A stretch of 64,000 nucleotides of DNA from NCBI GenBank assembly GCA_963797095.1, contig CAWCNY010000002.1, positions 10,063 to 74,062 on the forward strand, in the 5' to 3' direction. The position numbers were made by a program, and so were the translations under genes. Positions 1-64,000 of the stretch are shown here, piece after piece. The stretch is from an uncultured Chloroflexia bacterium. GTDB lineage: Bacteria; Chloroflexota; Chloroflexia; QHBQ01; JADMIH01. Positions within the stretch are counted from its first letter, which is position 1. Each line of letters opens with the position of its first letter. The notes under the pieces were generated by a model that saw only the letters and a list, made by a program, of their open reading frames with translations, had not been told where the DNA came from and did no database searches.

Positions 1-2956
1 CTCTTACGCAAAGCCATCCACAACACATCGGCGAGATGGACGGCGCGCCGCCCCGTTGTCTGGCTGATCTGTTCCCGGCAACTGAACCCGTCGGTGATGA
101 TCAGGTCGTCGTCTGGGGCTTTGCGCACGGCGGGGAGTAGCACACGCTCGCCCGCCTTGATCGAAACGTCGTAGTGCTCGCCTTCTTCGAAGCCGAACGC
201 CCCGGCCATGCCGCAGCATCCGGAATCGGGCATCTGGAAATCCACCCCCAACTTCTTCAAGATGGAAATCTCATCGTCCATCTTGAGGATAGACTTGTGA
301 TGGCAATGCCCATGCACCACCGCCTTTCGCTTGAGCTTCGGTATCTCGAAGTGCTTGGCATGCTGCTCAAGGAACTCGCTTAACAGGAATGTTTGCTGGC
401 TAAGCCGCTTCGCTCCCATGTGGTGCGGAAAGAGGTTCACAAGCTCATCACGAAAGACCGATACACAGCTAGGCTCCAGCCCAACTACAGGAGTGCCAGC
501 CTCTATTTCCGATCGAAGTTCTTCCAGTACTTGCCTCAGCAAGTGCTTTGCCAGGTTCAGCATCCCCCAATCGTAGAGTGGGCGACCGCAACAGAGCGAT
601 TGTGTTGGCACAACCACCTCGAACCCCGCCGCTTCAAGCACCTCCACAGCCGATTTGGCGGTTGAAGGGAAGAAGTGGTTGTTGAAAGTGTCGGGCCACA
701 GGATCACTCGCCCGTGCTCACCTTTCTTCAGGGAACCACCATCGGATGCGGTCCTGCCCCGGAACCACGCCTTGAAGGTCTGTCGCGCAAAGCGTGGTAC
801 GCGCCGCTTGGGTGCTATGCCGCCCAGCGCCTTGAACGCCGAGCTTATCACCGGCATTTGCGTGACGAAGTTCGCCAGCCAGGGAAAGTGCGATGCCAGC
901 CTGGCCCACCAATAGATCAGGCCCATGCTGTAGGCTGTGCGCGGGCGCAACTTGCCCGCGTAGTAATGCGATAGGAACTCGGCCTTGTAGGTCGCCATAT
1001 CCACGTTCACAGGGCAATCGCCTTTGCAACCCTTGCAGGCCAGGCAAAGGTCAAGCGCGTCCTTGACGGCTTCACTGTGCCAGCCACCTTCGAGAGGATC
1101 GCCTTGCATCATCTCGAAGAGGAGCCGCGCTCGCCCCCTGGTCGAGTGCTTTTCCTCCCTGGTCGCCATGAAACTGGGGCACATCGTTCCCCCGCCGAGC
1201 CTTCGACACTTGCCCACTCCTACGCAGCGTAGGGCGGCGTTGGCGAAACTGCCTTCATCGTCGGGGAACTTGAAATGGGTGGCGGGCTGGGGCGGGTTAT
1301 AGTCGGTGCCGAGGCGCAGGTTCTGGGTTGGTGTGTATGGGTCTACCACCTTGCCCGGGTTCATCTGGCCGTCGGGGTCCCAGATCGCCTTGAACTCACC
1401 GAACCCCTGCACCAATTCCTCCCCGAACATCTTGGGAAGCAGGGCCGCGCGTGATTGTCCATCACCATGCTCGCCGGAAAGGGAGCCGCCATATTTGACC
1501 ACCAGATCGGCGGCATCATCGATGAAGGAGCGGTATTTATCGATGCCTTCGTGCGTCACCAGATCGAAATCTATGCGCACATGCACACACCCCTGCCCGA
1601 AGTGTCCGTACAGGTCGCACAGATAATCGTAACGGTTGAAGAGCTTGCGCAGATCTCGCAAGTATCCACCCAATCTTGCTGGATCTACCGCCGAATCCTC
1701 CCAGCCGGGCCACGTATTTGGCTCGCCTGGTACGTCCGCAGTGGCTCCCAGTCCCGATTCGCGGATCGCCCAGATCAGTTGCTCTTCGTGCGGGTTGTCG
1801 AACAGCTTCATGCTTGGCGCGTTATCTTTGCCCTGCAGGTCGTTCATAAGATCGCGCGCTTTGCCATCCGATTCCTGCTTGCTTTCACCGCCGAACTCCA
1901 CCAGCAGCCAGCCGCCGCCATCTGGCAGCAGTTTGATATTCCGTGGGTGCAGCCCTTTCCTCTTCATGTCGTCTATGAGCCTGTCGTCAAGCCCCTCCAG
2001 GCCCACAGGCTTGTGGCTCATGATCTCCATGACGTGGTCGCCCGCCGTATAGACGTCGGGATAGCCGAGCACCAGCAGCGAGCGCACAGGAGGGCTGTAA
2101 ACAAGCTTGGTAGTGGCTTCCAGTATGGTGACGCATGTGCCCTCAGTGCCTACCAGGGCGCGTGCCACGTGGAAGCCGTTCTCAGGCAGCAATTGATCGA
2201 GATTGTAGCCGGACACACGGCGGGGTATCTTCGGGTAGCGCTCGCGGATCAGGTCGGCGTATTTGTCGCGTAATGCCTTCATGCGCGCGTAGATAGCTGC
2301 GCGCCTTCCGCCCTCGCGGATAAATCGGGCCAACTCCTCGTCGTTAGTCTTGCCGACGCGCAGGCGCAGCCCGTCGTAGGTCAACACCTCTAGCTCTTCG
2401 ATGTTGTCCACCGTCTTCCCCGCCATCACCGAGTGGATGCCGCAAGAGTTGTTGCCGATCATGCCGCCTAGGGTGCAATGGTTGTGCGTGGCGGGGTCTG
2501 GGCCAAAGGTCAGGTGGTGCTTCTCGGCTTCGTTCCTCAATGAATCCAGGATGATGCCGGGCTGGACCCGCGCCATCTTCTTATGTGGATCAAGCTCTAC
2601 AATATTGTTCAAATACTTGGAGAAGTCGATTATGACAGCTACGTTGCAACACTGGCCTGCCAGGCTGGTGCCGCCTCCTCGAGAGAGCACCGGCGCCCCG
2701 TGTTGGCGGCACGCCTCCACAGTCTGTACAACATCCTCGATACTGCGCGGTATGACCACTCCGATGGGCACCTGCCTGTAATTTGAGCCATCGGTGGCAT
2801 ACAGGGCGCGACTGCCGGCATCGAACCGCACTTCCCCTGTGATCTTGCTCTGCAATTCATCTGCGAGCGCCTGCGCATCCAGGTCGGGGGGAGCGCCTCT
2901 CTTCTTGTGGGTATCTATGTTTTGTTGCATTGTCGAAGGGTAGGTCGCAATAGCCA
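1..2956 (-). CDS. FAD-binding oxidase fused to a (Fe-S)-binding CCG domain (GlcD/GlcF-like D-2-hydroxyacid dehydrogenase family); C-terminal end runs off the window start
   Basis: My own translation of the minus strand from ATG at 2956 (RBS GGAGGAGAC upstream) is uninterrupted to position 1. N-terminal FAD-binding PCMH domain motifs (GGGTSLAGQ). C-terminal Cys-rich CCG motifs (CxxCxxCxxxCP, two copies). Not in the ORF track because the stop lies outside the window. Confidence 0.8.
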
Positions 2957-3045
2957 TTTTGTCTCCTCCAGGGAATTGCGACGCTCAAGTAGCGCAAAAT
3001 GCGCTGCTTCCAAAAGGCGTTTCGCAATTCCAGATGCGAATTATT

Positions 3046-4161
3046 TCAGGTCAGGGCGTAGCGCTCGGCATCCCGGCGCTTGAACTCTAGCCCCATGCCA
3101 GGCCGCGAAAGATTGGGGTGGAGCGCCCCATCTATGGGGATCAATGCTCCATCAAACAGCATGTGCTCTATACGCACATGATCATGGAAGTATTCGAGAT
3201 GGCGCACCCCGCCAAGGGCACAGGCCGGGTGTACATGCAGCGAAGGGGCACAATGCCCCGATAGGGGTATGAAGTTGGCCTCGCAAAGCGCGCCAACCTT
3301 CATGAAGCCTGTCACCCCGGCGCATCTTGAGGCGTCGGCTTGCTGTACGTCCACAGCCCCAGCCTGCATCATGCGCCGGAAATAATCGAGGTCATAGCCG
3401 TACTCGCCTGCCGCCACATCCATGAGGGCGGGCGCGCGGTCTCGCAACAGTCGCAACCCTTCAAAGTCGTGGTGGTAAACCGGTTCCTCGAACCAGTTGA
3501 CGCCAAGCTCGGCGAACGCATCGGCAAAATAGAGAGCTTGCTTGCGGCTGTACGCGCCGTTGGCGTCAACAAAGAGCTTCGCATCAGGCCCGATAGCGTC
3601 CCTGGCCGCTTTCACCCTTGCCAGGTCGTCTTCGGGGTGCGTGCCGATCTTCATCTTGACACGCGGTATGCCTTGCTGGACCCAGCCCCCGAGTTGCGAC
3701 TGCAATTGCTTGATCGAATAAGAGGTGAATCCGCCACTGCCGTACACAGCCACGCCCTCTCGCGATGCCCCCAGGAGCGTTACCAGGGGCAAACCAAGCA
3801 GTCTGGCCTTCAGGTCCCACAGTGCCACATCCACGGCGGCGATAGCCATCGAGGCGATCCCTGGTAGGCCCAGGTTGCGTACCGAGTGCACCATCGCGTG
3901 CCACGCGCCCGGCACAGCCATTGCGTCCATGCCCTGCACCACGCCGGATAGGGTATGCTCGATTAACTTGGCGGCGGCAACATCGGCGTACGTATAGCCG
4001 AGACCGTTTCCGCCCCCTGCGCTTATCTCCACCAGCACGAGCGTGGTGCTGTCCCACTCGTATGTGCCATCGGCCTCCGGATAGTCGGTCGGTATTGTGT
4101 ATGCCGATACATCTACTTGAGTGATCGGAATTTCTATTTTGTGACTTCTGATCTTCATCAT
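3046..4161 (-). CDS. Enolase-superfamily enzyme, mandelate racemase/muconate lactonizing enzyme family (acid-sugar dehydratase-like)
   Basis: 371 aa ORF with MR/MLE-family architecture (capping domain plus barrel with KxK and metal-binding D/E/D pattern). Start is a double ATG at 4161. Confidence 0.8.
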   Translation of the reverse strand: MMKIRSHKIEIPITQVDVSAYTIPTDYPEADGTYEWDSTTLVLVEISAGGGNGLGYTYADVAAAKLIEHTLSGVVQGMDAMAVPGAWHAMVHSVRNLGLPGIASMAIAAVDVALWDLKARLLGLPLVTLLGASREGVAVYGSGGFTSYSIKQLQSQLGGWVQQGIPRVKMKIGTHPEDDLARVKAARDAIGPDAKLFVDANGAYSRKQALYFADAFAELGVNWFEEPVYHHDFEGLRLLRDRAPALMDVAAGEYGYDLDYFRRMMQAGAVDVQQADASRCAGVTGFMKVGALCEANFIPLSGHCAPSLHVHPACALGGVRHLEYFHDHVRIEHMLFDGALIPIDGALHPNLSRPGMGLEFKRRDAERYALT

Positions 4162-4241
4162 CCATGTCGTCTCTTTTGTTCTCTTCTAACGATTCTCAGG
4201 ATCCATGTCGTCTCTTTTGTTCTCTTCTAACGATTCTCAGG
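4160..4241. repeat. Perfect 41-bp tandem duplication (2 copies) overlapping the start codon/RBS region of the enolase-family gene
   Basis: atccatgtcgtctcttttgttctcttctaacgattctcagg occurs twice head-to-tail (4160-4200 and 4201-4241). Confidence 0.9.
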
Positions 4242-4709
4242 CGGGCGAAACGACACCATATGCACCGCTTCCGCAAACCTGGCGACTCGTTCATCAAGCG
4301 TGCCTTTGCCTTCGAAGCCGTATAGCTTGAGGGCTATCTTTATCTCCTGCGGGTGCTCGCGCTTGAACTCCATCAGCACTTTGAGGTTCTCGTCCTGTGT
4401 GAGAAAGTGCTGCACCGGTCTGTATCGCTGTGTTCCCGTCTGCACTCGCAAGGCTGGACTTGCCTCGATATTGCGGTACCAATCGGTAGTTGTGCCCCAA
4501 CCTGAGGCAACGAAGCTCTCACGCCGGGCCGGGTCGTACACCACCACTTCCAGTACGGCCTGCCTCACTTTCCCCGATTTGCGGCCCCTGTGCGTTAACA
4601 GCATGAAGCGGTGTCCAAGCAACCACCCCAGTTTTAGCTTATAGAGATAGATCGGTAACCGCAGCAAGGTCCGCACCAGCCCATGAGGCCGTGAGAGTGT
4701 AATAGACAT
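4227..4709 (-). CDS. Deazaflavin(F420)-dependent nitroreductase-family protein (DUF385/Ddn-like split-barrel)
   Basis: 160 aa with the family-typical N-terminal motif LLLTHRGRKSGK and split-barrel length. Confidence 0.6.
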   Translation of the reverse strand: MSITLSRPHGLVRTLLRLPIYLYKLKLGWLLGHRFMLLTHRGRKSGKVRQAVLEVVVYDPARRESFVASGWGTTTDWYRNIEASPALRVQTGTQRYRPVQHFLTQDENLKVLMEFKREHPQEIKIALKLYGFEGKGTLDERVARFAEAVHMVSFRPPENR

Positions 4710-4816
4710 ACTTTGCTACTCCAACAAACGTGATACGGGATGGCGAGTGACGAGTGACGAGTAAGTACGCAGGATGCAATAATCACTCGTCACTCGTCAC
4801 TCGTCACTCGTCACCC

Positions 4817-6571
4817 CTAGACCACCTCGCGCACTTTATCTTCCACAAGGGTCTTTATTATCTCCATGCGGTAGCGCTCGCCTTTGAGCATGGCCTGGGC
4901 GAAGTGTAGGGCCTGCCGGGTCGTGATCTTGCCTGGCAGTGGCGGCTCCTGCGGGTCAACGAGGGCCTCAATCACTACCGGGCCGGGTTCCGAAAACGCC
5001 TTTCGCAGCACAGAGCCTGCTTCCTCCGGCTCCTGGATCGAATAACCATTCGCCCCGCACGCCTGCGCGATGGCCGCGAAATCTATCGGTTGCAGATCGA
5101 CCCCGAACTCCGGGTTGGCTTCCATCACCATCTGCTCCCACTTGATCATGCCGAGCGTGTTGTTCTTGATCACCACCAGTTTCACCGGCAGCTTGTACTT
5201 GACGAGGGTGGCGATTTCGGCCATCAGCATGCTGAGACCGCCATCCCCTGCTAAACATACGACTTGCCTGCCGGGGTTGGCTACAGCCGCCCCTATCGCG
5301 TAGGGGAGACCATTTGCCATAGTCGCCAGCGTGCCCGATGCCGAGAACATCATATCGCCCCTCACATCCAGGTAGCGCGCCGCCCAGGTGGTGACAGTGC
5401 CGGTGTCGGTGACAAGAATAGCGTCGTTTGCCAGCAGTTTGTTCACCTGGTAGGCGACCACTTGCGGTTTCATCGGGCTGTCCGTGCGCGTCCCACGCTC
5501 TTCCAGCATGTTGCGCCACTCCTTCATGGCGTCCTGGGCTTTCTTAAGGTAGCTTCGATCCTCTTTCTTTTCCAGCAGCGGAATAAGCGCCGCCAGTACA
5601 CGCTTGCAATCGCCGACCAATCCAACATCGGCGGGCGTGCGCAGACCGATGCGCGATGGGTCGATATCAATTTGCACCGTCTTCGCCTTGCCCGGCTCGG
5701 GGTAGAACTCCAGGTAAGGGAAGCTACTGCCCACGACGATCAGAGTATCACAATCCTTCATAGCCTCCATCGAGGCGCTGGTTCCCAGCAGGCCAATGCC
5801 ACCGGTAGTGTAAGGGCTATCGTCGGTCACCACCGCCTTGCCGAGCAAGGCTTTGGCGATTGGCGCGCCAACGATCTCAGCCACCCTCAGCACCTCGTCA
5901 CGAGCGTCTATGCACCCGCGCCCCACCAGGATTGCCACCTTGCTGCCCTTATTGATTATTCCGGCGGCCTGCCTGAGCAACTCTTCAGATGGCACTGTTG
6001 TGGGGACGGCGTACAGGTCCGCGCTATGTTCGGCTATATTAGCTGTCGAGCGCGTGTCGTCGGATGGCGTCCAATCCTGGATGTCTTTCGGTATATTAAT
6101 GTGGGCCACCGTGCGCTTTGAGAGCGCGGTCTTCATGGCCTCGTCCACAACAGAGGTGACATGGTCCGGCCCCATGACGCGTTCGCTGTAGGCTGCTACA
6201 TCCGAGAAGAGCCGGGCGAGATCCACGTCCTGCTGGTAGTGCGTGCCCATCAGATCATGGTAAGTATTGCCTGTGATGGCGAGCACAGGCTGACCGTCCA
6301 TCTTGGCGTCGTACAGTCCATTCAGCAAGTGGATGCCGCCCGGCCCCGATGTCGCCAGGCATACACCCATTCGCCCTGAATACTTGGCATAGCCGCAGGC
6401 GGCGAAGGCTGCCCCTTCCTCGTGCCTTACCTGGATGAACTTGATCTTGTCTTGCCGGTTGCGAAGGGCCTCGAAAATACCGTTGATGCCGTCACCGGGC
6501 AGTCCGAAAATAGTGTCGACGCCCCATTCTATTAAGCGCTCAACGAGTATGTCGGCGGACGTCTTTGCCAT
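4817..6571 (-). CDS. poxB: Thiamine-pyrophosphate-dependent pyruvate oxidase / pyruvate dehydrogenase (quinone), PoxB-like
   Basis: 584 aa with TPP_enzyme N/M/C domains, a GDG...N TPP-binding motif (LAGDGGLSM) and a C-terminal amphipathic tail typical of PoxB. Confidence 0.75.
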   Translation of the reverse strand: MAKTSADILVERLIEWGVDTIFGLPGDGINGIFEALRNRQDKIKFIQVRHEEGAAFAACGYAKYSGRMGVCLATSGPGGIHLLNGLYDAKMDGQPVLAITGNTYHDLMGTHYQQDVDLARLFSDVAAYSERVMGPDHVTSVVDEAMKTALSKRTVAHINIPKDIQDWTPSDDTRSTANIAEHSADLYAVPTTVPSEELLRQAAGIINKGSKVAILVGRGCIDARDEVLRVAEIVGAPIAKALLGKAVVTDDSPYTTGGIGLLGTSASMEAMKDCDTLIVVGSSFPYLEFYPEPGKAKTVQIDIDPSRIGLRTPADVGLVGDCKRVLAALIPLLEKKEDRSYLKKAQDAMKEWRNMLEERGTRTDSPMKPQVVAYQVNKLLANDAILVTDTGTVTTWAARYLDVRGDMMFSASGTLATMANGLPYAIGAAVANPGRQVVCLAGDGGLSMLMAEIATLVKYKLPVKLVVIKNNTLGMIKWEQMVMEANPEFGVDLQPIDFAAIAQACGANGYSIQEPEEAGSVLRKAFSEPGPVVIEALVDPQEPPLPGKITTRQALHFAQAMLKGERYRMEIIKTLVEDKVREVV

Positions 6572-6658
6572 TATACTTCTCCTTTATGACCTCAGGCTCG
6601 ACGGAAATGTTAATACAACTTCTATGGAGCTGGAAACAAAAGTTGTGCCTGTTATTGC

Positions 6659-7042
6659 CTAATCGTCGCTTGAATAGGCAATGGTGCTCAACAGGGCGTT
6701 CTCGGCCTGGCGCGAGTCGAGCCTGGTGTGCTGCACCACAACCGGTACGTCCGATTCAATACTACTTGCATAATTCGTGCCGACAGGTATTGGCTCGGGG
6801 TCGTTCAGATTGTTGAATCGAAAATGCCCTGTACGTCTCGCGGGTACAGTCACCTTATATGGTCCCGCCGGTTCGCGGTCGCTGTAGAAAATGGTTACTT
6901 CAATATGAGCGTCTTGCTCCCCCGCATTCAAGATGCAGAACGCTTCATGGCTTACCATCTCCGGGGAAGGTCCATTGCTCCACCCAGGGATATAGCCCTC
7001 CGCGATGGCCCAACGTTTGCGGCCTATCGGTGGTCCAGTCAT
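6659..7042 (-). CDS. Sensory rhodopsin transducer (ASRT)-like protein
   Basis: Strong similarity to the Anabaena ASRT core (WAIAEGYIP...HEAxCxLNAGxxDAxxExTIxxSDxEPxGPYxVTVPARRT...FNxLxDPEPIPxxTxYASxIxSDVPxVVQHTRLDSRQAENALxSTIAY). The ATG at 7042 with RBS GAGGTG gives about 127 aa. The track ORF extends upstream to 7129. Confidence 0.7.
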   Translation of the reverse strand: MTGPPIGRKRWAIAEGYIPGWSNGPSPEMVSHEAFCILNAGEQDAHIEVTIFYSDREPAGPYKVTVPARRTGHFRFNNLNDPEPIPVGTNYASSIESDVPVVVQHTRLDSRQAENALLSTIAYSSDD

Positions 7043-7242
7043 ATTCAGTTCACCTCTTCTAATTAGGGGTTGTTCCTGGTACATGGCAGGTCCAGCAAAA
7101 ACCGTGCCCCCGAAGAGGGGACATACCAAAATTACGCTGCGAATCCTGTAGATCTACAGCGATTACCGGGAGATAGCTTGTCGCCGTGGGGACGAACAAT
7201 AACGCAGAGGCAATAGTAGCGCCTCATATTGGGAGTGAACGA

Positions 7243-8115
7243 CTAAGCGCTTGGAATCACTCCAAGAATCGTGTCCCGGACAACAGGCCACTCTTTCGAT
7301 ATCGGGTCTATGACCTCGAAATGTCCCGTGCCCTTCAGTGTGACCAACTCCGCATCGTCGCCGAGCGCCCTGGCACGCTCCACGAAAAGCTTGCTGATCT
7401 CGTAGGGCACATTGGGATCGTTTGTGCCGTGTACCAGTCTCTGCTTCACTCCGATGGGCAATAAGTCTCCAGGCGATGCGGTTTCATATCGCTCAGACAC
7501 CTCTTCAGGCGATCCCCCCATCAGGTCAACCACCACCCCCTGGCTCAGCTTCATCCGCCAGCAGAGCCGCAGGTCAACCACACCTGCCAGCGGCACGCAC
7601 GCCTCCACTGGCAGCGGGTCGGCCATACAGAGTGGGTCTCCCTCAGGGATCTTGTGCCTGCCCGCCAGCCACGCAGCCAGGTGCCCGCCAGCCGAGTGCC
7701 CCGTCACTACCACACGCCCCAGGTCCAGGTTGTGCTCCCCCGCAATTTCGCGCAGGTAGTCGCAAGCCATACCCACATCCAGCATAGTATTGGGCCAGCC
7801 GCCCCCTTCGTCACCCAGTCGCCTGTATTCAATGCTCCAGGTAGCCACACCGCTGGATGTGAGCGCCGCGCACAGATATCCAATATGGTCCAGGTTGTAC
7901 TTCGCCCGCCAGAAGCCCCCATGTATCACAATCACGATGGGGAACGGACCCTTTGCATCTCCCTTGGGCAAACGCAAATCGCCGAACTGCAAAGGGTCCT
8001 CACCGTAGCTGATACGGAAATCGGCTTCCGGTGGCATTACCGAAAACAACCGCTCGGCCATCGCATTCAATTGCGTGGCCTTGAATAATCTACTGAACCC
8101 CGAAAAAAAGCCCAT
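7243..8115 (-). CDS. Alpha/beta-hydrolase fold esterase (carboxylesterase/arylformamidase-like)
   Basis: HGGFW oxyanion motif and GHSAGG nucleophile elbow. Confidence 0.7.
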   Translation of the reverse strand: MGFFSGFSRLFKATQLNAMAERLFSVMPPEADFRISYGEDPLQFGDLRLPKGDAKGPFPIVIVIHGGFWRAKYNLDHIGYLCAALTSSGVATWSIEYRRLGDEGGGWPNTMLDVGMACDYLREIAGEHNLDLGRVVVTGHSAGGHLAAWLAGRHKIPEGDPLCMADPLPVEACVPLAGVVDLRLCWRMKLSQGVVVDLMGGSPEEVSERYETASPGDLLPIGVKQRLVHGTNDPNVPYEISKLFVERARALGDDAELVTLKGTGHFEVIDPISKEWPVVRDTILGVIPSA

Positions 8116-8211
8116 AGTCTGCTCCTGGTAGCCAGTAGTCGGTAGTTAGCGGGCGGCAGACCGCGCGTAGTTCCCGGTTCTTGGTTTCTAGTTGCTGATT
8201 TTGACTACCGA

Positions 8212-9588
8212 TTACCAATCAACGTCGTCTCGAACAAGCGGCATAGTCATACACCTCGGCCCACCCCTGGCCCTTGACAGTTCAAGGCCGCTGATCTTGA
8301 TAGCGTATTTTCTCTCTGGGTGCGATCTGATCTCCTCGATCAATGGCTGGTTTGTCACCCAATCCCTTTCGCTCCCTGCCTCTACCTGCCAGCGTACGAT
8401 ATCCCCCTCCTGCACAATCCTGTATCCTGCTGCCTCAAGCGCCTTGTAAGTCTGTTCATTGCGTTCGTAGCCTATAATTAGCCCTGGCCTCAGGCAAAAG
8501 GCGTTGGCCCCGTCGGTCCATTGCTCGCGCTCCTGGTATAGCCTGCTGTTCCCTCCGCAAAAGATCGGGTTGAGCGGCCTTCCCAAGTCCTCTTCCAGGC
8601 ACGCCACCAGCGATTTCCGAACAGGGGCAAGATGGGTTGTGCCATCCGGCTTGATGCTGATTCGCACGATGCCCACCTGCTCGCCGCCGCCAGGCATGAT
8701 CAACGGCGGGTAGACCAGCATATCGTCTTGCGACAACATAGTGAAGATCGTATCAAGGTGCATGGTCGAGCGCTGTTTGGGCATGATCACAGCGTAGACT
8801 GTCTTTACTTGTCCGCCTTTCGCCAGGCCCTTTGCTAACTGGTCCACCGCCTCCGGGCTGGTCCGCTCCGAGATCCCCACAAGCACCAGATCGGGCCTTA
8901 TTACCAGCACATCCCCGCCCTCGATAGTAGCCCTCTCATCCTCAGGCAGTGGGCTTGACAGGTTATATGGCGAGAGCTTATCGAACCACATAGGTGGTCG
9001 CGACCCGTTCTCCCCACCGGCTTTTGCATGCACCCTATACAGATAGCGCACCAGCAGCGCCTCACGCTGCCTTGCCGGGAACGCCATGTTCCCCACCAGC
9101 AGGCCATCATTCACCACCGCGCATGGGTCGCGCATAAACATCAGGTTCGGGATCGGCGGCAACTGATAGGGCATCTCCGACAGGTAAGAGGTCAAATCAG
9201 ATCGCCTGCCTGGGTCCATTTTCCCCTCGATAAACCAGTGTGCCAGCTTGTACGGCTCGGCATCCCGCAACTCTCGCCACAGGTTGTCGCGCTGCGTATC
9301 GGTCCCGCCTTGCAGCTTGCACACGCTCTCAACCATTGCCTGCCGCGCGCCGTCGTCCTCCAGCACCTCCCGCAACATCTCCGCCGAATCGAGCACATCC
9401 TCAGGCGGCACGATCACCGAAATGATACGCTTGAAAGCTTCGTGCTCGTGCTTCGCCAGGTCCACATACAGGATGTCGTCGAATAAGAGATCGTGACGTA
9501 GCGCGGGCGTCATGCGCCTGATCTCCTGGCCCGGCGTGTGGACCACAACCCTTTTGAGCTTACCGATCTCTGAGGTAACGTTCAGCAT
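8212..9588 (-). CDS. arcA: Arginine deiminase (amidinotransferase superfamily) with canonical catalytic residues
   Basis: N-terminal SEIGKLKRVVVHTPGQE, FMRD and MHLDT motifs and a C-terminal GGPRCMTMPLVRD catalytic Cys motif. Start taken as ATG at 9588, overlapping the upstream stop (TAATG). Confidence 0.75.
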   Translation of the reverse strand: MLNVTSEIGKLKRVVVHTPGQEIRRMTPALRHDLLFDDILYVDLAKHEHEAFKRIISVIVPPEDVLDSAEMLREVLEDDGARQAMVESVCKLQGGTDTQRDNLWRELRDAEPYKLAHWFIEGKMDPGRRSDLTSYLSEMPYQLPPIPNLMFMRDPCAVVNDGLLVGNMAFPARQREALLVRYLYRVHAKAGGENGSRPPMWFDKLSPYNLSSPLPEDERATIEGGDVLVIRPDLVLVGISERTSPEAVDQLAKGLAKGGQVKTVYAVIMPKQRSTMHLDTIFTMLSQDDMLVYPPLIMPGGGEQVGIVRISIKPDGTTHLAPVRKSLVACLEEDLGRPLNPIFCGGNSRLYQEREQWTDGANAFCLRPGLIIGYERNEQTYKALEAAGYRIVQEGDIVRWQVEAGSERDWVTNQPLIEEIRSHPERKYAIKISGLELSRARGGPRCMTMPLVRDDVDW

Positions 9589-11195
9589 TACTCCCTCACC
9601 AGTGGCAGCACCAGCGAATGCGGTCCACCGTGCCCCCGCGCCAATTCCGACCCCTTTACTTTCAACACCCATTTCTCCTCGTCGTCCAGGCTCAATGTCA
9701 CATCCCCCGTTTGCACATCGTTGATATCGATCACCCTGTAACCTCTCTGCGCAAGTTCGGCGATGGTGCGATCCGCCGACCTGTAAATTATCACCTTACC
9801 CGGCGCGACGGTCAGCAAGTTCACCGCGCTGAACCACTGTTCCCTCTGCTGGTCGGTGGGATCTTGCCCTCCACACAGGATGGGTGTCAGGTCAATCCCG
9901 TCCTTGCGCAGGCTTTCGAAGAAATCCGCCGATCTGCTTGGCCTCACAGGGCCTTCCCCCAACTCTACCCGCACCACATCCACCGAGGCCGGGCCGTATG
10001 GCTCAAATACGGGCGGGTAGATCACGCACTCAGACAGGCTGATCACCCCCAGCACGCTATCCAGGTGGTTGAACCCGGCGGGTAGGCGTAACACATACAG
10101 AACGACCTTCCGCCCATCCTTGATCGCCTGCGCGCGCCATATATCCGCAAGCCTCTGCACCGATTCCATGCTGGTGCGCTCTCCCACTCCCAGCACGGTC
10201 AGGTCATCGCGCAGTTGCACCACGTTACCCCCCTCCATGTACAGCAAAGGAGAGGTGGCTATAGGCCATGCCGGGTCGTTCACCCGCGCATCGGCCCATG
10301 TCCAGCGAGGCACGTCCCTAAATCGTGGGTGATTCTCGTGCACAAAGTCGAGCAGGAGCGGCTCTCGCGTGCGCCCCGGCCCTGCCATCCGGCCCATCAG
10401 CAGCCCATTGCCCACTACAGTGCCAACGTCATGTATGAACATCAGGTTGGGGAGGGGAGTCAAATAGAAAAGCTTGCCCTCGATGAACCGCCTCAGCGCG
10501 TCGGTGTCTTCCTCGGCTATAGGCAGGCCCTTGCCGGGTCTTCGATCATGTCCGTTGTCCTGCGGCCCCGGCCTTTGAGAGGGAGACACGCCACCCACCC
10601 TCGATTCTATGCCCTCCACCAACTCCTCGGCCAGCGATGAGAAATCGCCCGCTTCGCACCATCTAGCCAGCCGGTTTTGCAGGTATGTAAGCTCATCTAC
10701 ATCTTCAACGGCAAGAGGCTTCGTAATAGTACGCTTGCCTCCCGGCCCGCTGGTCCGCAGTTGCGCCAGCAATCCCGGTAATGAGCCGGGCGCTGCTGCC
10801 TCAGGGTCGCCTTCAGGGTCTTGCATGTACTGAGGCCACCCATGCCCTTGAAACCACCTTACCATCACCTCAAGCTGCCCGATCCTTTGTTCCACGGGCG
10901 GCATATCCTGTTCCAATAGCCGCACTTGCGAGATCAGCCTGTCTCGTTCTTCATCACTAGCTGCTGCCAGCGCCTCGGTCAGCAGCGTCTCGAACCTGTG
11001 GATCTTCACCCCCAGGTGATTTTGCAGCACATCGGCCAGCCAGTCGTGCTCCTGCTGGGCGTGCTCGTCGAAAAGGAGATCGTCAAAGAGGAAATAATCG
11101 CGGGTGGAAGGGGTCATCCGCACCAGTTCCCGTCCGGGCCGGTGCATAATCGCCTCGCGGAGGCGTCCGTATTCGGAGGTAATTCTCACGTTCAT
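9588..11195 (-). CDS. Arginine-deiminase-family paralog with a large insertion and no active-site Cys (GGPHSLVLP instead of GGPRCMTMP)
   Basis: N-terminal ITSEYGRLREAIMHRPGRE, with FIHD and FNHLD retained. The C-terminal motif has RCM replaced by HSL. Stop overlaps the downstream ADI start. Confidence 0.65.
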   Translation of the reverse strand: MNVRITSEYGRLREAIMHRPGRELVRMTPSTRDYFLFDDLLFDEHAQQEHDWLADVLQNHLGVKIHRFETLLTEALAAASDEERDRLISQVRLLEQDMPPVEQRIGQLEVMVRWFQGHGWPQYMQDPEGDPEAAAPGSLPGLLAQLRTSGPGGKRTITKPLAVEDVDELTYLQNRLARWCEAGDFSSLAEELVEGIESRVGGVSPSQRPGPQDNGHDRRPGKGLPIAEEDTDALRRFIEGKLFYLTPLPNLMFIHDVGTVVGNGLLMGRMAGPGRTREPLLLDFVHENHPRFRDVPRWTWADARVNDPAWPIATSPLLYMEGGNVVQLRDDLTVLGVGERTSMESVQRLADIWRAQAIKDGRKVVLYVLRLPAGFNHLDSVLGVISLSECVIYPPVFEPYGPASVDVVRVELGEGPVRPSRSADFFESLRKDGIDLTPILCGGQDPTDQQREQWFSAVNLLTVAPGKVIIYRSADRTIAELAQRGYRVIDINDVQTGDVTLSLDDEEKWVLKVKGSELARGHGGPHSLVLPLVRE

Positions 11196-11365
11196 GGCAA
11201 TCTACGACGCTGTAGTATCCTGTGGGCTGGGCCAGCCTGCTCAGAAGCATCTCGACCATTTTACCGTACTTGCCACTCCCCCGCCATACACAACCCGTCA
11301 GCGCATGTTCAGACCTGCGGTGAATCTTCTCCACCTGGATCTGAATGCTCGCACCCCTCAATACG

Positions 11366-12253
11366 CTATGAAAGCTCAGGATTGCCCTCTCTCCCTGGCG
11401 CGGCCCGAAAATCGCCCGATCTGCTCGGGTAAGTTGCGGGGTCAAATATATCAAAGCTCCCCGGCCCGGGCAAAGTAATACTCAAGCAATGCAAAGCCAG
11501 GCGCACCCACATCCGCTCCCTCAATTGCTCGATATCCTGATACCCCGCGCACCCCAAAAAGCGCCCCCACAACTCCGGCGGATAATACCACCAGAGCAAC
11601 GCTCCCAGGTCCAGCGCCGGGTCATCAAGCCCCATTGCATCCAGGTCTACAAGGTAAATGCGCCCATCCGTCGCGAATATCCAGTTGTCCCAGCAAATAT
11701 CTCCGTGCGAGGCCACCAACCCATCGCCCTCGAATTGTCCTATCTTCTGCTCAAGCCGGTCAAGCGAAGCCTCAACAAAATCGGCCACCTCAGCCGCAGC
11801 CCCGTCCCTAACCTGCTCCCAGCGAGCCTGCACCCGCCCTACTGCCCGAATCCCCGCCTCTGCATACCCCTCCGGCACCACAGGGAGCAGCACGCCCAGC
11901 ACACCCGGCGCGCGATGCATCTCACCTACGATACGCGCCACATTCTCCAATCTTTCCCTGTAATCCAGGCGGTCAGGATGCTTTCCATCGATAAACTCTT
12001 GTACCACCACAACACTTCTATCCTCAAGCGCCTCAACTCCCACCACAGGCGGACAAAGTCCCACCTCCGACATAGCAAGCACCCGCCCAACATCCGCCCC
12101 CACCTTAATAAACCAACGCCTCTCTCCATCGTAAGCCACATAAGTCTCCTGCCCGCTCCCGCGCGGCAAAGCCAGGCTCCACCCCAGCGTACCCGAAGTC
12201 CGCTCCAGGCAAGCCCCAACCTCAACCTCATGCAGGCGACGCTCAAACCCCAT
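11366..12253 (-). CDS. Aminoglycoside-phosphotransferase (APH)-family kinase
   Basis: HGDICWDNW catalytic-loop motif and DLD motif. The track ORF extends to 12475, but the upstream part is encoded by a 20-bp tandem repeat (TIRHWWG twice). ATG at 12253 gives a typical APH N-terminus. Confidence 0.6.
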   Translation of the reverse strand: MGFERRLHEVEVGACLERTSGTLGWSLALPRGSGQETYVAYDGERRWFIKVGADVGRVLAMSEVGLCPPVVGVEALEDRSVVVVQEFIDGKHPDRLDYRERLENVARIVGEMHRAPGVLGVLLPVVPEGYAEAGIRAVGRVQARWEQVRDGAAAEVADFVEASLDRLEQKIGQFEGDGLVASHGDICWDNWIFATDGRIYLVDLDAMGLDDPALDLGALLWWYYPPELWGRFLGCAGYQDIEQLRERMWVRLALHCLSITLPGPGSFDIFDPATYPSRSGDFRAAPGREGNPELS

Positions 12254-12492
12254 CCCCAACAAATCCCCTACCCCCAAAAACCACCCGAAAGTACACCCCA
12301 AAACCTGTCCAGTTTTCCCCCACCAATGCCTTATAGTTCCCCACCAATGCCTAATAGTTAATGAGGGCAAGACCAGCTGTATAACCCCACAAACACCAGA
12401 ATCTCGATCAACCACTGCCCAAAGGTCCACACACTCTAAGCCAATAGTCCGAACCGGCCACTCGTCACTCGTCACTCGTCACTCGTCACTCG

Positions 12493-15400
12493 TCACTCAT
12501 ACCGCAACGCCTCAGCCGGGTAGATGTTCGCCGCTTGACGAGCCGGGGCCACCGTCGTCACAAGCGACACCAGGTAAGCCACCCCGATGATCAGGATAAG
12601 TTGCCCCCAGGGCGCTTGCCAGGTAAGTGTAGGCGAGTCGTTCTTGAGGAACTGCACAAAGTTCCACGAAGTAATGAGGCCAAGCCCGGTGCCGACCAGT
12701 ATGCCCAGCAGAGCGATGAACGACGACTCCAACAGGAAGGATGTGCCAACCATGCCACGCTGATAACCGATCGCCCTCAATACCCCTATCTGCTGGCGGC
12801 GTTCCACTACGGCCCGCGTACTGATCACACCCAGCGCCGCCACTCCAACCAGCAGGCCAAGCGCCATAAAACCCTGCAACAGCCCGTTTAGTGTATCGCC
12901 TGCTGCCTGCTGCTGCCGGATCGTATCCGAAATCACCGTAGGCTCAAGCCCATTGTTGAGGAAGGCTGTGCCTAGAGCACGGCGCAACTGCCCGGCATCC
13001 TCTCCTGGCTTGATGCGGAAGAAATATGTGCTGGGAGCTACGGGCACGCTCGGCGGTGCCACCTGTGAAGCCAGCGCCCTGTTCACATACATCCCGGTGT
13101 AGAACTGAGCATCCCGGCTCAACACCCCGATCACCTTCACCTTGACCGTGGGCGCGTTCGGCAAACCGGGCACTCTCATCTCGATCTCCGGAACCTTTGT
13201 CATCACAGGCTTGTTCGGGTCGACTCCCGTGATCACGAACGTACCACCGGCCCCGCCGAAAGTGGCTGTGGCCTGTCCGATGATCACAGGCAGACTATCC
13301 ACCACCACCAGTGTGGGGTCTTTGGCAACCGCCTCCCAGACCTCACGGTCCGAGTTGTACCCCTCGGCTCGCATACCTAGCTCAAACTCGTTGTTGTTGA
13401 TAAACTCATCGTCCACCAGCCGCGCGTTATAGTACCGCCACCCTGCCGCCAGGTCGGGGTTGTTTGCCAGTTGCTGCTGGTTACGAGTGTTGCTGGTGGT
13501 AGTAATCCCGTTTGTCTGGAGCATCTCCATCGGCACAAGCGTCTGCCCCGTCACCGACGCGAACTTCCCGCTCAGGTTGGGGTTGGCAGCTATAGCGGCG
13601 TTGATGTCAGGGATGGGATTGGAGTAAGACGCTGCGGCCTGTATCTGGTAGCCGCCTGTAATGTTGGGCTTGTTGGGGTCTGCCTGCTGGTTCAGATTCG
13701 TCAGTACCGACATCAGGATCAGCACGAACATGATCAGGGCGAACATGGCAATCGCCATCCCCGTGCGGAAAATAGCCGCCGCCGGGTAAGCCACCGCCGT
13801 CTTGAGCACCGGCCTCATGCGGCCAACTCGCCCAAGGAGCATGCTCATCACTCCCAGCAGGATATCGGTGTTGTAGATGATCACCCACACAGCCCCGGCA
13901 ACCATAGCGAGGCCCGCCACGAAAAAATACTCGATGCCAAGCCCGAAGGCCGGGATGCCGAACCAAGCGTGCAGGGTATCGACCGGCAAGGCCCAGTAGA
14001 TCACCAGCAACAGACCTGTGATCGTATAAGCGATGCGGTCTCGGCGTGCCGGGCGCACTCTGCGGCGCGCCAGGAACCATCGTATCGAGAAGCCGAAACC
14101 AATGATGAAGAGCGTGGCTCCTGTATGGAAGAAGAAGCCACCATCGGTCCACCAACCAAGGGCCATAAGGAGGACACCCAGCGTGCACGCTACCGGCCCG
14201 CTGAAAAAGACCGCCAGCAGCAGACCAATAAACGCTCCTATACATCCCATAGGCTGACCCGCGCCCAACAAATCAAAAGGCTCGATTAACCGGTCAAGAA
14301 GCCGCTTCTCAGGCTTGGGCGCGTCCGGGATGTCGCGAATAGCCGCCACGATGTTGAGCCGGGACACCCGCACAGCCGAGACCGCCACCGTCAGGAATGT
14401 GACGAGCATTCCCAGGCAGTAGGCCACGATGATCGAGCGAATCTCGATGTGTGGAGTGAGATTGAAACCGAACGAGCCGAACACACCGGAGATGAGGCCG
14501 ACCATCGCGAAGCCAACGCCTACACCGAGGGCCGCACCAACGGCGGCAGCCGCCAGATCGTAGGCCATTCCCTCGAACACAAACATCTGAGTAAGCTGGC
14601 CGCGCTGAGTGCCGATAGCGCGGGCCATGCCCATTTCGCTCTTGCGCTCAGCGGCCAGCATTGTAAAGATAAGGAAGATAAGAAGCACCCCGGCGGCGAT
14701 GGAGAAGAGCGCCGTGCCCAGGAAGATGGTGGTAAAGAGATTGCCGATCAGGTTGGCGGTGTCCAGGTTGTCCTGCTTCACCTCCGAGATGCTGTAGATG
14801 CTCGTATCCAGGATGGTTTTCAACTTATCCGACACTTCATCGCTGTACTTTAGCCCATCCAACTCACCGCCCTTCAACGAGATGTTGATAACGCTGATCT
14901 GTCCTGGGCTGTTATACAGTTGCTGCATATCGCTCAGTGTGATGAAGCACACCGGATACTGGCTGCTAGGTGAGGCAATACCGAGGATGTCGCGCACGGT
15001 GAAGGTCATCGTCTGCCCGTTCACCACAATGTTGACCTTGTGCCCTATCTGCGCATTGAGCTTGTCGGCGGCAGACTTGTCAAGCAGGACCTGGCCCGAC
15101 TGGAGATCAGCCGGGTTGAACGATCCCCCGGCCAGGGTGGTAAAGTCTCCTGTGGTCTGGCGGGCATCGGCGGTAATACCCGTGACGAAGGTTTGCCCCG
15201 ATCCCTGTTGCGAATCCGTATCGATCAAGGGACCAATCTGCTGTAACTCGGCAGACCAACCATCGATCAGGTCGTCATTGCCCCATTTGGTCTTGAGCTG
15301 ATCCAGGAAGCTTGCGTCAAAGGTAGGCTGAGGTCGGTTGAAGTCGGGCGGGCCGTTAAAGGCAATGATCGGGTTGACCTTCTCAATCGTGATGTCCGTG

Positions 15401-15669
15401 CCACCAAGCCCTGCCGTGAAGGCCTGGCGCATCGAGTAGGTCATCGTGTCGCCCGTACCGAAGGCTGCCGTAATCAGCAGTGTTGCAAGCATAAGCCCGA
15501 ACACGATCAGCACCGTTTGCGCCCGCCGTCGTGGTATGTTCCGCAGCGCCAACCGCAAAATTAATGGGTTTCGCCACGCGAAAAATGCCAGGAACGCGAG
15601 CACGATAATGCTGATCACCAGCATGACTATCATGATCACGTCCATCGAAAGGCCAAATACGGTTTCCAT
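12493..15669 (-). CDS. ABC transporter permease with two FtsX-like domains (MacB/YknZ-type exporter permease, 1058 aa)
   Basis: Two blocks of 4-TM FtsX-like helices separated by large extracytoplasmic domains. Lies downstream of a MacB-type ATPase. Confidence 0.8.
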   Translation of the reverse strand: METVFGLSMDVIMIVMLVISIIVLAFLAFFAWRNPLILRLALRNIPRRRAQTVLIVFGLMLATLLITAAFGTGDTMTYSMRQAFTAGLGGTDITIEKVNPIIAFNGPPDFNRPQPTFDASFLDQLKTKWGNDDLIDGWSAELQQIGPLIDTDSQQGSGQTFVTGITADARQTTGDFTTLAGGSFNPADLQSGQVLLDKSAADKLNAQIGHKVNIVVNGQTMTFTVRDILGIASPSSQYPVCFITLSDMQQLYNSPGQISVINISLKGGELDGLKYSDEVSDKLKTILDTSIYSISEVKQDNLDTANLIGNLFTTIFLGTALFSIAAGVLLIFLIFTMLAAERKSEMGMARAIGTQRGQLTQMFVFEGMAYDLAAAAVGAALGVGVGFAMVGLISGVFGSFGFNLTPHIEIRSIIVAYCLGMLVTFLTVAVSAVRVSRLNIVAAIRDIPDAPKPEKRLLDRLIEPFDLLGAGQPMGCIGAFIGLLLAVFFSGPVACTLGVLLMALGWWTDGGFFFHTGATLFIIGFGFSIRWFLARRRVRPARRDRIAYTITGLLLVIYWALPVDTLHAWFGIPAFGLGIEYFFVAGLAMVAGAVWVIIYNTDILLGVMSMLLGRVGRMRPVLKTAVAYPAAAIFRTGMAIAMFALIMFVLILMSVLTNLNQQADPNKPNITGGYQIQAAASYSNPIPDINAAIAANPNLSGKFASVTGQTLVPMEMLQTNGITTTSNTRNQQQLANNPDLAAGWRYYNARLVDDEFINNNEFELGMRAEGYNSDREVWEAVAKDPTLVVVDSLPVIIGQATATFGGAGGTFVITGVDPNKPVMTKVPEIEMRVPGLPNAPTVKVKVIGVLSRDAQFYTGMYVNRALASQVAPPSVPVAPSTYFFRIKPGEDAGQLRRALGTAFLNNGLEPTVISDTIRQQQAAGDTLNGLLQGFMALGLLVGVAALGVISTRAVVERRQQIGVLRAIGYQRGMVGTSFLLESSFIALLGILVGTGLGLITSWNFVQFLKNDSPTLTWQAPWGQLILIIGVAYLVSLVTTVAPARQAANIYPAEALRYE

Positions 15670-15705
15670 AGACTCTCCCCTGCCGAACCTGTCGGAGCAT
15701 GGCCC

Positions 15706-15801
15706 GGTACACGAAGAAACGAAGAGTGTCGAAGATCACGAAGCTAAATAAGTACCCTGATCAATTCTTCGTGTTCTTCTTATCTCCTTCGTTTCTTCGT
15801 G
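15706..15801. repeat. 18-bp perfect inverted repeat (gtacacgaagaaacgaag / cttcgtttcttcgtgtac) between the ABC ATPase and permease genes
   Basis: Arms at 15706-15723 and 15784-15801 flank about 60 bp. Strong stem-loop potential in the intercistronic region. Confidence 0.7.
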
Positions 15802-15820
15802 TACAAACAAAATCGGATAA

Positions 15821-16618
15821 TTATCGAACCGCAGTAGTGGGCTCGCCGAGCGACTCTGGTGCGCCAAGCCCATAATCCTCGATGTGGCCGTCGCGCATCC
15901 TAATGATGCGGTTGGCCATCGCCCCTATCTCCGCCGCATGTGTAACCAGCACGAAGGTCTGGCGGTTTTCGCGGTTGAGACGGACCAGCAGGTCCATTAT
16001 CTCGGCGGAGGTCTCGCTGTCAAGGTCGCCCGTCGGCTCGTCCGCCCAGATGATAGAGGGGTTGTTGGCAAGCGCGCGCGCTATCGTCACGCGCTGCTGC
16101 TGCCCTCCCGATAACTCTGCCGGGCGGTGGTTCAGCCTATCGCTTAACGACACCATCTCCAACGCATCCATGGCGCGCTTGCGCGCATCGGCAGCCGACC
16201 TACCTGACACCAGCATCGGCAATTCCACGTTCTCCACAGCGGAAAGCACGGGCAGCAGATTGTAAAATTGGAAGACAAAGCCCATCTTGCGCGCTCGCAG
16301 GTCGGTCTTCTGGCGGTCGCTCATCGATTGGAGCGGGATGCCGTCTATCTTGATCTCGCCCGAATCGATGCTATCCAGGCCGGTCAGGCAGTTCAGAAGG
16401 GTGGTCTTGCCGCACCCGGAAGGGCCCATAATCGCGGCCATCTCGCCACGCACAATCTGGAGGTCAATGCCACGCAAGGCATGTACCTGCACGCTCCCCG
16501 TGTCATATGTCTTATGCACCCCACGTGCTCCCACAATGATATCCAGGGGTGCCTGGGGCATATTGGGCATAGGCATAGGCAGAGTCTGAGCGCCTGGGTT
16601 CGTACCATCGATGTTCAT
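15821..16618 (-). CDS. ABC transporter ATP-binding protein (MacB/LolD-type)
   Basis: Walker [13 protein letters not shown] signature LSGGQQQRV, Walker [13 protein letters not shown]. Start uncertain (ATG at 16618, or upstream up to 16684). Confidence 0.85.
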
Positions 16619-16782
16619 GTGCGTTGCATTCTCCTTCCCTCGTGCGCAATTGAGAGCGGGTGTGTTCATTCCCGTATATACCAACGATAATCATACGGAA
16701 TTTCTTGGTCCTGCGTTTCATAAAGACGTGGAACATTATAACAGGTCATGAAATAATAAACAGGATTAGCCCCCTTCTTTGG

Positions 16783-16821
16783 AGCAAACAAAAAGGGCCT
16801 TAGCACGGCCCTTTTTGTTTG
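16783..16821 (-). terminator. Rho-independent terminator hairpin downstream of the secreted-protein gene
   Basis: Perfect 16-bp stem gcaaacaaaaagggcc / ggccctttttgtttgc with a 7-nt loop, 10 bp after the stop at 16832. Confidence 0.6.
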
Positions 16822-16831
16822 CTTTCCTTTC

Positions 16832-18598
16832 TCAGGGGAGCCATCCACGCACTCGTAATAGATCCACACCCAACAACCCCAGCAATACGCGGGATTCTGG
16901 CGATACCTCTGGGTGGTATTCCAGGCGACTGCGCTCGAAATATTGCACCAGGTATGGCTTCCCGTCGGTTTTGTTCGGCTCCACGAACGGTTCCGAGATC
17001 GGATATCCGTACACTGCCAACCCGCCATGCTCTTGCCAGTATTGCGCAAGCTCAGGCGCGAGCGTATGCCCTGTCTCCTTGAAGTAGATTACCCCGGCCT
17101 GCGTGGGCGCTGGCACAGGTTGGAACGCGGCTTCACTCTCGCGTCCTTTAGTCACCTCGCGACCCAACAATCCCAGCAACACGTCATAAGGAGGGCTGTT
17201 CTGAGGATGCCACTCCATACGCGCGCGCTCGAACCACTGAGTCGTATACACTTTCCCATCGGTCAGCGAAACTTCCTCATACTGCTCGGTAATTGGATAA
17301 CCGAACTGCGCCAGCCCACCGTGCTCCAGCCAGTAGTCCTTAAACCCACCCAACAGGGTATGCCCCACCAACGGGAAATACATTATGCCGGAATGATGGG
17401 GATCGGGTAGACGCTGGGTCGGCGGCGGCGTAGAAGGCGGCGGGAGCGTTGGAACAGCCGTTGCCACGGGAGGCGGTAGTTGCGTTCCGTACCCATAAGC
17501 CAGCATAATCCCCGATCCGACCGCCAGCACGTGGCTCTCATCGAACGCGCTGACAGAGACAAGCACCGGATTGCCCGGCTGATGCCCCAGGTCAGGCAGC
17601 GTCTCATTGTGCCAGGCCCCATCGTGATAGTGTATGATCAGCGGACCCCCAATCGACCCATCGGTGATGCTTCTGTACCCGCCCACGGCCCAGCCGTTAT
17701 TCGCGTCGGTGAAAGTCACGCTGTTCAATATGGCAGGCACGATAGGATCGCCGGGCGCACCCACAATAGTCTGATCAGGCAGCACTGCCGACCACACACC
17801 ATCCCTTCTATGTGCCGCAAATATCTCCGAGCCACAGGTGGCACAAGGCGACCTCCATCCAACTGCCCACCCCTCGTCCGCACTGATGGCGCGCACCGCC
17901 ATGTACCCGCCAATACAGGTTGTGTCCGGACACCAGGGCGGCAAAGTCTCGCTTGACCACGTGCCATCGTGGTAATGCCATATACCCGAAAAACTGACTG
18001 CCAAGCCTCCATCTGCTGTAAAGTGCAAGCCTGTGATCGGGTCCTCTCCGTCTATACCCGGCACTTGCTCCCATTGGCCTCCGCTGTAATGGAGGATAAT
18101 AGGCCGCCAGGGCCTGTTAGGATTGGCCTGCCCGGGCCATATACCTCCAGCCGCCCAACCTTCACCGCCATCGCCCAACATCTGGATGGTGGCGATAGAG
18201 GCGTTCACAGGCGGAAAACTCACGGGACGCCATTCCTGCCCATCGTAATGCACGATCCCTTTGGGGCCTGCCGCCCAGATATTGTCGTCTGAAATCACCG
18301 CCAGCTTGCCAATCTCCATATCATGTACGATATCCTGCTTCACAACCTGCCAGCTTGAACCATCCCAATGCACCTTCGTAACACATGAAGTGTTGTCGAT
18401 CCCGCTCGATACCCAGGCGGTGTTCTGGTCCGTCATAAACACATTGCCTGCTTCGCACAGACGCAGGTTGTAAGGGTATGACCACACACCCGATCCGGTC
18501 TGCGCCACAGCAGACGGAACAACCAGCGAAGTGGCAATACCCGAAGTCGCCACCATAAGAACGAGAATCAAAGAGCTAATCAGACGAAAATTACTCAT
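16832..18598 (-). CDS. Secreted protein: signal peptide, Trp/Gly-rich beta-propeller-like (BNR/Ycf48-like) domain, two C-terminal ~60-aa LGFP-like repeats
   Basis: ATG at 18598 with RBS GGGAGG. N-terminal hydrophobic signal ending AVAQ. Tandem C-terminal repeats YWxEHGGLAxFGYPIxExxxE...QxFERxRxExHP. Confidence 0.5.
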   Translation of the reverse strand: MSNFRLISSLILVLMVATSGIATSLVVPSAVAQTGSGVWSYPYNLRLCEAGNVFMTDQNTAWVSSGIDNTSCVTKVHWDGSSWQVVKQDIVHDMEIGKLAVISDDNIWAAGPKGIVHYDGQEWRPVSFPPVNASIATIQMLGDGGEGWAAGGIWPGQANPNRPWRPIILHYSGGQWEQVPGIDGEDPITGLHFTADGGLAVSFSGIWHYHDGTWSSETLPPWCPDTTCIGGYMAVRAISADEGWAVGWRSPCATCGSEIFAAHRRDGVWSAVLPDQTIVGAPGDPIVPAILNSVTFTDANNGWAVGGYRSITDGSIGGPLIIHYHDGAWHNETLPDLGHQPGNPVLVSVSAFDESHVLAVGSGIMLAYGYGTQLPPPVATAVPTLPPPSTPPPTQRLPDPHHSGIMYFPLVGHTLLGGFKDYWLEHGGLAQFGYPITEQYEEVSLTDGKVYTTQWFERARMEWHPQNSPPYDVLLGLLGREVTKGRESEAAFQPVPAPTQAGVIYFKETGHTLAPELAQYWQEHGGLAVYGYPISEPFVEPNKTDGKPYLVQYFERSRLEYHPEVSPESRVLLGLLGVDLLRVRGWLP

Positions 18599-18703
18599 AG
18601 TGGGCCTCCCGCGCGCAATCCAAAGCGCCACCAACTGACCGGAATCTCTTTCCGCCCCATTACTATGACGTCTGATACAATTGCAGGTTCTGTCTGGAAG
18701 CCG

Positions 18704-19951
18704 TTATTCAGCCCCCGGCTGTAGCCTCAGTCCGGCGCGTTCTCGCCTCAATAGAAGAGGCGCGGACACAGCAGCGGCCAGCAGGCAAATACCCCCGGCA
18801 ACCAGCGGAGGCGTAAGCAGTCCCGCGCCATCGGCGATCAGGCTGAACAGCAGCGGGCCCGCCGCGAACCCGATAGACCCCGCCAGGTTGAAGCCGCCCA
18901 TCGCTACCCCGCGCTCGCTCTTGCCCGCGTAATCGCCCACCAGCGCGATAGAAGGTGGATAGAGCACCGCCCCGCTAAGCCCGCCAATCGCCATCACCAC
19001 ATACAGCATTTCAGGTGATACCCGCCCCAACAGCAACAACATCAACCCGTAGACGACCGTGCCCGCAAGCATAGGCCGCACCCGCCCCAACCTGTCCGAC
19101 AGCACTCCACCCAGCGGCGAGAATAGCGCGAAGCCCGCCAGGAACACCGCCAGGTAAATGCCCGTTTGAGATGCCTTCAGCCCGTAAACCTGGGCCGCCA
19201 GCACCGGAAACTGCCCCACGAAGAAACCTACCGTCAGCCTATCAAGCAGCGAAAAGGCATAGGGGATATACAAACGTGGGTTGCGCCGCACAGTCGCCAG
19301 CGCATCCTGCACCGAAAAGGCATGCGTAACGGTCGGCGTATCACGTACCAACAGCACCACAGCCGCCGCCATAGCCAGCAAGAGCGATCCGCCCAAAAGA
19401 AACGGCGCATCATAGCCAACATTGGTAGCCAGCACGCCCCCCAACGGCGCACCACCGGCGTTCCCTATCAACATGCCCAGCGTGAACACACCAAGCGTCA
19501 TCCCGCGCCGCGAGCTTGGGGCCATATCGAGCGCCATCGTCATCAGCATTGACACCACAGCGATAGCGAACGAGCCTTCTATAAACCTCGCAAGGTAAAG
19601 CAGCCAGATATTCGGCACGTAAGGGATGATGAAGTACATCACACCTTGCCCCACCACCCCCATCAGCAGAAACGGCTTGCGCTTGCCGCGCCTGTCCGAC
19701 AGCGCACCCCATACAAACGCGAACGGAATGTAAGCCGCGAAGTGAAACGTAGTGAACAGACCCTTGGCCGTATTCTCCAGGCCGAGGTTGGCCCCGCCCT
19801 CCGGCAGCAGCCTCCCCACGAACCCGTCCAGCTGTGCTACCGGCAGGGTAAGGGTGAACATAGCCACCAACATCACTACCGCCAGCAAGATCAACTGCCC
19901 AACATTCAGCCTTTCAGGCTCTGTATCTCCCTCTGCACTCATCTTTTGCAT
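18704..19951 (-). CDS. MFS transporter
   Basis: 415 aa with 12 predicted TM helices and a D-R-x-G-R-[KR] motif (SDRRGKRK) after TM2. Confidence 0.8.
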   Translation of the reverse strand: MQKMSAEGDTEPERLNVGQLILLAVVMLVAMFTLTLPVAQLDGFVGRLLPEGGANLGLENTAKGLFTTFHFAAYIPFAFVWGALSDRRGKRKPFLLMGVVGQGVMYFIIPYVPNIWLLYLARFIEGSFAIAVVSMLMTMALDMAPSSRRGMTLGVFTLGMLIGNAGGAPLGGVLATNVGYDAPFLLGGSLLLAMAAAVVLLVRDTPTVTHAFSVQDALATVRRNPRLYIPYAFSLLDRLTVGFFVGQFPVLAAQVYGLKASQTGIYLAVFLAGFALFSPLGGVLSDRLGRVRPMLAGTVVYGLMLLLLGRVSPEMLYVVMAIGGLSGAVLYPPSIALVGDYAGKSERGVAMGGFNLAGSIGFAAGPLLFSLIADGAGLLTPPLVAGGICLLAAAVSAPLLLRRERAGLRLQPGAE

Positions 19952-20099
19952 TGTCGTCCCATCCCACCTCGATATAAACGCCTCAATAACCCGGCAGCCT
20001 ACCTCAATATATCAGTAAACCCGCCCACCTTCAATGATCGGTCGTCTCCATCCTTTTCTTTTGCTATACTTCGTTATGTCGCCCAACGCACACCCCGCC

Positions 20100-21143
20100 A
20101 TGCAGGATGTACCCATCTTCTACCATCCGGCGTCTCTCCTGCACAGCACCGGCAATCACCCGGAAAACGCGGGCCGTATACGCGCAATCCTGGCGGCCCT
20201 CGAACGCACAGGACGCCCCGAAAGTACGCTCATTCAGCCCGACCCTGTTTCGCTCGACCTTCTTTCCCAGGTCCACGACCCGCGCTATATAGCCACAGTT
20301 GAACAGATGGCTCGGTCAGGCGGCGGCTACTGGGATTTTGACACCTACATCTCGCCCGGTTCCTACGATGCCGCGATCATGGGTGCGGGCGCAGCTGTGG
20401 CCACCGTCGATAGCGTCATGCTGGGCACTCGTTCAGCCTTCGCGATCATGAGACCCCCAGGCCACCACGCTCGACGCCTGTCGGCCATGGGTTTTTGCAT
20501 CTTCAACAACATAGCTTTGGCCGCCCAGCACGCCATCAGCAACTACGGTCTGGAGCGCGTCCTGATCGTGGACTGGGATATCCACCACGGCAACGGAACC
20601 CAGGAATACTTCTACGACCGCGCCGATGTGCTATTCTTCAGCACCCACCGCTACCCCTTCTATCCGGGTACAGGCGCGCTCAACGAAACCGGCACGGGCA
20701 AGGGCCGGGGTTACACCATGAACGTGCCCTTGCCCGCCGCTGTAGGCGATGCAGGCTACAACCAAATATTCGAGCAAATCCTTATCCCCCTCGCCAACCG
20801 CTACCGCCCTCAGCTAACCCTCATTTCCGCGGGCTACGATGCCCACATAGCCGATCCCCTCGGCGACACAGCCGTTAGCGTCGCAGGCTTCGCCCAAATG
20901 GCCCTCACAGTGCGACTGCTGGCCGACCGGATCGTCGAGTGTGAAGGCAGGGTGGCAGCTATCCTCGAAGGGGGATATAATGCTGAAGCACTGGCCGAAT
21001 CGGTGCTGGCAACTATAGCCATGTTGGGTGTGCCCAATCCTACCAGCATAGATGACACTCAGGAGCGACCAACCTCCACAGGTAGCCGCTCCCCAGATAT
21101 AACAGACATAATCCAACAGGTCCGTCAGACCCACAATCTATAG
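20100..21143 (+). CDS. Histone deacetylase-family amidohydrolase (acetoin utilization AcuC / acetylpolyamine amidohydrolase-like)
   Basis: DWDIHHGNGTQ and FSTHRYPFYPGTG motifs. The track ORF starts at 20034; the ATG at 20100 (MQDVPIFYHP) is the more typical N-terminus. Confidence 0.8.
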   Translation: MQDVPIFYHPASLLHSTGNHPENAGRIRAILAALERTGRPESTLIQPDPVSLDLLSQVHDPRYIATVEQMARSGGGYWDFDTYISPGSYDAAIMGAGAAVATVDSVMLGTRSAFAIMRPPGHHARRLSAMGFCIFNNIALAAQHAISNYGLERVLIVDWDIHHGNGTQEYFYDRADVLFFSTHRYPFYPGTGALNETGTGKGRGYTMNVPLPAAVGDAGYNQIFEQILIPLANRYRPQLTLISAGYDAHIADPLGDTAVSVAGFAQMALTVRLLADRIVECEGRVAAILEGGYNAEALAESVLATIAMLGVPNPTSIDDTQERPTSTGSRSPDITDIIQQVRQTHNL

Positions 21144-21264
21144 CCACAGATCCAGCCAATTATTAGACAGCAGGCAATACGGAAGTATCACAGCATACCA
21201 ATCACCCGTCACCCGTCACCCGTCACTCATCAAGCACCACATATTACGACAGATCGGAGCCAAC

Positions 21265-22458
21265 ATGGACATGCTCAAAACCTCGCGCGACGAGGATAAC
21301 AGGCGGCGAGACGAAGCACAGATCTACAGCATGCAGCAGCAAATTGATGAGTTGCGCCGCCAACTGAAAGAGAACCTCGCCCGCCAGCAGTGGTTCGAGG
21401 AACTCTACAAGCAAAATGAAGGCAAAGTCTCGCAGGTGCAGGTTGCCCAGGACCGCCTCACCCACGACGTCTCGCAATCAATGCACGCCCGTCAGATCGA
21501 GGATGCCCGCCTGAAAACGCAGGTCGCCGAGCTTACTCAACGCGTAGAAGCGCCTGAGAAGCAGATCCGTGACCTGCGCGCCCAGGTGCATGAGCTTTCC
21601 GAGGCCCGCAAAACTGATCGCGATGTGGATACCTCAGCCCAGCGCCAGATCGATGAATTGCAATCACATATTCGCGAGCTAAACTCCCACATAGGCCAGG
21701 TCACCGACTCACAACGCCAGTTGCGCGACCTGATCCAGGAGCTTGACTTTGCCCTCGCCGAGGTGCGCCAGGAAGCCGTGCACGTGGCCGAGCTACAGAG
21801 CCTCGAGGAGCAGAGACTCCGCAGGCAGGGGATGGAGCTACAGGGCATGTTCGAGGTCCTTCGCCAGCAGTTTGGTGACGTGTCGGCCAAGTCACAGCGC
21901 GTGGACGATGTGCGCCGCCAGCTTACCGAGCGCATCGAGGCTATCGAGGACCGCGTGGGCGTAGTAACCACCGGCGAGGAGTTGCTCCAGTCCGAGGTTG
22001 ACCGGGTAGAGAAGCAGTCTAACGAGCAGTACCTTCTCCAACAGGAGCGGCTTGAAACAGTGCGCGTCCAATTGGAAGCTCAGCTTGGCGAAATGCGCTC
22101 CGTCAACGATCAGCGTATGGACCGCATCATGTCGCGCTTCAACAGCACAGACGACCGCCTGCGAGCTATCGAGCAGACCCTGGCCGAGATGCCCAGCCGC
22201 TTCGAAGCTCTCGAAAGGCGCGACGAGGTCCTGGGCAGCGAAGCCGACACGATAGAGGAATGGCTGGTTGTGCGGCAATTGCAGGCTCTCGAAGCTATGC
22301 TCGACGATGTTCGCAAACGCCGAACCGACCGCGCACCCACCTTCAACCCTAAGGCCCTACCCGAACCCCCTCCCGGCTCAGTGTACAATCCTGCCGGTTT
22401 GATCAAAAGTGTTCGCGACGCCAAGCCGCCCACCGGCAAGGACGAGGATTTAGACTGA
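21265..22458 (+). CDS. Long coiled-coil protein (hypothetical)
   Basis: 397 aa, highly charged, heptad-rich (Q/E/R/L) throughout. Confidence 0.5.
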   Translation: MDMLKTSRDEDNRRRDEAQIYSMQQQIDELRRQLKENLARQQWFEELYKQNEGKVSQVQVAQDRLTHDVSQSMHARQIEDARLKTQVAELTQRVEAPEKQIRDLRAQVHELSEARKTDRDVDTSAQRQIDELQSHIRELNSHIGQVTDSQRQLRDLIQELDFALAEVRQEAVHVAELQSLEEQRLRRQGMELQGMFEVLRQQFGDVSAKSQRVDDVRRQLTERIEAIEDRVGVVTTGEELLQSEVDRVEKQSNEQYLLQQERLETVRVQLEAQLGEMRSVNDQRMDRIMSRFNSTDDRLRAIEQTLAEMPSRFEALERRDEVLGSEADTIEEWLVVRQLQALEAMLDDVRKRRTDRAPTFNPKALPEPPPGSVYNPAGLIKSVRDAKPPTGKDEDLD

Positions 22459-22469
22459 TATAAACGTAG

Positions 22470-23321
22470 ATGGCAGACCACAACCGGAGCGGAAGCGGCC
22501 CCAACCTCGGCCCCAAGAAGCGCCTTGGACAGCACTTCCTGCGCGACCGCTCTGTACCGCCGCGAATAGCAGACGCAGCAAATCTTCAACCTGCTGACCA
22601 AGTGATTGAGATCGGTCCCGGCCTCGGCATCCTCACCGAAGAGCTTGCCCGCAAACTCGACCCGGATCGAGGCAAGCTAGTAGCGGTCGAACTGGACCAG
22701 GACCTCCTCCCCTCCCTGCGAGAGCGCTTTGCAGGCCAACCGCACGTGAGCTTCGTCCAGGCCGACGTGCTGGAAACCTCACCCACCGATCTGAGTGAGA
22801 GCCAACCTTACAAGGTGGTCGCCAACCTACCTTACTACATCACATCGGCGATCTTGCGCCACTTCCTCGATGCCGAACACAAGCCGATTTCACTTACCGT
22901 CATGGTGCAACGCGAAGTCGCCGACCGCATGGTCGCCCAACCGCCCAATATGAGCCTCCTCGCCGTAGCGGTCCAGTTCTACGGCAAGCCGCGCACCGTA
23001 TTTCGCGTTCCACCCGGTGCATTTCGTCCACCTCCCAAAGTCGATTCGGCAGTGGTCCATATAGAGGTCTATAATCAGGAGCAGAGGCCAATACACCCCT
23101 CCGGTGAGCGCCATTTCTTCCGGGTGGTCCAGGCAGGTTTCAGCCAGAAGCGCAAGCAATTAGCGAATACCATCTCCTCAGGCCTCTCAATACCGAAGGA
23201 AACCGCCAGGCAAATGCTCCTATCCGCCAACATCAGCCCCGACAGGCGCGCCGAAACGCTAACGCTGCAAGAATGGGCGAGACTGGAGGAGGCAGTAACG
23301 ACGAACGACGAAGGAAGATAG
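22470..23321 (+). CDS. rsmA: 16S rRNA (adenine1518/1519-N6)-dimethyltransferase
   Basis: KKRLGQHFL N-terminus, SAM-binding EIGPGLGILT, NLPYYIT motif. ispE adjacency is typical. Confidence 0.85.
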   Translation: MADHNRSGSGPNLGPKKRLGQHFLRDRSVPPRIADAANLQPADQVIEIGPGLGILTEELARKLDPDRGKLVAVELDQDLLPSLRERFAGQPHVSFVQADVLETSPTDLSESQPYKVVANLPYYITSAILRHFLDAEHKPISLTVMVQREVADRMVAQPPNMSLLAVAVQFYGKPRTVFRVPPGAFRPPPKVDSAVVHIEVYNQEQRPIHPSGERHFFRVVQAGFSQKRKQLANTISSGLSIPKETARQMLLSANISPDRRAETLTLQEWARLEEAVTTNDEGR

Positions 23322-23404
23322 ACGAAATACGCAGTACGAAATACGCAGTACGAAATACGCAGTACGAAATACGCAGTACGAAATACGCACTATAAACTTC
23401 CCAC

Positions 23405-24316
23405 ATGACCACTCCACCCACCACAACCCATACCCGCCAGGCGTTCGCCAAGCTCAATCTCTGTTTGGAGATCATCGGGCGGCGCGAGGACAATTACCAT
23501 GAGATCACTTCCGTAATACAGGCAATAGATCTGTCTGACACTCTCACATTCGCGCCTGCCGAAGACGGAGTGCTCACCCTTGACTGCGACGACCCGGCCC
23601 TGGCATCTGAGGGCGAATCCAACCTTGCGCTTAAAGCTGCCCGCCTTCTGCAACAAGCCGCAGGCATAACCCTGGGGGCGCATATCACCCTCCAAAAGTG
23701 CATACCCCTGGCGGCCGGGCTAGGTGGCGGCAGCAGTGACGCAGCGGCTACACTCCTCGGCCTGTCCGACCTCTGGGGTCTCCGCATGGGCAAGCGCGAC
23801 CTCCTCGACATGGCTTCCACTCTTGGCTCCGATGTGCCCTTCTTCCTCGAAGGTCCAACAGCCCTCGTCGAGGGCCGAGGCGAGCGCGTCACCCGCATCC
23901 CTCCCCCTCCTCCCGGCTGGGCCGTCCTCGTTTGCCCCCAATACGATCTCAAAGACAAGACCAAGCGCCTCTACTCATCCCTCACGCGCGCCGACCTCAG
24001 CGAAGGAATAGTCACACACAGGCTACTTGCCGCCCTGGTGGCTGGGACCTTTCCCGACTCCACTCTCCTCTATAACGCCTTCGAGCGCGTTGCCTACGAT
24101 ATCTTCGACAACCTTGCCACCACCCGCCAGACCATGATCCGAGCAGGCGGGCGCGACGTCCACCTCTCAGGCAGCGGCCCCACCCTCTACACCCTCTACC
24201 CGGCCTCCCAGCAAACCCACGCCAGGGACCTCCACACCGCCCTGCAAACAGCCAACCTCCCAGCCTACCTCGCACAACTAATAACGACCTCCAGCAAGCG
24301 CACAAATACAAAGTAA
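23405..24316 (+). CDS. ispE: 4-(cytidine 5'-diphospho)-2-C-methyl-D-erythritol kinase
   Basis: GHMP kinase motifs (KLNLCLEI, PLAAGLGGGSSDAAA) and conserved ksgA-ispE synteny. Confidence 0.85.
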   Translation: MTTPPTTTHTRQAFAKLNLCLEIIGRREDNYHEITSVIQAIDLSDTLTFAPAEDGVLTLDCDDPALASEGESNLALKAARLLQQAAGITLGAHITLQKCIPLAAGLGGGSSDAAATLLGLSDLWGLRMGKRDLLDMASTLGSDVPFFLEGPTALVEGRGERVTRIPPPPPGWAVLVCPQYDLKDKTKRLYSSLTRADLSEGIVTHRLLAALVAGTFPDSTLLYNAFERVAYDIFDNLATTRQTMIRAGGRDVHLSGSGPTLYTLYPASQQTHARDLHTALQTANLPAYLAQLITTSSKRTNTK

Positions 24317-24337
24317 GCAGTACGCAGTACCCGTCCC

Positions 24338-25069
24338 ATGCCCCTCATAATCAACCAGCGTAGACCATACCATCTGTATATTGAAGCCGGAAGCGGAGGG
24401 GCCATGGCCCACATCGCCGAGTTGCCGGGCTGCTTCTCCGTAGGCTCGACCGCAGCCCAGGTCGCAGCCGCCGCGCCGGGCGCCATCACCCGCTTTCTAA
24501 CTTGGCTCAAGTCGCACCGCGAGCCTATCGTGCCTGAAGCGTATGTGTTGCGCCCCTCTATGCTCGACATCTCGGTGGCCGAAGTGCGCGAAGAAGGCGC
24601 GCCCCTGACAGCGGGCAGCCGCGCCGCCCTCTTCTCTTTCGATCAGGAACCCTGGGACGATTACAAGCTGGAGCGCACCCTCCGCTGGCTCGACTACAGC
24701 CGCACCGATCTCCTGTCGAAGATCGCCGGTCTGAGCGAGGACGACCTGAAAAGCAGGCGCATAGCCCCCGCCCGCACACTCTGGCGCACCCTCCAGCACG
24801 TCGCCAACGCCGAATTCGGCTACATAATCAGGATAGTAGGCTGGTTGGACGACAAAGAACCTGTCACCGACGACCAACCCGCAGACGTGCGCGAGCGCCT
24901 GTCGGCCATACGCGAGATATTCACGCGCTATGCGCGCTCGATCCGGCCCGACAGGCGCGCCGAGGTCATCTACCCAACCTGGACAAGTAGCCCCGATGAA
25001 CCCTGGACCCTGACCAAATCGATCCGCCGCGCCCTGGAACACGAGCGCGAACATCTGGCTGAACTATAG
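24338..25069 (+). CDS. Hypothetical protein with a HicB-like (UPF0150) N-terminal fold and a DinB/YfiT-like four-helix C-terminal region
   Basis: N-terminal AHIAELPGCFSVGST resembles HicB-like antitoxin domains. C-terminal H...H...EHLAEL spacing resembles the DinB_2 metal-binding triad. Confidence 0.35.
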   Translation: MPLIINQRRPYHLYIEAGSGGAMAHIAELPGCFSVGSTAAQVAAAAPGAITRFLTWLKSHREPIVPEAYVLRPSMLDISVAEVREEGAPLTAGSRAALFSFDQEPWDDYKLERTLRWLDYSRTDLLSKIAGLSEDDLKSRRIAPARTLWRTLQHVANAEFGYIIRIVGWLDDKEPVTDDQPADVRERLSAIREIFTRYARSIRPDRRAEVIYPTWTSSPDEPWTLTKSIRRALEHEREHLAEL

Positions 25070-25173
25070 TTCCAAGTTCCAAGTTTGGAATTCCCCACTT
25101 CAATTATCAACTACCGACTACCGGGAACTCGGAACTCGGAACTCGGAACTCGGAACTCGGAACTCGGAACTTC

Positions 25174-26256
25174 CTACTTCGGCGGCAACTGCACGAACTG
25201 ATTAGTAAACATCTGTGTCACGTCGCCTTTCTTGGTGATCAGATTGGCTTCCATCAGCAAGTCCTGTGTGGAGTTCCACACCCCTTCATCCGTCCAACCT
25301 GGGTAAGGCACAGGCGCTTTGGCCGTGGGATCGTTGGGGTTCGCCTGGAACAACTTGATCGTCTCCTGCAATATCTGCATCTGGAGCGTTTCATTCGCGC
25401 CGCCTGCGTCCGGCACCTGCTTGAGAGTCTCCTTGAACGCTTCCGATGGGTCCGCGATAGTGTCCTGGATGCCCCTCAGCGTGGCGCGCACAACCTTCCC
25501 CACCAGAGCAGGGTTTTCTGAGAAGGTCTTATTGTTGGTGGCAAGCCCGTTCGAAGCCAACTGCACGTAGTCTGCCACCTTCAGTGTGCTGACCTTCACT
25601 CCCTGGCTCGCCAACTGCACAGGCTCATTGGCCGCATACACCATCGCCACATCAACCTGCCCCGCCGTAAGGCTTGCCACCTGCGTAAAGCCTATGCTGT
25701 CCATCTGGATATCGGTCTGACTCAGGCCCCCGGCCTTTAAGAGCGCCAGCAATCCGGTGTATGTTGAGCCATAAGGCCCAGGCACACCCACAGTATGCCC
25801 CTTCAAATCAGCGGGCGATGTGAGGGTCGGCCCTTTGCCCTCTATCGATGCAGCGGCTACAGGGTACTGCCTGTACCACGTCATAACATACTTCACGGGC
25901 ACGCCTTGCAGCCATGCCGGGATGATCTCGTCCCCCGACACCACAGCGAAATTCACCCCGTCCGTGCCCTGCCCTAGCTGCGTGATAAGGTCGGTCACGA
26001 GGCCGTTTTGCAGGGTAACGTCTAGCCCTTCGTCTTTGTAATACCCCTTGTTGAGCGCAAGATAGAAAGGCGCGAATTGCACGTCAGGTATATACCCCAA
26101 CGTAATCGTAACTTTGGTCAACTCCGCACTGGGCGAGGTTGGCGTTGGCACCCCACCCACAGGCGTAGGCGTAGTAGGCGACACATTGTCGCACCCCGCT
26201 ATCAGCATGGCAACCACAACGCTCAGGCCCAGCAACCTATAAAGCTTCCCTCTCAT
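25174..26256 (-). CDS. ABC transporter substrate-binding lipoprotein, NMT1/THI5-like (SsuA/TauA/ThiY family)
   Basis: ATG at 26256 with RBS AGGAGG. Lipobox LIAGC. NMT1-like periplasmic-binding fold motifs. Confidence 0.75.
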   Translation of the reverse strand: MRGKLYRLLGLSVVVAMLIAGCDNVSPTTPTPVGGVPTPTSPSAELTKVTITLGYIPDVQFAPFYLALNKGYYKDEGLDVTLQNGLVTDLITQLGQGTDGVNFAVVSGDEIIPAWLQGVPVKYVMTWYRQYPVAAASIEGKGPTLTSPADLKGHTVGVPGPYGSTYTGLLALLKAGGLSQTDIQMDSIGFTQVASLTAGQVDVAMVYAANEPVQLASQGVKVSTLKVADYVQLASNGLATNNKTFSENPALVGKVVRATLRGIQDTIADPSEAFKETLKQVPDAGGANETLQMQILQETIKLFQANPNDPTAKAPVPYPGWTDEGVWNSTQDLLMEANLITKKGDVTQMFTNQFVQLPPK

Positions 26257-26324
26257 CCCAACTCCTCCTATGGTGTCCAAAATAAGCAATACGCAGTACG
26301 AAGCACATAGCTTGCGTACACGCC

Positions 26325-27254
26325 CTACTCCCAATCAATAACTATCCTCTCAAACAGGCTCACTCCGAGATACGAAACCAGAGTGAGCAAAGCCAGTGAC
26401 ACCAACCCAACGAAGGTGCGCGATGTATCGAACAGGCCACGCCCCTCCATGAGCAAGAAACCCAATCCCGAATTCGACGACACAAACTCGCCCACTACCG
26501 CACCTGTAATCGACAGCGTAAGACCTAGCTTGATGCCGCCCAGCAACCCGCGCAATGACAAGGGCAGTTCAACATACCTGATCGTCTGAAAGAGGTTCGC
26601 TCCTGATATGCGCGCTACCTCCAGCATAGAGCGATCGATACTCCGCAAGCCCACAATCGTGTTTACCAGGATCGGGAAGAAGACGATCAGGGCCACGATC
26701 ACAACCTTACGCGCCAGATCGTCCGAGATCCACAGCACAAGGAGCGGAGCAAGCGCGACCACGGGCAAGCCCTGGCTGACCGCCAGGTAAGGGCTGATGA
26801 TACGCTCAAGCAGGCGCGAATGCGCTATGGGGTAGCCGAGGCCCACGCCGAGCACCAGCGCCACCAGGAAGCCCAACCCGGCCTCCAACACCGTCGTCCT
26901 GAAATGGAGCAGCAGCGTGCCATTAAGGAGCATGGTCCAGGCGAGCGAGGCCACATCGGCGGGCGTGGGCAGCAGATATGTCGGATAATTGCCGATCACC
27001 GCCACCAGCCACCACACTACGAGCAGCACCACCAGCGTGATCAACACTCCAAGCGTCTTGCGTAAGCCCTGCCTGCCAAGCCGCACAACCGGCTCAAGCA
27101 ACACCCATAGCGCCGAACGAAATATGCGCTCAGTGCGATGAGGGACTATTGAGCGCTCTTTACCCTCACTCGCGGGCGATTGCTGGCTCAGGCTTCTCTG
27201 ATCTGTCGACTGTAGGTCCGCGTCATTTGCAACGCGCTTTGCGTGTACTTTCAT
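26325..27254 (-). CDS. ABC transporter permease (SsuC/TauC/ThiX family)
   Basis: EAA-loop-containing permease. No cognate ATPase gene adjacent. Confidence 0.8.
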   Translation of the reverse strand: MKVHAKRVANDADLQSTDQRSLSQQSPASEGKERSIVPHRTERIFRSALWVLLEPVVRLGRQGLRKTLGVLITLVVLLVVWWLVAVIGNYPTYLLPTPADVASLAWTMLLNGTLLLHFRTTVLEAGLGFLVALVLGVGLGYPIAHSRLLERIISPYLAVSQGLPVVALAPLLVLWISDDLARKVVIVALIVFFPILVNTIVGLRSIDRSMLEVARISGANLFQTIRYVELPLSLRGLLGGIKLGLTLSITGAVVGEFVSSNSGLGFLLMEGRGLFDTSRTFVGLVSLALLTLVSYLGVSLFERIVIDWE

Positions 27255-27709
27255 ATCCTTAACCAACAAGAAACCCCGGTTGCACGAGGCTTCCAGGGGT
27301 CAGATGATGTAGCAGAGTGGAGACGTGGCGGGGCCATGCCTCAATGCCTTTGGAGAGCCTGACGCGTAGCCCATCCCTCAATGGGGAGTGAGTGCTGTGT
27401 CGTGGTCTCACGCGGCTCTGCTGGACTTTCTTCCATCCGGACTATACCGTCGGCCCCGGCTTCCCACCGGATCCTACCTTGCGGCTCGCGGGCTTGGCCT
27501 TTTATGCCTTACCGCCGATCGGGAATTTCACCCTGCCCTGAAAGTCTGCTATATTCTATTAGCCTAAGTATAAAGATTCAGGGCGTAAAATTCAAGGTCC
27601 TCAGAGGCACTTGTTTTTATCTAAATGGAGTCGGATGATTCGTCAAAGTTCCGGCAAGTCGCAATATTGGGTTGTCAAATGACTCCCCCTTATGCACGGA
27701 ACTTGGCGA

Positions 27710-27756
27710 TGGCGCGCCCGGAGTGATTCAAACCCCCGACCCTCCGATTCCGAAGC
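27710..27756 (-). repeat. Degenerate copy (4-5 mismatches) of the 3' half of tRNA-Arg(TCG), from CCA end to anticodon loop: an old att remnant
   Basis: tggcgcgcccggagTgattcaaacccccgaccctcCgatTcgaagC aligned to 37436-37482. Confidence 0.7.
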
Positions 27757-27904
27757 TATCCACGCCTAAACGCTGGGCTTCACACGTCAATTGTGCCACA
27801 TTTTAGCCGGAGTTATCGGGTGTAATTAGAGCCTCTGATAGAACAAGGAATTCATTAATATGTGTACGAGCATCAACCGTCCGGTTATGATGTCTAGAAG
27901 AAGA

Positions 27905-30900
27905 CTAGCCTTCCGAGTTGAGAAGACGTATCTTCTCAACTACGACTACCGGGTGCATCTTCAACGCCACCGCGTCTGCCAGCTGTAGGTCGGAAGGCGG
28001 TTGTACTCCTATTGCACGGCCCTTCCCTGTGATTTGTGCTCGCCCACTTACCAAGTAAGGGCCGTTGCCTCCTTTGGCTAGCACTTCAATATGAGCCTTG
28101 TAAGCATCGGGGAACAGCACAGTCTCTATCAGGCCGTAGCGGTCTTGCAGAGTGAGGAAGAGCATCACGCTACCGTCTTTGCACGTGTGCCTGTGACCTG
28201 CCGCCGCTATCCCCGCCACCTTTACTTCGCGTTCCGCATACCTGTGTAGCTCCTTTGAGGGCACAGCTTCAGGCACTTCTATTAGCTCCATCTCGTTGCA
28301 CGTCAGCGAGAAGCCTACCACTTCCTGTTCCAACCTCAGCTTCTCAATCGCAGTGTACTCTTCAACATGTGGCATTTCGATGCGCAAGGTGTCGTCCCCT
28401 AGAATTCTTGGACTGGCGCTGTCCTGCCTTTGCAGGATATCCCCCATCACACCTTGCATTCCCAGACCTACGGCTCCCTCTGAGCCGGTCGCTACAGACA
28501 GATGGGTCAGGCTATTTCGATTGGCCTGCCTTGCTGGCTTACGAGCAAACAGGAGTTGCGGGAGGAGGGCCATCATCTGTCTCCGATTCATTGAGGACAA
28601 CGAGTGCGGCGAATAGACAGCTCCTATTGGCTCGCCCATCTCACCAGGCAAGGGAGCAATTGAAGCAACAGAGGAGATAGAAGGGATAGAGGGAAGTGGA
28701 AACGGCACAGAGGAGCCTAAGTCGTCACAAGCGCCAACCTTCACCAACGCTGTGATCTCGGTCGGGCTCATCTGTACCCTGGACATCAAATCGAGCACGG
28801 AGCGGAAATGCCCTCCACTTCGCCGCTCCGTGAGCAGGGCCGATATGGTCTTCTCCGACACCCCTTTCACGAACTGTAGGCCGAACCTTATGCTTCGAGT
28901 AGCGGGTGGCACTTCACACCAAGCGCCACTCTCGTTGATATGAGGTAATAGCAGGCGAACGCGCAATCGCCTCGCGTCCTCCACGTACACCGATGGGCCG
29001 TAGTAGCCTCCCTGGTTGTTGAGCATGGCTGCAATATATTCGGCTGGATAGTGAGCTTTCACATAGGCCGAACGGTAGGCTGTGAGGGCGTAGGTGTGGG
29101 CATGGGCGGCGCAGAAGCCGAACCCGCTGTAGCCTGACACTATCTCCCACACCTTCTCGGCCCGTAGCTGGTCGATGCCGCGCTCGATTGCGCCTGCCAC
29201 GAACCGGCTGCCCAGCCTGGCGCGCTCCTCGGCTGAGCCTGCTTTGCCCAGGGCTTTGCGTAGCTGCTCGGCTTCCCCCAGCCCTAACCCGGCAAGCTGA
29301 TGCACCAACTTCAAGAATTGCTCTTGATACAGGATCACTCCGTTCGTCTCTTTGAGCAAAGGTTCCATAGATGGGTGCGGGTAGGTGACCGGCGCTTGCC
29401 CCAGGTGGCGGCGCATGAATGTTTCGAGGAAGCCTCCCTCCAATGGGCCTGGTCGGAAAAGGGACACTGCCATCGCAAGCTCGCCCAAACTGTGGGGTCT
29501 GAGCCACTTTACGAGGCCGCGCATACCTGGCGATTCCAGTTGGAAGCAGCCAAGGGTGTCGCCGTTAGCAATCATGCGGTAGGTGCGCTCATCGTCAAAG
29601 GGGATAGCTTCCAGAGCCTGCCCCACGCTATCGCTCCCTTTAGCCAGCCCTGACGCCCTGAGCGCATCCACGAGGGTGGTGAGGGCACGGCTCCCCAGCA
29701 AGTCCATCTTCACAAGGCCCAGGGCCTCTATGGCGTCCTTTTCGTACTGAGTGATGCTCATGCTCGGATCGCGAGCGGCTCGTTGGAGAGGTACGAGGTC
29801 GGCCAGGGGGATGTGAGAGGGGGTTATCACCACCCCGGCGCAGTGCATACCGGCATGGCGGGGCAGGCCCTGTATGGCGCGGGCAAGTTCGAAAGCTCGT
29901 TGTTCGTGTTCACCGCTTAGTCTGGGGGCAGAAGCTTCTTCGGAGTAGGTATCTGCTGCTTCCGTGCCGGGTTCATCTATGCCATCTATACCATCCATGC
30001 TTTCCAACCCGGTCTCTGCTTCGGCCTCCTCGTCGCGCTCCTGTTGGGAGATATGGGACAGGCGGTTTGCTATGTAGCTTATTCGCCCAGGGGTGACACC
30101 CATTGCCTTCGCCATCTCGCGCCAGGCCGAGCGCAGGCGGAAGGTGATATGAGTGCCTACTATAGCGGCGTGGTCGCGTCCGTACCGCTCGTAGACGTAG
30201 TGCAGCACCTCGTCCCGCCTGCGCCAGCACAGGTCGAGGTCTATGTCGGGTAACTCAAACTCGGCACGCTCTCGGCTCAGGAACCGCTCGAAGAGGAGGT
30301 CATGCTGGAGAGGGTCTATCTGGGTGATGCCAAGCACATAGGCCACCAGACTATCGGCAGCAGACCCACGCGCCATGATCGGGATGTCGCGGGAATGGGC
30401 GAAATGCACGATGTCATACACGACAAGGAAGTAGGGAGAGAAGCCGAGAGACTCTATCACTTCCAGCTCGTATTTCAGGCGAGCTATCACATCCTGGGTA
30501 AGGGGACGGTAACGACGAGTGGCCCCCGCAAAACAGAGCTTCCAGAGCCTGGAAAAGGGAGTTTCACTACCTTGAAGATCTACCGACGGAAAGAGGGGTT
30601 TATGAAGAGGCAATTCGAGGTTACACTGGTCGGCTATGAACTGGGTGTTGGCTATGGCCTGCGCACCCTGTGGGTAGGCGCTGAATAGCTCTACCATCTC
30701 CTCCGCCGATTTGAAGTAGCGCTCGGTGCCCACCTCATCTGTAAGGGAATTGCCTTCCTGGTATTGTCCATGTGCGGTCTCGAATATGTCGGGTGCATCC
30801 AGGGAGGCGCGACCCCTGGCTCCTATCCTGGCAGAGGCAAGAGCCAGGGCGGTATTGGCATCTTCCCGCGCCAGGTAGAGCACATCGTTGGTGGCGACGA

Positions 30901-31627
30901 CTGGAATGCTCAGGTTATTGGCAAGCGCAATCAAGGCTGGGATAGCTGCTGTATCGTCCCGACCAAGAGCGGTAAGCTCGATAAAGAAGTTGCCCTCACC
31001 GAAGGCCGACAGGAACATACCGGCTACCTTCGCCGCTCTTTGGGACTTACCTTGCATCACCAGCGAGTTGACCAGACCGCGCCTCCCACCTGACAAAGCA
31101 ATCAATCCCCTGACATGGCGTCCTGAGAGGATCATCTCTCGTGGCAGACGCACTGCTTTGAGAGGGCGGTGAGCAAGCTGTGTGCTTTGGGGAGGCGGTT
31201 TACCGGGGCGAGGTGTGAAGCCGAGCACAGGCACCCCCCATACGCCGGGTTCCCACGCCGGAATCTCGCCGCCATATTCAGTATCCTCATCGTCGTCATC
31301 GAAGCCAGCAGGAGTGAAAGCTTCGGGGTCTGAGTTGAGGCGTAGGACAGTAGAGAGGTGACATAGGTTGCGATAGCCGTCCATATTGCGAGCCAACAAG
31401 ACTACGCTGGAGCCATCGTCCAGGTCAACGGACATGCCGATTATCGGTTTTATGCCAGCTTTTTGGGCGTGTATGTAGAAGGATACCGCACCATAGAGGT
31501 TATTACGGTCGGTGAGACTCAGCGCGGGCATATGTAGCTTCTTTGCTGAGCCTATCAGGTTTGGGGGCGTGGCAGTGCCTTCCAGTAGGGAGAATGCGGA
31601 ATGGCAATGCAGATGGACGAACCCCAT
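27905..31627 (-). CDS. dnaE2: DNA polymerase III alpha-subunit family protein, DnaE2/ImuC-like (error-prone polymerase), 1240 aa with low-complexity insertions
   Basis: N-terminal PHP (HLHCHSAFSLLEG), polymerase active-site PDIDLD, C-terminal OB fold. No imuA/imuB neighbours. Flanked by tRNA-Arg 3'-half remnants. Confidence 0.75.
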   Translation of the reverse strand: MGFVHLHCHSAFSLLEGTATPPNLIGSAKKLHMPALSLTDRNNLYGAVSFYIHAQKAGIKPIIGMSVDLDDGSSVVLLARNMDGYRNLCHLSTVLRLNSDPEAFTPAGFDDDDEDTEYGGEIPAWEPGVWGVPVLGFTPRPGKPPPQSTQLAHRPLKAVRLPREMILSGRHVRGLIALSGGRRGLVNSLVMQGKSQRAAKVAGMFLSAFGEGNFFIELTALGRDDTAAIPALIALANNLSIPVVATNDVLYLAREDANTALALASARIGARGRASLDAPDIFETAHGQYQEGNSLTDEVGTERYFKSAEEMVELFSAYPQGAQAIANTQFIADQCNLELPLHKPLFPSVDLQGSETPFSRLWKLCFAGATRRYRPLTQDVIARLKYELEVIESLGFSPYFLVVYDIVHFAHSRDIPIMARGSAADSLVAYVLGITQIDPLQHDLLFERFLSRERAEFELPDIDLDLCWRRRDEVLHYVYERYGRDHAAIVGTHITFRLRSAWREMAKAMGVTPGRISYIANRLSHISQQERDEEAEAETGLESMDGIDGIDEPGTEAADTYSEEASAPRLSGEHEQRAFELARAIQGLPRHAGMHCAGVVITPSHIPLADLVPLQRAARDPSMSITQYEKDAIEALGLVKMDLLGSRALTTLVDALRASGLAKGSDSVGQALEAIPFDDERTYRMIANGDTLGCFQLESPGMRGLVKWLRPHSLGELAMAVSLFRPGPLEGGFLETFMRRHLGQAPVTYPHPSMEPLLKETNGVILYQEQFLKLVHQLAGLGLGEAEQLRKALGKAGSAEERARLGSRFVAGAIERGIDQLRAEKVWEIVSGYSGFGFCAAHAHTYALTAYRSAYVKAHYPAEYIAAMLNNQGGYYGPSVYVEDARRLRVRLLLPHINESGAWCEVPPATRSIRFGLQFVKGVSEKTISALLTERRSGGHFRSVLDLMSRVQMSPTEITALVKVGACDDLGSSVPFPLPSIPSISSVASIAPLPGEMGEPIGAVYSPHSLSSMNRRQMMALLPQLLFARKPARQANRNSLTHLSVATGSEGAVGLGMQGVMGDILQRQDSASPRILGDDTLRIEMPHVEEYTAIEKLRLEQEVVGFSLTCNEMELIEVPEAVPSKELHRYAEREVKVAGIAAAGHRHTCKDGSVMLFLTLQDRYGLIETVLFPDAYKAHIEVLAKGGNGPYLVSGRAQITGKGRAIGVQPPSDLQLADAVALKMHPVVVVEKIRLLNSEG

Positions 31628-31887
31628 GCAGGCTTCTCCAACACACCTTGTTGAGGTAGCTCATTAGTGTTGACAGAGGGAGCGTAAATACTCTCAACTA
31701 GATACATATCATAGAACATATGTGCTAGTCAATAGGTGGGGCTTTGATTCGTGGAATATTGCCTGGCTGCCTTAAATCGCAAAATCGCCAAGTCATCAAC
31801 TGAATCAACGTGGTGCAATCGTGAATAGTCAGGAAAAATCGGGGAGAATCGGAATTATCGTCTGTATTTACGCACAAAACTTGGCTT

Positions 31888-31934
31888 TGGCGCGCCCGGA
31901 GGGATTCAAGCCCCCGACCCTCTGATCCGAAGTC
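31888..31934 (-). repeat. Near-perfect copy (46/47) of the tRNA-Arg(TCG) 3' half, from CCA end to anticodon loop: attR-like remnant
   Basis: tggcgcgcccggagggattcaaGcccccgaccctctgatccgaagtc. Identity ends inside the anticodon loop. Confidence 0.8.
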
Positions 31935-32200
31935 CGCCAGATGGGTCATTTCAGCTAATAGCAGTATGCAGAATTGTATAATTGCATGGAGTTTTGTGCT
32001 TCAAGCCGACTGTTTCAGCTAATGATTGTACCAGGCTGGATGGGGCTATACAGGGCTATGTAATTCCCGTTGCTACACCTGTTGCTACACCTGCGGACTT
32101 ATCTGAGGGACTCGATTCTGTCGTACCCACTGCCTTGCTGCTTCGTGGTGCTCGTCATCTGGAATAGCATAGGCGAATAAAGCGCCGGTGTCGACAAAGA

Positions 32201-32503
32201 TCATGGTTTCATTTCGTGCTTAGGGTAGAGGATATCATCGTGATGCGCTGATATTTCTGTTCGCCCATCAGGATGCGGAATATAAGGAAGAGCTGCGATT
32301 TGATCCAGAACCGCAGCCAATTCCTCGCCCACCAGCAGGTTTCTGCCGCTTGTGCCCTTTACTCCCCTCTTGGTCGTCGCCCCTTGACCGGCAGCTGGGA
32401 TTTGTTGAACAACAATCATCTCCACCCTCGCGCCTTCCGGCAACTCAATCGGGCCGAGCGGGCGGAAAACACCATTCTCGTAAACTGCTCTGATCGATAC
32501 CAT
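32201..32503 (-). CDS. DUF104-like small protein (AF2212/antitoxin-like) with a C-terminal extension
   Basis: ATG at 32503 with RBS AGGAGG. MVSIRAVYENGVFRPLGPIELPEGARVEMIV matches the DUF104 signature. Confidence 0.4.
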   Translation of the reverse strand: MVSIRAVYENGVFRPLGPIELPEGARVEMIVVQQIPAAGQGATTKRGVKGTSGRNLLVGEELAAVLDQIAALPYIPHPDGRTEISAHHDDILYPKHEMKP

Positions 32504-32747
32504 CGGAATGCCTCCTGGTAGCGTTTCGGCGGTTGTCTGCACTCCACGCTTGTACACCATTCTGTTCCGATTATATCACAGCCCAGGCAGGAGATGACAT
32601 TATGTCTCACACCTTTTACAGGTACAACCGCCTGTATTGCTCAAATCGCACCAGCCTCTCATTCTCAATGACCACTATCGGGGTCACTGTCTTGATCCCC
32701 GTCTGTGAAGTGATATGTTCAGTTCGGATGGGTTTACCTCTTGCAGG

Positions 32748-33365
32748 TTATTCAGCATCGAGCACATCATCGACCCGCATTGAGAAATCAGCCAGGAGAG
32801 CGGAAGTTGCACGCTCACCGTGATGAAACACTCCGTGTTCCGTATACTTTGCGCCATTCAGCTTCAGGATAGTGACGGTGCCATTCATAGGATCGACGAT
32901 CCAATATTCGTTAATATGCGCCTCGGCGTAGTCGACGCGTTTTACTCGAATGTCTCGCGCCGGATCATCGGGACTGACGATCTCCACTACCAAATCGGCA
33001 CCGAGCCAATAGACTTCCTGATTGCGGGGATCATGAACGTCGCACAGGATGAGGAGATCCGGTTCGCGGAATTTGCCAGGACGGATCTGCAACCGCAATG
33101 GTGCATAGAAGACTGTGCCACCGCGCGGTTGCACGAAGGCCAGCAAAGCCAGGAAAAGAAACCGAGAGATCGCCTGATGTTTGCGAGTCGGCATCGGCAA
33201 TACCTCAATCACTCCATCCGTGAACTCGATGAGGCGCTTTGTTTGCTGGGTCAGGCGTAGATACTGCTCCTCGCTCCACAATCCTTGCAGTGAGTCGAGA
33301 TCGATCTCTGTGGGTTCGCCAGCCAGCAGCATCTGCATCATGGGAGCCTGCAAATTGGTAGCCAT
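32748..33365 (-). CDS. Uma2-family (DUF820) restriction-endonuclease-like protein
   Basis: 205 aa with the Uma2 pattern (TEEEYLRL...E...P..H..I...L.......PDL...D). Confidence 0.6.
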   Translation of the reverse strand: MATNLQAPMMQMLLAGEPTEIDLDSLQGLWSEEQYLRLTQQTKRLIEFTDGVIEVLPMPTRKHQAISRFLFLALLAFVQPRGGTVFYAPLRLQIRPGKFREPDLLILCDVHDPRNQEVYWLGADLVVEIVSPDDPARDIRVKRVDYAEAHINEYWIVDPMNGTVTILKLNGAKYTEHGVFHHGERATSALLADFSMRVDDVLDAE

Positions 33366-33481
33366 TAGTACTCCTCATCATACTCAAGTATCATTACGGT
33401 TGGCATTATTATGCTTTTCGGTCTGTTAGTATAATAACGTGGACCGCTGCCCTCTCCAGGTGGGTGGTCACTACCCTCCTG

Positions 33482-33976
33482 CTACACACTCCCTGCTTCC
33501 CCTGCTGCGTCCAGGTCTTGCCAGTTTCTGCCCCTCAGTTGTTCCAGATCGTCGCCGGTCCAACCCAATGCCTCGCGCAAGAACGTGCCTGAAAGCAGCA
33601 CCCTCAAGCGCTTGCGCAACTCCTCGGTGGTCTCGTCCTGGACGGTGAGGTCCTTATCCTCGCTCACCAGGTAATCGACCTTCGCGTTGATGGCCACCAA
33701 AGCTACAGGCACGTTGGTGACATCCCGCACAAGGTCGGCGCGAGCAGACACTTCGTCCGGCGTTGGGTCGGCAGCGATCTCGATCTCCGTGCGGGCGACA
33801 AACTGCTCGAACCGCTGAAGATGTTCCGGAAAGCTCTTTGCTAGGATTCTGCGAGCCTGAGCGAGCACATATGGGCTAAGCACGATCTGTATCTCTCCCC
33901 TCGATCTGGCTAACAGCACTTCGCGGGGCCAGCGCGACCAGCCACTGCCGGCCACAAGCACCGTAGTGTCGAGCAT
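33482..33976 (-). CDS. PIN-domain nuclease (putative TA toxin)
   Basis: MLDTTVL N-terminal acidic motif and SEDKDL distal acidic motif. The track ORF extends to 34099 with low-complexity N-terminal residues. Confidence 0.5.
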   Translation of the reverse strand: MLDTTVLVAGSGWSRWPREVLLARSRGEIQIVLSPYVLAQARRILAKSFPEHLQRFEQFVARTEIEIAADPTPDEVSARADLVRDVTNVPVALVAINAKVDYLVSEDKDLTVQDETTEELRKRLRVLLSGTFLREALGWTGDDLEQLRGRNWQDLDAAGEAGSV

Positions 33977-34082
33977 TACCCTGATCCGCCCTGTTCCCTC
34001 TCCTTGCTCCGGTTCTCCTCGATCTTCCCGCGCTCCCAGTCCTTCCCTATCTGATGGAGGCGGGTTAGGTGAGTCAGGTGAG

Positions 34083-34385
34083 TTAGCGTCGACTGCCATA
34101 TTGCTTGTCGAAGACCTCGCGCTTAGCCTCTTCCAGGTCCGCCATCAACTCCTCTTCGCTTATGCCTCTTTCTTCAAGTTCCTTACCAAAGGCTCGGCTG
34201 AACCTGTCGAACGCGGCGACAGCTTGCTCACGCCTCAATTTCTCGTACTCCTGGTAAGACAATATCACGGCCACCGGGTAGCCGTCGCGCTCCACGATCA
34301 GGTGCTCGTCCGACCGAAACACCCGCCTGAGCAGCTTGCCAAACGACCTGTGACCCTCCGAAGCTTTTACTATCGCTTGTCGCAT
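34083..34385 (-). CDS. Phd/YefM-family antitoxin
   Basis: QAIVKASEGHRSFGKLLRRV...ERDGYPVAVILSYQEYEKL. Immediately upstream of the PIN gene. Confidence 0.55.
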   Translation of the reverse strand: MRQAIVKASEGHRSFGKLLRRVFRSDEHLIVERDGYPVAVILSYQEYEKLRREQAVAAFDRFSRAFGKELEERGISEEELMADLEEAKREVFDKQYGSRR

Positions 34386-34478
34386 GTAACCACCTTCCTG
34401 CGCAATCCTGTTCGTATCCATACGTATCGTTACATATTATAACACTACTTGCTTCGTCCTGCTTCTCTGCCTTTTCCC

Positions 34479-34763
34479 CTAAAGCAGGTCCCGATAGGGG
34501 TCAATATCCTCCATCTGGAGGTCCTCAAGCGGGATGCCGAACGCCCGCGCCTGCTCCTGCATCAGCGCGATCACCTCGAAATACGCTAGTAGCCTTATAC
34601 TGTGGAACTCCCTCCACCCCGCGTCTTCCGGACCCCCACCCAACTCCTTCTCCGCTCTCGCGTCGAGCGCCCGCTCTTTCACCAGCCTTCCCAGGTCCGC
34701 CAGGTAGTACTTACAAGCGCTACCATTCGAGCTACGCCTCATGCCCGCTCCCCTCGCTTCCAT
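34479..34763 (-). CDS. Hypothetical protein
   Basis: 94 aa ORF on the island; no recognisable motif. Confidence 0.3.
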   Translation of the reverse strand: MEARGAGMRRSSNGSACKYYLADLGRLVKERALDARAEKELGGGPEDAGWREFHSIRLLAYFEVIALMQEQARAFGIPLEDLQMEDIDPYRDLL

Positions 34764-34836
34764 CTGCCCCTCCTCTTACCCGTAGACCCTTTCCATTTCC
34801 TCAGGAACGCTATCCGCATGTCAATCAGCCTGCGCC

Positions 34837-35361
34837 CTAGCCCGAACCGGACCCACTTCTCAAAGTCGCCCAGGCCCACCTGCCTGTATCCAAAAGCCTC
34901 CACCCGTACTCCCGCGCTTCTTCCAGTACCTTCTCTAGCGCGTCCAGCAGCGTCTCCCTCGATATGTGGCTGACCACCAGTAGCCCCAACTCCACCCAGG
35001 CGATTTCACCTTCACGCTCCAACTGCTCCTTGATGTACTCCGGCGTTCGTGCCGCGAACCCATAGCCTCGCCCATCCTTCATAGTCACCAGGAAAGTGTA
35101 GTAGCGGTAGTCCGGGACGTACACTCCCTCTTCTATATCCCGTAGAACCTCCGGATGCTCCTCCTCGCGGGAAAATGCGTAGTATAACCTGACCTCAGCG
35201 ATTTGCTCGTTGATCAGCTTATATTTCGCCAGATCTCCCACCTCAGCCTCACCATCTCTTCGGGCACGTCCAGCACCCTGGCCACGTACCCCACCTCCAT
35301 CCCCTCCATCTCTCCCAGCGCCCTCAGCGGCACCAGCAAATACGCCGCCGCATAGTCGCAC
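34837..35361 (-). CDS. Hypothetical protein (real start probably internal; N-terminus Gly/Arg/Ala low complexity)
   Basis: 174 aa ORF; the conserved-looking core begins near LAKYKLINEQ. Confidence 0.3.
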   Translation of the reverse strand: MRLCGGVFAGAAEGAGRDGGDGGGVRGQGAGRARRDGEAEVGDLAKYKLINEQIAEVRLYYAFSREEEHPEVLRDIEEGVYVPDYRYYTFLVTMKDGRGYGFAARTPEYIKEQLEREGEIAWVELGLLVVSHISRETLLDALEKVLEEAREYGWRLLDTGRWAWATLRSGSGSG

Positions 35362-35512
35362 TGCCTATCCTGCACCCTCTCCACCAACTCGGCGAACGTG
35401 CTCTGCAACGCCCACCCTCACATCTCATCCTCTTCAACTCCAGGTCACCCCTATGGTGGCCCATCAGCAGATGCGCCATCTCGTGCGCTATCACATACTG
35501 CCGTCGTGCCAA
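35214..35512 (-). pseudogene. Frameshifted remnant of an ImmA/IrrE-family zinc metallopeptidase
   Basis: HEMAHLLMGHH (HExxH) in ORF 35324-35512. ORF 35214-35408 in another frame carries the downstream ImmA/IrrE-like region. Confidence 0.4.
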
Positions 35513-35595
35513 TTCCTCGACCTCTCTCAGTCGTGAAATAGAAGTGTTACAGAAACGGGACTGTATGAGCCATTCACGGGAATCTCCAGGTTTGA

Positions 35596-37011
35596 TTACG
35601 GCTCATTGCCCCACCGGTAGCCTTCCGGCGGCAGGCTTATATTGACTGCCACTCGGTCGGCCCTGGCTTTGGCTTCACCGACGTGGGCTGTATAGCTGAG
35701 CCTACCGGCCAACATCAACGGATAAAGCCCCATCTCCGGATAATCGAGCAGGGTACGGTGGGCGCTGAAGAACTGGTTGAGAGCCTCGATTGCCAGCGTT
35801 AACGCCCTGACCTCCCGCTCGCTTGGCCTTATCGGTTCACTATGCGCCACCAGCCTGTGGAATGAAGGCACGGCTTCTCGCGATGGGTATTTCAGCTTTC
35901 GCTCGGCCAGCCAGCTCAGATAGGTCGGATCGCTCTCTTCTTCGGGGTCGAAATAGAGCAGCAGGCTGTCCTCAATGGCTTCCAGGTATTCTTCTTTGTC
36001 CATAGATTCGTCCGCTTCTTCGCCTACTTCGTCGTCTGTAGCGATGCCTTGAGCCTCCATCATCGTAGATAGCATCTCACGCAGGGCCTCCGGTGGTACT
36101 TCATCCACCGGCGCACCCAACTGCCGCATCAACTCTATCAACTCGCCTACTCTCTGATCCGCTTTCTCAATCGGCTTATCTATTGATGCTTCTGCATCTA
36201 CCGCTGTTTCTGCCACTTCGCGCTCCATGCGCGCCTCACCGCGCTGTAAGATGCGCTCGAAAGCCTCAAGGGAATAGTAGAAAGCCACGCCGTATACTTC
36301 ACCGGCGTTGCCGAGAACAACAGCGTAGAGGGTTTCTACATCCTGTTGGGGTCCGTGTCGACCCAGTTCAATGGCGATCGGTAGATCACTGCCCATGTAT
36401 TCCCACGGGGCACGACGCCAATAGCTGGCCGCCGCCTTGTAGAGAGGTGGTAGTAGTACTTCAGCAATAATCCACTCAAAAGGCTCAGGCGGATCCTTCC
36501 CGGCGTCCCCATTGGCGCCCAGTGCTGCGGACAGGTCGCGAAATGCTTCTTCATAGTCCGGCAAGTGTTCTGCATATTCAATGGGTATGCCGAGAGGAGC
36601 AAGCAAATGGCGCGCGGCCTCGGCCAGCACTGGATCGTTGATTATTATCCTCGTGGGAAGGCCAGGTTCGGGTGAGGGGAAGGGAATTGCAACAGGGGTA
36701 GCCACCGGCCTGGCAAGAGCCTCTACAAGTAGTTGAAGCGATTCGGTGATTCCGTCATCGCTGCTTTCGGCGGGGTTGATCAGCTGAACAGCACGGACGA
36801 AGCCGCTATCCGCCTCCACCCACAACGCTATCTGCGGTTGAACGGCCTGCTTATTTTCATAGATGTATACCCCCAATGGCCGCTTTCCACCCTGGATCAC
36901 TAAACCGCTACGGCGCGGCAAGGTCGCCAATTGCGCAATGATCGCTTGCAATCCGGTTGGATTGAGAACTTTCCGCTTAGTTCTTGCCATGGCCGGCGGC
37001 CCCCCTTTCAC
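35596..37011 (-). CDS. Hypothetical 471-aa acidic protein (island cargo)
   Basis: Long ORF with consistent codon usage; no motif I can assign. Confidence 0.4.
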   Translation of the reverse strand: MKGGPPAMARTKRKVLNPTGLQAIIAQLATLPRRSGLVIQGGKRPLGVYIYENKQAVQPQIALWVEADSGFVRAVQLINPAESSDDGITESLQLLVEALARPVATPVAIPFPSPEPGLPTRIIINDPVLAEAARHLLAPLGIPIEYAEHLPDYEEAFRDLSAALGANGDAGKDPPEPFEWIIAEVLLPPLYKAAASYWRRAPWEYMGSDLPIAIELGRHGPQQDVETLYAVVLGNAGEVYGVAFYYSLEAFERILQRGEARMEREVAETAVDAEASIDKPIEKADQRVGELIELMRQLGAPVDEVPPEALREMLSTMMEAQGIATDDEVGEEADESMDKEEYLEAIEDSLLLYFDPEEESDPTYLSWLAERKLKYPSREAVPSFHRLVAHSEPIRPSEREVRALTLAIEALNQFFSAHRTLLDYPEMGLYPLMLAGRLSYTAHVGEAKARADRVAVNISLPPEGYRWGNEP

Positions 37012-37369
37012 GCTGTGCTCGGTTACCAGATTATTCTACACTTCATCGATTGCATTGCCCAATATCACAATATCATACGAGACCTGAGCCAGATTCCTGG
37101 ATTGCTCGCCGGTGGGATTACTCCGATTTAGATTATTCATGACTTGATACGAAATGGACTATTTCGAACATCGCCGGGCTGGCGTCGCCGAGAGTTGAAT
37201 TACAGCGCTGGCGATTGTACCACACTTCGATTTACTCGAACATCGACTATTTTCTCACCTGAGCTCCTGCAATCCCATTATCCACCTCGATCGTCTATCT
37301 TGGAGCCTAGCACGCATAACCCCGCACTTTTATCCGGTTGCTACACTTGTTGCTACACCTGGACCTGAA

Positions 37370-37403
37370 TTGCTACAAAAATACGCCGGAACAGCGTTCC
37401 GGC
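37370..37403 (-). terminator. Rho-independent terminator downstream of tRNA-Arg
   Basis: Stem GCCGGAA/TTCCGGC with a 5-nt loop, followed on the minus strand by GUAUUUUUG. Confidence 0.6.
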
Positions 37404-37435
37404 GTCGCTTTTCGTGCGTAAATCTGCTACCAAAA

Positions 37436-37512
37436 TGGCGCGCCCGGAGGGATTCAAACCCCCGACCCTCTGATCCGAAGTCAGATGCTCTAGTTCGCTG
37501 AGCTACGGGCGC
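37436..37512 (-). tRNA. tRNA-Arg (anticodon TCG), CCA encoded
   Basis: Minus-strand sequence GCGCCCG-TA-GCTC-AGCGAACTA-GAGC-A-TCTGA-CTTCGGA-TCAGA-GGGTC-GGGGG-TTTGAAT-CCCTC-CGGGCGC-G-CCA folds as a cloverleaf with a 7-bp acceptor and 5-bp anticodon stem. The loop CUUCGGA gives anticodon UCG. The T-loop U56 is paired by a D-loop A at the 19 position (covariation). Confidence 0.85.
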
Positions 37513-37666
37513 AGGACTACACAGACTTTTAGCTTTTCTAGGCGTAAAACGAGGGTCAAGAAGGTGCTACTGCTCTCGAAATTAGCCGATGGTTTGACAT
37601 GCTCAATCTGATTAGATGCTGTGTCAAACCACTATTTAGCTTACTAAACTAGCTCATTTGTGTCAA

Positions 37667-37757
37667 GACGCCCGGAGCATCTGAATCGTCTGAGGGCAAG
37701 CTCGAAGTATCTCGCTTGGCTAGGGGTCGGGGGTTTGAATCCCTCCGGGCAGCCTTT
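37667..37757 (+). repeat. Inverted tRNA-Arg-derived fragment: acceptor/T-arm 27-mer plus the gagcatctga D/anticodon-stem segment, separated by a 40-nt insert
   Basis: gggtcgggggtttgaatccctccgggc at 37724-37750 is the reverse complement of 37442-37468. gagcatctga is at 37674-37683. It does not fold into a canonical cloverleaf. Confidence 0.6.
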
Positions 37758-38585
37758 AGTGACCGTACAGCTATCAATCTCCCAAAATCGGTCGGCTGGA
37801 CTTCGATGCGGGCCTACAGCCCGCAAGTAATAGGATGTGGCCCCCCCCGGGGTTGGGGCCCCTCAAATCTGTCTGCACCGACCCTGTGGAAAAGTCGGAT
37901 GCGCTTGACATAGTGTCGTAACATGCATCCAGCACAAAGAGCCAGGACGGGCTTTGGCGGGCAAGCCCTGGCTCTGAGTGCGGGTTGCGACTTTCGTCGC
38001 TTCTCTTACATACGTGCGGCTGAGGAGCACGCAGGCAACAGGTGTTGCAACGGGGAGTATAACACAGTAGACATGAGCTAACAATGTGGAAAAGGTGGAA
38101 AACTCGAACCTGTGACATCACTTGCGTGTTCTGACGCCGCTAGCTGAACGGAGAAGAAGCATGAAAATAAGGTTTGAGACGGAGTACAGAATTGGGGGCC
38201 GCAAGGTATCGCAACGCGAATGGTTGGACCATATGCTAAGCAAGCAGCCGAACGGATTGCCCGGAACTGTGAGGCAAGAATTAGGTGCCCGGAGCATGGG
38301 AAGCCGCCCAAGGTGACATATCTTGGGGGGAGGTTCCATATCGAGGGGTGCTGTGAGAAGGTAGTTGAGTTGACGAAACGTGCGCTGAGTCGTTGATATT
38401 GCCAGTGGGCAGAACTAGGGAGAGCAGGACCGCCACCTGCTCCCTTTGGTCTGCATACAACAACTAGTGTTGGTTTGTAGTATATTATTGTAGCGATGCA
38501 CATCCTTGTGGCGAAGTTGCAGTGACAAAGGATTTCCCGGTACTTTTCGGCGTTCGTGTGGCGGGCGCTGTTCTACGAGGTACAC

Positions 38586-39794
38586 ATGACTCACCAAAGT
38601 ATTATCAGCTTGGATGACATTCTTGCTCTTGTGGGCAAGCTAGACGATACGCCCGGCCTAGACGCGCCCAGGGAGCGTTTTCGTAATCACCTACAGAAGA
38701 TAGTGGAAGTAGGGCAGCTTCGCGACTATGTTGAAACTTGCTTGAGGGCTTCAGGGGAGCAGTACGCACGCGCTCTCCAAGACTTAGTGAACTATGCAGG
38801 CAACTTCTTTGGTTTCCATGTGACCTATGGTAGGTACCAAGGAATATCTGGCGAACATAACTTTGATGGACGCTGGGAGGCTCCCGGCGGCCTCCATATA
38901 GTCATTGAGACCAAAACCACGGAAATCTACCCAATCAAAACGAGCAAACTTCTAAACTACATCAACGAACTGGTTGCTGCTGGGCAAATCCCCAAACAAG
39001 AGGATGCCTTGGGTCTGTATGTGGTAGGCCATCCGGACCCTGAGATACAGCAACTAGAAAACGCAATTGTGGTGCAAAAGCCGATTCCGAATTTGCGAAT
39101 TGTGTCGGCCCTATCCTTGCTGTCGCTGGCTGAGATGCGACAAGCCTATGGGCTCAATGATGATGACGTGTTAAGCATCCTCCTGCCCTCAGGGCCACGA
39201 ATTGACCCACTCATAATGCTTATTGACCGCCTGGTGGCTGAAAGAGAAGCGGAAGCAACGATGGCGAGTGAGCAGAAGGTAATAAGGACAACAGTCGAAA
39301 AACTGGGGCTGCCGGAACCTACTTTACAAGCCTCCAAGTTTGTCATTCCCGATACAGGCACCATCACCTTCTGGATTACCCCGGTTAGAGACGATGAAGG
39401 GGAGACTGCAGAACAGACCATTCAGAGGCTGGTGGGCGAAGAGCATATTTACGCTTTCGGAGAGAAAACGCCCGGTCGTAGGAAGATAAAGTCGGGCGAC
39501 GTGATTTGTTTCTATGCTGCGGGGCGTGGTGTCATTGCAGATGCTAGAGTAACATCGCCCCCAATAAAGAGGCCACACCCGCGGGTCAAGCAACCGGACA
39601 AGTATCCGTGGGTGTTTCGCATAAAGGATACACACCTCTATTTGGAAAACCCGGTTGTCATTGACGGGGCACTAAGGAGTCAACTTGACAGGTTCCAAGG
39701 GCGCGACCCAAACGGGCCTTGGGCATGGTTTGTTCAGGCTACACACGATGTTTCACAGCACGATTTTGAACTTCTAACACGACAGAAAGGCTGA
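38586..39794 (+). CDS. Predicted modified-base-dependent nuclease: N-terminal PD-(D/E)xK-like nuclease core plus C-terminal EVE (PUA-like) domain
   Basis: ATG at 38586 with RBS GAGG. N-terminal FDGRWEAPGGLHIVIETK fits the D...(E/D)xK pattern. The C-terminal 150 aa (FWITP...GDVICFYAAGRGVIADARV...KYPWVFRIKDTHLYLENPVVID...WAWFVQ) matches the EVE/PUA-like consensus. Stop lies 2 nt before the next gene. Confidence 0.5.
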   Translation: MTHQSIISLDDILALVGKLDDTPGLDAPRERFRNHLQKIVEVGQLRDYVETCLRASGEQYARALQDLVNYAGNFFGFHVTYGRYQGISGEHNFDGRWEAPGGLHIVIETKTTEIYPIKTSKLLNYINELVAAGQIPKQEDALGLYVVGHPDPEIQQLENAIVVQKPIPNLRIVSALSLLSLAEMRQAYGLNDDDVLSILLPSGPRIDPLIMLIDRLVAEREAEATMASEQKVIRTTVEKLGLPEPTLQASKFVIPDTGTITFWITPVRDDEGETAEQTIQRLVGEEHIYAFGEKTPGRRKIKSGDVICFYAAGRGVIADARVTSPPIKRPHPRVKQPDKYPWVFRIKDTHLYLENPVVIDGALRSQLDRFQGRDPNGPWAWFVQATHDVSQHDFELLTRQKG

Positions 39795-39796
39795 TT

Positions 39797-42700
39797 ATGC
39801 CGGCGCCACAATCCATCCTTTCCCACATTGAGCGCTTCGACAATGACCGACAAGCCTACAAATCCGGCGTCTATAATGAGGCGCAGGTTCGGCGCGAGTT
39901 CCTGGACCCCTTCTTCAAGGAGCTAGGCTGGGATGTAGAGAATGAAGGTGGTGCGGCGGTTGCCTACAGAGACGTAATTCATGAAGACACGTTGAAAATC
40001 GGTGAGACTACGAAAGCCCCGGACTACTCATTCCGCATAGGCGGCACTCGAAAGTTCTTTGTTGAGGCCAAAAAGCCGTCTGTCAACTTGGATACGGACC
40101 CTAGACCAGCTTACCAACTGCGGCGCTATGCCTGGTCTGCAAGCCTACCCCTAAGCATCCTCACCGATTTCGAGGAGTTCCTGGTTTATGATTGTCGAAT
40201 AAAGCCGGACGCCTACGACGGTGCGCGGGTGGCCCGCGCCATGTATCTCAAATACACGGAATATGCGGATAAGTGGGACGACATTGCCGCGCTCTTCTCT
40301 CGCGAGGCCGTGCTCGCCGGGTCGCTTGACAAATATACCGAATTGCTTAAGGCCAAGACAGGCTCGTCCACTGTTGATGCTGATTTCCTAAAGGAGATTT
40401 CAGTCTGGCGCGAGATGCTAGCACAAGACTTGGCAGCGCGGAATCCGCACCTAACTCAACGCGACCTCAATTATGCTGTGCAGATGACTATCGACCGTAT
40501 TATTTTCCTGCGTATTAGCGAAGACCGGGGCATTGAGCCATATGGCAGATTGCTGGAAGCACAACAGGGAGAAAGAGTGTATGCGCGGCTGTGTCGGCTC
40601 TTCGAAGCTGCCGACGACCGCTACAATTCGGGCCTGTTCCACTTCCGCGACGAGAAGGGCCACAACGAGCCGCACGATGAGCTAACCCCGGCACTGACTA
40701 TACACGACGACACACTCCGGCGTATCATCACCCGCCTTTACTACCCCGATTCGCCCTATGCCTTTTCAGTCATGCCGATTGAAATTCTGGGGCAGGTTTA
40801 CGAGCAGTTCCTGGGCAAGGTTATTCGCCTGGACGAATCTCGTAATGTTGAGGTTGAGGAGAAGCCAGAAGTACGCAAGGCGGGCGGCATCTACTATACG
40901 CCCACATACATCGTGGATTACATCGTAAAACAAACTGTCGGCAAACTCCTGGAAGGCAAGACGCCGAAGCAAGCCGTCGACTTTCGTATTGTGGACCCCG
41001 CGTGCGGCTCCGGTTCATTTCTCATCGGCGCATACCAATACCTTCTCAACTGGCATCGCGACTGGTATGTGGCTGACGGCACACAGAAGCACAAGAAGGA
41101 GCTTTATGAGGCTTCAGGAGGCGAGTGGCGACTAACTACGAATGAGCGCAAAAGGATACTACTAAATAACATTTATGGCGTGGATATCGACCCCCAGGCG
41201 GTAGAGGTCACAAAGCTCTCACTCCTGCTTAGAGTGCTTGAGGGAGAAACCGGACAAACCTTGGCAACGCAGCTGCGGATGTTCTACGAGCGGGCGCTGC
41301 CGGACCTGAGCAGCAATATTAAGTGCGGTAATTCCTTAATAGGTTATGATTTCTACAGCGCGACACAGGCCAGCTTTCTGTCGCCGGAGGAACACAGCCG
41401 CATCAACGTGTTCAACTGGCACGAGGCTTTTCCCCAGGTGTTCAAGCGCGACAGCTCTGGATTTGATGCTGTGATTGGCAACCCGCCGTACATTCGTATC
41501 CAGACTATGCAGGAGTGGGCTCCCGTAGAAGTCGCACACTACAAGCGACGATATGTTTCGGCCAGCAAAGGCAACTACGACGTGTATGTTGTGTTTGTGG
41601 AGAAGGGACTTTACCTGCTCAATAAGGGCGGACAACTTGGCTTCATCCTGCCCCACAAGTTTTTCAATGCTCAGTATGGCGAGCCGCTGCGCGCCCTGTT
41701 GGCACAGGGGCACCACTTAGCTGAAGTGGTGCATTTTGGCGACCAACAGGTGTTTTCAGGCGCGACGACCTATACCTGCTTGCTCTTCCTTGAAAAACGC
41801 GGCTCCTCTGAAGTGCAGATTGCCATGGTTGAGAATCTGGACCAGTGGCGCAGGAAGTCCCAGGCTGTGTACGGAACGGTTCCAGCAGAAGCTATTGCAC
41901 CTTCTGACTGGAATTTCTATGTCGGAGAGGGTGCTGACTTGTTTGGCAAGCTAAGACAGGTGCCAACAAAACTGGGTGCTATCGCGGAACGCATTTCGCA
42001 GGGGATTCGTACAAGCGCCAATGAGGTGTACGTGCTCAACATCGTGGACCAAGCGACCGATGTACTAATCGTCCATTCACAGTCGTTGGGTAAGCAGGTG
42101 GAGGTCGAGCGGGCCGCGGTGACACCCTTCCTTCAAGGCCGCGAAATCAAGTCATATAGGGTACTTCCTTCCGGTAAGGTGGTGATTATCCCTTATCACC
42201 TGGCGAATGGCCGCGCAAAGCTCGTTCCCGAGGATGAAATGAAGACTCGTTTCCCGCTCACTTTGGCCTATCTTGTTGCAAATAGGGCATACCTAGAGGA
42301 ACGGGAACGGGGCAGGATGCATGGCTCGTCCTGGTATGCCTTCGTCTATCCAAAAAACATCGAATTGATGAAGTCGGCCAAGATTCTTGTGCCGGACATT
42401 GCCGATAGAGCAGCATTTGCACTAGATGAAGCCGGCGAATACGCCTTCACAAGCGGTTATGGCATTACATTGAGACCTGATGTTAGCTTGTCGCCCAACT
42501 ATGTTTTGGGCCTACTGAACAGCAAAGTCCTGGACTTCTACCTAAAGCGTGTCAGCACGACTATGCGCGGCGGCTTTTTCCGATACTTCACACAGTACGT
42601 TGAGCAATTGCCGATGCGTGCTATCAATTTCGCTGACCAGGCCGACAAAGCCCGACACGACCACATGGTATCACTTGTAGCACGGATGGTAGACTTTTAC

Positions 42701-42847
42701 AGACAATCAGCCGTTGCCAAGACACCGCACGACAAGACTGCAATCCAGCGCCAGATAGACGCCGCCGACGGGCAGATAAACTCCCTTGTGTACGAGCTTT
42801 ATGGGCTGACAGATGAGGAAATCCGAATTGTTGAGTCGGATAAATAG
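39797..42847 (+). CDS. Type IIG (MmeI-family, Type IIL) restriction-modification enzyme: PD-ExK endonuclease, N6-adenine methyltransferase and target-recognition domain in one 1016-aa polypeptide
   Basis: N-terminal PDYSF...FFVEAKK (D/ExK). HsdR_N-like region (YAWSASLPLSILTDFEEF). MTase motif I VDPACGSGSFL and motif IV GNPPYIR. Colinear with MmeI. Confidence 0.8.
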   Translation: MPAPQSILSHIERFDNDRQAYKSGVYNEAQVRREFLDPFFKELGWDVENEGGAAVAYRDVIHEDTLKIGETTKAPDYSFRIGGTRKFFVEAKKPSVNLDTDPRPAYQLRRYAWSASLPLSILTDFEEFLVYDCRIKPDAYDGARVARAMYLKYTEYADKWDDIAALFSREAVLAGSLDKYTELLKAKTGSSTVDADFLKEISVWREMLAQDLAARNPHLTQRDLNYAVQMTIDRIIFLRISEDRGIEPYGRLLEAQQGERVYARLCRLFEAADDRYNSGLFHFRDEKGHNEPHDELTPALTIHDDTLRRIITRLYYPDSPYAFSVMPIEILGQVYEQFLGKVIRLDESRNVEVEEKPEVRKAGGIYYTPTYIVDYIVKQTVGKLLEGKTPKQAVDFRIVDPACGSGSFLIGAYQYLLNWHRDWYVADGTQKHKKELYEASGGEWRLTTNERKRILLNNIYGVDIDPQAVEVTKLSLLLRVLEGETGQTLATQLRMFYERALPDLSSNIKCGNSLIGYDFYSATQASFLSPEEHSRINVFNWHEAFPQVFKRDSSGFDAVIGNPPYIRIQTMQEWAPVEVAHYKRRYVSASKGNYDVYVVFVEKGLYLLNKGGQLGFILPHKFFNAQYGEPLRALLAQGHHLAEVVHFGDQQVFSGATTYTCLLFLEKRGSSEVQIAMVENLDQWRRKSQAVYGTVPAEAIAPSDWNFYVGEGADLFGKLRQVPTKLGAIAERISQGIRTSANEVYVLNIVDQATDVLIVHSQSLGKQVEVERAAVTPFLQGREIKSYRVLPSGKVVIIPYHLANGRAKLVPEDEMKTRFPLTLAYLVANRAYLEERERGRMHGSSWYAFVYPKNIELMKSAKILVPDIADRAAFALDEAGEYAFTSGYGITLRPDVSLSPNYVLGLLNSKVLDFYLKRVSTTMRGGFFRYFTQYVEQLPMRAINFADQADKARHDHMVSLVARMVDFYRQSAVAKTPHDKTAIQRQIDAADGQINSLVYELYGLTDEEIRIVESDK

Positions 42848-43139
42848 CCGGGGGTCAGAGACCAAGACCATCAACACCAGAACGAAAGCCCAAGAGAATC
42901 AAACGCAGCCTATATAGCTCTATGGTATGAGGTGTTGTGAGTTCACGACGTGGAACATTGCCTCAATGTCATTGTCAGCGCCCGCCTCCTTGAATAAGGC
43001 AATTGCCTCATCCGGCGTGCATAGGCCGTATTCTCGAAAGAAGGCGGTCGTAAAGTGCCAATCAGAAGGGCCAGATTTTTCGCCGTATTTCGTCTTGCGC
43101 CCCACAACATCGGCGAAAGCAACAAGGTCGCATAGCTCA

Positions 43140-43496
43140 CTAAGCCGCTTTAGCGCAGGATGAAGAACGCGGGGCGTTTTTGTAGGTATAGGCACGCTGC
43201 TTGTGTCGGCTCCAGGTCTTGTGTCGTTTCTTATGGCATTTTGTACAAAGAGTACGAAGGTTGTCAAGCTCATTGTTGCCTCCCAAGCACAACGGGATAA
43301 GATGGTGGACCTCAAGGCGGCAGTTGCGCTTCTTGCAATCCCTGCAAGTGAAGTGGTCGCGCAGGAGTGCCAAGCGGCGGATGGCGCGCCAATTGCGGCC
43401 TCGTGCAGCACGCCTACACTTGTCGGAGCAATATGCGTGAATATGGCTCTTCGGTGAGAAATCGGTTCCGCAACTTCGACATTTCTTGGTATTCAT
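43140..43496 (-). CDS. HNH endonuclease (McrA-like small HNH protein)
   Basis: ATG at 43496. N-terminal zinc ribbon CRSCG...CSDKC. HNH core HHLIPLCLGGNNELDNLRTLCTKCHKKRH. Confidence 0.7.
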   Translation of the reverse strand: MNTKKCRSCGTDFSPKSHIHAYCSDKCRRAARGRNWRAIRRLALLRDHFTCRDCKKRNCRLEVHHLIPLCLGGNNELDNLRTLCTKCHKKRHKTWSRHKQRAYTYKNAPRSSSCAKAA

Positions 43497-43630
43497 CGTG
43501 CCGCCTCCTCATTTGTACCTGTATTATACCAGTACAAAACGTACTTGTCAAGGGGTTTGCGCAATATTGCTCGAAATTGGTCGGTCATAGTTTGGCAGCA
43601 TGACGAGCAAAGCTAAATGTAAGAGCCTCT

Positions 43631-43659
43631 TGACAATTTAGTTTCTTACCTGTATAATA
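43631..43659 (+). promoter_or_regulatory. Consensus sigma-70-type promoter (TTGACA, 17 bp spacer, TATAAT) driving the RHH gene
   Basis: cTTGACAatttagtttcttacctgTATAATacc. The 15-mer tacctgtatAatacc overlaps the -10, and a second copy tacctgtatTatacc is at 43513-43527. Confidence 0.6.
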
Positions 43660-43690
43660 CCTGCATGATATATTTGAGGAGGCATGACAA

Positions 43691-43891
43691 GTGGTAGAAA
43701 AGAACCCCAATAAGGGCGGCAGACCTCGCAAGGACACACATGCAAGGCAGTTCCCCCTTTACATCTACATGATGGACGAGGAGAGCCTGCAGCAGGTCAA
43801 AGAAGCAGCAGAGCGACAAGGGCTTAGCTTCAGCACCTGGGCACGGACCGTACTGGTAAGAGAGGCACGGCGCATCTTGAGCGGCGAGTAA
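43691..43891 (+). CDS. Ribbon-helix-helix (CopG/Arc-like) DNA-binding protein
   Basis: GTG start with RBS GGAGG. Beta-strand FPLYIYMM followed by two helices (SLQQVKEAAERQGLS, FSTWARTVLVREARR). Paralog of the 49515-49733 product. Confidence 0.5.
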   Translation: MVEKNPNKGGRPRKDTHARQFPLYIYMMDEESLQQVKEAAERQGLSFSTWARTVLVREARRILSGE

Positions 43892-44058
43892 TTGCCCAAA
43901 TCGCCCCGCATATTGTAGAGACCCCCCGGTAACTTTCCATTTGCCTTTCGGCAATTGTGTGGCCCCCCGGTTCTCTACTTGCCGCTACGCGTGTGACGCG
44001 ACCCCAAAGCGGCCAACATAAGCACAACACGGAGGGAAATGGTTATTAGTGCGGAGAT

Positions 44059-44340
44059 GTGCCCCTGGCGCTTATCCAGTCGTCAAGAGGAGGTAGTTTG
44101 TTGGAAACTTTGGAAGCAACGCCTGAAGTATGTGAGTCGCTCATATTCGATGCGCGTAACCGGCTAATGCTGGCCTATCTAGCTCGTGAAGATGGTGTTT
44201 CGGGCGCTTACGAGCGCTTGGAGGTCGAGCGTTGGCGGGTCAACCTGATGGAAAGCGAGATGGGGCGCCCCTGCCTCCCTGTGCTGACTGAGTTACGCGC
44301 ATCGGGACAGCAGATTTATCTATTGGACCTTGACGATTGA
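44059..44340 (+). CDS. Hypothetical small protein
   Basis: 93 aa ORF; no motif. Confidence 0.25.
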   Translation: MPLALIQSSRGGSLLETLEATPEVCESLIFDARNRLMLAYLAREDGVSGAYERLEVERWRVNLMESEMGRPCLPVLTELRASGQQIYLLDLDD

Positions 44341-44925
44341 GCGCAGCGCCCCGCAGACCTGTGCGATAATGGGCACCGGGTCGGGGTAGCCATACTTACG
44401 CCGGGCGATTATGCAGTTATCGGGGAGCGTGTCAAGAGCAAATACCCTGAAAGATGATTGCTCCCCCCGATTGAAGCGTAGCCGCCCCGGCTCCGTTCCT
44501 GAACGCTGAACATAGTCTGCATGCCAGGCAGCGAAAAGCCTGAGGTCTATTATCGTCCAGGCTACGAGGCCGCTCTCATCAGGCGACTTGAACCCGTAGA
44601 ACATCACATCACCTTCGCCATCAAGTATCTTGCCAAGCTCTGTTCGCCTTCCGCTTGGCACACTGGCGCGCAGAGTGATTTCACCTACATATCTCAGGTA
44701 GTCGTAAGCGCGTAGCCTAACTGCGATTCTCCGGTGGGGAAGGATTGCGTCGGTGTTCTTGTGTCGGTCAATATGAAGGGGCGCGCGTTGGATAGTGTAC
44801 CGCCCGACAAGCGCGCCGATTTCCGGAAGTAGCATGTCGTCGCGAGACTGCTCAACGCGGCGGTCAACGTCGGCAACTTGATACAGTAACTGTCTTTGGA
44901 GCGTGGGTAATTCGGTGTCAATCAT
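44320..44925 (-). CDS. Hypothetical protein (mobile-element cargo)
   Basis: 201 aa ORF; no motif I can assign. Confidence 0.35.
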   Translation of the reverse strand: MIDTELPTLQRQLLYQVADVDRRVEQSRDDMLLPEIGALVGRYTIQRAPLHIDRHKNTDAILPHRRIAVRLRAYDYLRYVGEITLRASVPSGRRTELGKILDGEGDVMFYGFKSPDESGLVAWTIIDLRLFAAWHADYVQRSGTEPGRLRFNRGEQSSFRVFALDTLPDNCIIARRKYGYPDPVPIIAQVCGALRSIVKVQ

Positions 44926-45041
44926 ACTTAGTTCCTCAGTTCGATATGTGGGGCATAGTTAAGCCCCTAGTTGTAGTTCTAGGGGCAGCCAGCGAGCGGA
45001 ATCCATTACTTGCTTCTAGTATTCATTACTTGCTTCCGCCC

Positions 45042-46556
45042 CTATACTCTATAAGGAGAATCCATCGGGGCATATTGCCTGTAATTACCGGGAAGGAAAA
45101 GCTTTGTTCGTCTCCCTCTGCCTGCAGCGACATCAAGCTGCTTGCCACTCGCATCACGAGCGTAGGCAACTATCCGCTTGAGCAGCAGGTTCTTCATAGC
45201 TTCTTGACAACGCTTCTGGGGAAGGGCGCACCAGGCCTCTAGGAATTGCCAGCTAAGGGGGGCCGGGTCACCATAGGTGTGGAGCCACCGCGCTTGGAAG
45301 AGAAGGTTGAGCTTGTCATAGACTATGCGGGTGTCTGCCTCGTCCAGCTCGTATGGCAGGGCTGGAAGTTGGACGCGAGCCGGTTGCACATACCCTGTCT
45401 CGACCATGAGGCGCAGATGCCATGTGACGGACCCTGATTTGCTGGGACGCACCTCCTCAGGTGAGCGTGGGCGACGCAATGCAAGGGCATACGCGACTTC
45501 CGACATGAGAAGCGCCGGGCTTGCATCTGGCCGCACATGGAAGTCTCTATAGACATAGACGCCATTCTGGCCGGGATAGATGCTTGCGGATGGACCATTC
45601 TCCTCGTGGCCCGGCAAGACACAAAGGAACGTCTTTCCGAAGGGCACATCAGGGATACCCATAAGCCTACATGCCGCCCGGATGAAGTCCTGGTCGCGGC
45701 TAGCATCTGTGAGGTACTCACCAACTAGGCCCCCCTCAGTTCGGGCGCACTCTGCTATGCGCTGTAGCGCAGCCTTGCGCTCCTGGAGCAAGTTGGGCAT
45801 GATGAGGCTCTTCTGTGACTGCCTCCTGTTGGCATCGCTGCGGCCTGTGCTTGGCACTCTTGACCTACCTTCGGCCTGCATCAGCTTCTCAGCGAGCCAG
45901 TCGGGTAGACAAAGGGGCGGGCGCTCGTGAGGCCCGAAACTTGCAAGCCAGGTGTACCGCCTGCCGGACTGGTGAAGGGAAGGCGGCAGTACCAGATAGC
46001 CGCCAACGCCGCGCACATCTACTCCGGGAGCCACTTTGCCGTTTGAAGCGCTAATGTATCGCCCCCCAGTCGAGAAGAAGAGATGCTCACCCCAACCTTC
46101 GCGACCGCTGCGGGCCTTTACGGTCTCTGTGAAGGCCGGGCCATGCTTCGCTATCCAGTCGTTCAAGGCCTCTATGCCTTCTTCTCCGTCCAGGTCTATT
46201 GCGACAAGATTAGCCCTTGCAGGTACGCACCCGATGCCGGCGTGCGCCCATCGCGTCCACCATTTGCTTATGACTTCACGGTTTGTGGAGGCATTTTTCA
46301 GGTAGTCTTTGATAAGGGGCTTTTTGTTGACGCTGTCCACCGGGAATACTGGTATTCCGGCTTGGGCGTATGCGAGTGCCCACTCTAGCATATCAGGTGA
46401 TTCGGTCTGGGTAGGGAGATAAGGAATTGGCTTCGTCTGCGTTATATTGGGTGCCGCCCCTGTCTTCACCGGAGCATAAGGGCGAACTCTTGGGCGGGTT
46501 GGTCGTGTAGTAATTGCGAGTGTCATTTGGCCCCCTATTGTGGGCAGGTGCTCCAA
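45042..46556 (-). CDS. Bifunctional DNA primase/polymerase (PrimPol) domain protein with a C-terminal extension (replication initiator of an integrative element or plasmid)
   Basis: AYAQAGIPVFPV...KKPL...W.THAGIGCVP...NLVAIDLDGEEG matches the PrimPol N-terminal consensus (bifunctional primase-polymerase, AEP superfamily). Confidence 0.7.
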   Translation of the reverse strand: MEHLPTIGGQMTLAITTRPTRPRVRPYAPVKTGAAPNITQTKPIPYLPTQTESPDMLEWALAYAQAGIPVFPVDSVNKKPLIKDYLKNASTNREVISKWWTRWAHAGIGCVPARANLVAIDLDGEEGIEALNDWIAKHGPAFTETVKARSGREGWGEHLFFSTGGRYISASNGKVAPGVDVRGVGGYLVLPPSLHQSGRRYTWLASFGPHERPPLCLPDWLAEKLMQAEGRSRVPSTGRSDANRRQSQKSLIMPNLLQERKAALQRIAECARTEGGLVGEYLTDASRDQDFIRAACRLMGIPDVPFGKTFLCVLPGHEENGPSASIYPGQNGVYVYRDFHVRPDASPALLMSEVAYALALRRPRSPEEVRPSKSGSVTWHLRLMVETGYVQPARVQLPALPYELDEADTRIVYDKLNLLFQARWLHTYGDPAPLSWQFLEAWCALPQKRCQEAMKNLLLKRIVAYARDASGKQLDVAAGRGRRTKLFLPGNYRQYAPMDSPYRV

Positions 46557-46607
46557 ACGCGCCTGCCCTTCAGTGCTTTAAATCTGCAGTACGGCGAACT
46601 TTTCGCT

Positions 46608-46817
46608 TTAGCGCTTGTGGTCGATATAGGCTTCAGCAGCTTTCGCGGCTTCGGTGGGGTCGTTGAAAACCCCTGGAATAGCGCGACGCCCCGCCCCATA
46701 GATAGGGGTTATGCTTGCGCGGTATCGATACAGACGACCTGCGGCCCTGCGAACTTCGATGGTGTAGTCCTTATACTGATATGCGTCTACCAGATTTACC
46801 CTTGTTCCAGCTTTCAC
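46608..46817 (-). CDS. Hypothetical small protein
   Basis: 69 aa ORF; 4-nt overlap with the upstream ORF suggests co-translation. Confidence 0.3.
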   Translation of the reverse strand: MKAGTRVNLVDAYQYKDYTIEVRRAAGRLYRYRASITPIYGAGRRAIPGVFNDPTEAAKAAEAYIDHKR

Positions 46818-47017
46818 TTTGTATCACCTCCCTGGCTCTGAGTTGTTGCCCATTCTTGGGCTAAGGCGTATAAGAGGCGGCTAATGCAGCCGCGCTCTGT
46901 GATTCTTCCCGGTCCGCGTTTGTGGAGAAGTCCTCGTGCTCTGGCCATAGAGCGAAGGAGTTCTTCCGTCCGGGGTGTAACGGTAAGTAACAACTGCTTT
47001 TCCTTAGTCTGCTTCAC
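46814..47017 (-). CDS. Hypothetical small basic protein
   Basis: 67 aa ORF; start is 11 bp from the iteron-like repeats. Confidence 0.3.
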   Translation of the reverse strand: MKQTKEKQLLLTVTPRTEELLRSMARARGLLHKRGPGRITERGCISRLLYALAQEWATTQSQGGDTK

Positions 47018-47027
47018 TGCGTCCTCC

Positions 47028-47130
47028 TAATTCTGTAACTGGATACCTATATTTATCCCCTCTACTTAATCAAGCAGGTTCGTATTCGTAACTGGATACC
47101 TATGTTTCCCCCTTCTACTTAATCAAGCAG
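47028..47130. repeat. Two ~50-bp direct repeats (iteron-like) in a divergent intergenic region of the element
   Basis: attctgtaactggatacctatatttatcccctctacttaatcaagcagg and attc-gtaactggatacctatgtttcccccttctacttaatcaagcagg. Confidence 0.8.
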
Positions 47131-47171
47131 GCAGGTTTCTTATTCTGAAAGTTATCGGGTAGACTGTACAT

Positions 47172-47603
47172 ATGCTTTCTGCCCGACTTATCTTCGCGCA
47201 CCCGGAACTATGTCAACCGCTAACCGGGCTATCGCCGGCTGACTTCCGTGCAACCGCCAAGGGAATCGGAGAGTACTACATAGACGAACGTGAAGCGCGG
47301 CTCAGTAGCCGCCCTCGCATCCGGGAAATTGGAGGCGGCTCGAAGCCGCTCTTGCCAGCAGACGTCATATTGCTGGGCATGATATGGCTACGCTGCCGCC
47401 CCACACAAAAGGCATTAGCGGCGCTATTTGGCAGAAGCGTGCCAACAGTTGGTCGTTACAAGCAGCTAGTAGAGCCAATACTGCTAGAAACGCCTTATGC
47501 CTTCCTTGCCACCCCAGACCCCGGACGGAAGCGCAGGCGCGATTTGGGTGAGTTGCGGGCGGACATTCCGGAGCTAGATAAGTTGTGGCGTCAGTGCCGC
47601 TAG
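47172..47603 (+). CDS. Truncated IS5/Harbinger-type transposase N-terminal HTH domain (HTH_Tnp_4-like); no DDE domain follows
   Basis: LTGLSPADFRAT...RPRIREIGGGSKPLLPADVILLGMIWLRCRPTQKALAALFGRSVPTVGRY matches the N-terminal HTH module of IS5/DDE_Tnp_4 transposases. The ORF ends after 143 aa. Confidence 0.4.
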   Translation: MLSARLIFAHPELCQPLTGLSPADFRATAKGIGEYYIDEREARLSSRPRIREIGGGSKPLLPADVILLGMIWLRCRPTQKALAALFGRSVPTVGRYKQLVEPILLETPYAFLATPDPGRKRRRDLGELRADIPELDKLWRQCR

Positions 47604-47870
47604 TTCCTGCAACTTCATGCAAGATTTCCTGCAAGAATTGCCTTTCGAATGAAGTCGGTTGAGGCCTGTTTTGAGCACGCTACCCATTCCCGTTGCGCTT
47701 GTCGCGCTGTATTTGTACGGGCTACGCGCCGCCCTGATACACGCACAGGCGATAGTGGGTAAGGCAATTGTTGGCGCTGCCTTACGCTCTCGCTTGCCCA
47801 CAAATGAAAAGGGCCGCCCCTATAGGGCGGTTCTCGATGGTTAACGTGCTTGCAGGGTCGGGGAGCCAAG

Positions 47871-49106
47871 CTAAGGAATCAGGCCGGCCTTCTTCAACCT
47901 CTTTCTGACACCCATATCAGACATCTGATACTTACGAGCTACTGCACGATAGTTGCTCTGCGCTACCTCCCTGGCAAGTACCTCAGCAGGAGGCAACTCC
48001 TTGGGAACTGCGTTCTTGCTTCGGGTGCCGCTGCCGTCTTCCAGGTGCAACTCGTGGCGCAGGTGGTCAAGGGGCCCGTATTTGGCATGTTCAGCCAGCA
48101 GGTCCTCTTTGCTGATGTTCAGGTAGTATCTGCGGGTCGTGTCGAACTGCTCATGTCCCAGCGCTTCTTGCAGCGTAGCGCCCCTCATGCCGTTCCGGTG
48201 AGCCTGGGTTGCAAATGTGTGCCTGCAAACGTGGGGATGGACAGGCACCCGCGTGATGCCCGACAACTTACTCAGTCGCGTGAATACCAAGCGCAACCCT
48301 GCATAAGTCAGGGGAGCACCCTGATGGCTGACCCACAATTCCTGAAAGGGCGTGCTCATCTTCAATCGGAAGCGGTGGAGGTATGCCCATAGCTCTCGCC
48401 TAGCGAAGTTGCCCACCACTACCTGCCTCTCCCTGTTGCGCTTCCCACGCACTGTAAATAGCCCCTCGCCTGGGTTGATGTCGCCCACTTTGAGGCTTAG
48501 AAGTTCTCCGGCCCGGATACCGCTATCCAGCAAGACAGCAAGTATGCAGCGGTTGCGCTGCACGGTGAAGGGTAGGCCGAAGTTCTCACAGGCAGCGAAT
48601 AACTGGGCAATCTCTTCGTCGGTAAACACAGTCACCTGCCAGCGATTAGGCAGGGACGGCATATCCACCAGGCTGAATGGGTTGCGTGGGAGGTCCGCTT
48701 CCTTCGTCGCCCAACGAAAAAAGGCGCGCAGGCTTCGGGCGAAGCCATGCACGCTGGCAGGGGTTAATGGTTTGCGGCTGCTGGGGCGGCACACACCCCA
48801 CCGGCCACTGTCGCCTGGGTCCTCCTGCAAATAGACCAGGAAGGCCCGTATGTACAAGGGGGAAATACTAGAGAGGTTAGTTGGATACCCCTCTTCCTTT
48901 AGAAACCATCGGAAGCGCTCCAGATTCCACTGATAGAATTGGATTGTTCGGGGGCTGTGTCGCTGCGAGCGATGCTTCAGCAGGAACCCTTGAACATAGA
49001 AGTTGAAGTCGTCCGCCGATTCTTGAGTAGACTGTTGGGGGTACAAGCCGCTGCCGGGCGCTTTGAGGTTTGAGTAGCGATTCCGAATTAGATGCTCGTT
49101 TGACAT
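47871..49106 (-). CDS. int: Tyrosine-type site-specific integrase (phage integrase family)
   Basis: ATG at 49106 with RBS AGGAGA. N-terminal SAM-like domain. C-terminal catalytic R...HxxR...Y (VHPHVCRHTFAT...RYY). Confidence 0.85.
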   Translation of the reverse strand: MSNEHLIRNRYSNLKAPGSGLYPQQSTQESADDFNFYVQGFLLKHRSQRHSPRTIQFYQWNLERFRWFLKEEGYPTNLSSISPLYIRAFLVYLQEDPGDSGRWGVCRPSSRKPLTPASVHGFARSLRAFFRWATKEADLPRNPFSLVDMPSLPNRWQVTVFTDEEIAQLFAACENFGLPFTVQRNRCILAVLLDSGIRAGELLSLKVGDINPGEGLFTVRGKRNRERQVVVGNFARRELWAYLHRFRLKMSTPFQELWVSHQGAPLTYAGLRLVFTRLSKLSGITRVPVHPHVCRHTFATQAHRNGMRGATLQEALGHEQFDTTRRYYLNISKEDLLAEHAKYGPLDHLRHELHLEDGSGTRSKNAVPKELPPAEVLAREVAQSNYRAVARKYQMSDMGVRKRLKKAGLIP

Positions 49107-49223
49107 GGGTGTTGTCTCCTATTATAGGAGAGCAATAACCCCTCAGCTACTCAATTCACGCCTGAAATCGCTGTCTGGCTAGGTTCTAGGCCCGCAACGA
49201 GGTGTAATAAGGTCAAACTCGCA

Positions 49224-49264
49224 ATCCGAAGTCAGATGCTCTAGTTCGCTGAGCTACGGGCGCA
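49224..49264 (-). repeat. Exact 41-nt copy of the 5' half of tRNA-Arg(TCG) (anticodon loop to 5' end), adjacent to the integrase start
   Basis: atccgaagtcagatgctctagttcgctgagctacgggcgca is identical to 37472-37512. It overlaps the 3'-half copies only in the anticodon-loop core atccgaagtc. Confidence 0.85.
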
Positions 49265-49514
49265 AATATCATGAACCGCTGGCTCGTCCAGATAAAGCAA
49301 ACTATCGTAGTTAGCTTACTTCAACAGCTTATTAGTGTCAAGAAAGCTTGAAATAATGGGTGCACAGAAGCGATGCGCTGGCCTTGTACAACATTCAGAT
49401 CAAGAAATCCAAGAATACATCAATAGACCATCGACCTTGCCAACAACACCGTAACCAGCGTATAATTAGTAGTGGTATGATAATATACCGAATCATTGTC
49501 TGGAGAGAGCGCCT

Positions 49515-49733
49515 ATGACCAATGGGATGGATGCAGAAATGCCTGCACGTAGACGGCCCGGCCGCCCACCCAAAGAAGTCCGCATGAAAGAATTCCCGGT
49601 GCATTTTTATATGCAATCGCGGGATAGCTTGGACAGATTGAAAAGAGCAGCCGAGACCGAAGGTATGTCTCTTAGCACCTGGGCGCGTACCGTATTACTC
49701 AGAGAAGCGCGACATATTCTGCACGATGAATAG
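49515..49733 (+). CDS. Ribbon-helix-helix DNA-binding protein, paralog of 43691-43891 (Xis/regulator-like position next to int)
   Basis: FPVHFYMQSRDSLDRLKRAAETEGMSLSTWARTVLLREARHIL. Divergent from the integrase, with the tRNA fragment between them. Confidence 0.5.
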   Translation: MTNGMDAEMPARRRPGRPPKEVRMKEFPVHFYMQSRDSLDRLKRAAETEGMSLSTWARTVLLREARHILHDE

Positions 49734-49798
49734 AAGCATGAGAGCGTGCACAAGCAGGGTCATGTAAGAGTGTTAGAGCAAATGAAAGGAGACAGAAA

Positions 49799-50068
49799 TT
49801 GGCTAGTGTGACGAATCCTGATCACCGTATGATTAGTAAGACCCCCCTGAACCAGGTGGAGACAAGGCGAGGCAATATTATGCAATCGCCCTACATGTTC
49901 AGGAATCTGCCTGGAGAATTGCGTCGTTTGCAGGCATTCGTACAAGATGTGCGCGTTATGTTGGGCGAGGATGTGCCCGCCCTTATTACGGAAGTGAAGC
50001 ACCTGCGCCAGGAGAACAAGCGGCTGGAAGCAAGGTTAGAAGCACTAGAGAACCATAATCAGCAATAA
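49799..50068 (+). CDS. Hypothetical small protein with a C-terminal coiled coil
   Basis: 89 aa ORF ending KHLRQENKRLEARLEALENHNQQ. Confidence 0.3.
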   Translation: MASVTNPDHRMISKTPLNQVETRRGNIMQSPYMFRNLPGELRRLQAFVQDVRVMLGEDVPALITEVKHLRQENKRLEARLEALENHNQQ

Positions 50069-50116
50069 TCTTAGCAATCTCTCTCCTAACCCCTGATAAC
50101 CTATATTTTCTGAATC

Positions 50117-53100
50117 TTAGATGGCACCCACGGCCAGCAGAGTCACGATGGTCGCGGCAAAGAGGAAAACCGCCAGCCACAGCGGGGCATTCCTCCTGTA
50201 TAAGGTCCATCCATCCGCCGGTGGCTCGGAAACCGATGTGAACGCCAGCACCAGCATAGTAGCGAACAGGCCGAGTCGCATGCTGGGCCAACCCATAAGC
50301 CAATAGATAACCCCAAAGACCACGGCCAGCGCCAGGTTAGCCAGCGTGCCCGCAAACATGATGCGCGCCGCCGGGCTGAGGTTGAACCAACCGCTCCCAC
50401 GCACAGAAACCACGCTTGAGGAGCCAACAGGAACCGCTTCGAGCGCCGGTGCATCGCCCGTATCGGCTGCCGCTTCGGTCTGCACCTCATATAGAAGGTC
50501 GCTCTCTTCGGCGGTGCGTGCTTTCCTGATATTGCCGCCGCCCTCAGTTGCTTGCATGCCGCCGTCTGCTGTGGTCAGGCGCGTGACGTTCTGCCAGCCG
50601 TACATGAAGCCGAATGGTATGCTCACGATACCGAGCAATATACCCATAGGCCAGATATGGTGGAGGGTGGATGCACCTGCCTTCCCTGCCACCCAGCGCT
50701 GGGCAGCCTCATTCACGCCGAAGGCCAGCAGAGCCATCACGAAGGCTACTGGAAGGAACACCAGTGCTACCTCCCACGAACCATGCCCGGCGGCCCAGGC
50801 CAACCCTAACATCCCTATCACAGCGGGTATCAGGATCGAAGTCAGCAAGGCGTTTCTTGTCGCACTGCCCGGCGACACAAGGCGTGGGAAGACAGTCTTG
50901 AGCCTGACATCCAGGAGCACGGCCAGGCGGCCTATTACCCCCCTTGTCGGGATCAACCCCATGCGATTGGTCATACGGTCGTTGCCGACCAGGGTGTGGA
51001 GGAGAAGTAACAACAGGATCGGAAGCGCTCCTGCCTTCACCCAGAAATCGAGCGCAGGCGCGTCGGAGGCGGGCAGAATGTCGCGCTCGTCGTAACGCAG
51101 GTTGTAGCCCCAGCGCAGGCTGTCCGGGCCGATAGCCTTGATAGCAGAGGCCTGGGCATCTTCGGCCGTAAAAAAGTTGCCGATACCTGCTTTGTAAGCA
51201 GCCGCGGCCAGGTTGTGATCTCCCAGCACGTAAGCCGGGCTGGCTTTGCCCGCAAGCTCAAGATAAGCCTGGGCTGCCGGATTACCCATCTGCGAATAGA
51301 GCACACCCAGGTTGTTCCAGGCCGGGGCCAGCGCCGGGGAGAGAAGATAAGCTTGCTTGTAGCGGAAAACAGCTTGCGAAAGGTCGCCGCCGGGGGCGCG
51401 CCGTAATGCATCGCCTGTTCGGAGAGCTATAATAGCCGGAACCGGCGTGCCATTGCCCATCCAAAGTGGGCGTCCCACACCGCTGAAGTTCTCGGCATCT
51501 TGCAGGTTGAGGATTATGCCTGCCACGCGGTATGCATTGGCGGCTTCCTTCTCCTGGCCGCCCGCTTCAAGGAGGAGAGCGCCCTGGTATAGCAGTTCTC
51601 CGGCGTCCACGTCGTTCGACACGGTGGGCGAGATGGTTACCGGGTCATATCCTCCCGCCTTCAAGACATTGATGCCGTCAGTGGTGGTCTTACCGGATGC
51701 GAGCGCCGATGCGCGTGCCTGGCCCGCCAGGGCGGCCGCACGACCGGGTTGCCCGGCACCCAGGCCGTCCAGCAGAGCCCATGCCTTGCCGTAAGTATCG
51801 GCGGCTTTCGAATAAAGGGCAGCGGAAGCGTCGCCCGTAACGGCCTGGGCAGCCGCCTCGTATGCGTAACCGCCATACAGGTAGAGCAGTCCGCCCACTG
51901 CGGCGGGTTGGCTGTCAGCACCGGCAGTGATATTGGTCACGAGGCTATCGATCAGGTCGGACTTATTCTGCTTGCTCCATGCCATAGCGCGCACAAGATG
52001 GGCGTCCATGGTTTCCTGGGCAGCATCGCGGGCCGCTAGAGAGGCAGTGGTGGTGAGAACGGTGTTTGCCACGCTCACCATATCACCAGCAGAGAGGTCT
52101 TTTGCCAGGATACGAAGGGCGGTCTCGGATTGGGCCAGCGCGCCATCTGTATCGCCACGGGCGAGGAGAGATTGCGAGTAGGAAATGAGAAGAGGCGCGT
52201 CGTCCTGGCCGTTGATCGAGAGGGCCGTCTGGTACTCACTCTGAGCTTCCGATTCGCGGCCCAGGAAACTCAATAGGCGCCCGCGGTCGTGGTGGATGCG
52301 CCCTTGAAAATCTTTGGCAAGCCCGCCGGAGGAAGCCAGGGCAGCCATATCGCTCAGCATGCGCTCGTAGGCGTGCTGCTCAAGGCCCAGGCGGAGCCAT
52401 TTGCGATAAAGGTTGTAGGTGGCCTTGCCGGAGAAGAGAGCGTCGTAGTAGGTCTTGTAGGCGGTGGCCGGGTCGCGCCGTGCCCACTGTGCGTCGCCTA
52501 GAGCTTCCTGTGCCAGGTCTCGCGCTTCGTAAAAGGAGTTCGCCACGTTCTCAGCCGCATCGGGTGCCAGCTGCGCCGTAACGACCTGGTTGAGAAGCGT
52601 TATCGCCTCATCAGGCTCGCCCATCCTGAGGGCAGAGAGCCCCATCCAGAACCGGATAAGCGCGAAATCCTTGGTTTCATCCTTGTCAACCACGGTGCGC
52701 ATAGCTTCGTAAGCCGACAGGTAGTTGCCCGTAAGGAAGTTGGCGAGACCCCAGTTATAGGTGTACTGCCATACATCCGGGTTGTCGTTCGCGGCCTGCT
52801 GGAAGCCTAAGACCGCCTCACGCTCGCGATTGTATCGGATCTCAAGCGTGCTTGATGTGAGCGATACAAGCATGCTCAGCATAGCAAGGCCATTTTGGGC
52901 CTTATCGGTGTCATCCATATCCTGATACGTTATCGCCAGCGAATTTAGCTTGGTACGGTCGGGGTTGGCCTCAAGACCCGAGTTTTTCACTCGGATTTCC
53001 AGGCTACCCGTGCTTGAGGCAAATACCTGGCCGACGATAGCACGGCGTGCTTCCTGGCTGGAAGGCTCGAAGTTGAGCACATCGCTCACATCGGGCCATG

Positions 53101-53476
53101 CCAATTCGAGGTTCTCCTGGTTGCGCTCAATCACCGTCTTATAAGGAAAGATCATGCTCTCCAGGTCTTTGCTCGTAACCCCTGTGATAACCGAGTTGGT
53201 GCCATCCACTCGCGGGGTGAGCAAAGGGGTCGGGTTGGAAGCCTGGGTAGATAATGGAGCAAAGAGAGTCAGCAGTATCAGGAGCACAAGACCCCCCGAC
53301 GCCACCATGCGATGCGACTCGATGAAGGATTTCGCTAGCCTCGAACCGCGGGCCGTCTGAGAGGTCCTGCTTTGGGCAGTGATATTGGCCCCTTGTTTCT
53401 TGCCGTCCGCAGGCTGCTTGCCTGCGGATGTTGTTCGTCCGGCGGTGGGGCGTCGTTGAGTATTAGGTCTGGACAT
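50117..53476 (-). CDS. Large membrane-anchored TPR-repeat protein: N-terminal TM, about 800 aa TPR-like helical repeats, C-terminal polytopic membrane domain
   Basis: 1119 aa. N-terminal hydrophobic segment LVLLILLTLFAPL, repetitive A/L/Y-rich helical repeats, and 6 or more C-terminal hydrophobic helices. ATG overlaps the upstream stop (TAATG). Confidence 0.55.
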   Translation of the reverse strand: MSRPNTQRRPTAGRTTSAGKQPADGKKQGANITAQSRTSQTARGSRLAKSFIESHRMVASGGLVLLILLTLFAPLSTQASNPTPLLTPRVDGTNSVITGVTSKDLESMIFPYKTVIERNQENLELAWPDVSDVLNFEPSSQEARRAIVGQVFASSTGSLEIRVKNSGLEANPDRTKLNSLAITYQDMDDTDKAQNGLAMLSMLVSLTSSTLEIRYNREREAVLGFQQAANDNPDVWQYTYNWGLANFLTGNYLSAYEAMRTVVDKDETKDFALIRFWMGLSALRMGEPDEAITLLNQVVTAQLAPDAAENVANSFYEARDLAQEALGDAQWARRDPATAYKTYYDALFSGKATYNLYRKWLRLGLEQHAYERMLSDMAALASSGGLAKDFQGRIHHDRGRLLSFLGRESEAQSEYQTALSINGQDDAPLLISYSQSLLARGDTDGALAQSETALRILAKDLSAGDMVSVANTVLTTTASLAARDAAQETMDAHLVRAMAWSKQNKSDLIDSLVTNITAGADSQPAAVGGLLYLYGGYAYEAAAQAVTGDASAALYSKAADTYGKAWALLDGLGAGQPGRAAALAGQARASALASGKTTTDGINVLKAGGYDPVTISPTVSNDVDAGELLYQGALLLEAGGQEKEAANAYRVAGIILNLQDAENFSGVGRPLWMGNGTPVPAIIALRTGDALRRAPGGDLSQAVFRYKQAYLLSPALAPAWNNLGVLYSQMGNPAAQAYLELAGKASPAYVLGDHNLAAAAYKAGIGNFFTAEDAQASAIKAIGPDSLRWGYNLRYDERDILPASDAPALDFWVKAGALPILLLLLLHTLVGNDRMTNRMGLIPTRGVIGRLAVLLDVRLKTVFPRLVSPGSATRNALLTSILIPAVIGMLGLAWAAGHGSWEVALVFLPVAFVMALLAFGVNEAAQRWVAGKAGASTLHHIWPMGILLGIVSIPFGFMYGWQNVTRLTTADGGMQATEGGGNIRKARTAEESDLLYEVQTEAAADTGDAPALEAVPVGSSSVVSVRGSGWFNLSPAARIMFAGTLANLALAVVFGVIYWLMGWPSMRLGLFATMLVLAFTSVSEPPADGWTLYRRNAPLWLAVFLFAATIVTLLAVGAI

Positions 53477-54393
53477 TATGGAGTCTCCACCGGAATGTAT
53501 TTAGAGCCGTCCCAGCGCCAGGTCTGTACACCTGCCACATTATCAGCAATGACCTCCCACTTGCCGTCCTCGTCAAGGTCGGCCATATTCACATCCAGGT
53601 CGGCATCGAAGACCGCGTCCTGCTCAGGGCCGCCACCTGCGGGAACCATGCGAAGTGGCTCACCTGCGTGGGTATCTTTGTTCCACTTGAATAGTTGGAG
53701 ATGGGCCGCTCCATCGAGGGTGGTAGTGCGAAGCGCTAGAACACGGTCAGAGGTGCCAAGAAGCGTGTTGCCGTTCCACCCTCCGGGTTGGTTGGCCGAT
53801 GGAATCAGGCGCGCTACACCTGAGATTGGCACCGATTGCCAGGCAAGGTTCCACTCCCGATAAACAGGGTCCCAGGAGCCAACACCCAGGGCGCTGGTGA
53901 CTTCTTCCGTTAATGGGTGAGTCACTCCCAGGCGCGACTCTGTGATGGTGAGCAGGACATTGTCAACCGCCGCGCCATCCAGGGGTAGTTTATCGCTCTT
54001 GGCTACAAGGTTGCCCGCTGTGACGAAGCCAAAGATGGTCAGGTTGGCATATGGGTCGGCAGGCGGCGGGCCTGTAGGCGTGGGACGGGGTGTGGGCGTC
54101 CCAGGTGTTTCCGTGGGAACGGTCGTTCCCGTGGTAACCTCGGTGGCGCTGACCGGCTCCTCGCCGCTCACGGTGGCAGTCATGATGGGAGTGCCGATAA
54201 TTGCCGTGGCGGTAGTGGTGGGTTGAGCATCGGTTGAAGTGGTAGATGTAGGCTCAACCTGGGCCTGCATCGAAGCCGGGGCAGATTGCGGCGAACAGGC
54301 CGCAATCACAAGAGGCAAGGCAAACAGTAAAGCGCACAGCGTCATCAGGAGCCATAGAGGGCGGGTTCCGTGCGCCTTTTTAGTATGTGACAT
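53476..54393 (-). CDS. Lipoprotein with a Thr/Pro-rich linker (envelope operon)
   Basis: Signal peptide plus lipobox LVIAAC, then a T/P-rich low-complexity region and a globular C-terminal domain. Confidence 0.5.
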   Translation of the reverse strand: MSHTKKAHGTRPLWLLMTLCALLFALPLVIAACSPQSAPASMQAQVEPTSTTSTDAQPTTTATAIIGTPIMTATVSGEEPVSATEVTTGTTVPTETPGTPTPRPTPTGPPPADPYANLTIFGFVTAGNLVAKSDKLPLDGAAVDNVLLTITESRLGVTHPLTEEVTSALGVGSWDPVYREWNLAWQSVPISGVARLIPSANQPGGWNGNTLLGTSDRVLALRTTTLDGAAHLQLFKWNKDTHAGEPLRMVPAGGGPEQDAVFDADLDVNMADLDEDGKWEVIADNVAGVQTWRWDGSKYIPVETP

Positions 54394-54542
54394 ATTAGAG
54401 TCGCTCTGCTCCAATCAGGTGATATTCCAGGCAGTTCGGTAGCGAGTACAATCGGACCATTGTACCATGCCTGCGTCGGGGCGTGCAAGGCAACGCCGAC
54501 TGCGCAATCAATGCGGTCGCTATTCAAGTATCTTATCTAGTG

Positions 54543-56141
54543 TTAAGTACCCACCGTCAGCGGTTGCGGTTCAATCAGTAGGCGGCGGGCGGCCAGTGTC
54601 ATGCCTGCGGTCAGCCAGAGTAGAGCGGCCATGTGGGGGAATTCTATATTGAAGTAGTAGTGGTCTACCAGGCCAACGACCAGTGCCCCCAGGATCGCAG
54701 CAGTGCCGCCCAGCAGGGCCATATCGAGAATGGACCAATCCGTTAGTCGATGTGTCGTCTGTGGGGTATCTACTCTGCCAGGGCTGCCGTCTTCCGGTGC
54801 GTCCTGTGGTCCGGTAGCGATGCGACGCCCTTTTGCAGCAGAGTGGCTTATTGCGGGAATGGTAGCCAGGAAGAAAGCAATAATGACCGCGATGAACAGG
54901 GCCAGGGCGAGGAGACCTGCGCGCTCGGCTATAGTGAGGTAAATGCTTGAAACGCCCGTGGTCAGATCAAGCTCGCCCGCAGTGCCGAAACCCACCCCGA
55001 AGGCAGGGTAGCGCCCGATGATATCGAGCGCGTTGCGGTATTCGGCCAGGCGCATAAGGCTTGCCTGGTCTTCGAATTGTAAGCCCAGCAACAGGCGGGC
55101 GAAATAGCCGCTGCCCAGGCCAAAGATGAGGAGGGCCGCGCCAAAGGCAATACCCCAGCCCCACAACCGTCGATAGCGCAGAGTAGCGACCAGCATTCCG
55201 GCTGCCACCACGCCTATGAGAGCCGAGCGGGAATTGGTAAGGACCAGCGCGATTATGTCAACCAACAGGAGTCCGCCCAGCAGCCACCTGGGTAGAGGGG
55301 GCTTGCGTGAGAGGAGAGCCACGCCCGTCAAGACGGTGATCACCACCAACAGACCCCCAAATGAGTTGGGGTCAACCTGGGTTCCAACGGCCCGCTCGCC
55401 AAGGGCGGGGTTGTCTTCTATGTAACGCACCACTCGGTCGGTGGGGTAGCCGATCACGCTCAAGCGAGATAGCAGGGAGGTAGCGAGGGCATCGGGGAGC
55501 CGCCACAGCACAACACCCATCGCGGCCTGCAACCCTCCTGATAGGATGAGGGCGCGCAAGACCAGGGTGATTGAGCCGGTATCGCGCAATAGATTGGTGG
55601 CAGCAAAGAAGATCCCTATGGCAAGCAGCAGCTTGACGTAGTTATGAACCACATCCGTACCGGCATCGCGCTCCAGGCCCAGCACAAAGGCGAAGGCAGT
55701 GGCTCCCAAAAAGAGGATGAGCAATAGATCGAGCGGGGTGCGCACCATGCCCGTACCCTCTTCTGCCTGTGTGCCGGAAAGGGCGCGCAGGAGCCACGCC
55801 ATGTAGAGCAGCAGAAGGGCAACTTCCAGGAGAGTGGGGGTGAATACCGCCAGGCGTACCGGAAGAGCGGCATAGGGCAAGAGTGTTACAGTTCCTGCCA
55901 CCAGAAGAATATCGGCTTGAGGACGGGTAGCAAGCCAGGGCAACGCGACAAGAGCCAGCACGACCACAAACGGGATGAGCGGGTTGCCCGCGACAATCGC
56001 TAACCCACCCGCAATGCCCAGGCCTATAGCAAGAAGCGCCAGCGCGAGTTGCCGGAAGAGAGTATTGTCCTGCAAACGTGAATTCTGTATCATAGTGAGT
56101 AGAGACACTATCAGTTTAGCATAAGACGAAGTACCGGGCAT
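54543..56141 (-). CDS. O-antigen ligase/polymerase-family (Wzy_C) integral membrane protein
   Basis: 10 or more TM helices and an LTNSRSALIG loop typical of O-antigen ligase/Wzy family proteins. Confidence 0.6.
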   Translation of the reverse strand: MPGTSSYAKLIVSLLTMIQNSRLQDNTLFRQLALALLAIGLGIAGGLAIVAGNPLIPFVVVLALVALPWLATRPQADILLVAGTVTLLPYAALPVRLAVFTPTLLEVALLLLYMAWLLRALSGTQAEEGTGMVRTPLDLLLILFLGATAFAFVLGLERDAGTDVVHNYVKLLLAIGIFFAATNLLRDTGSITLVLRALILSGGLQAAMGVVLWRLPDALATSLLSRLSVIGYPTDRVVRYIEDNPALGERAVGTQVDPNSFGGLLVVITVLTGVALLSRKPPLPRWLLGGLLLVDIIALVLTNSRSALIGVVAAGMLVATLRYRRLWGWGIAFGAALLIFGLGSGYFARLLLGLQFEDQASLMRLAEYRNALDIIGRYPAFGVGFGTAGELDLTTGVSSIYLTIAERAGLLALALFIAVIIAFFLATIPAISHSAAKGRRIATGPQDAPEDGSPGRVDTPQTTHRLTDWSILDMALLGGTAAILGALVVGLVDHYYFNIEFPHMAALLWLTAGMTLAARRLLIEPQPLTVGT

Positions 56142-56256
56142 CAGATGTCAAGTACCGAGTGTTCTATTCGAACTTCGCCCTTCAAACCTTGTAGCCCGTA
56201 TTCAGCACCTGGTAACCCGGTCCCCGATATTCACGACTCAGTGGGAGGTGCATCTT

Positions 56257-56784
56257 ATGAACGGCACAGCACCGGCAAGCGCTGCCAACACCACCCCCAT
56301 TAAGATTGGAGCGGTGGTTCGGGTAGAAAGCAGCCTTGCGGAGATCCAGATGCTTGATGGGCAGATTGTAGCCGCCGAGGCCCTTGGCCCAGGAGTAGTG
56401 CAAGAAGTAGGGCCAGACGGATCAGTCCGTGTCCACTGGGCAGGAGCCGACCTCAATTCGTGGGCCAGGCAAGAGGATTTACTCCTGCTCGGTGATACTG
56501 CCCGGCTATTGACCGTGCGTGTTTTCGACAAGCTCGGCAGAGGCGAGCGTGTGCGCCATCGCGTGGTCAAGGGAGCGGGGCTTCGCTACAACTGGGTCGT
56601 TGAGTGGCGTCCCAAGAACATCATCCGCACCGTGCGCCCCGACGGTGCTACTTGGACCTTCGATTGGAATCCTTTGTTCCGGGAAGTAAATCCCATACAC
56701 ACCTTGCTGTCAGAAGGCTACCAACTCGACGATGACCAGGCCGAAGCCATAACGGTTGCGGAGCTTGCCGCCAACGCGAAGTGA
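56257..56784 (+). CDS. Hypothetical protein
   Basis: ATG at 56257 with RBS GGGAGG 8 nt upstream. The track ORF starts at GTG 56248. Confidence 0.4.
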   Translation: MNGTAPASAANTTPIKIGAVVRVESSLAEIQMLDGQIVAAEALGPGVVQEVGPDGSVRVHWAGADLNSWARQEDLLLLGDTARLLTVRVFDKLGRGERVRHRVVKGAGLRYNWVVEWRPKNIIRTVRPDGATWTFDWNPLFREVNPIHTLLSEGYQLDDDQAEAITVAELAANAK

Positions 56785-57069
56785 TACTGGCCTACTACAT
56801 ACTCCAAAACTCGTCACTCGTCACTCGTCACTCGTCACTCGTCACTCGTCACCCGATATTCACCTCTTGTTACCCATTCTGCAACCAGGGGAAGCGATAA
56901 TGAAGAGGTGAGCAACAGGCATCGAATGGAATGCCCTGCAGCACATAGCTATATAGTGTCGCTGAGAGCGCAGGGCATAGCCATCGAGTGAACAAGCGCC
57001 GTACAAGACATGTCTTGTACGGCGCTTCCTGCGACAACTGGTATAAGCACAGGTTGGTGCACTTACATG

Positions 57070-59562
57070 CTAACGCTGTTTAGCCTCCCGCAAGGCAGCG
57101 GCAAAGCCGGGCAGCGCGCGCTCGATCATGTCATCGTTGGCGGTAAGCGAGATGCGGAAGTGTCCCGGCGCTTCCACGATAGTACCCGGCAAGCAGAGTA
57201 TATTGTGTGAAGCCAGCAGATCGATAAAAGCGTTGTCGTCTTCCAACGGCGAGCGCACCAGCAGGTAAAAGGTGCCTTCCGGCACGTGCAGGCTGTAGCC
57301 CATATCGCGCAAGGCTCCGACCAGCCAGTCGCGCTTGTGTTGCAAATGCACTATATCTATCGAGAGCTTTTCCAGGTCGGGCAAGGCGTGCTGAAGGAGT
57401 GCATTGGGGAAAGCATAGCCTGTTACCATCTGCGCCGAGAAGATGGCCTGGCCTATCACATCGCGCTGAGACATGGATGGTGACAGGGCGATGTAGCCGA
57501 TGCGCTGGCCGGGGGTGAGAAGCGTCTTGGCGTAAGGGACTCTCAAGAAATTAACAAGCCTGGGAGTAGAGTGGAGCAGGAGTGATGTCGAGAAACCATT
57601 TGCCCAACGTTTTATGGCGTATGAGTTGCCCTTCTACTGCCTTCATCGCCTCTTTGCTCAGTTTCACCCCACTGGCATACCTTGTTGTCACCAGTTCCAC
57701 TGCCGGTCGGCGCCCCTTCCAGGTCATCGTCCCCGCATACGCAATTACTGCCTCTATGGAGTTGAGTAATGCACCGTTCCAATGGTTTTCCAGGATGCCC
57801 CAACAGCGCTCAACCGCATTGTACTTGCTGTGGTACGGTGGGTAGTAAGCCAGCCGCACCTTTATCCCGTAGTCCGATGCGAAATTCAGCAGTCGCTGCA
57901 CGAATTGGGTGCGCCGACTGTGGTTCTCCGGTCCATTATCCAGATTGATCACCAGCGTCCTGATTGTGGCGAAGCGACTGCGCACGCTCTGCCACCACTG
58001 CTCCAGACAATCGACCAGGCAGTCACTCGTCACTTTGGAAGTAATGCCATATAGAAACAATTCGTTCGACTGGGGTAGCATAATCCCCACTGGCGTCACC
58101 TTTGCCAGCGCTTCAAAGTCGTGGTCAGCGGCTGCGGTCGGCACACGAGACTTACCACCACGGGAGAATGGCCCGACTAAAACAGCCGCTTTGGCGTCCA
58201 TAGAAATGCGCAATTCCCTCTCATTAGCATCGGCTGCGCGATTGACCGCATTTACTTGCTCGAAGATGGCATCAGTTTGGGGGACTTTTTTTGGGGTTGC
58301 GACTTGGCAACCTTCTTGGGGTAGTAGCCCAGGTCATTCAACTTGCCCCCGATGGTTTCTGGGGTAGGCAACTGCGGGTCGGTGTAGCCCTTTTGCGCGA
58401 TCAACTGACGGCGCACTTCGGCGGCAGAGAGGCGGGTATAGAGGCGGTTAGTACGAAACTGAGGATCAGCCTGGCTCTGGCTATCGACTATAGCTTGCAG
58501 ATCCGGTAATAGGTTGGGCAGATGAACTTCTGACCGCTTGCGGCCACGCGCAGCGAAAGCATCGACACATCTGATGCCAGTGTCAAGTTCATGGATACCT
58601 TTGCGAATAGTCATGCGGCCCCAGTGCAGTTCACGGGCTGCGAGAGCTTGACCACCAGGACCGAGTTCTTTGACGGTACGGGCCATAAACAAGCGGCGGT
58701 CACTGCCTTTGAGGGACTTAGCGGTCTCGATTAGCATTGTCTTGAGAGAGTTGGTTAGTTCCATCAACATACCTCCAGAGTGTGATCACTGGAGTATAAC
58801 ACCAGAAGAGGCTAGTTTATTCATCGAGAGTCCCTAAGTGTAAAGAAGGAACGACTCGGGGTAGAAGGCCACGGGGCTTGGGTAGTCGCGACCATCGAAC
58901 ACAATACGACTGTAAGCCTCGTCCGACAGCAGGTAGATAGTGCGCCCGTTGCGCTTGCTAGCCTCTGTCAGCAATTCGCCGAGCCGCGCAAGGGTGGAAG
59001 CAGGGTATATCTTGCCCGTGGGGTTGTTGGGCGAATTTACCAGGATCGCCCTGGTGCGGTCGGTTATAGTGGCGGCTATCGCGTCAAGGTCGAGGTCGAA
59101 AGTATCTGGGTCCATCTTTACGCGCACAGGCTTGCCGCCGTAGGAGACGATCATCGCCTCATAGAAGAACCAGGGCGGGCTGATAAAGATAACCTCATCG
59201 CCTGGGTCAACCAGGGCGCTCAAGGTTACGCTAATGGCCGCGAAAGCCCCGTTGGTGAGGAAGATATCGCTCTCTTCGAAAGGCAGGCCACGCAGGTCGC
59301 GCAGAGCGGAGGCCACCACGGAGCGCGAATGCGGCTCGTTGTTCTTGTAGGCAAACCAATCTTTGTTCTGCGGAACACTCCAGCGCTCCAGCGCCTCGAC
59401 GAAGCCTGGTAGAGGCATCTCCTGAGGATTGCCGAAGGCGAAGTCGCTTACTGTTGGGTCGCCGACCTTCTTTGCCCAGGAAGACTGCGTGAAGAAACGC
59501 CAGATGTGCGCGACTGTACTATTGACAGCCGTTATGCGTTGCGATATCGGTGCGGATTCCAT
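57070..59562 (-). pseudogene. Class I/II PLP-dependent aminotransferase disrupted by an IS630-family insertion (fragments 58835-59562 and 57070-57534)
   Basis: N fragment carries NSPNNPTG and LSDEAY. C fragment carries the PLP-lysine region YAKTLLTPGQRIGY. Removing 57535-58834 plus one TA restores a continuous frame: ...FLLYT-YAKTLL... Confidence 0.8.
57535..58834 (-). mobile_element. IS630-family insertion sequence (1300 bp) with TA target duplication and a two-ORF transposase joined by an A7 slippery site
   Basis: Terminal inverted repeats AGGGACTCTC / GAGAGTCCC(T). TA on both flanks. orfA 58252-58770 (HTH domain) and orfB 57551-58213 (DDE domain; NLDNGPENHS, YYPPYHSKYNAVE) overlap around T7 at 58286-58292 (A7 on the coding strand). 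A -1 shift joins the two frames. Confidence 0.85.
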
Positions 59563-59851
59563 TAGAAGCCATTGAGCAAGCTGTTGGGCGCTTGCTATTT
59601 CAATATTATAACAGCTTGCTATTTCAATATTATAACACCGGTACGCACCTCCGGCACCGGCCCAAGTTTCGACCGGCACAAAGGCAGGGGGGACTATGCA
59701 CCCACCCCGAATTAGGACCTATTACGCATTTACCGGACAGAATCTGTGCTGTATCGTCTTAGTGTTGGCTAGCGACGAGTGACGCGTGACGAGTGAATAC
59801 GCAATACGCAGTACGCAGTACGCAATACCCACCACCCACCAGGAAACAAGC

Positions 59852-60127
59852 ATGACCAGGGAAAAGGGCGCAACTAGCAAGAAGCAGGAAAGCAAGTGGA
59901 CCGGGCCTGAGCGCAGGTCTGAGCCACGCGTGCCCAAGCGCGATATAGGCCGCTTCAAGCGCGCAATCGCGTCGGCAGCCCTGGTCGTCACTGTAGGTGG
60001 ATGGCTGGCATTCGCGGCTGCACAGCCCTTCACCGATAGCTCCACGCCCGCTAACCCACCTGCTAGCGTTAAATCGACGAGCACTCCAATGCCCATCCCA
60101 CAAGAACCTGTAAGTTTCGAGCGTTGA
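59852..60127 (+). CDS. Small single-pass membrane protein (hypothetical)
   Basis: ATG at 59852 with RBS AGGAAA. One hydrophobic helix (AIASAALVVTVGGWLAFAAA). The upstream part of the track ORF is heptamer-repeat DNA. Confidence 0.3.
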   Translation: MTREKGATSKKQESKWTGPERRSEPRVPKRDIGRFKRAIASAALVVTVGGWLAFAAAQPFTDSSTPANPPASVKSTSTPMPIPQEPVSFER

Positions 60128-60166
60128 GCTTGAAGGGAAAACGACCGGACGGAGCATACAAGGGTC

Positions 60167-60988
60167 ATGAGTAGCTACTCGTACAGCCACAATCACAACA
60201 GACAGGGCTATAACCCTCGCAGATACAGCGTATATCAGGTAGCAAGCGTAGAAGCCCAGGTACGTCAGTACCGCAAGAAGGCCGAAGTGCTGCTGGCAAT
60301 CTTCTGGGTCATCCTATGCGTGGGAGTGGGTGGCGGTCTGGCATGGCTGCTCAAGCCGTGGCTCGATTCGCTTGGCCCTATCCTTGACAGACAGTTCGGC
60401 GCGACGCCGCAGGTCTACCGCGATATATCGCGCGCCTCCGGGCTGGCCGCCTATGGGCTGCTGTGGCTTTCGATGGCCTTCGGCATCCTGATCAGCGGCA
60501 AGATTTCACGCCTCTGGCCTGGAGCCCTCGAAGCGTTCGAGCTACACCGCTTCTGCTCGCTGCTGGCGCTTGGCGCGACCCTGCTGCACATTTTGATACT
60601 CATAGGCGATCCGCGCCTGGGTAGCGATCCCGTGCCTCTGCTGGCATTCGGGATGCTGGCAGCGAAAGCTCCCTGGGCATGGCTGGGCCAGCTATCGCTC
60701 TACGCGATGGCTATAGTGGTGGGCAGCTTCTACGTGCGCAAGTGGATAGGCAAGCAGGCATGGCGGCTGATACACGCCGCCACATTCGCGCTCTATTTGA
60801 CCGCGCTCGCGCACTCGGTGGGCGCAACCACCGATAGCTCGATCCCAACGCTGGCGGCCTTCTACTGGGCGACTGTGGGCGGGCTGGGGGTGCTCTCTAT
60901 CGCCCGCATCGTAGCTACACTTCGTGCAAAGCGCAAGAAGAAGCGCAAAGTAATATCCGCACATGCACCTGCACCTGCGCGTGCGTGA
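60167..60988 (+). CDS. Ferric-reductase-like transmembrane domain protein (di-heme b, MsrQ/YedZ-like)
   Basis: Six TM helices with paired His in TM3 and TM5 (LHRFCSLLALGATLLHIL; RLIHAATFALYLTALAHSV). Confidence 0.55.
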   Translation: MSSYSYSHNHNRQGYNPRRYSVYQVASVEAQVRQYRKKAEVLLAIFWVILCVGVGGGLAWLLKPWLDSLGPILDRQFGATPQVYRDISRASGLAAYGLLWLSMAFGILISGKISRLWPGALEAFELHRFCSLLALGATLLHILILIGDPRLGSDPVPLLAFGMLAAKAPWAWLGQLSLYAMAIVVGSFYVRKWIGKQAWRLIHAATFALYLTALAHSVGATTDSSIPTLAAFYWATVGGLGVLSIARIVATLRAKRKKKRKVISAHAPAPARA

Positions 60989-61075
60989 TATACTTGAGCA
61001 ACGCCGTTGCCCTCACGGCCCACAGTCGGATCATTTATCAGGCGACCAACGGCGACAGGACCACCTGGATGGAAA

Positions 61076-63571
61076 ATGCTCAACACGACTATTGATTCAT
61101 CTTCAGTTGGCCTGACAACCGCAGAGGCTGACGCCCGCCTGTCGCAGTTCGGCCCGAATCTGCCGGCCCGCAAGCGGCGCTCCAGCACCCTCACCCTGCT
61201 GCTGAGCCAGTTCAACAGCCCCATAGTCCTCCTGCTCCTCTTTTCAGCTGGGTTGTCCTTCTTTTTGGGCGAGTCGGTCGATGCCTCGATCATCCTTGTG
61301 ATCGTGCTGTTGAGTGGATTCCTCAGCTTCTGGGAGGAACGCGGGGCGGCCAACGCCGTCGATAAGCTCCTTGCCGCCGTGCAGGTCAAGGCCACGGTGC
61401 TCCGCGATGGCAAGCCTGTTGACCTGCCTGTAGAGCAGGTCGTGCCGGGCGACATCGTGCTGCTGGATGCGGGGGATGTTGTGCCCGCCGACTGCTCGAT
61501 AATCGAGGCAAAAGATCTCTACGTGGACGAAGCCACGCTAACGGGCGAGACCTATCCGGTGGCTAAAGCACCGGGAAGCGTGAGCGAAGATGCACCACTG
61601 GCGCAGCGCACCAACGCCCTGTTTATGGGCACGCACGTGGTCAGCGGCACCGCCAGGGCAACTGTGGCGCATACGGGCAAGGACACGGAGTTCGGAGCGA
61701 TCTCAGAGCGGCTTAAACTGAGGTCGCCTGAGACCGAGTTCGAGCGCGGCCTCAGGCGCTTCGGCTACCTGCTTGTAGAAGTTACCCTGATCCTGGTGCT
61801 CGCTATCTTCGCGATCAACGTCTATTTCGCCCGCCCTGTGATCAACTCTCTCCTTTTCGCGCTGGCCCTGGCTGTCGGGTTGACACCACAGCTTCTGCCC
61901 GCCATCGTCGCTATCAACCTGTCGCATGGGGCCAAGCGGATGGCCGCCGAGAAGGTGATCGTCAAGAGGCTGGCGTCCATCGAGAACTTCGGCAGCATGG
62001 ATGTGCTCTGCTCGGACAAGACGGGCACGATCACCGAGGGGATAGTGCGTATTCATAGCGCCCTCGACGCGAACGGGCAAAGGAGCGAGCGCGTGCTTAA
62101 ATACGCATATATCAACGCCTCGTTCGAGAGCGGGTTCACCAACCCTATCGACCAGGCAATTTGCGCGCACACGAAAATCGACCTTTCAACCTATAAGAAG
62201 CTGGACGAGGTGCCGTACGACTTCATACGCAAACGGCTCAGCGTGCTGGTCCAGGCGAGCGATGGCTCTTGCTTCATGGTGACCAAGGGTGCTATAGCCG
62301 AGGTGCTGGCTGTGTGCGCCTCGGTGGAGGTGGGGCCGGGCCGCACGATTGGTATAGATGGGGCTAAGGAGGGCATCCTCAAGCAATGCCAGGAGATAAG
62401 CAACGAGGGCTACCGCACCATCGCTATTGCCTACCGGGACTTCCAGCCTGGATCCAACCCGAGTATCTCCAAGCAAGATGAAGTCGGGATGACTTTCCTG
62501 GGCCTGCTGGCGTTGAACGATCCGCCCAAGGAGGGGGTCGAGGCGACCATAGCGCACCTTAAAGCGTTGGGCGTCACGCTCAAAATAATCACAGGCGACA
62601 ACCACATGGTGGCGGCTCACGTCGCGCAGCAGGTAGGCCTCGACGTGTCTCGCGTGCTGTCGGGTGACGACCTGCGCACCATGAGCGACGAAGCCCTCAT
62701 CAAGCAGGTGACCGAGGTGAGCGTGTTCGCGGAGGTGGAGCCTAACCAGAAGGAGCGCATCCTCCTTGCATTGAGGAAGGCGGGAAGGGTGGTCGGCTAC
62801 CTGGGCGACGGCATCAACGACGCCACCGCCCTGCACGCCGCCGACGTAGGTATATCGGTGGACAGCGCGGTGGACGTGGCGAAGGAGGCCGCCGATATCG
62901 TGCTCCTCGATAGGGACCTGGGCGTGCTCGCCACGGGCGTGGCAGAGGGGCGCAAGACCTTCGCTAACACGCTCAAGTACGTGTTCATCACTACCAGCGC
63001 CAACTTCGGCAACATGATCAGCATGGCGAGCATCTCGCTCTTCCTTCCCTTCCTGCCTCTGCTGCCCAAGCAAATCCTGTTCAACAACTTCCTGACCGAT
63101 TTCCCCACCATCGGCATCGCCACCGACAGCGTAGACCCCGAAATGGTGGAGAAGCCGAGACGCTGGAACGTCAAGCTAATACGGAACTTCATGGTGGTGT
63201 TCGGTCTCCACAGCTCCATCTTCGATTTCATCACTTTCGGCACGCTGCTCCTCCTCTTGCACGCCTCGGTAGACCAGTTCCGCACAGGTTGGTTCGTGGT
63301 CTCCGCCGTATCGGAGGTGCTTATCCTGCTCGTAATCAGAACACAAAGGGTCTTTCTAAAGAGCCGCCCCGGCAGATACCTGCTGATGGGCAGCCTGGTA
63401 GCCTCCGTGGTAGCGCTGGTGCTCCCATACACGCCACTAGGAACGCTGATCGGGTTCATCCCCCTACCGTGGCCTATGCTACTCTGCATGGGGGCGATCC
63501 TCGTGCTCTACGTGGTGACTGGCGAAGCACTGAAGCGTGGCTACTTCCGGTTCTCAGGATTCATCGGTTGA
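61076..63571 (+). CDS. mgtA: Magnesium-translocating P-type ATPase (MgtA/MgtB family)
   Basis: DKTGTITEG phosphorylation motif, GDGINDA, TGDN, and an MgtA-type N-terminus (SQFGPN...). ATG at 61076; the track ORF begins at an upstream TTG. Confidence 0.85.
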   Translation: MLNTTIDSSSVGLTTAEADARLSQFGPNLPARKRRSSTLTLLLSQFNSPIVLLLLFSAGLSFFLGESVDASIILVIVLLSGFLSFWEERGAANAVDKLLAAVQVKATVLRDGKPVDLPVEQVVPGDIVLLDAGDVVPADCSIIEAKDLYVDEATLTGETYPVAKAPGSVSEDAPLAQRTNALFMGTHVVSGTARATVAHTGKDTEFGAISERLKLRSPETEFERGLRRFGYLLVEVTLILVLAIFAINVYFARPVINSLLFALALAVGLTPQLLPAIVAINLSHGAKRMAAEKVIVKRLASIENFGSMDVLCSDKTGTITEGIVRIHSALDANGQRSERVLKYAYINASFESGFTNPIDQAICAHTKIDLSTYKKLDEVPYDFIRKRLSVLVQASDGSCFMVTKGAIAEVLAVCASVEVGPGRTIGIDGAKEGILKQCQEISNEGYRTIAIAYRDFQPGSNPSISKQDEVGMTFLGLLALNDPPKEGVEATIAHLKALGVTLKIITGDNHMVAAHVAQQVGLDVSRVLSGDDLRTMSDEALIKQVTEVSVFAEVEPNQKERILLALRKAGRVVGYLGDGINDATALHAADVGISVDSAVDVAKEAADIVLLDRDLGVLATGVAEGRKTFANTLKYVFITTSANFGNMISMASISLFLPFLPLLPKQILFNNFLTDFPTIGIATDSVDPEMVEKPRRWNVKLIRNFMVVFGLHSSIFDFITFGTLLLLLHASVDQFRTGWFVVSAVSEVLILLVIRTQRVFLKSRPGRYLLMGSLVASVVALVLPYTPLGTLIGFIPLPWPMLLCMGAILVLYVVTGEALKRGYFRFSGFIG

Positions 63572-63759
63572 ATTTCATAGGGCGAAAAAATACGTATGAT
63601 CAGGTTAGTCCCGTTAATAGTCCAACGGGCAACGCCAGACCCAGACTTGGCGAGGCATTCCAAATACTGTCGCTCAAGAAGAATGTAAAGTGGGGTACCC
63701 ACAAGGCAATGTCGTCGAATAAAGATGCAGATTGTAGGGGTGTCTCTAGTAGGTGCCTC

Positions 63760-64000
63760 GATGGATTGCCACCCAGGCCAAGTCTCGAAGGGATGTAAGA
63801 GCGTAGTAAGCCCTGTGGATGACGTGCCCCCATGCCAAGTCCCGTAGGGACGTATGAGTATAGCATAGCGCTTACGCCCTGGGCTACTCTCTACCGTCCC
63901 TTCGGGACTACCAGGAATGGCGTACGAGCAGGACACCTGCCAGTGGTGCCCACACAGGGGCTACCTTCGTGGGTTCTATGCGCCAGCATCGCCCACAAGG
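63760..64000. repeat. Array of degenerate short palindromic units (GTCCC-nnn-GGGAC-type hairpins), truncated by the window end
   Basis: ccaagtctcgaagggatgta, ccaagtcccgtagggacgta, ctaccgtcccttcgggactacc, ctaccttcgtgggttctatg. Confidence 0.4.

What the first reader, a model, noticed from the sequence alone, without database searches (positions are those of the whole stretch)
8212..11195. Translationally coupled arginine-deiminase paralog pair in which the upstream copy has lost the catalytic cysteine (GGPRCMTMP changed to GGPHSLVLP)
Both proteins have the ADI-specific N-terminal SEIGKL-type motif and the His/Asp catalytic positions. The upstream 535-aa paralog has a roughly 100-aa insertion and Ser in place of the nucleophilic Cys. 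Its stop overlaps the downstream start (TAATG). It could be a pseudoenzyme partner or regulator, a scaffold, or an enzyme with altered chemistry. No arcB, arcC or arcD genes are nearby, so this is not a classic ADI pathway operon.
Basis: partly seen in the sequence, partly recalled or inferred. Interest (0 to 1): 0.6.

Follow-up and report, generated by a model that had tools for sequence, protein, structure and literature searches.

The report
Cysteine-less arginine deiminase partner gene
Two overlapping arginine-deiminase genes sit side by side, and the first belongs to an old, well-conserved Chloroflexota branch that carries serine instead of the catalytic cysteine and is repeatedly coupled or fused to a normal copy, so it is most likely a non-catalytic arginine-binding partner, not a dying gene.

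Summary
On the minus strand, a 535-aa ADI-family gene (9588-11195, ...GHGGPHSLVLP) overlaps by TAATG a 458-aa ADI-family gene (8212-9588, ...RARGGPRCMTMP).

The upstream copy is not a pseudogene. It has 64 intact orthologue clusters, all with Ser, and dN/dS is about 0.06-0.08. The Ser codon has even switched between the AGY and TCN codon families.

It belongs to a single Ser-type clade (92% bootstrap). That clade differs consistently from Cys-type ADIs at only four columns, all at active-site motifs: C->S, the next residue M->L, EGGD->EGGN, and the Arg401-equivalent R->H. All arginine-binding residues are kept.

Ser-type genes lie downstream of argS on the same strand in every locus with upstream sequence except this window. 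In the long-form lineages they are followed by, or fused to (7 fusion clusters), a Cys-type ADI. Deep-branching orthologous loci continue with arcC and arcB.

Best reading (about 0.45): a non-catalytic, arginine-binding subunit or regulator of the downstream ADI. Rivals are an ArgRS-linked, stand-alone arginine-binding protein (0.25) and a real Ser-dependent enzyme (0.18). I found no prior description. I rate it a new variant of a known kind, of moderate interest.

The parts
9588..11195 (-). UP: Ser-type ADI-family protein, 535 aa. Probably a non-catalytic, arginine-binding paralogue.
   Evidence: ORF and translation. PF02274 E 8e-55. Scores 208 bits against the 489.1 cut-off of TIGR01078 arcA. 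64 of 64 orthologue clusters carry Ser. dN/dS 0.06-0.08. AF2 pLDDT 84, pTM 0.85. Best structural matches are solved ADIs, target-normalised TM 0.83-0.88.
8212..9588 (-). DN: Cys-type ADI-family protein, 458 aa. The presumed catalytic arginine deiminase.
   Evidence: PF02274 E 2.5e-73. Aligns end to end with P. aeruginosa ADI 1RXX, E 1.3e-57. All catalytic and substrate-binding residues are present. 74 of 74 family members carry RARGG.RCM. Scores 316 bits, below the arcA equivalog cut-off of 489.1.
9586..9590 (-). TAATG stop/start overlap of UP and DN.
   Evidence: Read directly. Similar overlaps occur in relatives: L039 TAATG, L018 TGATG, L021 ATGA, L027 GTGA.
9615..9617 (-). Ser527 codon (TCG) at the position of the catalytic Cys.
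   Evidence: The codon is TCG/TCC in the near clade and AGC/AGT in the deep clade, the T. terrenum group and the fusions.
9630..9632 (-). His522 at the position of the Arg401-equivalent of Cys-type ADIs.
   Evidence: Class-discriminating column: H in 82% of Ser-type sequences, R in 87% of Cys-type. H in 64 of 64 UP-family members.
10224..10226 (-). Asn324: the EGGD motif of ADIs is changed to EGGN.
   Evidence: Class-discriminating column: N in 89% of Ser-type sequences, D in 100% of Cys-type.
10059..10067 (-). His377-Leu-Asp379 (HLD), the retained catalytic His and guanidinium-binding Asp.
   Evidence: Invariant in A1 and in the combined alignment.
10488..11024 (-). Enlarged helical-bundle domain of UP (residues 58-236), containing two low-confidence loops.
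   Evidence: pLDDT is below 50 in 118-160 and 213-218, and low through about 200-230. Residues 101-140 are nevertheless conserved in the family.
8251..8253 (-). Cys446 codon (TGT) of DN, the catalytic nucleophile.
7243..8115 (-). BD-FAE-family alpha/beta hydrolase, the conserved third gene after DN in the near clade.
   Evidence: PF20434 E 1.9e-26. Found directly after DN in L002-L005, L007-L012, L014, L020 and L039.

Best explanation
UP is a non-catalytic member of the arginine deiminase family. It keeps an intact L-arginine (or citrulline) binding pocket but cannot form the covalent thiouronium intermediate, because the nucleophilic Cys is Ser. It works together with DN, the catalytically competent Cys-type ADI encoded immediately downstream, most likely as the second subunit type of a hetero-oligomeric ADI. 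ADIs are normally homo-dimers or homo-tetramers. In that complex UP would stabilise the enzyme or make its activity depend on arginine occupancy.

**Shown:** the sequence facts, conservation, selection, synteny, the fusions and the ADI fold.

**Inferred:** arginine binding, lack of catalysis, physical association with DN, and a regulatory effect.
For: 1. Ser replaces the catalytic Cys in 64 of 64 orthologue clusters, and in every member of a monophyletic Ser-type clade with 92/100 bootstrap support.
2. In the ADI superfamily the Cys is essential. GAS ADI C401A is inactive (PMC3735194). Engineered Cys->Ser proteins were crystallised with ligand bound: DDAH C249S with citrulline (1H70) and ArgZ C264S with substrate (6JV1), both seen as titles.
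3. The residues that bind the guanidinium group (Asp256, Asp379) and the alpha-carboxylate (Arg275/277, Arg340), together with Asn250 and Phe253, are invariant in UP orthologues and nearly so across the Ser-type clade. In contrast, the catalytic His has been lost in three outlying Ser-type lineages: P0244 H->F, P0275 H->Y, P0341 H->A. This is the pattern of a binding site retained without catalysis.
4. There is strong purifying selection, so UP is not a pseudogene (dN/dS 0.06-0.08).
5. There is a Rosetta-stone fusion. Seven distinct protein clusters of 1005-1172 aa, 46-51% identical to P0241, carry a Ser-type domain followed by a Cys-type domain in the same order as the genes. They are found on independent contigs from JGI, ENA, NCBI and Logan.
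6. The Ser-type gene is followed by a Cys-type gene in 20 of the 22 UP-family loci with enough downstream sequence, and also in the P0244 and P0279 lineages. The stop and start codons overlap in several lineages.
7. Deep-clade orthologous loci continue with bona fide arcC and arcB. This ties the pair to arginine catabolism.
8. ADIs are oligomeric: L. lactis ArcA and P. aeruginosa ADI are tetramers, and GAS ADI is a monomer-dimer mixture (PMC7818446). A duplicated subunit could therefore replace one partner.
Against: - No direct evidence of UP-DN contact was obtained. The AF2 model of a natural fusion was too poor to judge domain packing (pLDDT 61, pTM 0.47, only 7 sequences).
- Three lineages of a short Ser-type subclade, including cultured Thermobaculum terrenum, have argS followed 3-7 nt later by the Ser-type gene. 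No Cys-type ADI lies within the available flanks.
- In one genome UP and DN are more than 100 kb apart. L013 has no DN within 10 kb.
- In at least 14 relatives, 0.5-3 kb of unrelated genes separate UP and DN. Translational coupling is therefore dispensable.
- The catalytic His/Glu pair is invariant in the UP family. Ser itself has been maintained across a switch between codon families (AGY to TCN). The only class-defining substitutions are four co-ordinated active-site changes. All this shows that the site is under positive functional constraint, which is also what an altered enzyme would show.
Confidence: 0.45

Rival explanations
1. UP is a stand-alone arginine-binding protein (a sensor, buffer or hand-off factor). 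Its real functional partner is the arginyl-tRNA synthetase or arginine homeostasis in general. On this view its position next to DN is only the legacy of a tandem duplication inside an ancestral argS-arcA cluster.
For: - argS lies upstream on the same strand in 26 of 26 UP-family loci with upstream sequence. It is also upstream in T. terrenum (L054), L055 and L059, with only 3-7 nt between the genes, and it lies near the fusions.
- The short subclade has no Cys-type neighbour.
- UP and DN can be unlinked or separated by inserted genes.
- The binding residues are conserved.
Against: - A lone Cys-type ADI also follows argS (L050), and argS-arcA adjacency is known in Lactococcus lactis (PMC5300872, PMC6586332). 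The argS linkage is therefore probably ancestral to the whole ADI group and not specific to the Ser type.
- Seven Ser-type/Cys-type fusion clusters argue for joint action with the catalytic copy.
- In this window argS is absent, yet the pair is kept and overlaps.
Confidence: 0.25
2. UP is a real enzyme with altered chemistry. Ser527 would be activated by the retained His377/Glu321 pair, or water would attack directly. The substrate would be arginine or an arginine analogue, for example a more electrophilic guanidino compound such as canavanine.
For: - His377, Glu321, Asp256 and Asp379 are invariant in the UP family and in the N-terminal halves of the fusions.
- Ser has been kept through a switch between non-adjacent codon families. 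This implies selection for Ser itself.
- The only columns that separate the Ser-type from the Cys-type class are four active-site positions that changed together: S/C, L/M, N/D and H/R. That looks like a remodelled site, not a decayed one.
Against: - No Ser-dependent member of the guanidino-modifying (pentein) superfamily is known to me. This rests on my own knowledge, and searches found nothing.
- Engineered Cys->Ser proteins in the superfamily were crystallised with ligand bound (1H70, 6JV1; titles). That they are inactive traps is my inference from this, not something the titles state.
- Three Ser-type lineages have lost the catalytic His.
- A hydroxyl is a poor nucleophile for a resonance-stabilised guanidinium group (established chemistry).
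Confidence: 0.18
3. UP is a decaying pseudogene, or the Ser is a sequencing or assembly error.
For: There is only the loss of the Cys. One orthologue cluster (P0067) has a frameshifted tail.
Against: - The ORF is an intact 535 codons.
- 64 independent orthologue clusters carry the same motif.
- dN/dS is 0.06-0.08.
- The AF2 model is confident.
- The Ser codon differs from any Cys codon by two bases in this window (TCG).
Confidence: 0.01

Closest known systems
Arginine deiminase ArcA (EC 3.5.3.6; PF02274, TIGR01078). Solved examples: P. aeruginosa 1RXX/2A9G, S. pyogenes 4BOF, M. arginini 1LXY.
   Same: - The fold is the same: target-normalised TM 0.83-0.88 for the UP model, and DN aligns over its full length.
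- The N-terminal SE.G.L motif, the FxRD, EGG and HLD motifs and the C-terminal GG..x motif are shared.
- DN has the full Cys-His-Glu triad, both Asp and both Arg.
- Deep-clade orthologues sit in argS-...-arcC-arcB clusters.
   Different: - UP has Ser for the nucleophilic Cys, Asn for the Asp of EGGD, and His for the Arg401-equivalent.
- UP has about 117 extra residues in the helical domain.
- Both proteins have an extra segment before the last strand.
- Both score below the arcA equivalog cut-off: 208 and 316 bits against 489.1.
- Known ADIs are homo-oligomers from one gene. Here there are two diverged genes, or one fused gene.
Engineered Cys->Ser proteins of the same superfamily, crystallised with ligand bound: DDAH C249S with citrulline (1H70) and ArgZ C264S with substrate (6JV1).
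   Same: The substitution is the same, at the same structural position. Those proteins hold ligand in the pocket (PDB titles).
   Different: Those are laboratory mutants. UP is a natural, anciently fixed variant with three accompanying active-site changes.
Catalytically dead paralogues that partner the active enzyme ('prozyme' type). Examples are trypanosomatid AdoMetDC prozyme and HisZ with HisG. These examples rest on my own knowledge and were not checked here.
   Same: - UP is a paralogue of the enzyme.
- An essential catalytic residue is lost.
- It is under purifying selection.
- It is encoded with the active copy.
   Different: Physical association and activation have not been demonstrated for UP and DN. 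Some Ser-type proteins occur without an adjacent active copy.
PADI6, an inactive member of the peptidyl-arginine deiminases (PMC11402830, abstract seen).
   Same: It is a member of the wider deiminase superfamily that was inactive in vitro and has an unknown role.
   Different: It is a eukaryotic protein-modifying enzyme family with a different domain architecture. It is not encoded next to an active partner.
Lactococcus lactis arc cluster: argS upstream of arcA-arcB-arcD1-arcC1 (PMC5300872, PMC6586332).
   Same: The arginyl-tRNA synthetase gene lies directly upstream of the ADI gene.
   Different: It has a single Cys-type arcA and no Ser-type copy. An antiporter gene is present there, but none was seen here.

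Membership tests
Arginine deiminase family (Pfam PF02274) | Domain match above the gathering score | tested here: met
   UP 186.8 bits and DN 247.7 bits, against a cut-off of 22.8.
Arginine deiminase ArcA, functional equivalog (TIGR01078 / NF002381) | Score at or above the curated equivalog cut-off | tested here: not met
   UP 208 bits and DN 316 bits, against 489.1. For NF002381, 206 and 332 bits against 414.
Arginine deiminase ArcA | Catalytic Cys-His-Glu triad (GAS ADI Cys401/His275/Glu220, PMC3735194) | tested here: not met
   For UP: Ser527 replaces the Cys, while His377 and Glu321 are present. For DN the triad is complete, with Cys446, His277 and Glu223.
Arginine deiminase ArcA | Guanidinium-binding Asp pair and carboxylate-binding Arg pair | tested here: met
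   UP has Asp256, Asp379, Arg275/277 and Arg340, invariant in A1. DN has the equivalents.
Arginine deiminase ArcA | ADI fold: a five-bladed beta-beta-alpha-beta propeller plus a helical bundle | tested here: met
   UP AF2 model has pLDDT 84 and pTM 0.85. Foldseek top hits are 4BOF, 2A9G, 1LXY and 4E4J, E 1e-31 to 1e-24. DN was not modelled, but it aligns to 1RXX residues 11-421.
ADI pathway (arc) gene cluster | arcA encoded with arcB (catabolic OTCase) and arcC (carbamate kinase) | tested here: not met
   For the window there is no arcB or arcC hit in 64 kb. The feature is met in deep-clade orthologous loci L022, L025, L026 and L027/L041, where arcC scores 401 bits against 358 and OTCase 424 against 281. 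L015 has them upstream on the opposite strand.
Arginine deiminase ArcA | Converts L-arginine to L-citrulline and ammonia | not testable with these tools
   This needs an enzyme assay of UP, DN and the pair.
Pseudoenzyme partner of an active paralogue ('prozyme' type) | Essential catalytic residue lost and the loss fixed across orthologues | tested here: met
   64 of 64 UP-family clusters and 28 of 28 sampled Ser-type sequences carry Ser.
Pseudoenzyme partner of an active paralogue ('prozyme' type) | Maintained by purifying selection | tested here: met
   dN/dS is 0.056 and 0.084 for UP, against 0.041 and 0.088 for DN. dS is saturated.
Pseudoenzyme partner of an active paralogue ('prozyme' type) | Physically associates with the active paralogue | tested here: inconclusive
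   Indirect support comes from seven natural Ser-type/Cys-type fusion clusters, from conserved adjacency and from stop/start overlaps. The AF2 model of fusion P0241 was uninformative (pTM 0.47). No multimer prediction tool was available.
Pseudoenzyme partner of an active paralogue ('prozyme' type) | Changes the activity or stability of the active paralogue | not testable with these tools
   This needs co-expression and kinetic measurements.

The most novel reading that the evidence does not exclude
The Ser-type proteins would be the first guanidino-group-modifying (pentein) enzymes that work without a cysteine. Ser527 would be activated by the retained His/Glu pair in a remodelled pocket (EGGN, His in place of the Arg401-equivalent, Leu after Ser). 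The substrate would be arginine or an arginine analogue. The encoding next to ArgRS would reflect a role in protecting arginine charging, for example from a toxic analogue such as canavanine.
Probability: 0.12. Interest if true: 0.8.

Novelty: new variant of a known kind. Interest (0 to 1): 0.55.

Why it matters
- ADI is a textbook enzyme and a clinical biologic. All described forms are homo-oligomers of one Cys-dependent subunit.
- A conserved, selectable Ser-type branch that is paired or fused with a normal ADI and tied to argS would add a regulatory or structural subunit to the ADI pathway. If the Ser is catalytic, it would add new chemistry instead.
- It would also correct a systematic database error. 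These proteins, including Thermobaculum terrenum WP_012874395.1, are annotated simply as 'arginine deiminase'.
- The question is directly testable, because a cultured organism carries a Ser-type gene and natural fusions exist.

Tried and rejected
1. **AF2 of a natural fusion.** I modelled P0241 with the 7-fusion alignment A3, hoping that pTM would report domain packing. The model was poor (pLDDT 61, pTM 0.47) and therefore uninformative.
2. **Deepening that alignment.** I tried adding single-domain sequences. MAFFT placed all of them on the C-terminal half under three settings, so I abandoned this.
3. **Artificial UP+DN fusion.** I did not submit one, because the tool refuses sequences that are neither from the window nor from the homologue search.
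4. **Another Cys in the pocket.** Rejected. UP has only Cys180, Cys390 and Cys441. Cys390 and Cys441 sit in columns that are also Cys in most Cys-type ADIs, and Cys180 lies in the variable insertion.
5. **Pseudogene.** Rejected.
6. **Recent local duplication.** Rejected. UP groups with other Ser-type proteins and not with DN. This rests on a neighbour-joining tree only; no maximum-likelihood tool was available.
7. **Literature.** Searches for a Ser-type or inactive ADI paralogue found nothing. The library lacks most subscription papers.
8. **Metagenome scan for the short subclade.** It returned only 4 loci. That was enough to add one more argS/Ser-type case (L059), but not enough for statistics.
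9. **RNA elements.** Rfam and tRNA scans of the window found no regulatory RNA near the pair.
10. **Promoters and terminators.** The scan was not above shuffled expectation.
Full report
**1. Observation**

The two genes lie on the minus strand.
- UP occupies 9588-11195 and encodes 535 aa, from MNVRITSEYGRLREA to ELARGHGGPHSLVLPLVRE.
- DN occupies 8212-9588 and encodes 458 aa, from MLNVTSEIGKLKRV to RARGGPRCMTMPLVRDDVDW.
- UP's TAA and DN's ATG share one base, giving TAATG at 9590-9586.
- Both match Pfam ADI PF02274. They are 32% identical to each other over the propeller core and 40% over the N-terminal 55 residues.
- Neither reaches NCBI's equivalog cut-off for arcA: 208 and 316 bits against 489.1. 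Both are therefore divergent members of the family.
- The stated motifs, the roughly 100-aa insertion (UP 58-236 against DN 57-118) and the Cys-to-Ser change are all as described.

**2. Residue mapping**

I aligned both proteins to solved ADIs (P. aeruginosa 1RXX/2A9G, S. pyogenes 4BOF, M. arginini 1LXY) and built an 82-sequence alignment. Ser527 of UP falls exactly in the column of the catalytic Cys, which is Cys446 in DN.

UP keeps the following equivalents:
- Asn, Phe and Asp of the PNxxFxRD motif (Asn250, Phe253, Asp256);
- the carboxylate-binding arginines (Arg275/277 and Arg340);
- the Glu of EGG (Glu321);
- the HxD pair (His377, Asp379).

In S. pyogenes ADI, Ala substitution of D166, E220, H275, D277 or C401 each abolishes activity, and Glu220/His275/Cys401 are proposed as the catalytic triad (PMC3735194). 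DN has the complete set.

UP has only three cysteines. Cys390 and Cys441 are in columns that are also Cys in most Cys-type ADIs, and Cys180 lies in the variable insertion.

**3. UP is a conserved gene, not a relic**

- A search of 5.8 billion proteins found 68 clusters of UP orthologues down to 45% identity. The next hits drop sharply to ordinary ADIs at about 30%.
- All 64 clusters with an intact C-terminus have His at the Arg401-equivalent position and Ser at the nucleophile position. All 74 DN-family members with the motif have Arg...Arg-Cys-Met.
- dN/dS between the window and two relatives is 0.056 and 0.084 for UP, and 0.041 and 0.088 for DN. dS is saturated, so these are rough values, but pN is far below pS.
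- The Ser codon is TCG or TCC in the clade containing the window. It is AGC or AGT in the deep UP clade, the Thermobaculum group, the P0244 and P0279 lineages and the fusions.
- AGY and TCN codons are not connected by a single substitution. Ser as such has therefore been maintained by selection.

**4. A wider Ser-type clade with a four-residue signature**

An exhaustive HMMER search of 1.84 billion representatives found further Ser-type proteins outside the UP family: P0244, P0245, P0246, P0256, P0275, P0279 and P0341.

In a neighbour-joining tree of 414 well-occupied columns:
- all Ser-type sequences form one clade (92/100 bootstrap);
- UP does not group with DN;
- DN groups with other long Cys-type ADIs.

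The Cys-to-Ser change is therefore old and probably happened once.

Only four alignment columns separate Ser-type from Cys-type at the 80% level or above. All four lie at active-site motifs:
- Ser against Cys;
- the following Leu against Met;
- Asn against Asp in EGGD;
- His against Arg at the Arg401-equivalent.

From my own knowledge of the P. aeruginosa enzyme, that Arg is an active-site gating residue. I could not retrieve the primary papers.

Three outlying Ser-type lineages have also lost the catalytic His.

One Ser-type cluster contains the protein of cultured Thermobaculum terrenum ATCC BAA-798. It is WP_012874395.1 and is annotated 'arginine deiminase'.

**5. Genomic context**

In 28 Chloroflexia MAG loci the order argS - UP - DN on one strand is the rule.
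- argS encodes a long ArgRS of 735-810 aa that passes the TIGR00456 cut-off. It precedes UP in 26 of 26 loci that have upstream sequence. The gaps range from 3 nt to 2.8 kb.
- DN follows UP in 20 of the 22 loci with enough downstream sequence.
- The exceptions are L006 and L013. L042, a metagenome contig whose ArgRS is 91% identical to that of L006, also lacks an adjacent DN: there the DN-type gene lies more than 100 kb from UP on the same contig.

Downstream context differs by clade.
- In the deep-branching clade (UP about 48% identical) the cluster continues with carbamate kinase and ornithine carbamoyltransferase. Both pass equivalog cut-offs. That is a classical ADI pathway.
- In the clade containing the window, a BD-FAE alpha/beta hydrolase follows DN instead.
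- The window itself has lost argS and has no arcB or arcC within 64 kb.

Context outside the UP family:
- P0244 and P0279 are each followed by a Cys-type ADI.
- Three lineages of a short (421-432 aa) Ser-type subclade, including T. terrenum, have argS followed 3-7 nt later by the Ser-type gene. No Cys-type ADI lies within the available flanks.
- A lone Cys-type ADI also follows argS in L050.
- argS upstream of arcA is known in Lactococcus lactis (PMC5300872, PMC6586332).

The argS linkage is therefore probably ancestral to this ADI group.

**6. Natural fusions**

Seven protein clusters (P0241, P0242, P0385-P0389) are 1005-1172 aa long and 46-51% identical to P0241. Each consists of a Ser-type domain (...AHGGPRSLVLP), a linker of roughly 40-60 residues, and a Cys-type domain (...ARGGPRCM.MP).

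The order is the same as the gene order. P0241 occurs on contigs from three independent sources.

In the tree, the N-terminal halves fall in the Ser-type clade and the C-terminal halves among the Cys-type ADIs.

These fusion genes also lie near a long argS, and one has OTCase and a carbamate-kinase fragment 8 kb downstream.

A fusion that is conserved across lineages this divergent is the strongest available indication that the two domain types work in one complex at 1:1 stoichiometry.

**7. Structure**

- AF2 on a 95-sequence alignment gives a confident UP model (pLDDT 84, pTM 0.85).
- Its best PDB matches are the solved ADIs (E 1e-31 to 1e-24, target-normalised TM 0.83-0.88).
- The extra length consists of added helices plus two low-confidence loops, roughly 116-160 and 196-227.
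- Residues 101-140 are well conserved in the family despite low pLDDT. This could mark a segment that folds on a partner, but that is inference only.

**8. Mechanism**

*Shown:*
- an intact, selected ADI fold;
- a full arginine-recognition set;
- no Cys;
- a co-ordinated four-residue change at the active site;
- repeated coupling and fusion to a Cys-type ADI;
- an arginine-related neighbourhood (argS, arcC, arcB).

*Inferred:* UP binds arginine or citrulline but does not turn it over, and it acts as the second subunit type of an ADI that is otherwise a homo-oligomer. Tetramers and dimers are documented for ArcA (PMC7818446). UP could stabilise DN or gate it by arginine occupancy.

I give this reading about 0.45.

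The main rival (0.25) is a stand-alone arginine-binding protein tied to ArgRS. It is favoured by the short subclade and by the looseness of the UP-DN junction.

The second rival (0.18) is true Ser-dependent or water-direct catalysis. It is favoured by the invariant His/Glu pair, by the maintenance of Ser across codon families and by the remodelled, not decayed, pocket. It is disfavoured by the behaviour of Cys-to-Ser mutants in the superfamily (1H70, 6JV1) and by the loss of His in some Ser-type lineages.

**9. Comparison and novelty**

- DN works like ArcA and probably is one. It is a divergent member, below the equivalog score, with an extra roughly 37-aa segment before the last strand.
- UP is a member of the ADI family by fold and sequence. 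It fails the defining catalytic-triad test, so it should not be filed as an arginine deiminase.
- UP resembles pseudoenzyme partners of active paralogues. Association and effect are untested.
- Five literature searches found no description of a Ser-type ADI or an ADI heteromer. The library omits much subscription literature.
- I rate it a new variant of a known kind.

**10. What did not work**

- The AF2 model of fusion P0241 from only seven sequences was poor (pLDDT 61, pTM 0.47). It says nothing about domain packing.
- Attempts to deepen that alignment failed, because MAFFT stacked all single-domain sequences on one half.
- The metagenome scan for the short subclade returned only four loci.
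- No regulatory RNA or convincing promoter was found near the pair.

Noticed in passing
L002-L028, between the UP and DN orthologues (e.g. L004 11590-14158, L008 11596-14744, L012 11566-12553): The UP-DN junction is an insertion hot spot. At least 14 relatives carry 0.5-3.1 kb of unrelated genes there: DUF4926-like small proteins, IS200/RAYT-like transposases (L002, L019), a PIN/VapBC pair and a nitroreductase (L004), and a beta-propeller protein (L008). Duplicated gene ends remain. L004 13461-13610 repeats the DN N-terminus, and an ORF at L012 11916-12056 ends in UP's GGPHSLMLPLVRD.
   Followed up: partly
L039 4972-7197, L041 4751-7090, L043 1837-4194, L051 4896-7328: The arginyl-tRNA synthetase next to these ADI genes is unusually long (735-810 aa, against about 600 aa in Thermobaculum, L054). 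It still passes the argS equivalog cut-off. The extra segments were not characterised.
   Followed up: partly
L043 4277-6748; L051 7771-8979: One or two EF-Tu genes, and in L043 also a PrmA-like methyltransferase, lie between argS and the fused Ser-type/Cys-type ADI gene.
   Followed up: no
proteins P0390-P0501: ADI-ornithine carbamoyltransferase fusion proteins of 770-789 aa (PF02274 plus PF00185/PF02729) are very abundant in public metagenomes. These are a different kind of ADI fusion.
   Followed up: no
protein P0379: A 796-aa protein carries a roughly 400-aa N-terminal extension of unidentified family fused to a Cys-type ADI domain.
   Followed up: no
window 9588-11195 (-): The public gene call for UP (P0001, 519 aa) starts at Met17. 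It therefore omits the conserved N-terminal TSEYGRLREA motif that all orthologues and ADIs share. The start is probably mis-annotated.
   Followed up: yes
window 7243-8115 (-): A BD-FAE-family alpha/beta hydrolase is conserved directly after DN in the near clade. It takes the place held by arcC/arcB in the deep clade. Whether it acts on citrulline or a related product is unknown.
   Followed up: partly
window 11366-12475 (-): This APH-family phosphotransferase ORF has an odd tandem WWGTIRHWWGK repeat near its N-terminus. It occupies the position where relatives have argS.
   Followed up: no
window 27421-27549 (-): An FMN riboswitch is present (RF00050, 111.6 bits).
   Followed up: no
window 37436-37512 (-): This tRNA-Arg (anticodon TCG) is the only tRNA gene in the window.
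   Followed up: no
window 6659-7129 (-): This is an Anabaena sensory rhodopsin transducer (ASRT, PF07100) homologue, E 2.7e-54.
   Followed up: no
L054 (Thermobaculum terrenum CP001825.1 469470-490756), genes at 8191-12583: In a cultured organism the genes argS, Ser-type ADI and a sulfatase follow one another with 4-nt and 0-nt gaps, which looks like an operon.
   Followed up: partly

Follow-up and report, generated by a model that had tools for sequence, protein, structure and literature searches.

The single tRNA gene called by ARAGORN in the 64-kb window (the whole stretch of DNA that was analysed, part of a Chloroflexia chromosome), tRNA-Arg(TCG), appears to have been used as an attachment site at least three times. 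According to this reading, to which we assign a probability of roughly 0.7, an element to the right of the gene (R) inserted by replacing its 5' half, and the partial copies to the left are products of older 3'-half insertions. The reading is built on the repeats, their boundaries, the gene content of the segments between them, and a matching layout in relatives of the integrase, all of which were observed (Table 1).

Table 1. Features of the tRNA-Arg(TCG) locus. Positions are those of the window; sense positions are those of the tRNA.
Feature	Position	Strand	Evidence or remark
Live tRNA-Arg(TCG) gene	37436-37512	minus	ARAGORN; Rfam RF00005, 63.9 bits
3'-half copy, sense 31-77	31888-31934	minus	46/47 identical, blastn E 1.8e-19, direct orientation; nhmmer 80.5 bits
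Degenerate 3'-half copy	27709-27756	minus	27709-27744 35/36 identical, blastn E 6.7e-13; nhmmer 75 bits
5' copy (putative displaced host 5' part), sense 1-40 plus one upstream base	49224-49264	minus	41/41 against live gene, blastn E 2.9e-18, direct
Core atccgaagtc, 10 nt, common to all copies	37473-37482		Overlap of 3'-half and 5'-half identity blocks
Bidirectional terminator hairpin	37383-37405		30 nt past tRNA 3' end, within L2
Motif TTTCGTGCGTAA	37410-37421	+	Just beyond tRNA 3' end
Segment L2, 5.5 kb	31935-37435	minus	Pfam, PADLOC, composition (GC 0.551)
Segment L1, 4.1 kb	27757-31887	minus	Sole gene dnaE (27905-31627), Pfam
Inverted decayed pseudo-tRNA-Arg	37669-37750	+	Retains positions 2-7, 23-31, 44-71
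Element R	37483-49223 (with core and 5' copy 37473-49264)	minus	Direct repeats, gene content, shared backbone genes, composition
Inverted pair TGGTTTGACA / TGTCAAACCA	37590-37631		Candidate integrase arm-type site
Cargo: 412-aa protein without known function and 1016-aa Type IIG restriction-modification enzyme	38556-42847	+	
Small backbone genes	42920-44925	minus	Common to related element in L162
PrimPol-type primase/polymerase, replication module of R	45042-46556	minus	Pfam PF09250 E 1.3e-36; PHROG DNA primase
Xer-like tyrosine integrase (int), 411 aa	47871-49106	minus	Pfam PF00589 E 5.9e-29
Palindrome CTCCTATAATAGGAG in int 5' UTR	49116-49130	minus	Predicted hairpin pairing Shine-Dalgarno sequence

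Partial copies of the tRNA were sought by searching the window with the gene extended by 60 nt at either end (blastn-short). The search recovered the three copies that the first-pass annotation had reported beside an intact tRNA-Arg(TCG): a near-perfect 3' half, a degenerate 3' half (then placed at about 27710-27756) and an exact 5' half next to a tyrosine integrase. For the degenerate copy, reading by eye extends the similarity beyond the aligned block to approximately 27756, where it ends in ...ccgaag, at the anticodon loop. A profile built from three 3'-half copies found no further 3'-half copies in the 64 kb.

The 3' and 5' copies overlap solely at sense positions 31-40 (tRNA strand, gacttcggat; plus strand, atccgaagtc). 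This 10-nt core comprises the 7-nt anticodon loop together with two nucleotides of stem on one side and one on the other. Because stem bases are included, the copies break 1-2 nt beyond the loop proper: the core had been recognized correctly in the first-pass annotation, but the breaks are not strictly inside the loop as it had claimed. In the anticodon-loop class of attachment sites the identity block ends at the loop, with symmetric stem flanking (Williams 2002, as summarised in PMC4383910 and PMC8371274), and the identity block here likewise ends at the loop. The arrangement also carries the signature used by Islander, a tDNA with cognate end-fragments: all three fragments are direct, are end fragments and lie on the same replicon, and the minus-strand tRNA has the 5' copy upstream, on its right, and the 3' copies downstream, on its left. 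The core is the likely crossover region. The earlier suggestion of anticodon-loop attachment sites with repeated use of one tRNA is supported.

A variant of the motif that lies just beyond the tRNA 3' end borders each 3'-half copy on its outer side (31868-31879 and 27690-27701, minus strand), and the same 9-mer occurs 59-81 nt upstream of int in three related integrase loci (L164, L169, L163). Through the motif TTTCGTGCG, a sequence match, the left-hand copies are connected with the arms upstream of int in these relatives.

To the left of the tRNA, the near-perfect 3'-half copy forms the border between segments L1 and L2. The genes of L2 encode an AF2212-like protein, a Uma2 protein (PADLOC PDC-S03), a PIN/Phd toxin-antitoxin pair, a DUF6930/DUF7309 protein and two proteins without known function; the segment is probably a decayed island. 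The dnaE gene of L1 is of the DnaE1 replicative type (730 bits for NCBIfam TIGR00594 and 769 for NF004226, against 644 for the error-prone model). Since L1 holds this replicative gene and nothing else, and since neither left segment has an integrase, the first-pass description of about 22 kb of mobilome was overstated.

These same segments supply the strongest alternative, to which we give appreciable though minority weight: R alone is mobile, the dnaE segment (perhaps L2 as well) belongs to the ordinary chromosome, and the 3'-half copies are scars of departed elements or were rearranged into place. The sole gene of L1 is for a DnaE1-type polymerase whose best relatives are Chloroflexia DnaE, and a tblastn search with 25 members of the integrase family found no integrase or integrase remnant in 27.7-37.4 kb. 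Composition is borderline: the GC content of L1 (0.563) is near that of the flanks (0.581), but in 3-mer distance it exceeds, by a narrow margin, every one of the 70 flank windows of its size. Against an ordinary chromosomal origin, the 3'-half copies are direct, have the core as their common end point, and are flanked by the motif of the int-upstream arms of related elements. Moreover, in six relatives dnaE lacks both a conserved neighborhood and a tRNA next to it, which makes its position in the window lineage-specific. The closest genomes compared share 61-66% DnaE identity (best 66%) and no synteny.

The right-hand segment R is convincingly an integrated element. Its repeat-to-repeat distance is 11.75 kb, its GC content is 0.539 (flanks, 0.581), its 3-mer profile is atypical, and it shares backbone genes with the elements at L162, L171 and L166. 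The 5' copy is its int-proximal junction. PrimPol of R is 34-38% identical to the PrimPol genes adjoining int in L171, L172 and L166, and the small backbone genes match L162 by tblastn at 61-67% identity (42.9-43.5 kb) and 41% (44.3-44.9 kb). The Type IIG enzyme of the cargo is full length (PADLOC PDLC03604, E 2e-265; Pfam Eco57I, N6_Mtase, TaqI_C), and this cargo module is missing from the related elements compared. No excisionase was identified, which counts against the preferred reading. GTCAAAC copies related to the inverted pair near the tRNA occur at 49212-49218 and 49098-49104; as this motif is not enriched window-wide, the pair is treated as a putative arm-type site.

R also contains a relic of a second tRNA-Arg, head-to-head with the live gene and 156 nt from it. 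Its T-arm (inverted positions 45-71, at 37724-37750) is 27/27 identical to that of the live gene (E 6.5e-10), the relic as a whole is not called as a tRNA by ARAGORN or Rfam, and its fold has z = 0.56. An equivalent relic is found in L162 and none in L171.

The integrase has a C-terminal extension of approximately 65 aa. Its catalytic residues (R186, K222, H292, R295, H318, Y328) are invariant in a 25-member family alignment and have Xer-like spacing, and its best relatives in the PDB are XerA, XerD, XerC-like and XerH proteins. A role as the chromosomal XerC/XerD dimer-resolution recombinase was considered and rejected: the NCBIfam XerC/XerA/XerD-like models all match below their cutoffs (149.8 bits against 335 for TIGR02224; 132 against 330 for TIGR02225), and int sits in an element together with PrimPol and cargo. 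When the 45 nt upstream of int were folded, the Shine-Dalgarno sequence was paired in 9/9 family loci (mean z -2.3), with sequences that differ from locus to locus. As far as predicted folds can tell, the pairing is kept by covariation across the nine loci, and the hairpin that occludes the ribosome-binding site probably limits int translation. Both this hairpin and the pseudo-tRNA had gone unnoticed in the first-pass annotation.

A 5' tRNA fragment is found directly upstream of int in 7/9 related integrase loci, representing six tRNA identities. The fragments, each co-oriented with int, derive from Gln-CTG (positions 1-38 in L162; 1-37 in L169), Ile-GAT (1-45; L164/L165), Glu-TTC (L166/L167), Met-CAT (L168) and Phe-GAA (1-51; L171/L172); across the family they end at positions 37-51, always at or beyond the 3' edge of the loop. 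In two cases an intact, restored tRNA stands at the far end of the element (L162, 7.1 kb; L171, 4.8 kb), and in L162 an element-supplied TTGACA-17-TATAAT promoter precedes it; upstream of the live tRNA in the window no sigma-70 consensus promoter was detected. The fragments in seven loci and the restored tRNAs in two make 5'-half replacement a habit of the integrase clade. Not every member of the clade is of the 5' type: in L163 and L170 an intact tRNA lies directly upstream of int. A distant relative (L136) occupies the anticodon loop of tRNA-Arg(TCG) in the ordinary 3'-half mode, with a 5.3-kb island. This Xer-like integrase clade of Chloroflexota, with its predominance of the 5' mode, is undescribed. 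The layout in these relatives agrees with the first-pass proposal that an element with its own integrase occupies 37.5-49.2 kb, is delimited by a displaced 5' half and supplies a new 5' half and upstream region. It also answers the concern, raised at the same time, that the integrase might be aimed at a different site: relatives have the same layout at other tRNAs.

The relatives also bear on whether R is integrated at all. The integrated layout could in principle be an assembly artefact, a free circle bearing tRNA positions 1-40 having been threaded into an empty tRNA through the shared 40-nt repeat. The 41-nt repeat does exceed typical short-read k-mers, and an independent Logan short-read contig (L001) stops inside it, so that this contig gives no confirmation of the junction. 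We nevertheless consider an artefact improbable: in independent assemblies, related elements (L162, L171/L172) are integrated in the same way and flanked on either side by chromosomal genes, and the window is part of a 1.37-Mb contig. Even if true, it would alter only the current state of the element and not the logic of the attachment site. That the partial copies are simply remains of ordinary tRNA duplication and decay, unrelated to site-specific recombination, is very improbable: tRNA genes do duplicate and the copy at 27710 is degenerate, but in all three copies the break falls inside one 10-nt stretch at the anticodon loop, none retains both halves, and the 5' copy abuts an integrase whose relatives adjoin 5' fragments of five other tRNAs.

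Returning to repeated use of one tRNA as attachment site, the history may be reconstructed as follows. In every event a tyrosine-integrase element would have crossed over at or beside the anticodon loop. The left-hand 3'-half copies would mark older, ordinary 3'-half insertions whose integrases have since been lost, with L2 as a decayed island (5.5 kb) that bears toxin-antitoxin and defence-like genes, and the resident 3' part of the live tRNA would derive from the left-hand island. R would be the most recent intact element, with an attP consisting of tRNA positions 1-40 behind its own upstream region. Its insertion, in the 'reversed' or 5'-half mode of tRNA integration, would have fused the element's 5' part (sense 1-40) to the resident 3' part – giving the live gene – and stranded the host promoter and host 5' part at the far junction, directly upstream of int. 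Because insertion would swap both the 5' part and the upstream region, int would come to lie behind promoters that depend on state: the host tRNA promoter when integrated, and the element's own tRNA-upstream region when circular. R may be mobile at present.

A more far-reaching version can be drawn, which we regard as doubtful. Here the undescribed Chloroflexota Xer-like clade would use the 5' half as its normal mode, at tRNAs of at least six identities, with int placed behind a stranded host promoter and a hairpin sequestering its ribosome-binding site; the pseudo-tRNA would be a trace of ancestors that carried a whole, complementing tRNA; and both halves of tRNA-Arg, its upstream region and its terminator would all come from mobile DNA, with dnaE caught in the array.

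Genomic islands land in tRNA genes more often than anywhere else. To our knowledge, nearly all described elements swap the 3' end of the tRNA and leave the host promoter in charge. If a clade habitually replaces the 5' half, then transcription of an essential tRNA passes to the element, int comes under a strong host promoter, and regulation of the element is expected to differ. Such elements would escape software that looks for 3' fragments or discards Xer-like integrases. The locus would also show how one tRNA gene is fully rebuilt from foreign DNA, and it prompts one to ask how the gene for an essential polymerase ended up with remnants of attachment sites on either side.

Several known systems resemble the locus in part. 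In the tRNA-dependent lysogeny of mycobacteriophages the host tRNA is not rebuilt and a functional phage tRNA is needed (PMC10865867). There too the element bears its own copy of the targeted isotype; in the window, however, that copy is a decayed, inverted pseudo-tRNA that neither program recognizes, and the tRNA is rebuilt, so this model was rejected. The left side recalls the 'tandems' of Islander – co-oriented 3' fragments that follow one another downstream of a single tRNA and enclose foreign-looking genes – but every member of such an array must have its own integrase (PMC4383910). Assignment to this class was likewise rejected, the fragments being present and the integrases absent from L1 and L2; in addition, one segment holds only dnaE, and the tRNA has an occupant on its 5' side as well. 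In ICEKp1, int is driven by a tRNA promoter, with an attenuating 5' UTR and state-dependent promoter switching (PMC13023037). As in ICEKp1, int of R would lie directly downstream of the host tRNA promoter in the integrated state, and both have stem-loops in the int 5' UTR (in R predicted), which suggests by analogy a parallel in int control; ICEKp1 uses the 3'-half mode, so its int follows an intact tRNA, whereas int of R follows a 5' fragment.

The first-pass annotation had called use of the 5' half unusual. It is rare, but already documented (PMC4383910, PMC6563490, PMC8371274), with 5'-fragment islands accounting for 159/3919 in Islander (PMC4383910), and the locus does not overturn current understanding. 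The pTN3-like integrases of Thermococcales (archaea) have the 5' half of a tRNA gene as their attB, and in pTN3 the restored tRNA is expressed from element-borne sequences (PMC8371274). There, int is split by integration and supplies the promoter; int of R is intact, lies 117 nt from the core, and resides in a bacterial host. R also resembles islands in which a displaced 5' tDNA fragment marks a 'reversed target orientation' (Zhao & Williams 2002, as cited in PMC6563490). Like R, these islands have a tyrosine integrase and an intact tRNA that closes one end of the element, and the opposite, upstream end bears a 5' fragment in matching orientation; the element gives the tRNA its 5' part and upstream region, and the identity block ends at the anticodon loop. 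What sets the window apart is that its integrase is Xer-like – a type filtered out by Islander – and belongs to a family in which the 5' mode predominates (seven of nine loci) and extends over six tRNA identities.

The sole tRNA gene of the window, tRNA-Arg(TCG), is accompanied by 3'-half copies to its left and a 5' copy to its right: the first-pass annotation had described this set, and a sequence search of the window bears it out (see table). A profile search built from the three 3'-half copies found no additional 3'-half copies in the window. The 5' and 3' copies overlap at positions 31-40 only (atccgaagtc, plus strand), that is, the 7-nt anticodon loop together with 2 nt and 1 nt of stem; the breaks, previously placed inside the loop, are indeed located at it but actually lie 1-2 nt outside. 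The earlier interpretation was otherwise mostly right. In the T-loop of the live gene U replaces the usual C56, and the 31888 copy differs from the live tRNA by a single T-arm base (CTTGAAT).

Features of the tRNA-Arg(TCG) region and of related loci (window positions unless a locus is named)
Feature	Position	Strand or orientation	Details
tRNA-Arg(TCG)	37436-37512	minus	Rfam 63.9 bits
T-loop of live tRNA-Arg	37452-37458		TTTGAAT
3'-half copy, sense 31-77	31888-31934	direct	46/47, E 1.8e-19 (search with tRNA and flanks)
3'-half copy, degenerate	27709-27756	direct	35/36 across first 36 nt, E 6.7e-13
5' copy, sense 1-40 and one upstream base	49224-49264	direct	41/41, E 2.9e-18
L1, left-hand segment	27757-31887
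dnaE (L1)	27905-31627	minus
L2, left-hand segment	31935-37435
Uma2-family gene and PIN/Phd pair (L2)	32748-33365, 33482-34421	minus	Uma2: PADLOC candidate defence family PDC-S03 (E 2.8e-37)
R, right-hand integrated element	37473-49264		11.75 kb from repeat to repeat
Tyrosine integrase gene, int (R)	47871-49106	minus	411 aa; 117 nt from 5' copy; co-oriented with tRNA
Other R genes			small HTH gene, PrimPol, several small genes
R genes, opposite strand			412-aa protein without known function; full-length Type IIG restriction-modification enzyme (PADLOC E 2e-265)
53-nt tandem repeat (R)	47030-47131		1.9 copies, 89% matches
Inverted pseudo-tRNA-Arg (R)	37669-37750	plus	decayed
TTTCGTGCG(TAA)	37410-37421	plus
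TTTCGTGCG(TAA)	31868-31879	minus
TTTCGTGCG(TAA)	27690-27701	minus
Inverted pairs of GTTTGACA / TGTCAAAC	37590-37631; 49093-49104; 49212-49223
SD-pairing sequence CTCCTATAATAGGAG	49116-49130	minus
Match to Logan contig L001	44730-49253		99.9% identical
L162, tRNA-Gln relic	16839-16875	minus	positions 21-66
L164, L169, L163, TTTCGTGCG(TAA)	9940; 9942; 9920
L136, 3'-mode locus at tRNA-Arg(TCG)	114-249 and 5443-5488		3' fragment = tRNA positions 27-72
L169, second integrase and BrxB/PglX-like genes	11343-12335, 17473-21257
L171, tRNA-Phe to Cas2	15100-21030
L005, tyrosine integrase	4273-5364	minus
L005, dnaE	5522-9259	plus

The left-hand segments differ in content. L2 (GC 0.551) supplies the terminator behind the tRNA and carries, with its Uma2 gene and PIN/Phd toxin-antitoxin pair, genes for an AF2212-like protein and for proteins without known function; no integrase or integrase remnant was found within it, and it looks like an island in decay, one of the ordinary 3'-half kind. 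For L1 there is roughly one chance in three that it is ordinary chromosome. Its composition is only borderline atypical, and its only gene, dnaE, encodes a replicative DnaE1-type polymerase; the GC3 of dnaE is 0.64 compared to 0.68-0.71 in neighbouring core genes. L1 lies between two tRNA 3'-half remnants, and the 20-nt stretches outside the two left-hand copies resemble one another. The motif TTTCGTGCG(TAA), possibly a site of arm type or an operator, follows each of the three tRNA 3' ends of the window within 10-26 nt, and recurs upstream of int, at a distance of 59-81 nt, in L164, L169 and L163, which are loci with related integrases: being common to the left copies and to int-upstream DNA, it ties the left-hand copies to the attP arms of related elements. 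The shared motif suggests that even the degenerate copy is element-derived, a link that leaves dnaE, at the place expected of an integrase, without explanation. The Pfam match to the PHP domain of DnaE is split into two stretches, suggesting an insertion at approximately residues 98-169. Homologues of both DnaE and the integrase point to Chloroflexia (the window is part of a 1.37-Mb contig); the nearest other genomes have DnaE identities of 61-66%, and neither synteny with the window around dnaE nor a tRNA near dnaE was found in the nearest relatives, L173 included, and none of them yielded an empty site. Searching for an identical DnaE sequence gave no match. In one dnaE locus (L005) a tyrosine integrase, 29% identical to that of the window, divergently adjoins dnaE. 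A second (L004) shows 83% DnaE identity to it and no flanking genes in common, and the neighbourhood of dnaE may thus be variable in the group.

To the right, R has a GC content of 0.539 vs 0.581 in its flanks, and an atypical 3-mer profile. Its integrase is Xer-like, yet scores well under the XerC and XerD equivalog cutoffs; the nearest solved structures are XerA and XerD, and the catalytic residues R, K, H, R, H and Y are invariant in 25 homologues of 45-60% identity. Between PrimPol and the HTH gene there is a 53-nt tandem repeat, possibly an iteron or origin region. It is improbable that the integrated layout of R was created in assembly via the 41-nt repeat: an independent short-read contig (L001, Logan ERR11718635) does stop within this repeat, as a contig would at a repeat-induced assembly break, but the assemblies of related elements show them integrated in the same way.

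The decisive evidence comes from comparing the sequence surroundings of related integrases. Nine distinct loci were compared, and in seven (the window being one) a co-oriented tRNA 5' fragment lies directly upstream of int. The fragments derive from tRNA-Gln(CTG) (positions 1-38 in L162, 1-37 in L169), tRNA-Ile(GAT) (1-45, L164/L165), tRNA-Glu(TTC) (L166/L167, right behind an unrelated intact tRNA-Ile), tRNA-Met(CAT) (L168) and tRNA-Phe(GAA) (1-51, L171/L172). The far element end is visible in L162 (7.1 kb) and L171 (4.8 kb), and in both an intact tRNA is found there; in L162 the restored tRNA is preceded by the element's own TTGACA-17-TATAAT promoter. In elements of the 5' type the identity block invariably stops at the 3' edge of the anticodon loop or slightly beyond it, which fits, short of proof, crossover in that loop. 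R shares backbone genes with L162 and PrimPol with L171 and L166, which marks its restriction-modification module as cargo. The integrase clade is not uniform in mode, since L163 and L170 have an intact tRNA, not a 5' fragment, immediately upstream of int. A metagenome scan recovered distant integrases only (at most 36% identical), most of which show the usual tRNA-then-int layout; one of these, in L136, belongs to a 5.3-kb island at the anticodon loop of tRNA-Arg(TCG), integrated in the ordinary 3' mode. That the partial copies are products of tRNA gene duplication and decay is very improbable, and effectively ruled out, because the copies have breakpoints in common and because of the integrase-family evidence. 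As to other contents of these elements, that of L169 has a second integrase and BREX-type genes, while in L171 some 6 kb without called genes, possibly a CRISPR array, separate the restored tRNA-Phe from Cas2.

For R, the observation is the layout, from which we infer each step of integration. The attP of R would carry tRNA positions 1-40 preceded by upstream DNA of the element itself; a crossover at the loop would leave the host's promoter and 5' part stranded beside int, and would fuse the 5' part brought by the element with the 3' part already resident, giving a live tRNA gene. In the integrated state int would thus lie downstream of the host tRNA promoter, and in the circular state downstream of the tRNA-upstream region that the element carries. 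We infer, rather than see, the promoter swap in the window, because a search upstream of its live tRNA gave no consensus promoter. A hairpin followed by a T-run lies between the 5' fragment and int in L162, L164 and L169, and at each of the nine loci the 45 nt before the int start are predicted to fold with the Shine-Dalgarno tract paired (mean z -2.3 vs shuffles). The sequences that pair with it vary from locus to locus (covariation). Such predicted hairpins would be in keeping with int having to be restrained. On both arms the core is flanked by inverted pairs of GTTTGACA / TGTCAAAC; one copy overlaps the initial int codons (Met-Ser-Asn), and these codons are conserved across the integrase family. 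Over the whole window this motif is not enriched, nor is GGTTTGACA, of which the local inverted pairs alone are suggestive.

R also contains, at 156 nt from the live tRNA and in head-to-head orientation to it, an inverted pseudo-tRNA-Arg that the first-pass annotation did not report. Its T-arm region is identical to that of the live gene (27/27), the remainder being full of deletions and an insertion. An equivalent tRNA-Gln relic, likewise head-to-head with the restored tRNA, is found just inside the element of L162, and the 3'-mode island of L136 provides a mirror image: an inverted copy of tRNA positions 1-32 (28/32), 30 nt past the tRNA. We conjecture that the relic descends from a complementing tRNA carried by the element, such as PMC10865867 describes. 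Three other roles were considered. The relic as a tRNA-like RNA was rejected (no Rfam or ARAGORN match; fold no better than shuffles, z 0.56), as was an inverted T-arm copy serving as antisense leader in the tRNA precursor, the promoter of L162 sitting between relic and tRNA. An inverted copy of the other tRNA half as a general attP feature is unsupported: the window, L162 and L136 have one, but the related element of L171 and most 3'-mode loci do not.

Tandem arrays at tRNAs are known already. The use of the 5' half, noted from the outset as unusual, holds as such, yet has been documented before: 159 of 3919 islands in the Islander database have a tRNA 5' fragment (PMC4383910), 5'-part integration is much rarer in bacteria and archaea (PMC6563490), and it is rare in bacteria and typical of pTN3-like archaeal integrases (PMC8371274). 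Novelty is modest: a Xer-like clade of Chloroflexota in which the 5' mode predominates, one tRNA occupied from both sides, whose live gene would be put together from two halves that elements supplied, the pseudo-tRNA relic, a predicted int hairpin that is conserved, and the dnaE oddity. The same logic of int control has been measured in ICEKp1 (PMC13023037); in R it would be transposed to the 5' mode.

Follow-up and report, generated by a model that had tools for sequence, protein, structure and literature searches.

The 64,000-nucleotide stretch of Chloroflexia DNA analyzed here (the window) contains two intact ORFs on the forward strand, placed 2 nt apart as the initial annotation had described. 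The first, gene 1 (38586..39794, 402 aa), encodes a predicted modification-dependent (Type IV) restriction endonuclease. The second, gene 2 (39797..42847, 1016 aa), encodes a single-chain Type IIG restriction-modification (RM) enzyme that combines a nuclease, a gamma-class N6-adenine methyltransferase and a target recognition domain (TRD). The reading frame of gene 1 runs uninterrupted from an ATG at 38586 to a TGA at 39792-39794; we preferred this ATG over an upstream GTG at 38556 because it is preceded by GAGG and because homolog alignments begin at residue 5. The gene 2 ATG at 39797 follows the gene 1 stop codon on the same strand, and the last part of gene 1, ahead of the gene 2 start, contains a Shine-Dalgarno-like AGAAAGG. 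The 2-nt gap and the internal Shine-Dalgarno-like sequence are consistent with co-transcription, which had been called almost certain and which we consider probable on these sequence features. Promoter and terminator scans returned counts no higher than those of shuffled controls.

The pair had also been placed on a tRNA-integrated, AT-rich element, and both descriptions held. The integration target is a tRNA-Arg gene (anticodon TCG; 37436..37512, reverse strand) identified by ARAGORN and matching the Rfam tRNA model at 63.9 bits; an Rfam scan of positions 37000-50000 found nothing besides this tRNA. A repeat search identified a 41-nt att-like direct repeat with two copies of 100% identity. 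The proximal copy (37473..37513) spans one base plus tRNA positions 1-40, corresponding to the 5’ half up to and including the anticodon loop, and the distal copy (49224..49264) is an orphan tRNA 5’ half at the far end of the element. The repeats bound a segment of ~11.7 kb that carries gene 1 and gene 2 along with a bifunctional primase/polymerase (Prim-Pol) gene (45042..46556, reverse strand; Pfam Prim-Pol 1.3e-36), a small HTH protein (47172..47603, forward strand; Pfam HTH_Tnp_4 5.6e-05, under the gathering cut-off) and a tyrosine integrase (47871..49106, reverse strand; Pfam Phage_integrase 5.9e-29, with SAM-like N-terminal domains). Its GC content is 53.9%, compared with 57.6% for the rest of the window, and is lower than in all 58 same-size intervals taken elsewhere (minimum 56.0%). 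The repeat, the integrase and the deviating composition together confirm that the gene pair is carried on a tRNA-integrated mobile element.

Domain architecture of the two proteins

Over nearly its full length gene 2 matches the PADLOC model REase_MTase_IIG (PDLC03604, 2.2e-265, residues 9-1013), upholding the Type IIG assignment: HSDR_N, Eco57I/N6_Mtase and TaqI_C domains follow in this order on one polypeptide, with their catalytic motifs intact. The HSDR_N-type PD-(D/E)xK nuclease domain (residues 60-140, 39974..40216; Pfam HSDR_N 2.3e-10) carries the motif P75-D76...E90-x-K92, invariant in four aligned Type IIG enzymes. The N6-adenine methyltransferase domain (residues 329-679, 40781..41833; Pfam Eco57I 8.2e-47, N6_Mtase 5e-20) contains motif I, DPACGSGSFL (400-409), and motif IV, NPPY (562-565), both invariant in four aligned relatives. 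The TaqI_C-type TRD (residues 777-939, 42125..42613; Pfam TaqI_C 9.9e-18) is the least conserved region among the Type IIG relatives. The label “MmeI-family” proved imprecise and we rejected it, as MmeI_Mtase was the only MmeI model to match, at 51.6 bits versus 159.9 bits for Eco57I. MmeI_N, MmeI_hel, MmeI_TRD and MmeI_C were not matched in Pfam at E<=1; as a positive control, an MmeI relative adjoining one gene-1 homolog (L010) matched all five MmeI Pfam domains. Sequence matches in the PDB comprised the adenine-specific methyltransferase chains 7lni/8cxz, BseCI, BsaXI and TaqI, with no MmeI chain among them. Like Eco57I-type enzymes, gene 2 carries its nuclease, gamma-class N6-adenine methyltransferase and TRD on a single chain, whereas its HSDR_N-type nuclease and TaqI_C-type TRD set it apart from MmeI proper. 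Judged by its sequence, gene 2 is a complete Type IIG enzyme of the Eco57I/TaqI_C kind.

Gene 1 joins a FokI-like PD-(D/E)xK nuclease at the N-terminus to a predicted EVE reader at the C-terminus. Residues 1-200 (38586..39185) form a helical N-terminal bundle and the nuclease core, with putative catalytic residues D94 (38865-38867), E108 (38907-38909) and K110 (38913-38915) that are invariant across the family and all kept in the window protein; E50, which at least 90% of members share, is present too. The nuclease core is followed by a long helix (residues 207-239), a disordered linker (240-256) and then an EVE/YTH-like domain of the PUA superfamily (residues 262-400, 39369..39785), the predicted modified-base reader. 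In structural comparisons the nuclease domain most resembled DNA restriction nucleases of Types II and IIS. For the C-terminal domain the top structural match was the UPF0310 protein PH1033, not a YTH domain, although YTH domains rank among the top matches; VcaM4I and THYN1, EVE proteins that bind 5mC/5hmC (PMC7897488), also match. The proposed architecture was thus recovered: the C-terminal domain belongs to the PUA-like clade, the N-terminus holds a nuclease core, and the catalytic residues are intact. By sequence, the window protein falls below Pfam detection for EVE, and searches of Pfam, PADLOC, NCBIfam and PHROGs returned nothing meaningful (Ku_N, E 0.33; phrog_2460, E 0.04). Searching the PDB with the sequence and with a family profile gave chance-level matches only (FAP279, an intein; E 0.05-0.1). 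Gene 1 displays features of a Type IV enzyme: an intact catalytic nuclease motif, a reader of the PUA superfamily (EVE/YTH/SRA/ASCH) and no required cognate methyltransferase, since the gene stands without a methyltransferase neighbor in most of 68 loci. We infer that gene 1 would cut only DNA that carries a modified base.

The gene-1 family and its neighbors

At 50% identity the gene-1 family falls into at least 1358 clusters, many among them domain-only matches, and it is spread patchily across bacteria and archaea as a single gene with heterogeneous neighbors. The EVE type of gene 1 is also fused to GmrSD_N+HNH (L071, L072), to HNH (P0164) and to an HSDR_N nuclease (P0190), and its nuclease type is joined to other C-terminal domains; such modular exchange is characteristic of modification-dependent nucleases. 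In a scan of viral contigs we found only 2 relatives, indicating that this is not a phage-borne family. We found no experimentally characterized member of the exact family in a literature search. No model in Pfam, NCBIfam or PADLOC covers it, so that annotation pipelines built on such models will miss it; a dedicated model would improve defense annotation.

EVE, PUA and YTH domains were originally known as RNA binders, which, with the YTH domains among the structural matches, lends some support to reading gene 1 as a toxin or abortive-infection effector, or as a nuclease that acts on RNA, its EVE domain recognizing modified RNA such as tRNA. EVE domains are found in toxin-antitoxin contexts as well (PMC7641849). 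We regard this reading as improbable: the nuclease domain most resembles DNA restriction nucleases, the EVE domain is of a type that occurs elsewhere fused to GmrSD, a DNA-targeting Type IV family, and no conserved antitoxin-like partner was found beside gene 1 in the loci surveyed.

Most of the 68 gene-1 loci have no RM or methyltransferase neighbor, and an RM methyltransferase adjoins the gene-1 homolog in roughly 22-25% of them. A Type IIG-like neighbor is present in ~7 of the 68, so that the expected adjacency to Type IIG genes elsewhere does occur, occasionally. In six Firmicutes loci the homolog lies within an RM operon, next to Type III mod, res or both, with 4-nt overlaps; both genes flank it in L037 and L042 only. 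The DNA methyltransferases adjoining gene-1 homologs (Pfam/PADLOC) are all amino-methyltransferases within complete Type IIG or Type III systems, and a motif regex screen (not a profile search) of 364 neighbors found no C5-cytosine methyltransferase, a pattern that fits a reader sparing m6A-marked host DNA. Given the 22-25% adjacency and the Type III operon loci, some functional tie of the family to RM systems may exist. A broader version, in which the family is an accessory module that tends to be drawn into RM operons of the adenine-methylating types (Type IIG, MmeI, Type III) and the window pair is one instance of a wider undescribed coupling, seems to us doubtful. The clade cited for this version is one from Firmicutes with the gene-1 homolog as the fixed middle gene between mod and res. 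Variants of this version have the module co-regulated with the RM system, or m6A marks labeling host DNA as ‘self’ and so shielding it from the nuclease.

We also surveyed 80 loci of close gene-2 relatives. Gene 1 was found within 4 kb in none of them, despite room upstream in 51 and downstream in 56. These loci have no conserved neighbor of any kind, and a candidate upstream accessory-gene ‘slot’ in the Type IIG clade was rejected because the neighbors do not cluster. These counts bear on the proposal of a distinct coupled system, in which the EVE reader of gene 1 would recruit, license or regulate the Type IIG enzyme, or act as a backup when that enzyme is inhibited (anti-anti-restriction). 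The common strand and 2-nt gap fit translational coupling. About one gene-1 locus in four adjoins an RM system with an adenine methyltransferase, which, like the six Firmicutes operons, points the same way. However, few gene-1 homologs have a Type IIG link, and those that do are dispersed over the gene-1 tree; their placement relative to the Type IIG gene varies (upstream, downstream, convergent or with an intervening gene); sister homologs adjoin differing RM types (L006, Type III; L010, MmeI); and gene 2 has all the domains required to act alone. We therefore consider a coupled system very unlikely, and the suggested recruitment or regulation of the Type IIG enzyme drew no support from these comparisons. 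With neither recurrent co-occurrence nor a fixed arrangement, the pair looks like a local pairing, not a conserved two-gene system.

A similarly slim chance attaches to gene 1 being a nuclease that depends on m6A and, like DpnI, reads N6-methyladenine, here through a YTH-like pocket. The YTH-like similarity formally allows it, but about a quarter of gene-1 homologs adjoin or overlap active-looking adenine methyltransferase genes, beside which such a nuclease would attack its own host unless the two enzymes act in different sequence contexts. The ranking of PH1033 above YTH domains and the matches to the 5mC/5hmC binders also argue against it. A housekeeping or DNA-repair nuclease recognizing damaged bases is the least plausible reading, given the patchy distribution, the absence of a conserved housekeeping neighborhood around gene 1 in the loci surveyed, its place in the window as cargo of a mobile element, and the shuffling of its domains with known defense nucleases.

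Proposed activities and comparison with known systems

Considering the gene structure, folds, intact motifs, mobile-element context and absence of a conserved partnership observed here, we think it likely that gene 1 is a stand-alone Type IV nuclease co-transcribed with an autonomous Type IIG enzyme, the two forming complementary but independent cargo. Both would be translated from one transcript of the 11.7-kb integrase/Prim-Pol element in tRNA-Arg. The EVE domain of gene 1 would flip out and bind a modified base of incoming DNA, with a modified cytosine or other hypermodified base likelier than N6-methyladenine, and the FokI/BspD6I-like domain would cut nearby, probably once dimerized as in FokI. 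On host DNA, gene 2 would methylate the adenine of its recognition motif; unmethylated copies of that motif on foreign DNA would be cut. Acting independently, gene 2 would thus be directed against unmodified phage DNA and gene 1 against phages that evade it by base modification.

The initial annotation held that such a pair is not a standard described system, which overstated its novelty. Proteins joining EVE and PD-(D/E)xK domains, with EVE at either end, have been catalogued as putative Type IV enzymes (Bell, Wolf and Koonin 2020, PMC7641849), a class found in defense contexts, fast-evolving, heterogeneous and defined by bioinformatics only. Gene 1 is likened to this class by domain architecture, the fusion of a PUA-superfamily EVE reader to a PD-(D/E)xK nuclease, and its family is distinguished by the specific FokI/BspD6I-like nuclease and the N-terminal helical bundle. 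EVE proteins beside RM systems, covering modified and unmodified DNA, have already been discussed (PMC7641849). The EVE-HNH enzyme VcaM4I is a characterized modification-dependent nuclease (PMC7897488); in VcaM4I and TspA15I the nuclease is HNH and C-terminal (PMC6765204, PMC7897488), whereas in gene 1 it is PD-(D/E)xK and N-terminal. Other PUA-nuclease families, the VcaM4I/TspA15I enzymes among them, are reported to lie near DNA methyltransferases in <6% of cases (PMC6765204), compared with about a quarter of gene-1 loci for RM methyltransferases. END nucleases (a PLD nuclease with an inactive EndoIII sensor; PMC12191111) resemble gene 1 as single-gene defenses that place a Type IIS-like nuclease at the N-terminus and a modification sensor at the C-terminus, and they too swap domains, with PLD-EVE versions known (PMC12191111); they differ in nuclease superfamily (PLD/HxK) and sensor fold. 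The cleavage domains that the gene 1 nuclease resembles, those of FokI and BspD6I, are Type IIS; FokI has a sequence-reading targeting domain and a cognate methyltransferase, whereas the targeting domain of gene 1 is a predicted modified-base reader.

The E. coli hsd-mrr-mcrBC immigration control region encodes a methylation-based system together with Type IV enzymes. BREX with BrxU places a Type IV enzyme inside a methylation-based defense operon, with complementary coverage shown experimentally (PMC8565348). As in these precedents, the window pair encodes an attacker of unmodified DNA with a predicted attacker of modified DNA; it differs in its single-chain Type IIG partner and in a Type IV gene of EVE + PD-(D/E)xK architecture, not GmrSD, Mrr or McrBC. 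Each gene is of a known kind, and the pair does not look like a new system, nor does it establish a new mechanism. The pairing on a small integrative element would be a natural example of layered defense, against unmodified and modified phage DNA, as a single mobile cargo, and the compact combination of a FokI-like nuclease with an EVE reader could become a reagent for mapping modified bases.

A predicted restriction gene pair on a tRNA-integrated element

ORF listing and translations bear out the two intact forward-strand ORFs described in the initial annotation: gene 1, a predicted nuclease-reader fusion (38556/38586-39794), and gene 2, a Type IIG restriction-modification enzyme (39797-42847). 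The better start for gene 1 is the ATG at 38586 rather than 38556, because a GAGG precedes that ATG by 6 nt and the alignment with 31 homologs begins at approximately residue 5. The TGA of gene 1 (39792-39794) is separated from the ATG of gene 2 by only 2 nt, and an AGAAAGG is located within the 3' end of gene 1, ahead of gene 2; this arrangement makes co-transcription plausible, and translational coupling is probably plausible as well. Promoter and terminator scans gave counts not above those of shuffled controls and are neutral with respect to the transcript.

Both genes are cargo of an integrative element of ~11.7 kb. A tRNA-Arg(TCG) gene (37436-37512, reverse strand; ARAGORN and Rfam) overlaps one copy of a perfect 41-nt direct repeat (37473-37513 and 49224-49264), which spans one base plus tRNA-Arg positions 1-40, the 5' half through the anticodon loop. 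The repeats enclose a tyrosine integrase (47871-49106, reverse strand), a Prim-Pol gene (45042-46556, reverse strand), a small HTH protein and the gene pair, together with several further ORFs that gave no family match. The island has a GC content of 53.9% versus 57.6% for the remaining window, below every one of 58 same-size windows elsewhere. Both the tRNA-integrated element and the AT-rich surroundings previously claimed for the pair were therefore recovered. Duplication of the tRNA 3' end is the more usual outcome of such integration, and the 5'-half duplication at this tRNA-Arg is its mirror image. The arrangement implies that the element supplies the 5' half of the functional tRNA-Arg, and presumably its promoter too.

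Several smaller features accompany the element. The integrase adjoins the distal, orphan copy of the att-like repeat (49224-49264). Inside the element, ~210 nt from the 5' end of tRNA-Arg, positions 37724-37750 are a perfect 27-nt inverted copy of 37442-37468 (the T-arm and 3' acceptor region of the tRNA); neither ARAGORN nor Rfam called a tRNA there, and the copy may have been left behind by a previous integration event, or else form part of the architecture of the recombination site. Two 44-nt repeat copies, 91% identical and spaced by 53 nt, occur between the Prim-Pol and HTH genes (47035-47131), and a 16-nt repeat pair (45001-45036) lies immediately 3' of the Prim-Pol ORF; both sets are candidates for the element's iterons or operators. 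The ~1 kb from the tRNA to gene 1 (37514-38585) contains no convincing gene and is blank in Rfam, an ORF at 38078-38503 (reverse strand) having no family match, and a terminator-like hairpin (38422-38442, forward strand) lies ahead of gene 1. Just outside the element, 35596-37011 (reverse strand) encodes a protein of 471 aa that carries DUF6930 and DUF7309 domains.

Architecture of the two enzymes

The gene 1 protein itself matched nothing significantly in Pfam, PADLOC, NCBIfam, PHROGs or PDB sequences. Its family is nonetheless large, with more than 893 full-length homologs at ~52-57% identity, and 1358 representatives of 50%-identity clusters matching at E<=1e-3 (308 at E<=1e-30). The main value of this analysis is to flag this large family of predicted Type IV enzymes, for which Pfam, NCBIfam and PADLOC have no model. 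An alignment of 32 family sequences has 65 invariant columns, D94, E108 and K110 (FDGxW...hhVExKTTE) among them, and E50 is kept in at least 90% of the members. All four residues are present in the window protein, and therefore gene 1 is not inactivated. Pfam EVE matched 23 of the 32 aligned members weakly (best E-value 1.5e-6). In the AlphaFold model (pLDDT 80.8), residues 1-200 form an N-terminal alpha/beta domain and residues 207-239 a long helix, followed by a disordered linker (240-256) and a beta-rich domain at the C-terminus (262-400). The proposed architecture, an N-terminal nuclease followed by an EVE/PUA-like domain, stands, with one refinement: the nuclease belongs to the FokI/BspD6I type and has the same fold as the cleavage domains of those enzymes.

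Gene 2 matched the PADLOC model REase_MTase_IIG PDLC03604 over residues 9-1013 (2e-265), and Pfam identified HSDR_N (residues 60-136), Eco57I (8e-47), N6_Mtase (5e-20) and TaqI_C (1e-17). Four relatives share P75-D76...E90-x-K92, DPACGSGSFL and NPPY without variation but differ in the TRD region. These results uphold the Type IIG part of the earlier "MmeI-family Type IIG" label, but the MmeI part is imprecise: of the MmeI Pfam domains only MmeI_Mtase was matched, at only 51.6 bits, unlike a true MmeI relative that lies beside a gene 1 homolog at another locus (L010) and matches all five. By PDB sequence comparison, the closest solved structures are the adenine-specific methyltransferase chains 7lni/8cxz, BseCI, BsaXI and TaqI, and MmeI is not among the nearest. 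Taken together, the domain matches, motifs, structural neighbors and MmeI comparison identify gene 2 as a Type IIG enzyme of the Eco57I/TaqI_C kind that is complete and self-sufficient.

Genomic linkage of gene 1 homologs to restriction-modification systems

The initial annotation had proposed a distinct system coupling gene 1 to a Type IIG enzyme, which surveys from both sides did not bear out. Among 78 loci with gene 1 homologs fetched from bacterial and archaeal genomes, only 5 had a tblastn match to gene 2. Clustering of the neighbors revealed very heterogeneous contexts; the largest cluster, Type IIG-like enzymes, was represented at 7 of the 68 loci (counting the window) and in no fixed arrangement. 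The Type IIG-like gene is directly downstream in the window and L032, upstream with one gene intervening in L002, convergent in L074 and two genes away in L027. Type IIG-linked members are scattered over the neighbor-joining tree of gene 1, and two sister homologs lie by a Type III system (L006) and a true MmeI (L010). Conversely, around the closest gene 2 relatives (80 metagenomic loci, 44-66% identity), none had a gene 1 homolog within 4 kb, with room upstream in 51 and downstream in 56, and their neighbors did not cluster. Co-occurrence thus extends to an occasional Type IIG neighbor. Because the linkage is rare, variable and scattered, and absent within 4 kb at the 80 loci on the gene 2 side, the pair is not a conserved two-gene system; each gene behaves as an autonomous cassette, and the finding is one of two known kinds of defense gene side by side on a mobile element.

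Linkage to restriction-modification (RM) systems more broadly was observed at roughly 12-14 of ~57 loci (22-25%), where an RM methyltransferase lies within 3 kb of the gene 1 homolog; for other PUA-nuclease families, a DNA methyltransferase is nearby in <6% (PMC6765204). In six loci of a Firmicutes clade (Desulfofundulus, Neomoorella and related MAGs; L033, L036, L037, L039, L042 and L045) the homolog is part of a Type III operon and has mod (N6_N4_Mtase) and/or res (ResIII/SWI2_SNF2 plus a TnsA-like nuclease) beside it. Both flanks are occupied only in L037 (homolog at about 8001-9167) and L042, the downstream gene in L033 is only a 163-aa nuclease fragment, and the junctions that are present overlap by 4 nt. 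This adjacency may reflect ordinary defense-island clustering plus one inherited insertion, though a functional link between the gene 1 family and RM systems keeps a low probability. At L026, the gene at 6252-7973, directly upstream of the homolog across a 4-nt gap, encodes an N6_N4 methyltransferase fused to an Mrr_cat/NA-iREase1 nuclease domain, another RM-like single-chain partner distinct from Type IIG.

Predicted function of gene 1

In two Okeania genomes the EVE type of gene 1 recurs in fusion with GmrSD_N+HNH (L071 6429-8534 and L072 891-3014; 47-48% identity to gene 1 residues 226-399). It is joined to HNH in protein P0164 and to an HSDR_N-type nuclease in P0190, and the N-terminal nuclease also occurs with different C-terminal domains. 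Such shuffling is as expected of modification-dependent nucleases. Bell et al. counted fusions of EVE, at either terminus, to PD-(D/E)xK among the common architectures of putative Type IV enzymes, a logic that gene 1 shares, and mentioned rare GmrSD fusions (PMC7641849). VcaM4I, which like TspA15I has the same kind of reader but an HNH nuclease, provides experimental proof that an EVE-nuclease fusion depends on modification (PMC7897488). On these grounds, gene 1 is most likely a Type IV restriction endonuclease. Its EVE domain would bind a flipped-out modified base; cleavage nearby would fall to the FokI-like domain, which would dimerize. Also among the nearest known counterparts are END nucleases, laid out analogously with a Type IIS-like nuclease at the N-terminus and a sensor at the C-terminus (PMC12191111), and BREX with BrxU, where a single operon holds a Type IV enzyme together with a methylation-based system and complementarity is proven (PMC8565348).

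The DNA methyltransferases identified beside gene 1 homologs by Pfam and PADLOC are all amino-methyltransferases within complete Type IIG or Type III systems, mostly adenine-type, although N6_N4_Mtase matches could be N4-cytosine enzymes; a motif screen of 364 neighbors detected no C5-cytosine methyltransferase. For this reason m6A is a less probable target of the reader than modified cytosines or hypermodified bases. One relative of the nuclease (P0145) carries a SeqA_C-like C-terminal domain, a weak match below the cut-off (E 1.2e-4) that hints at an m6A-sensing form.
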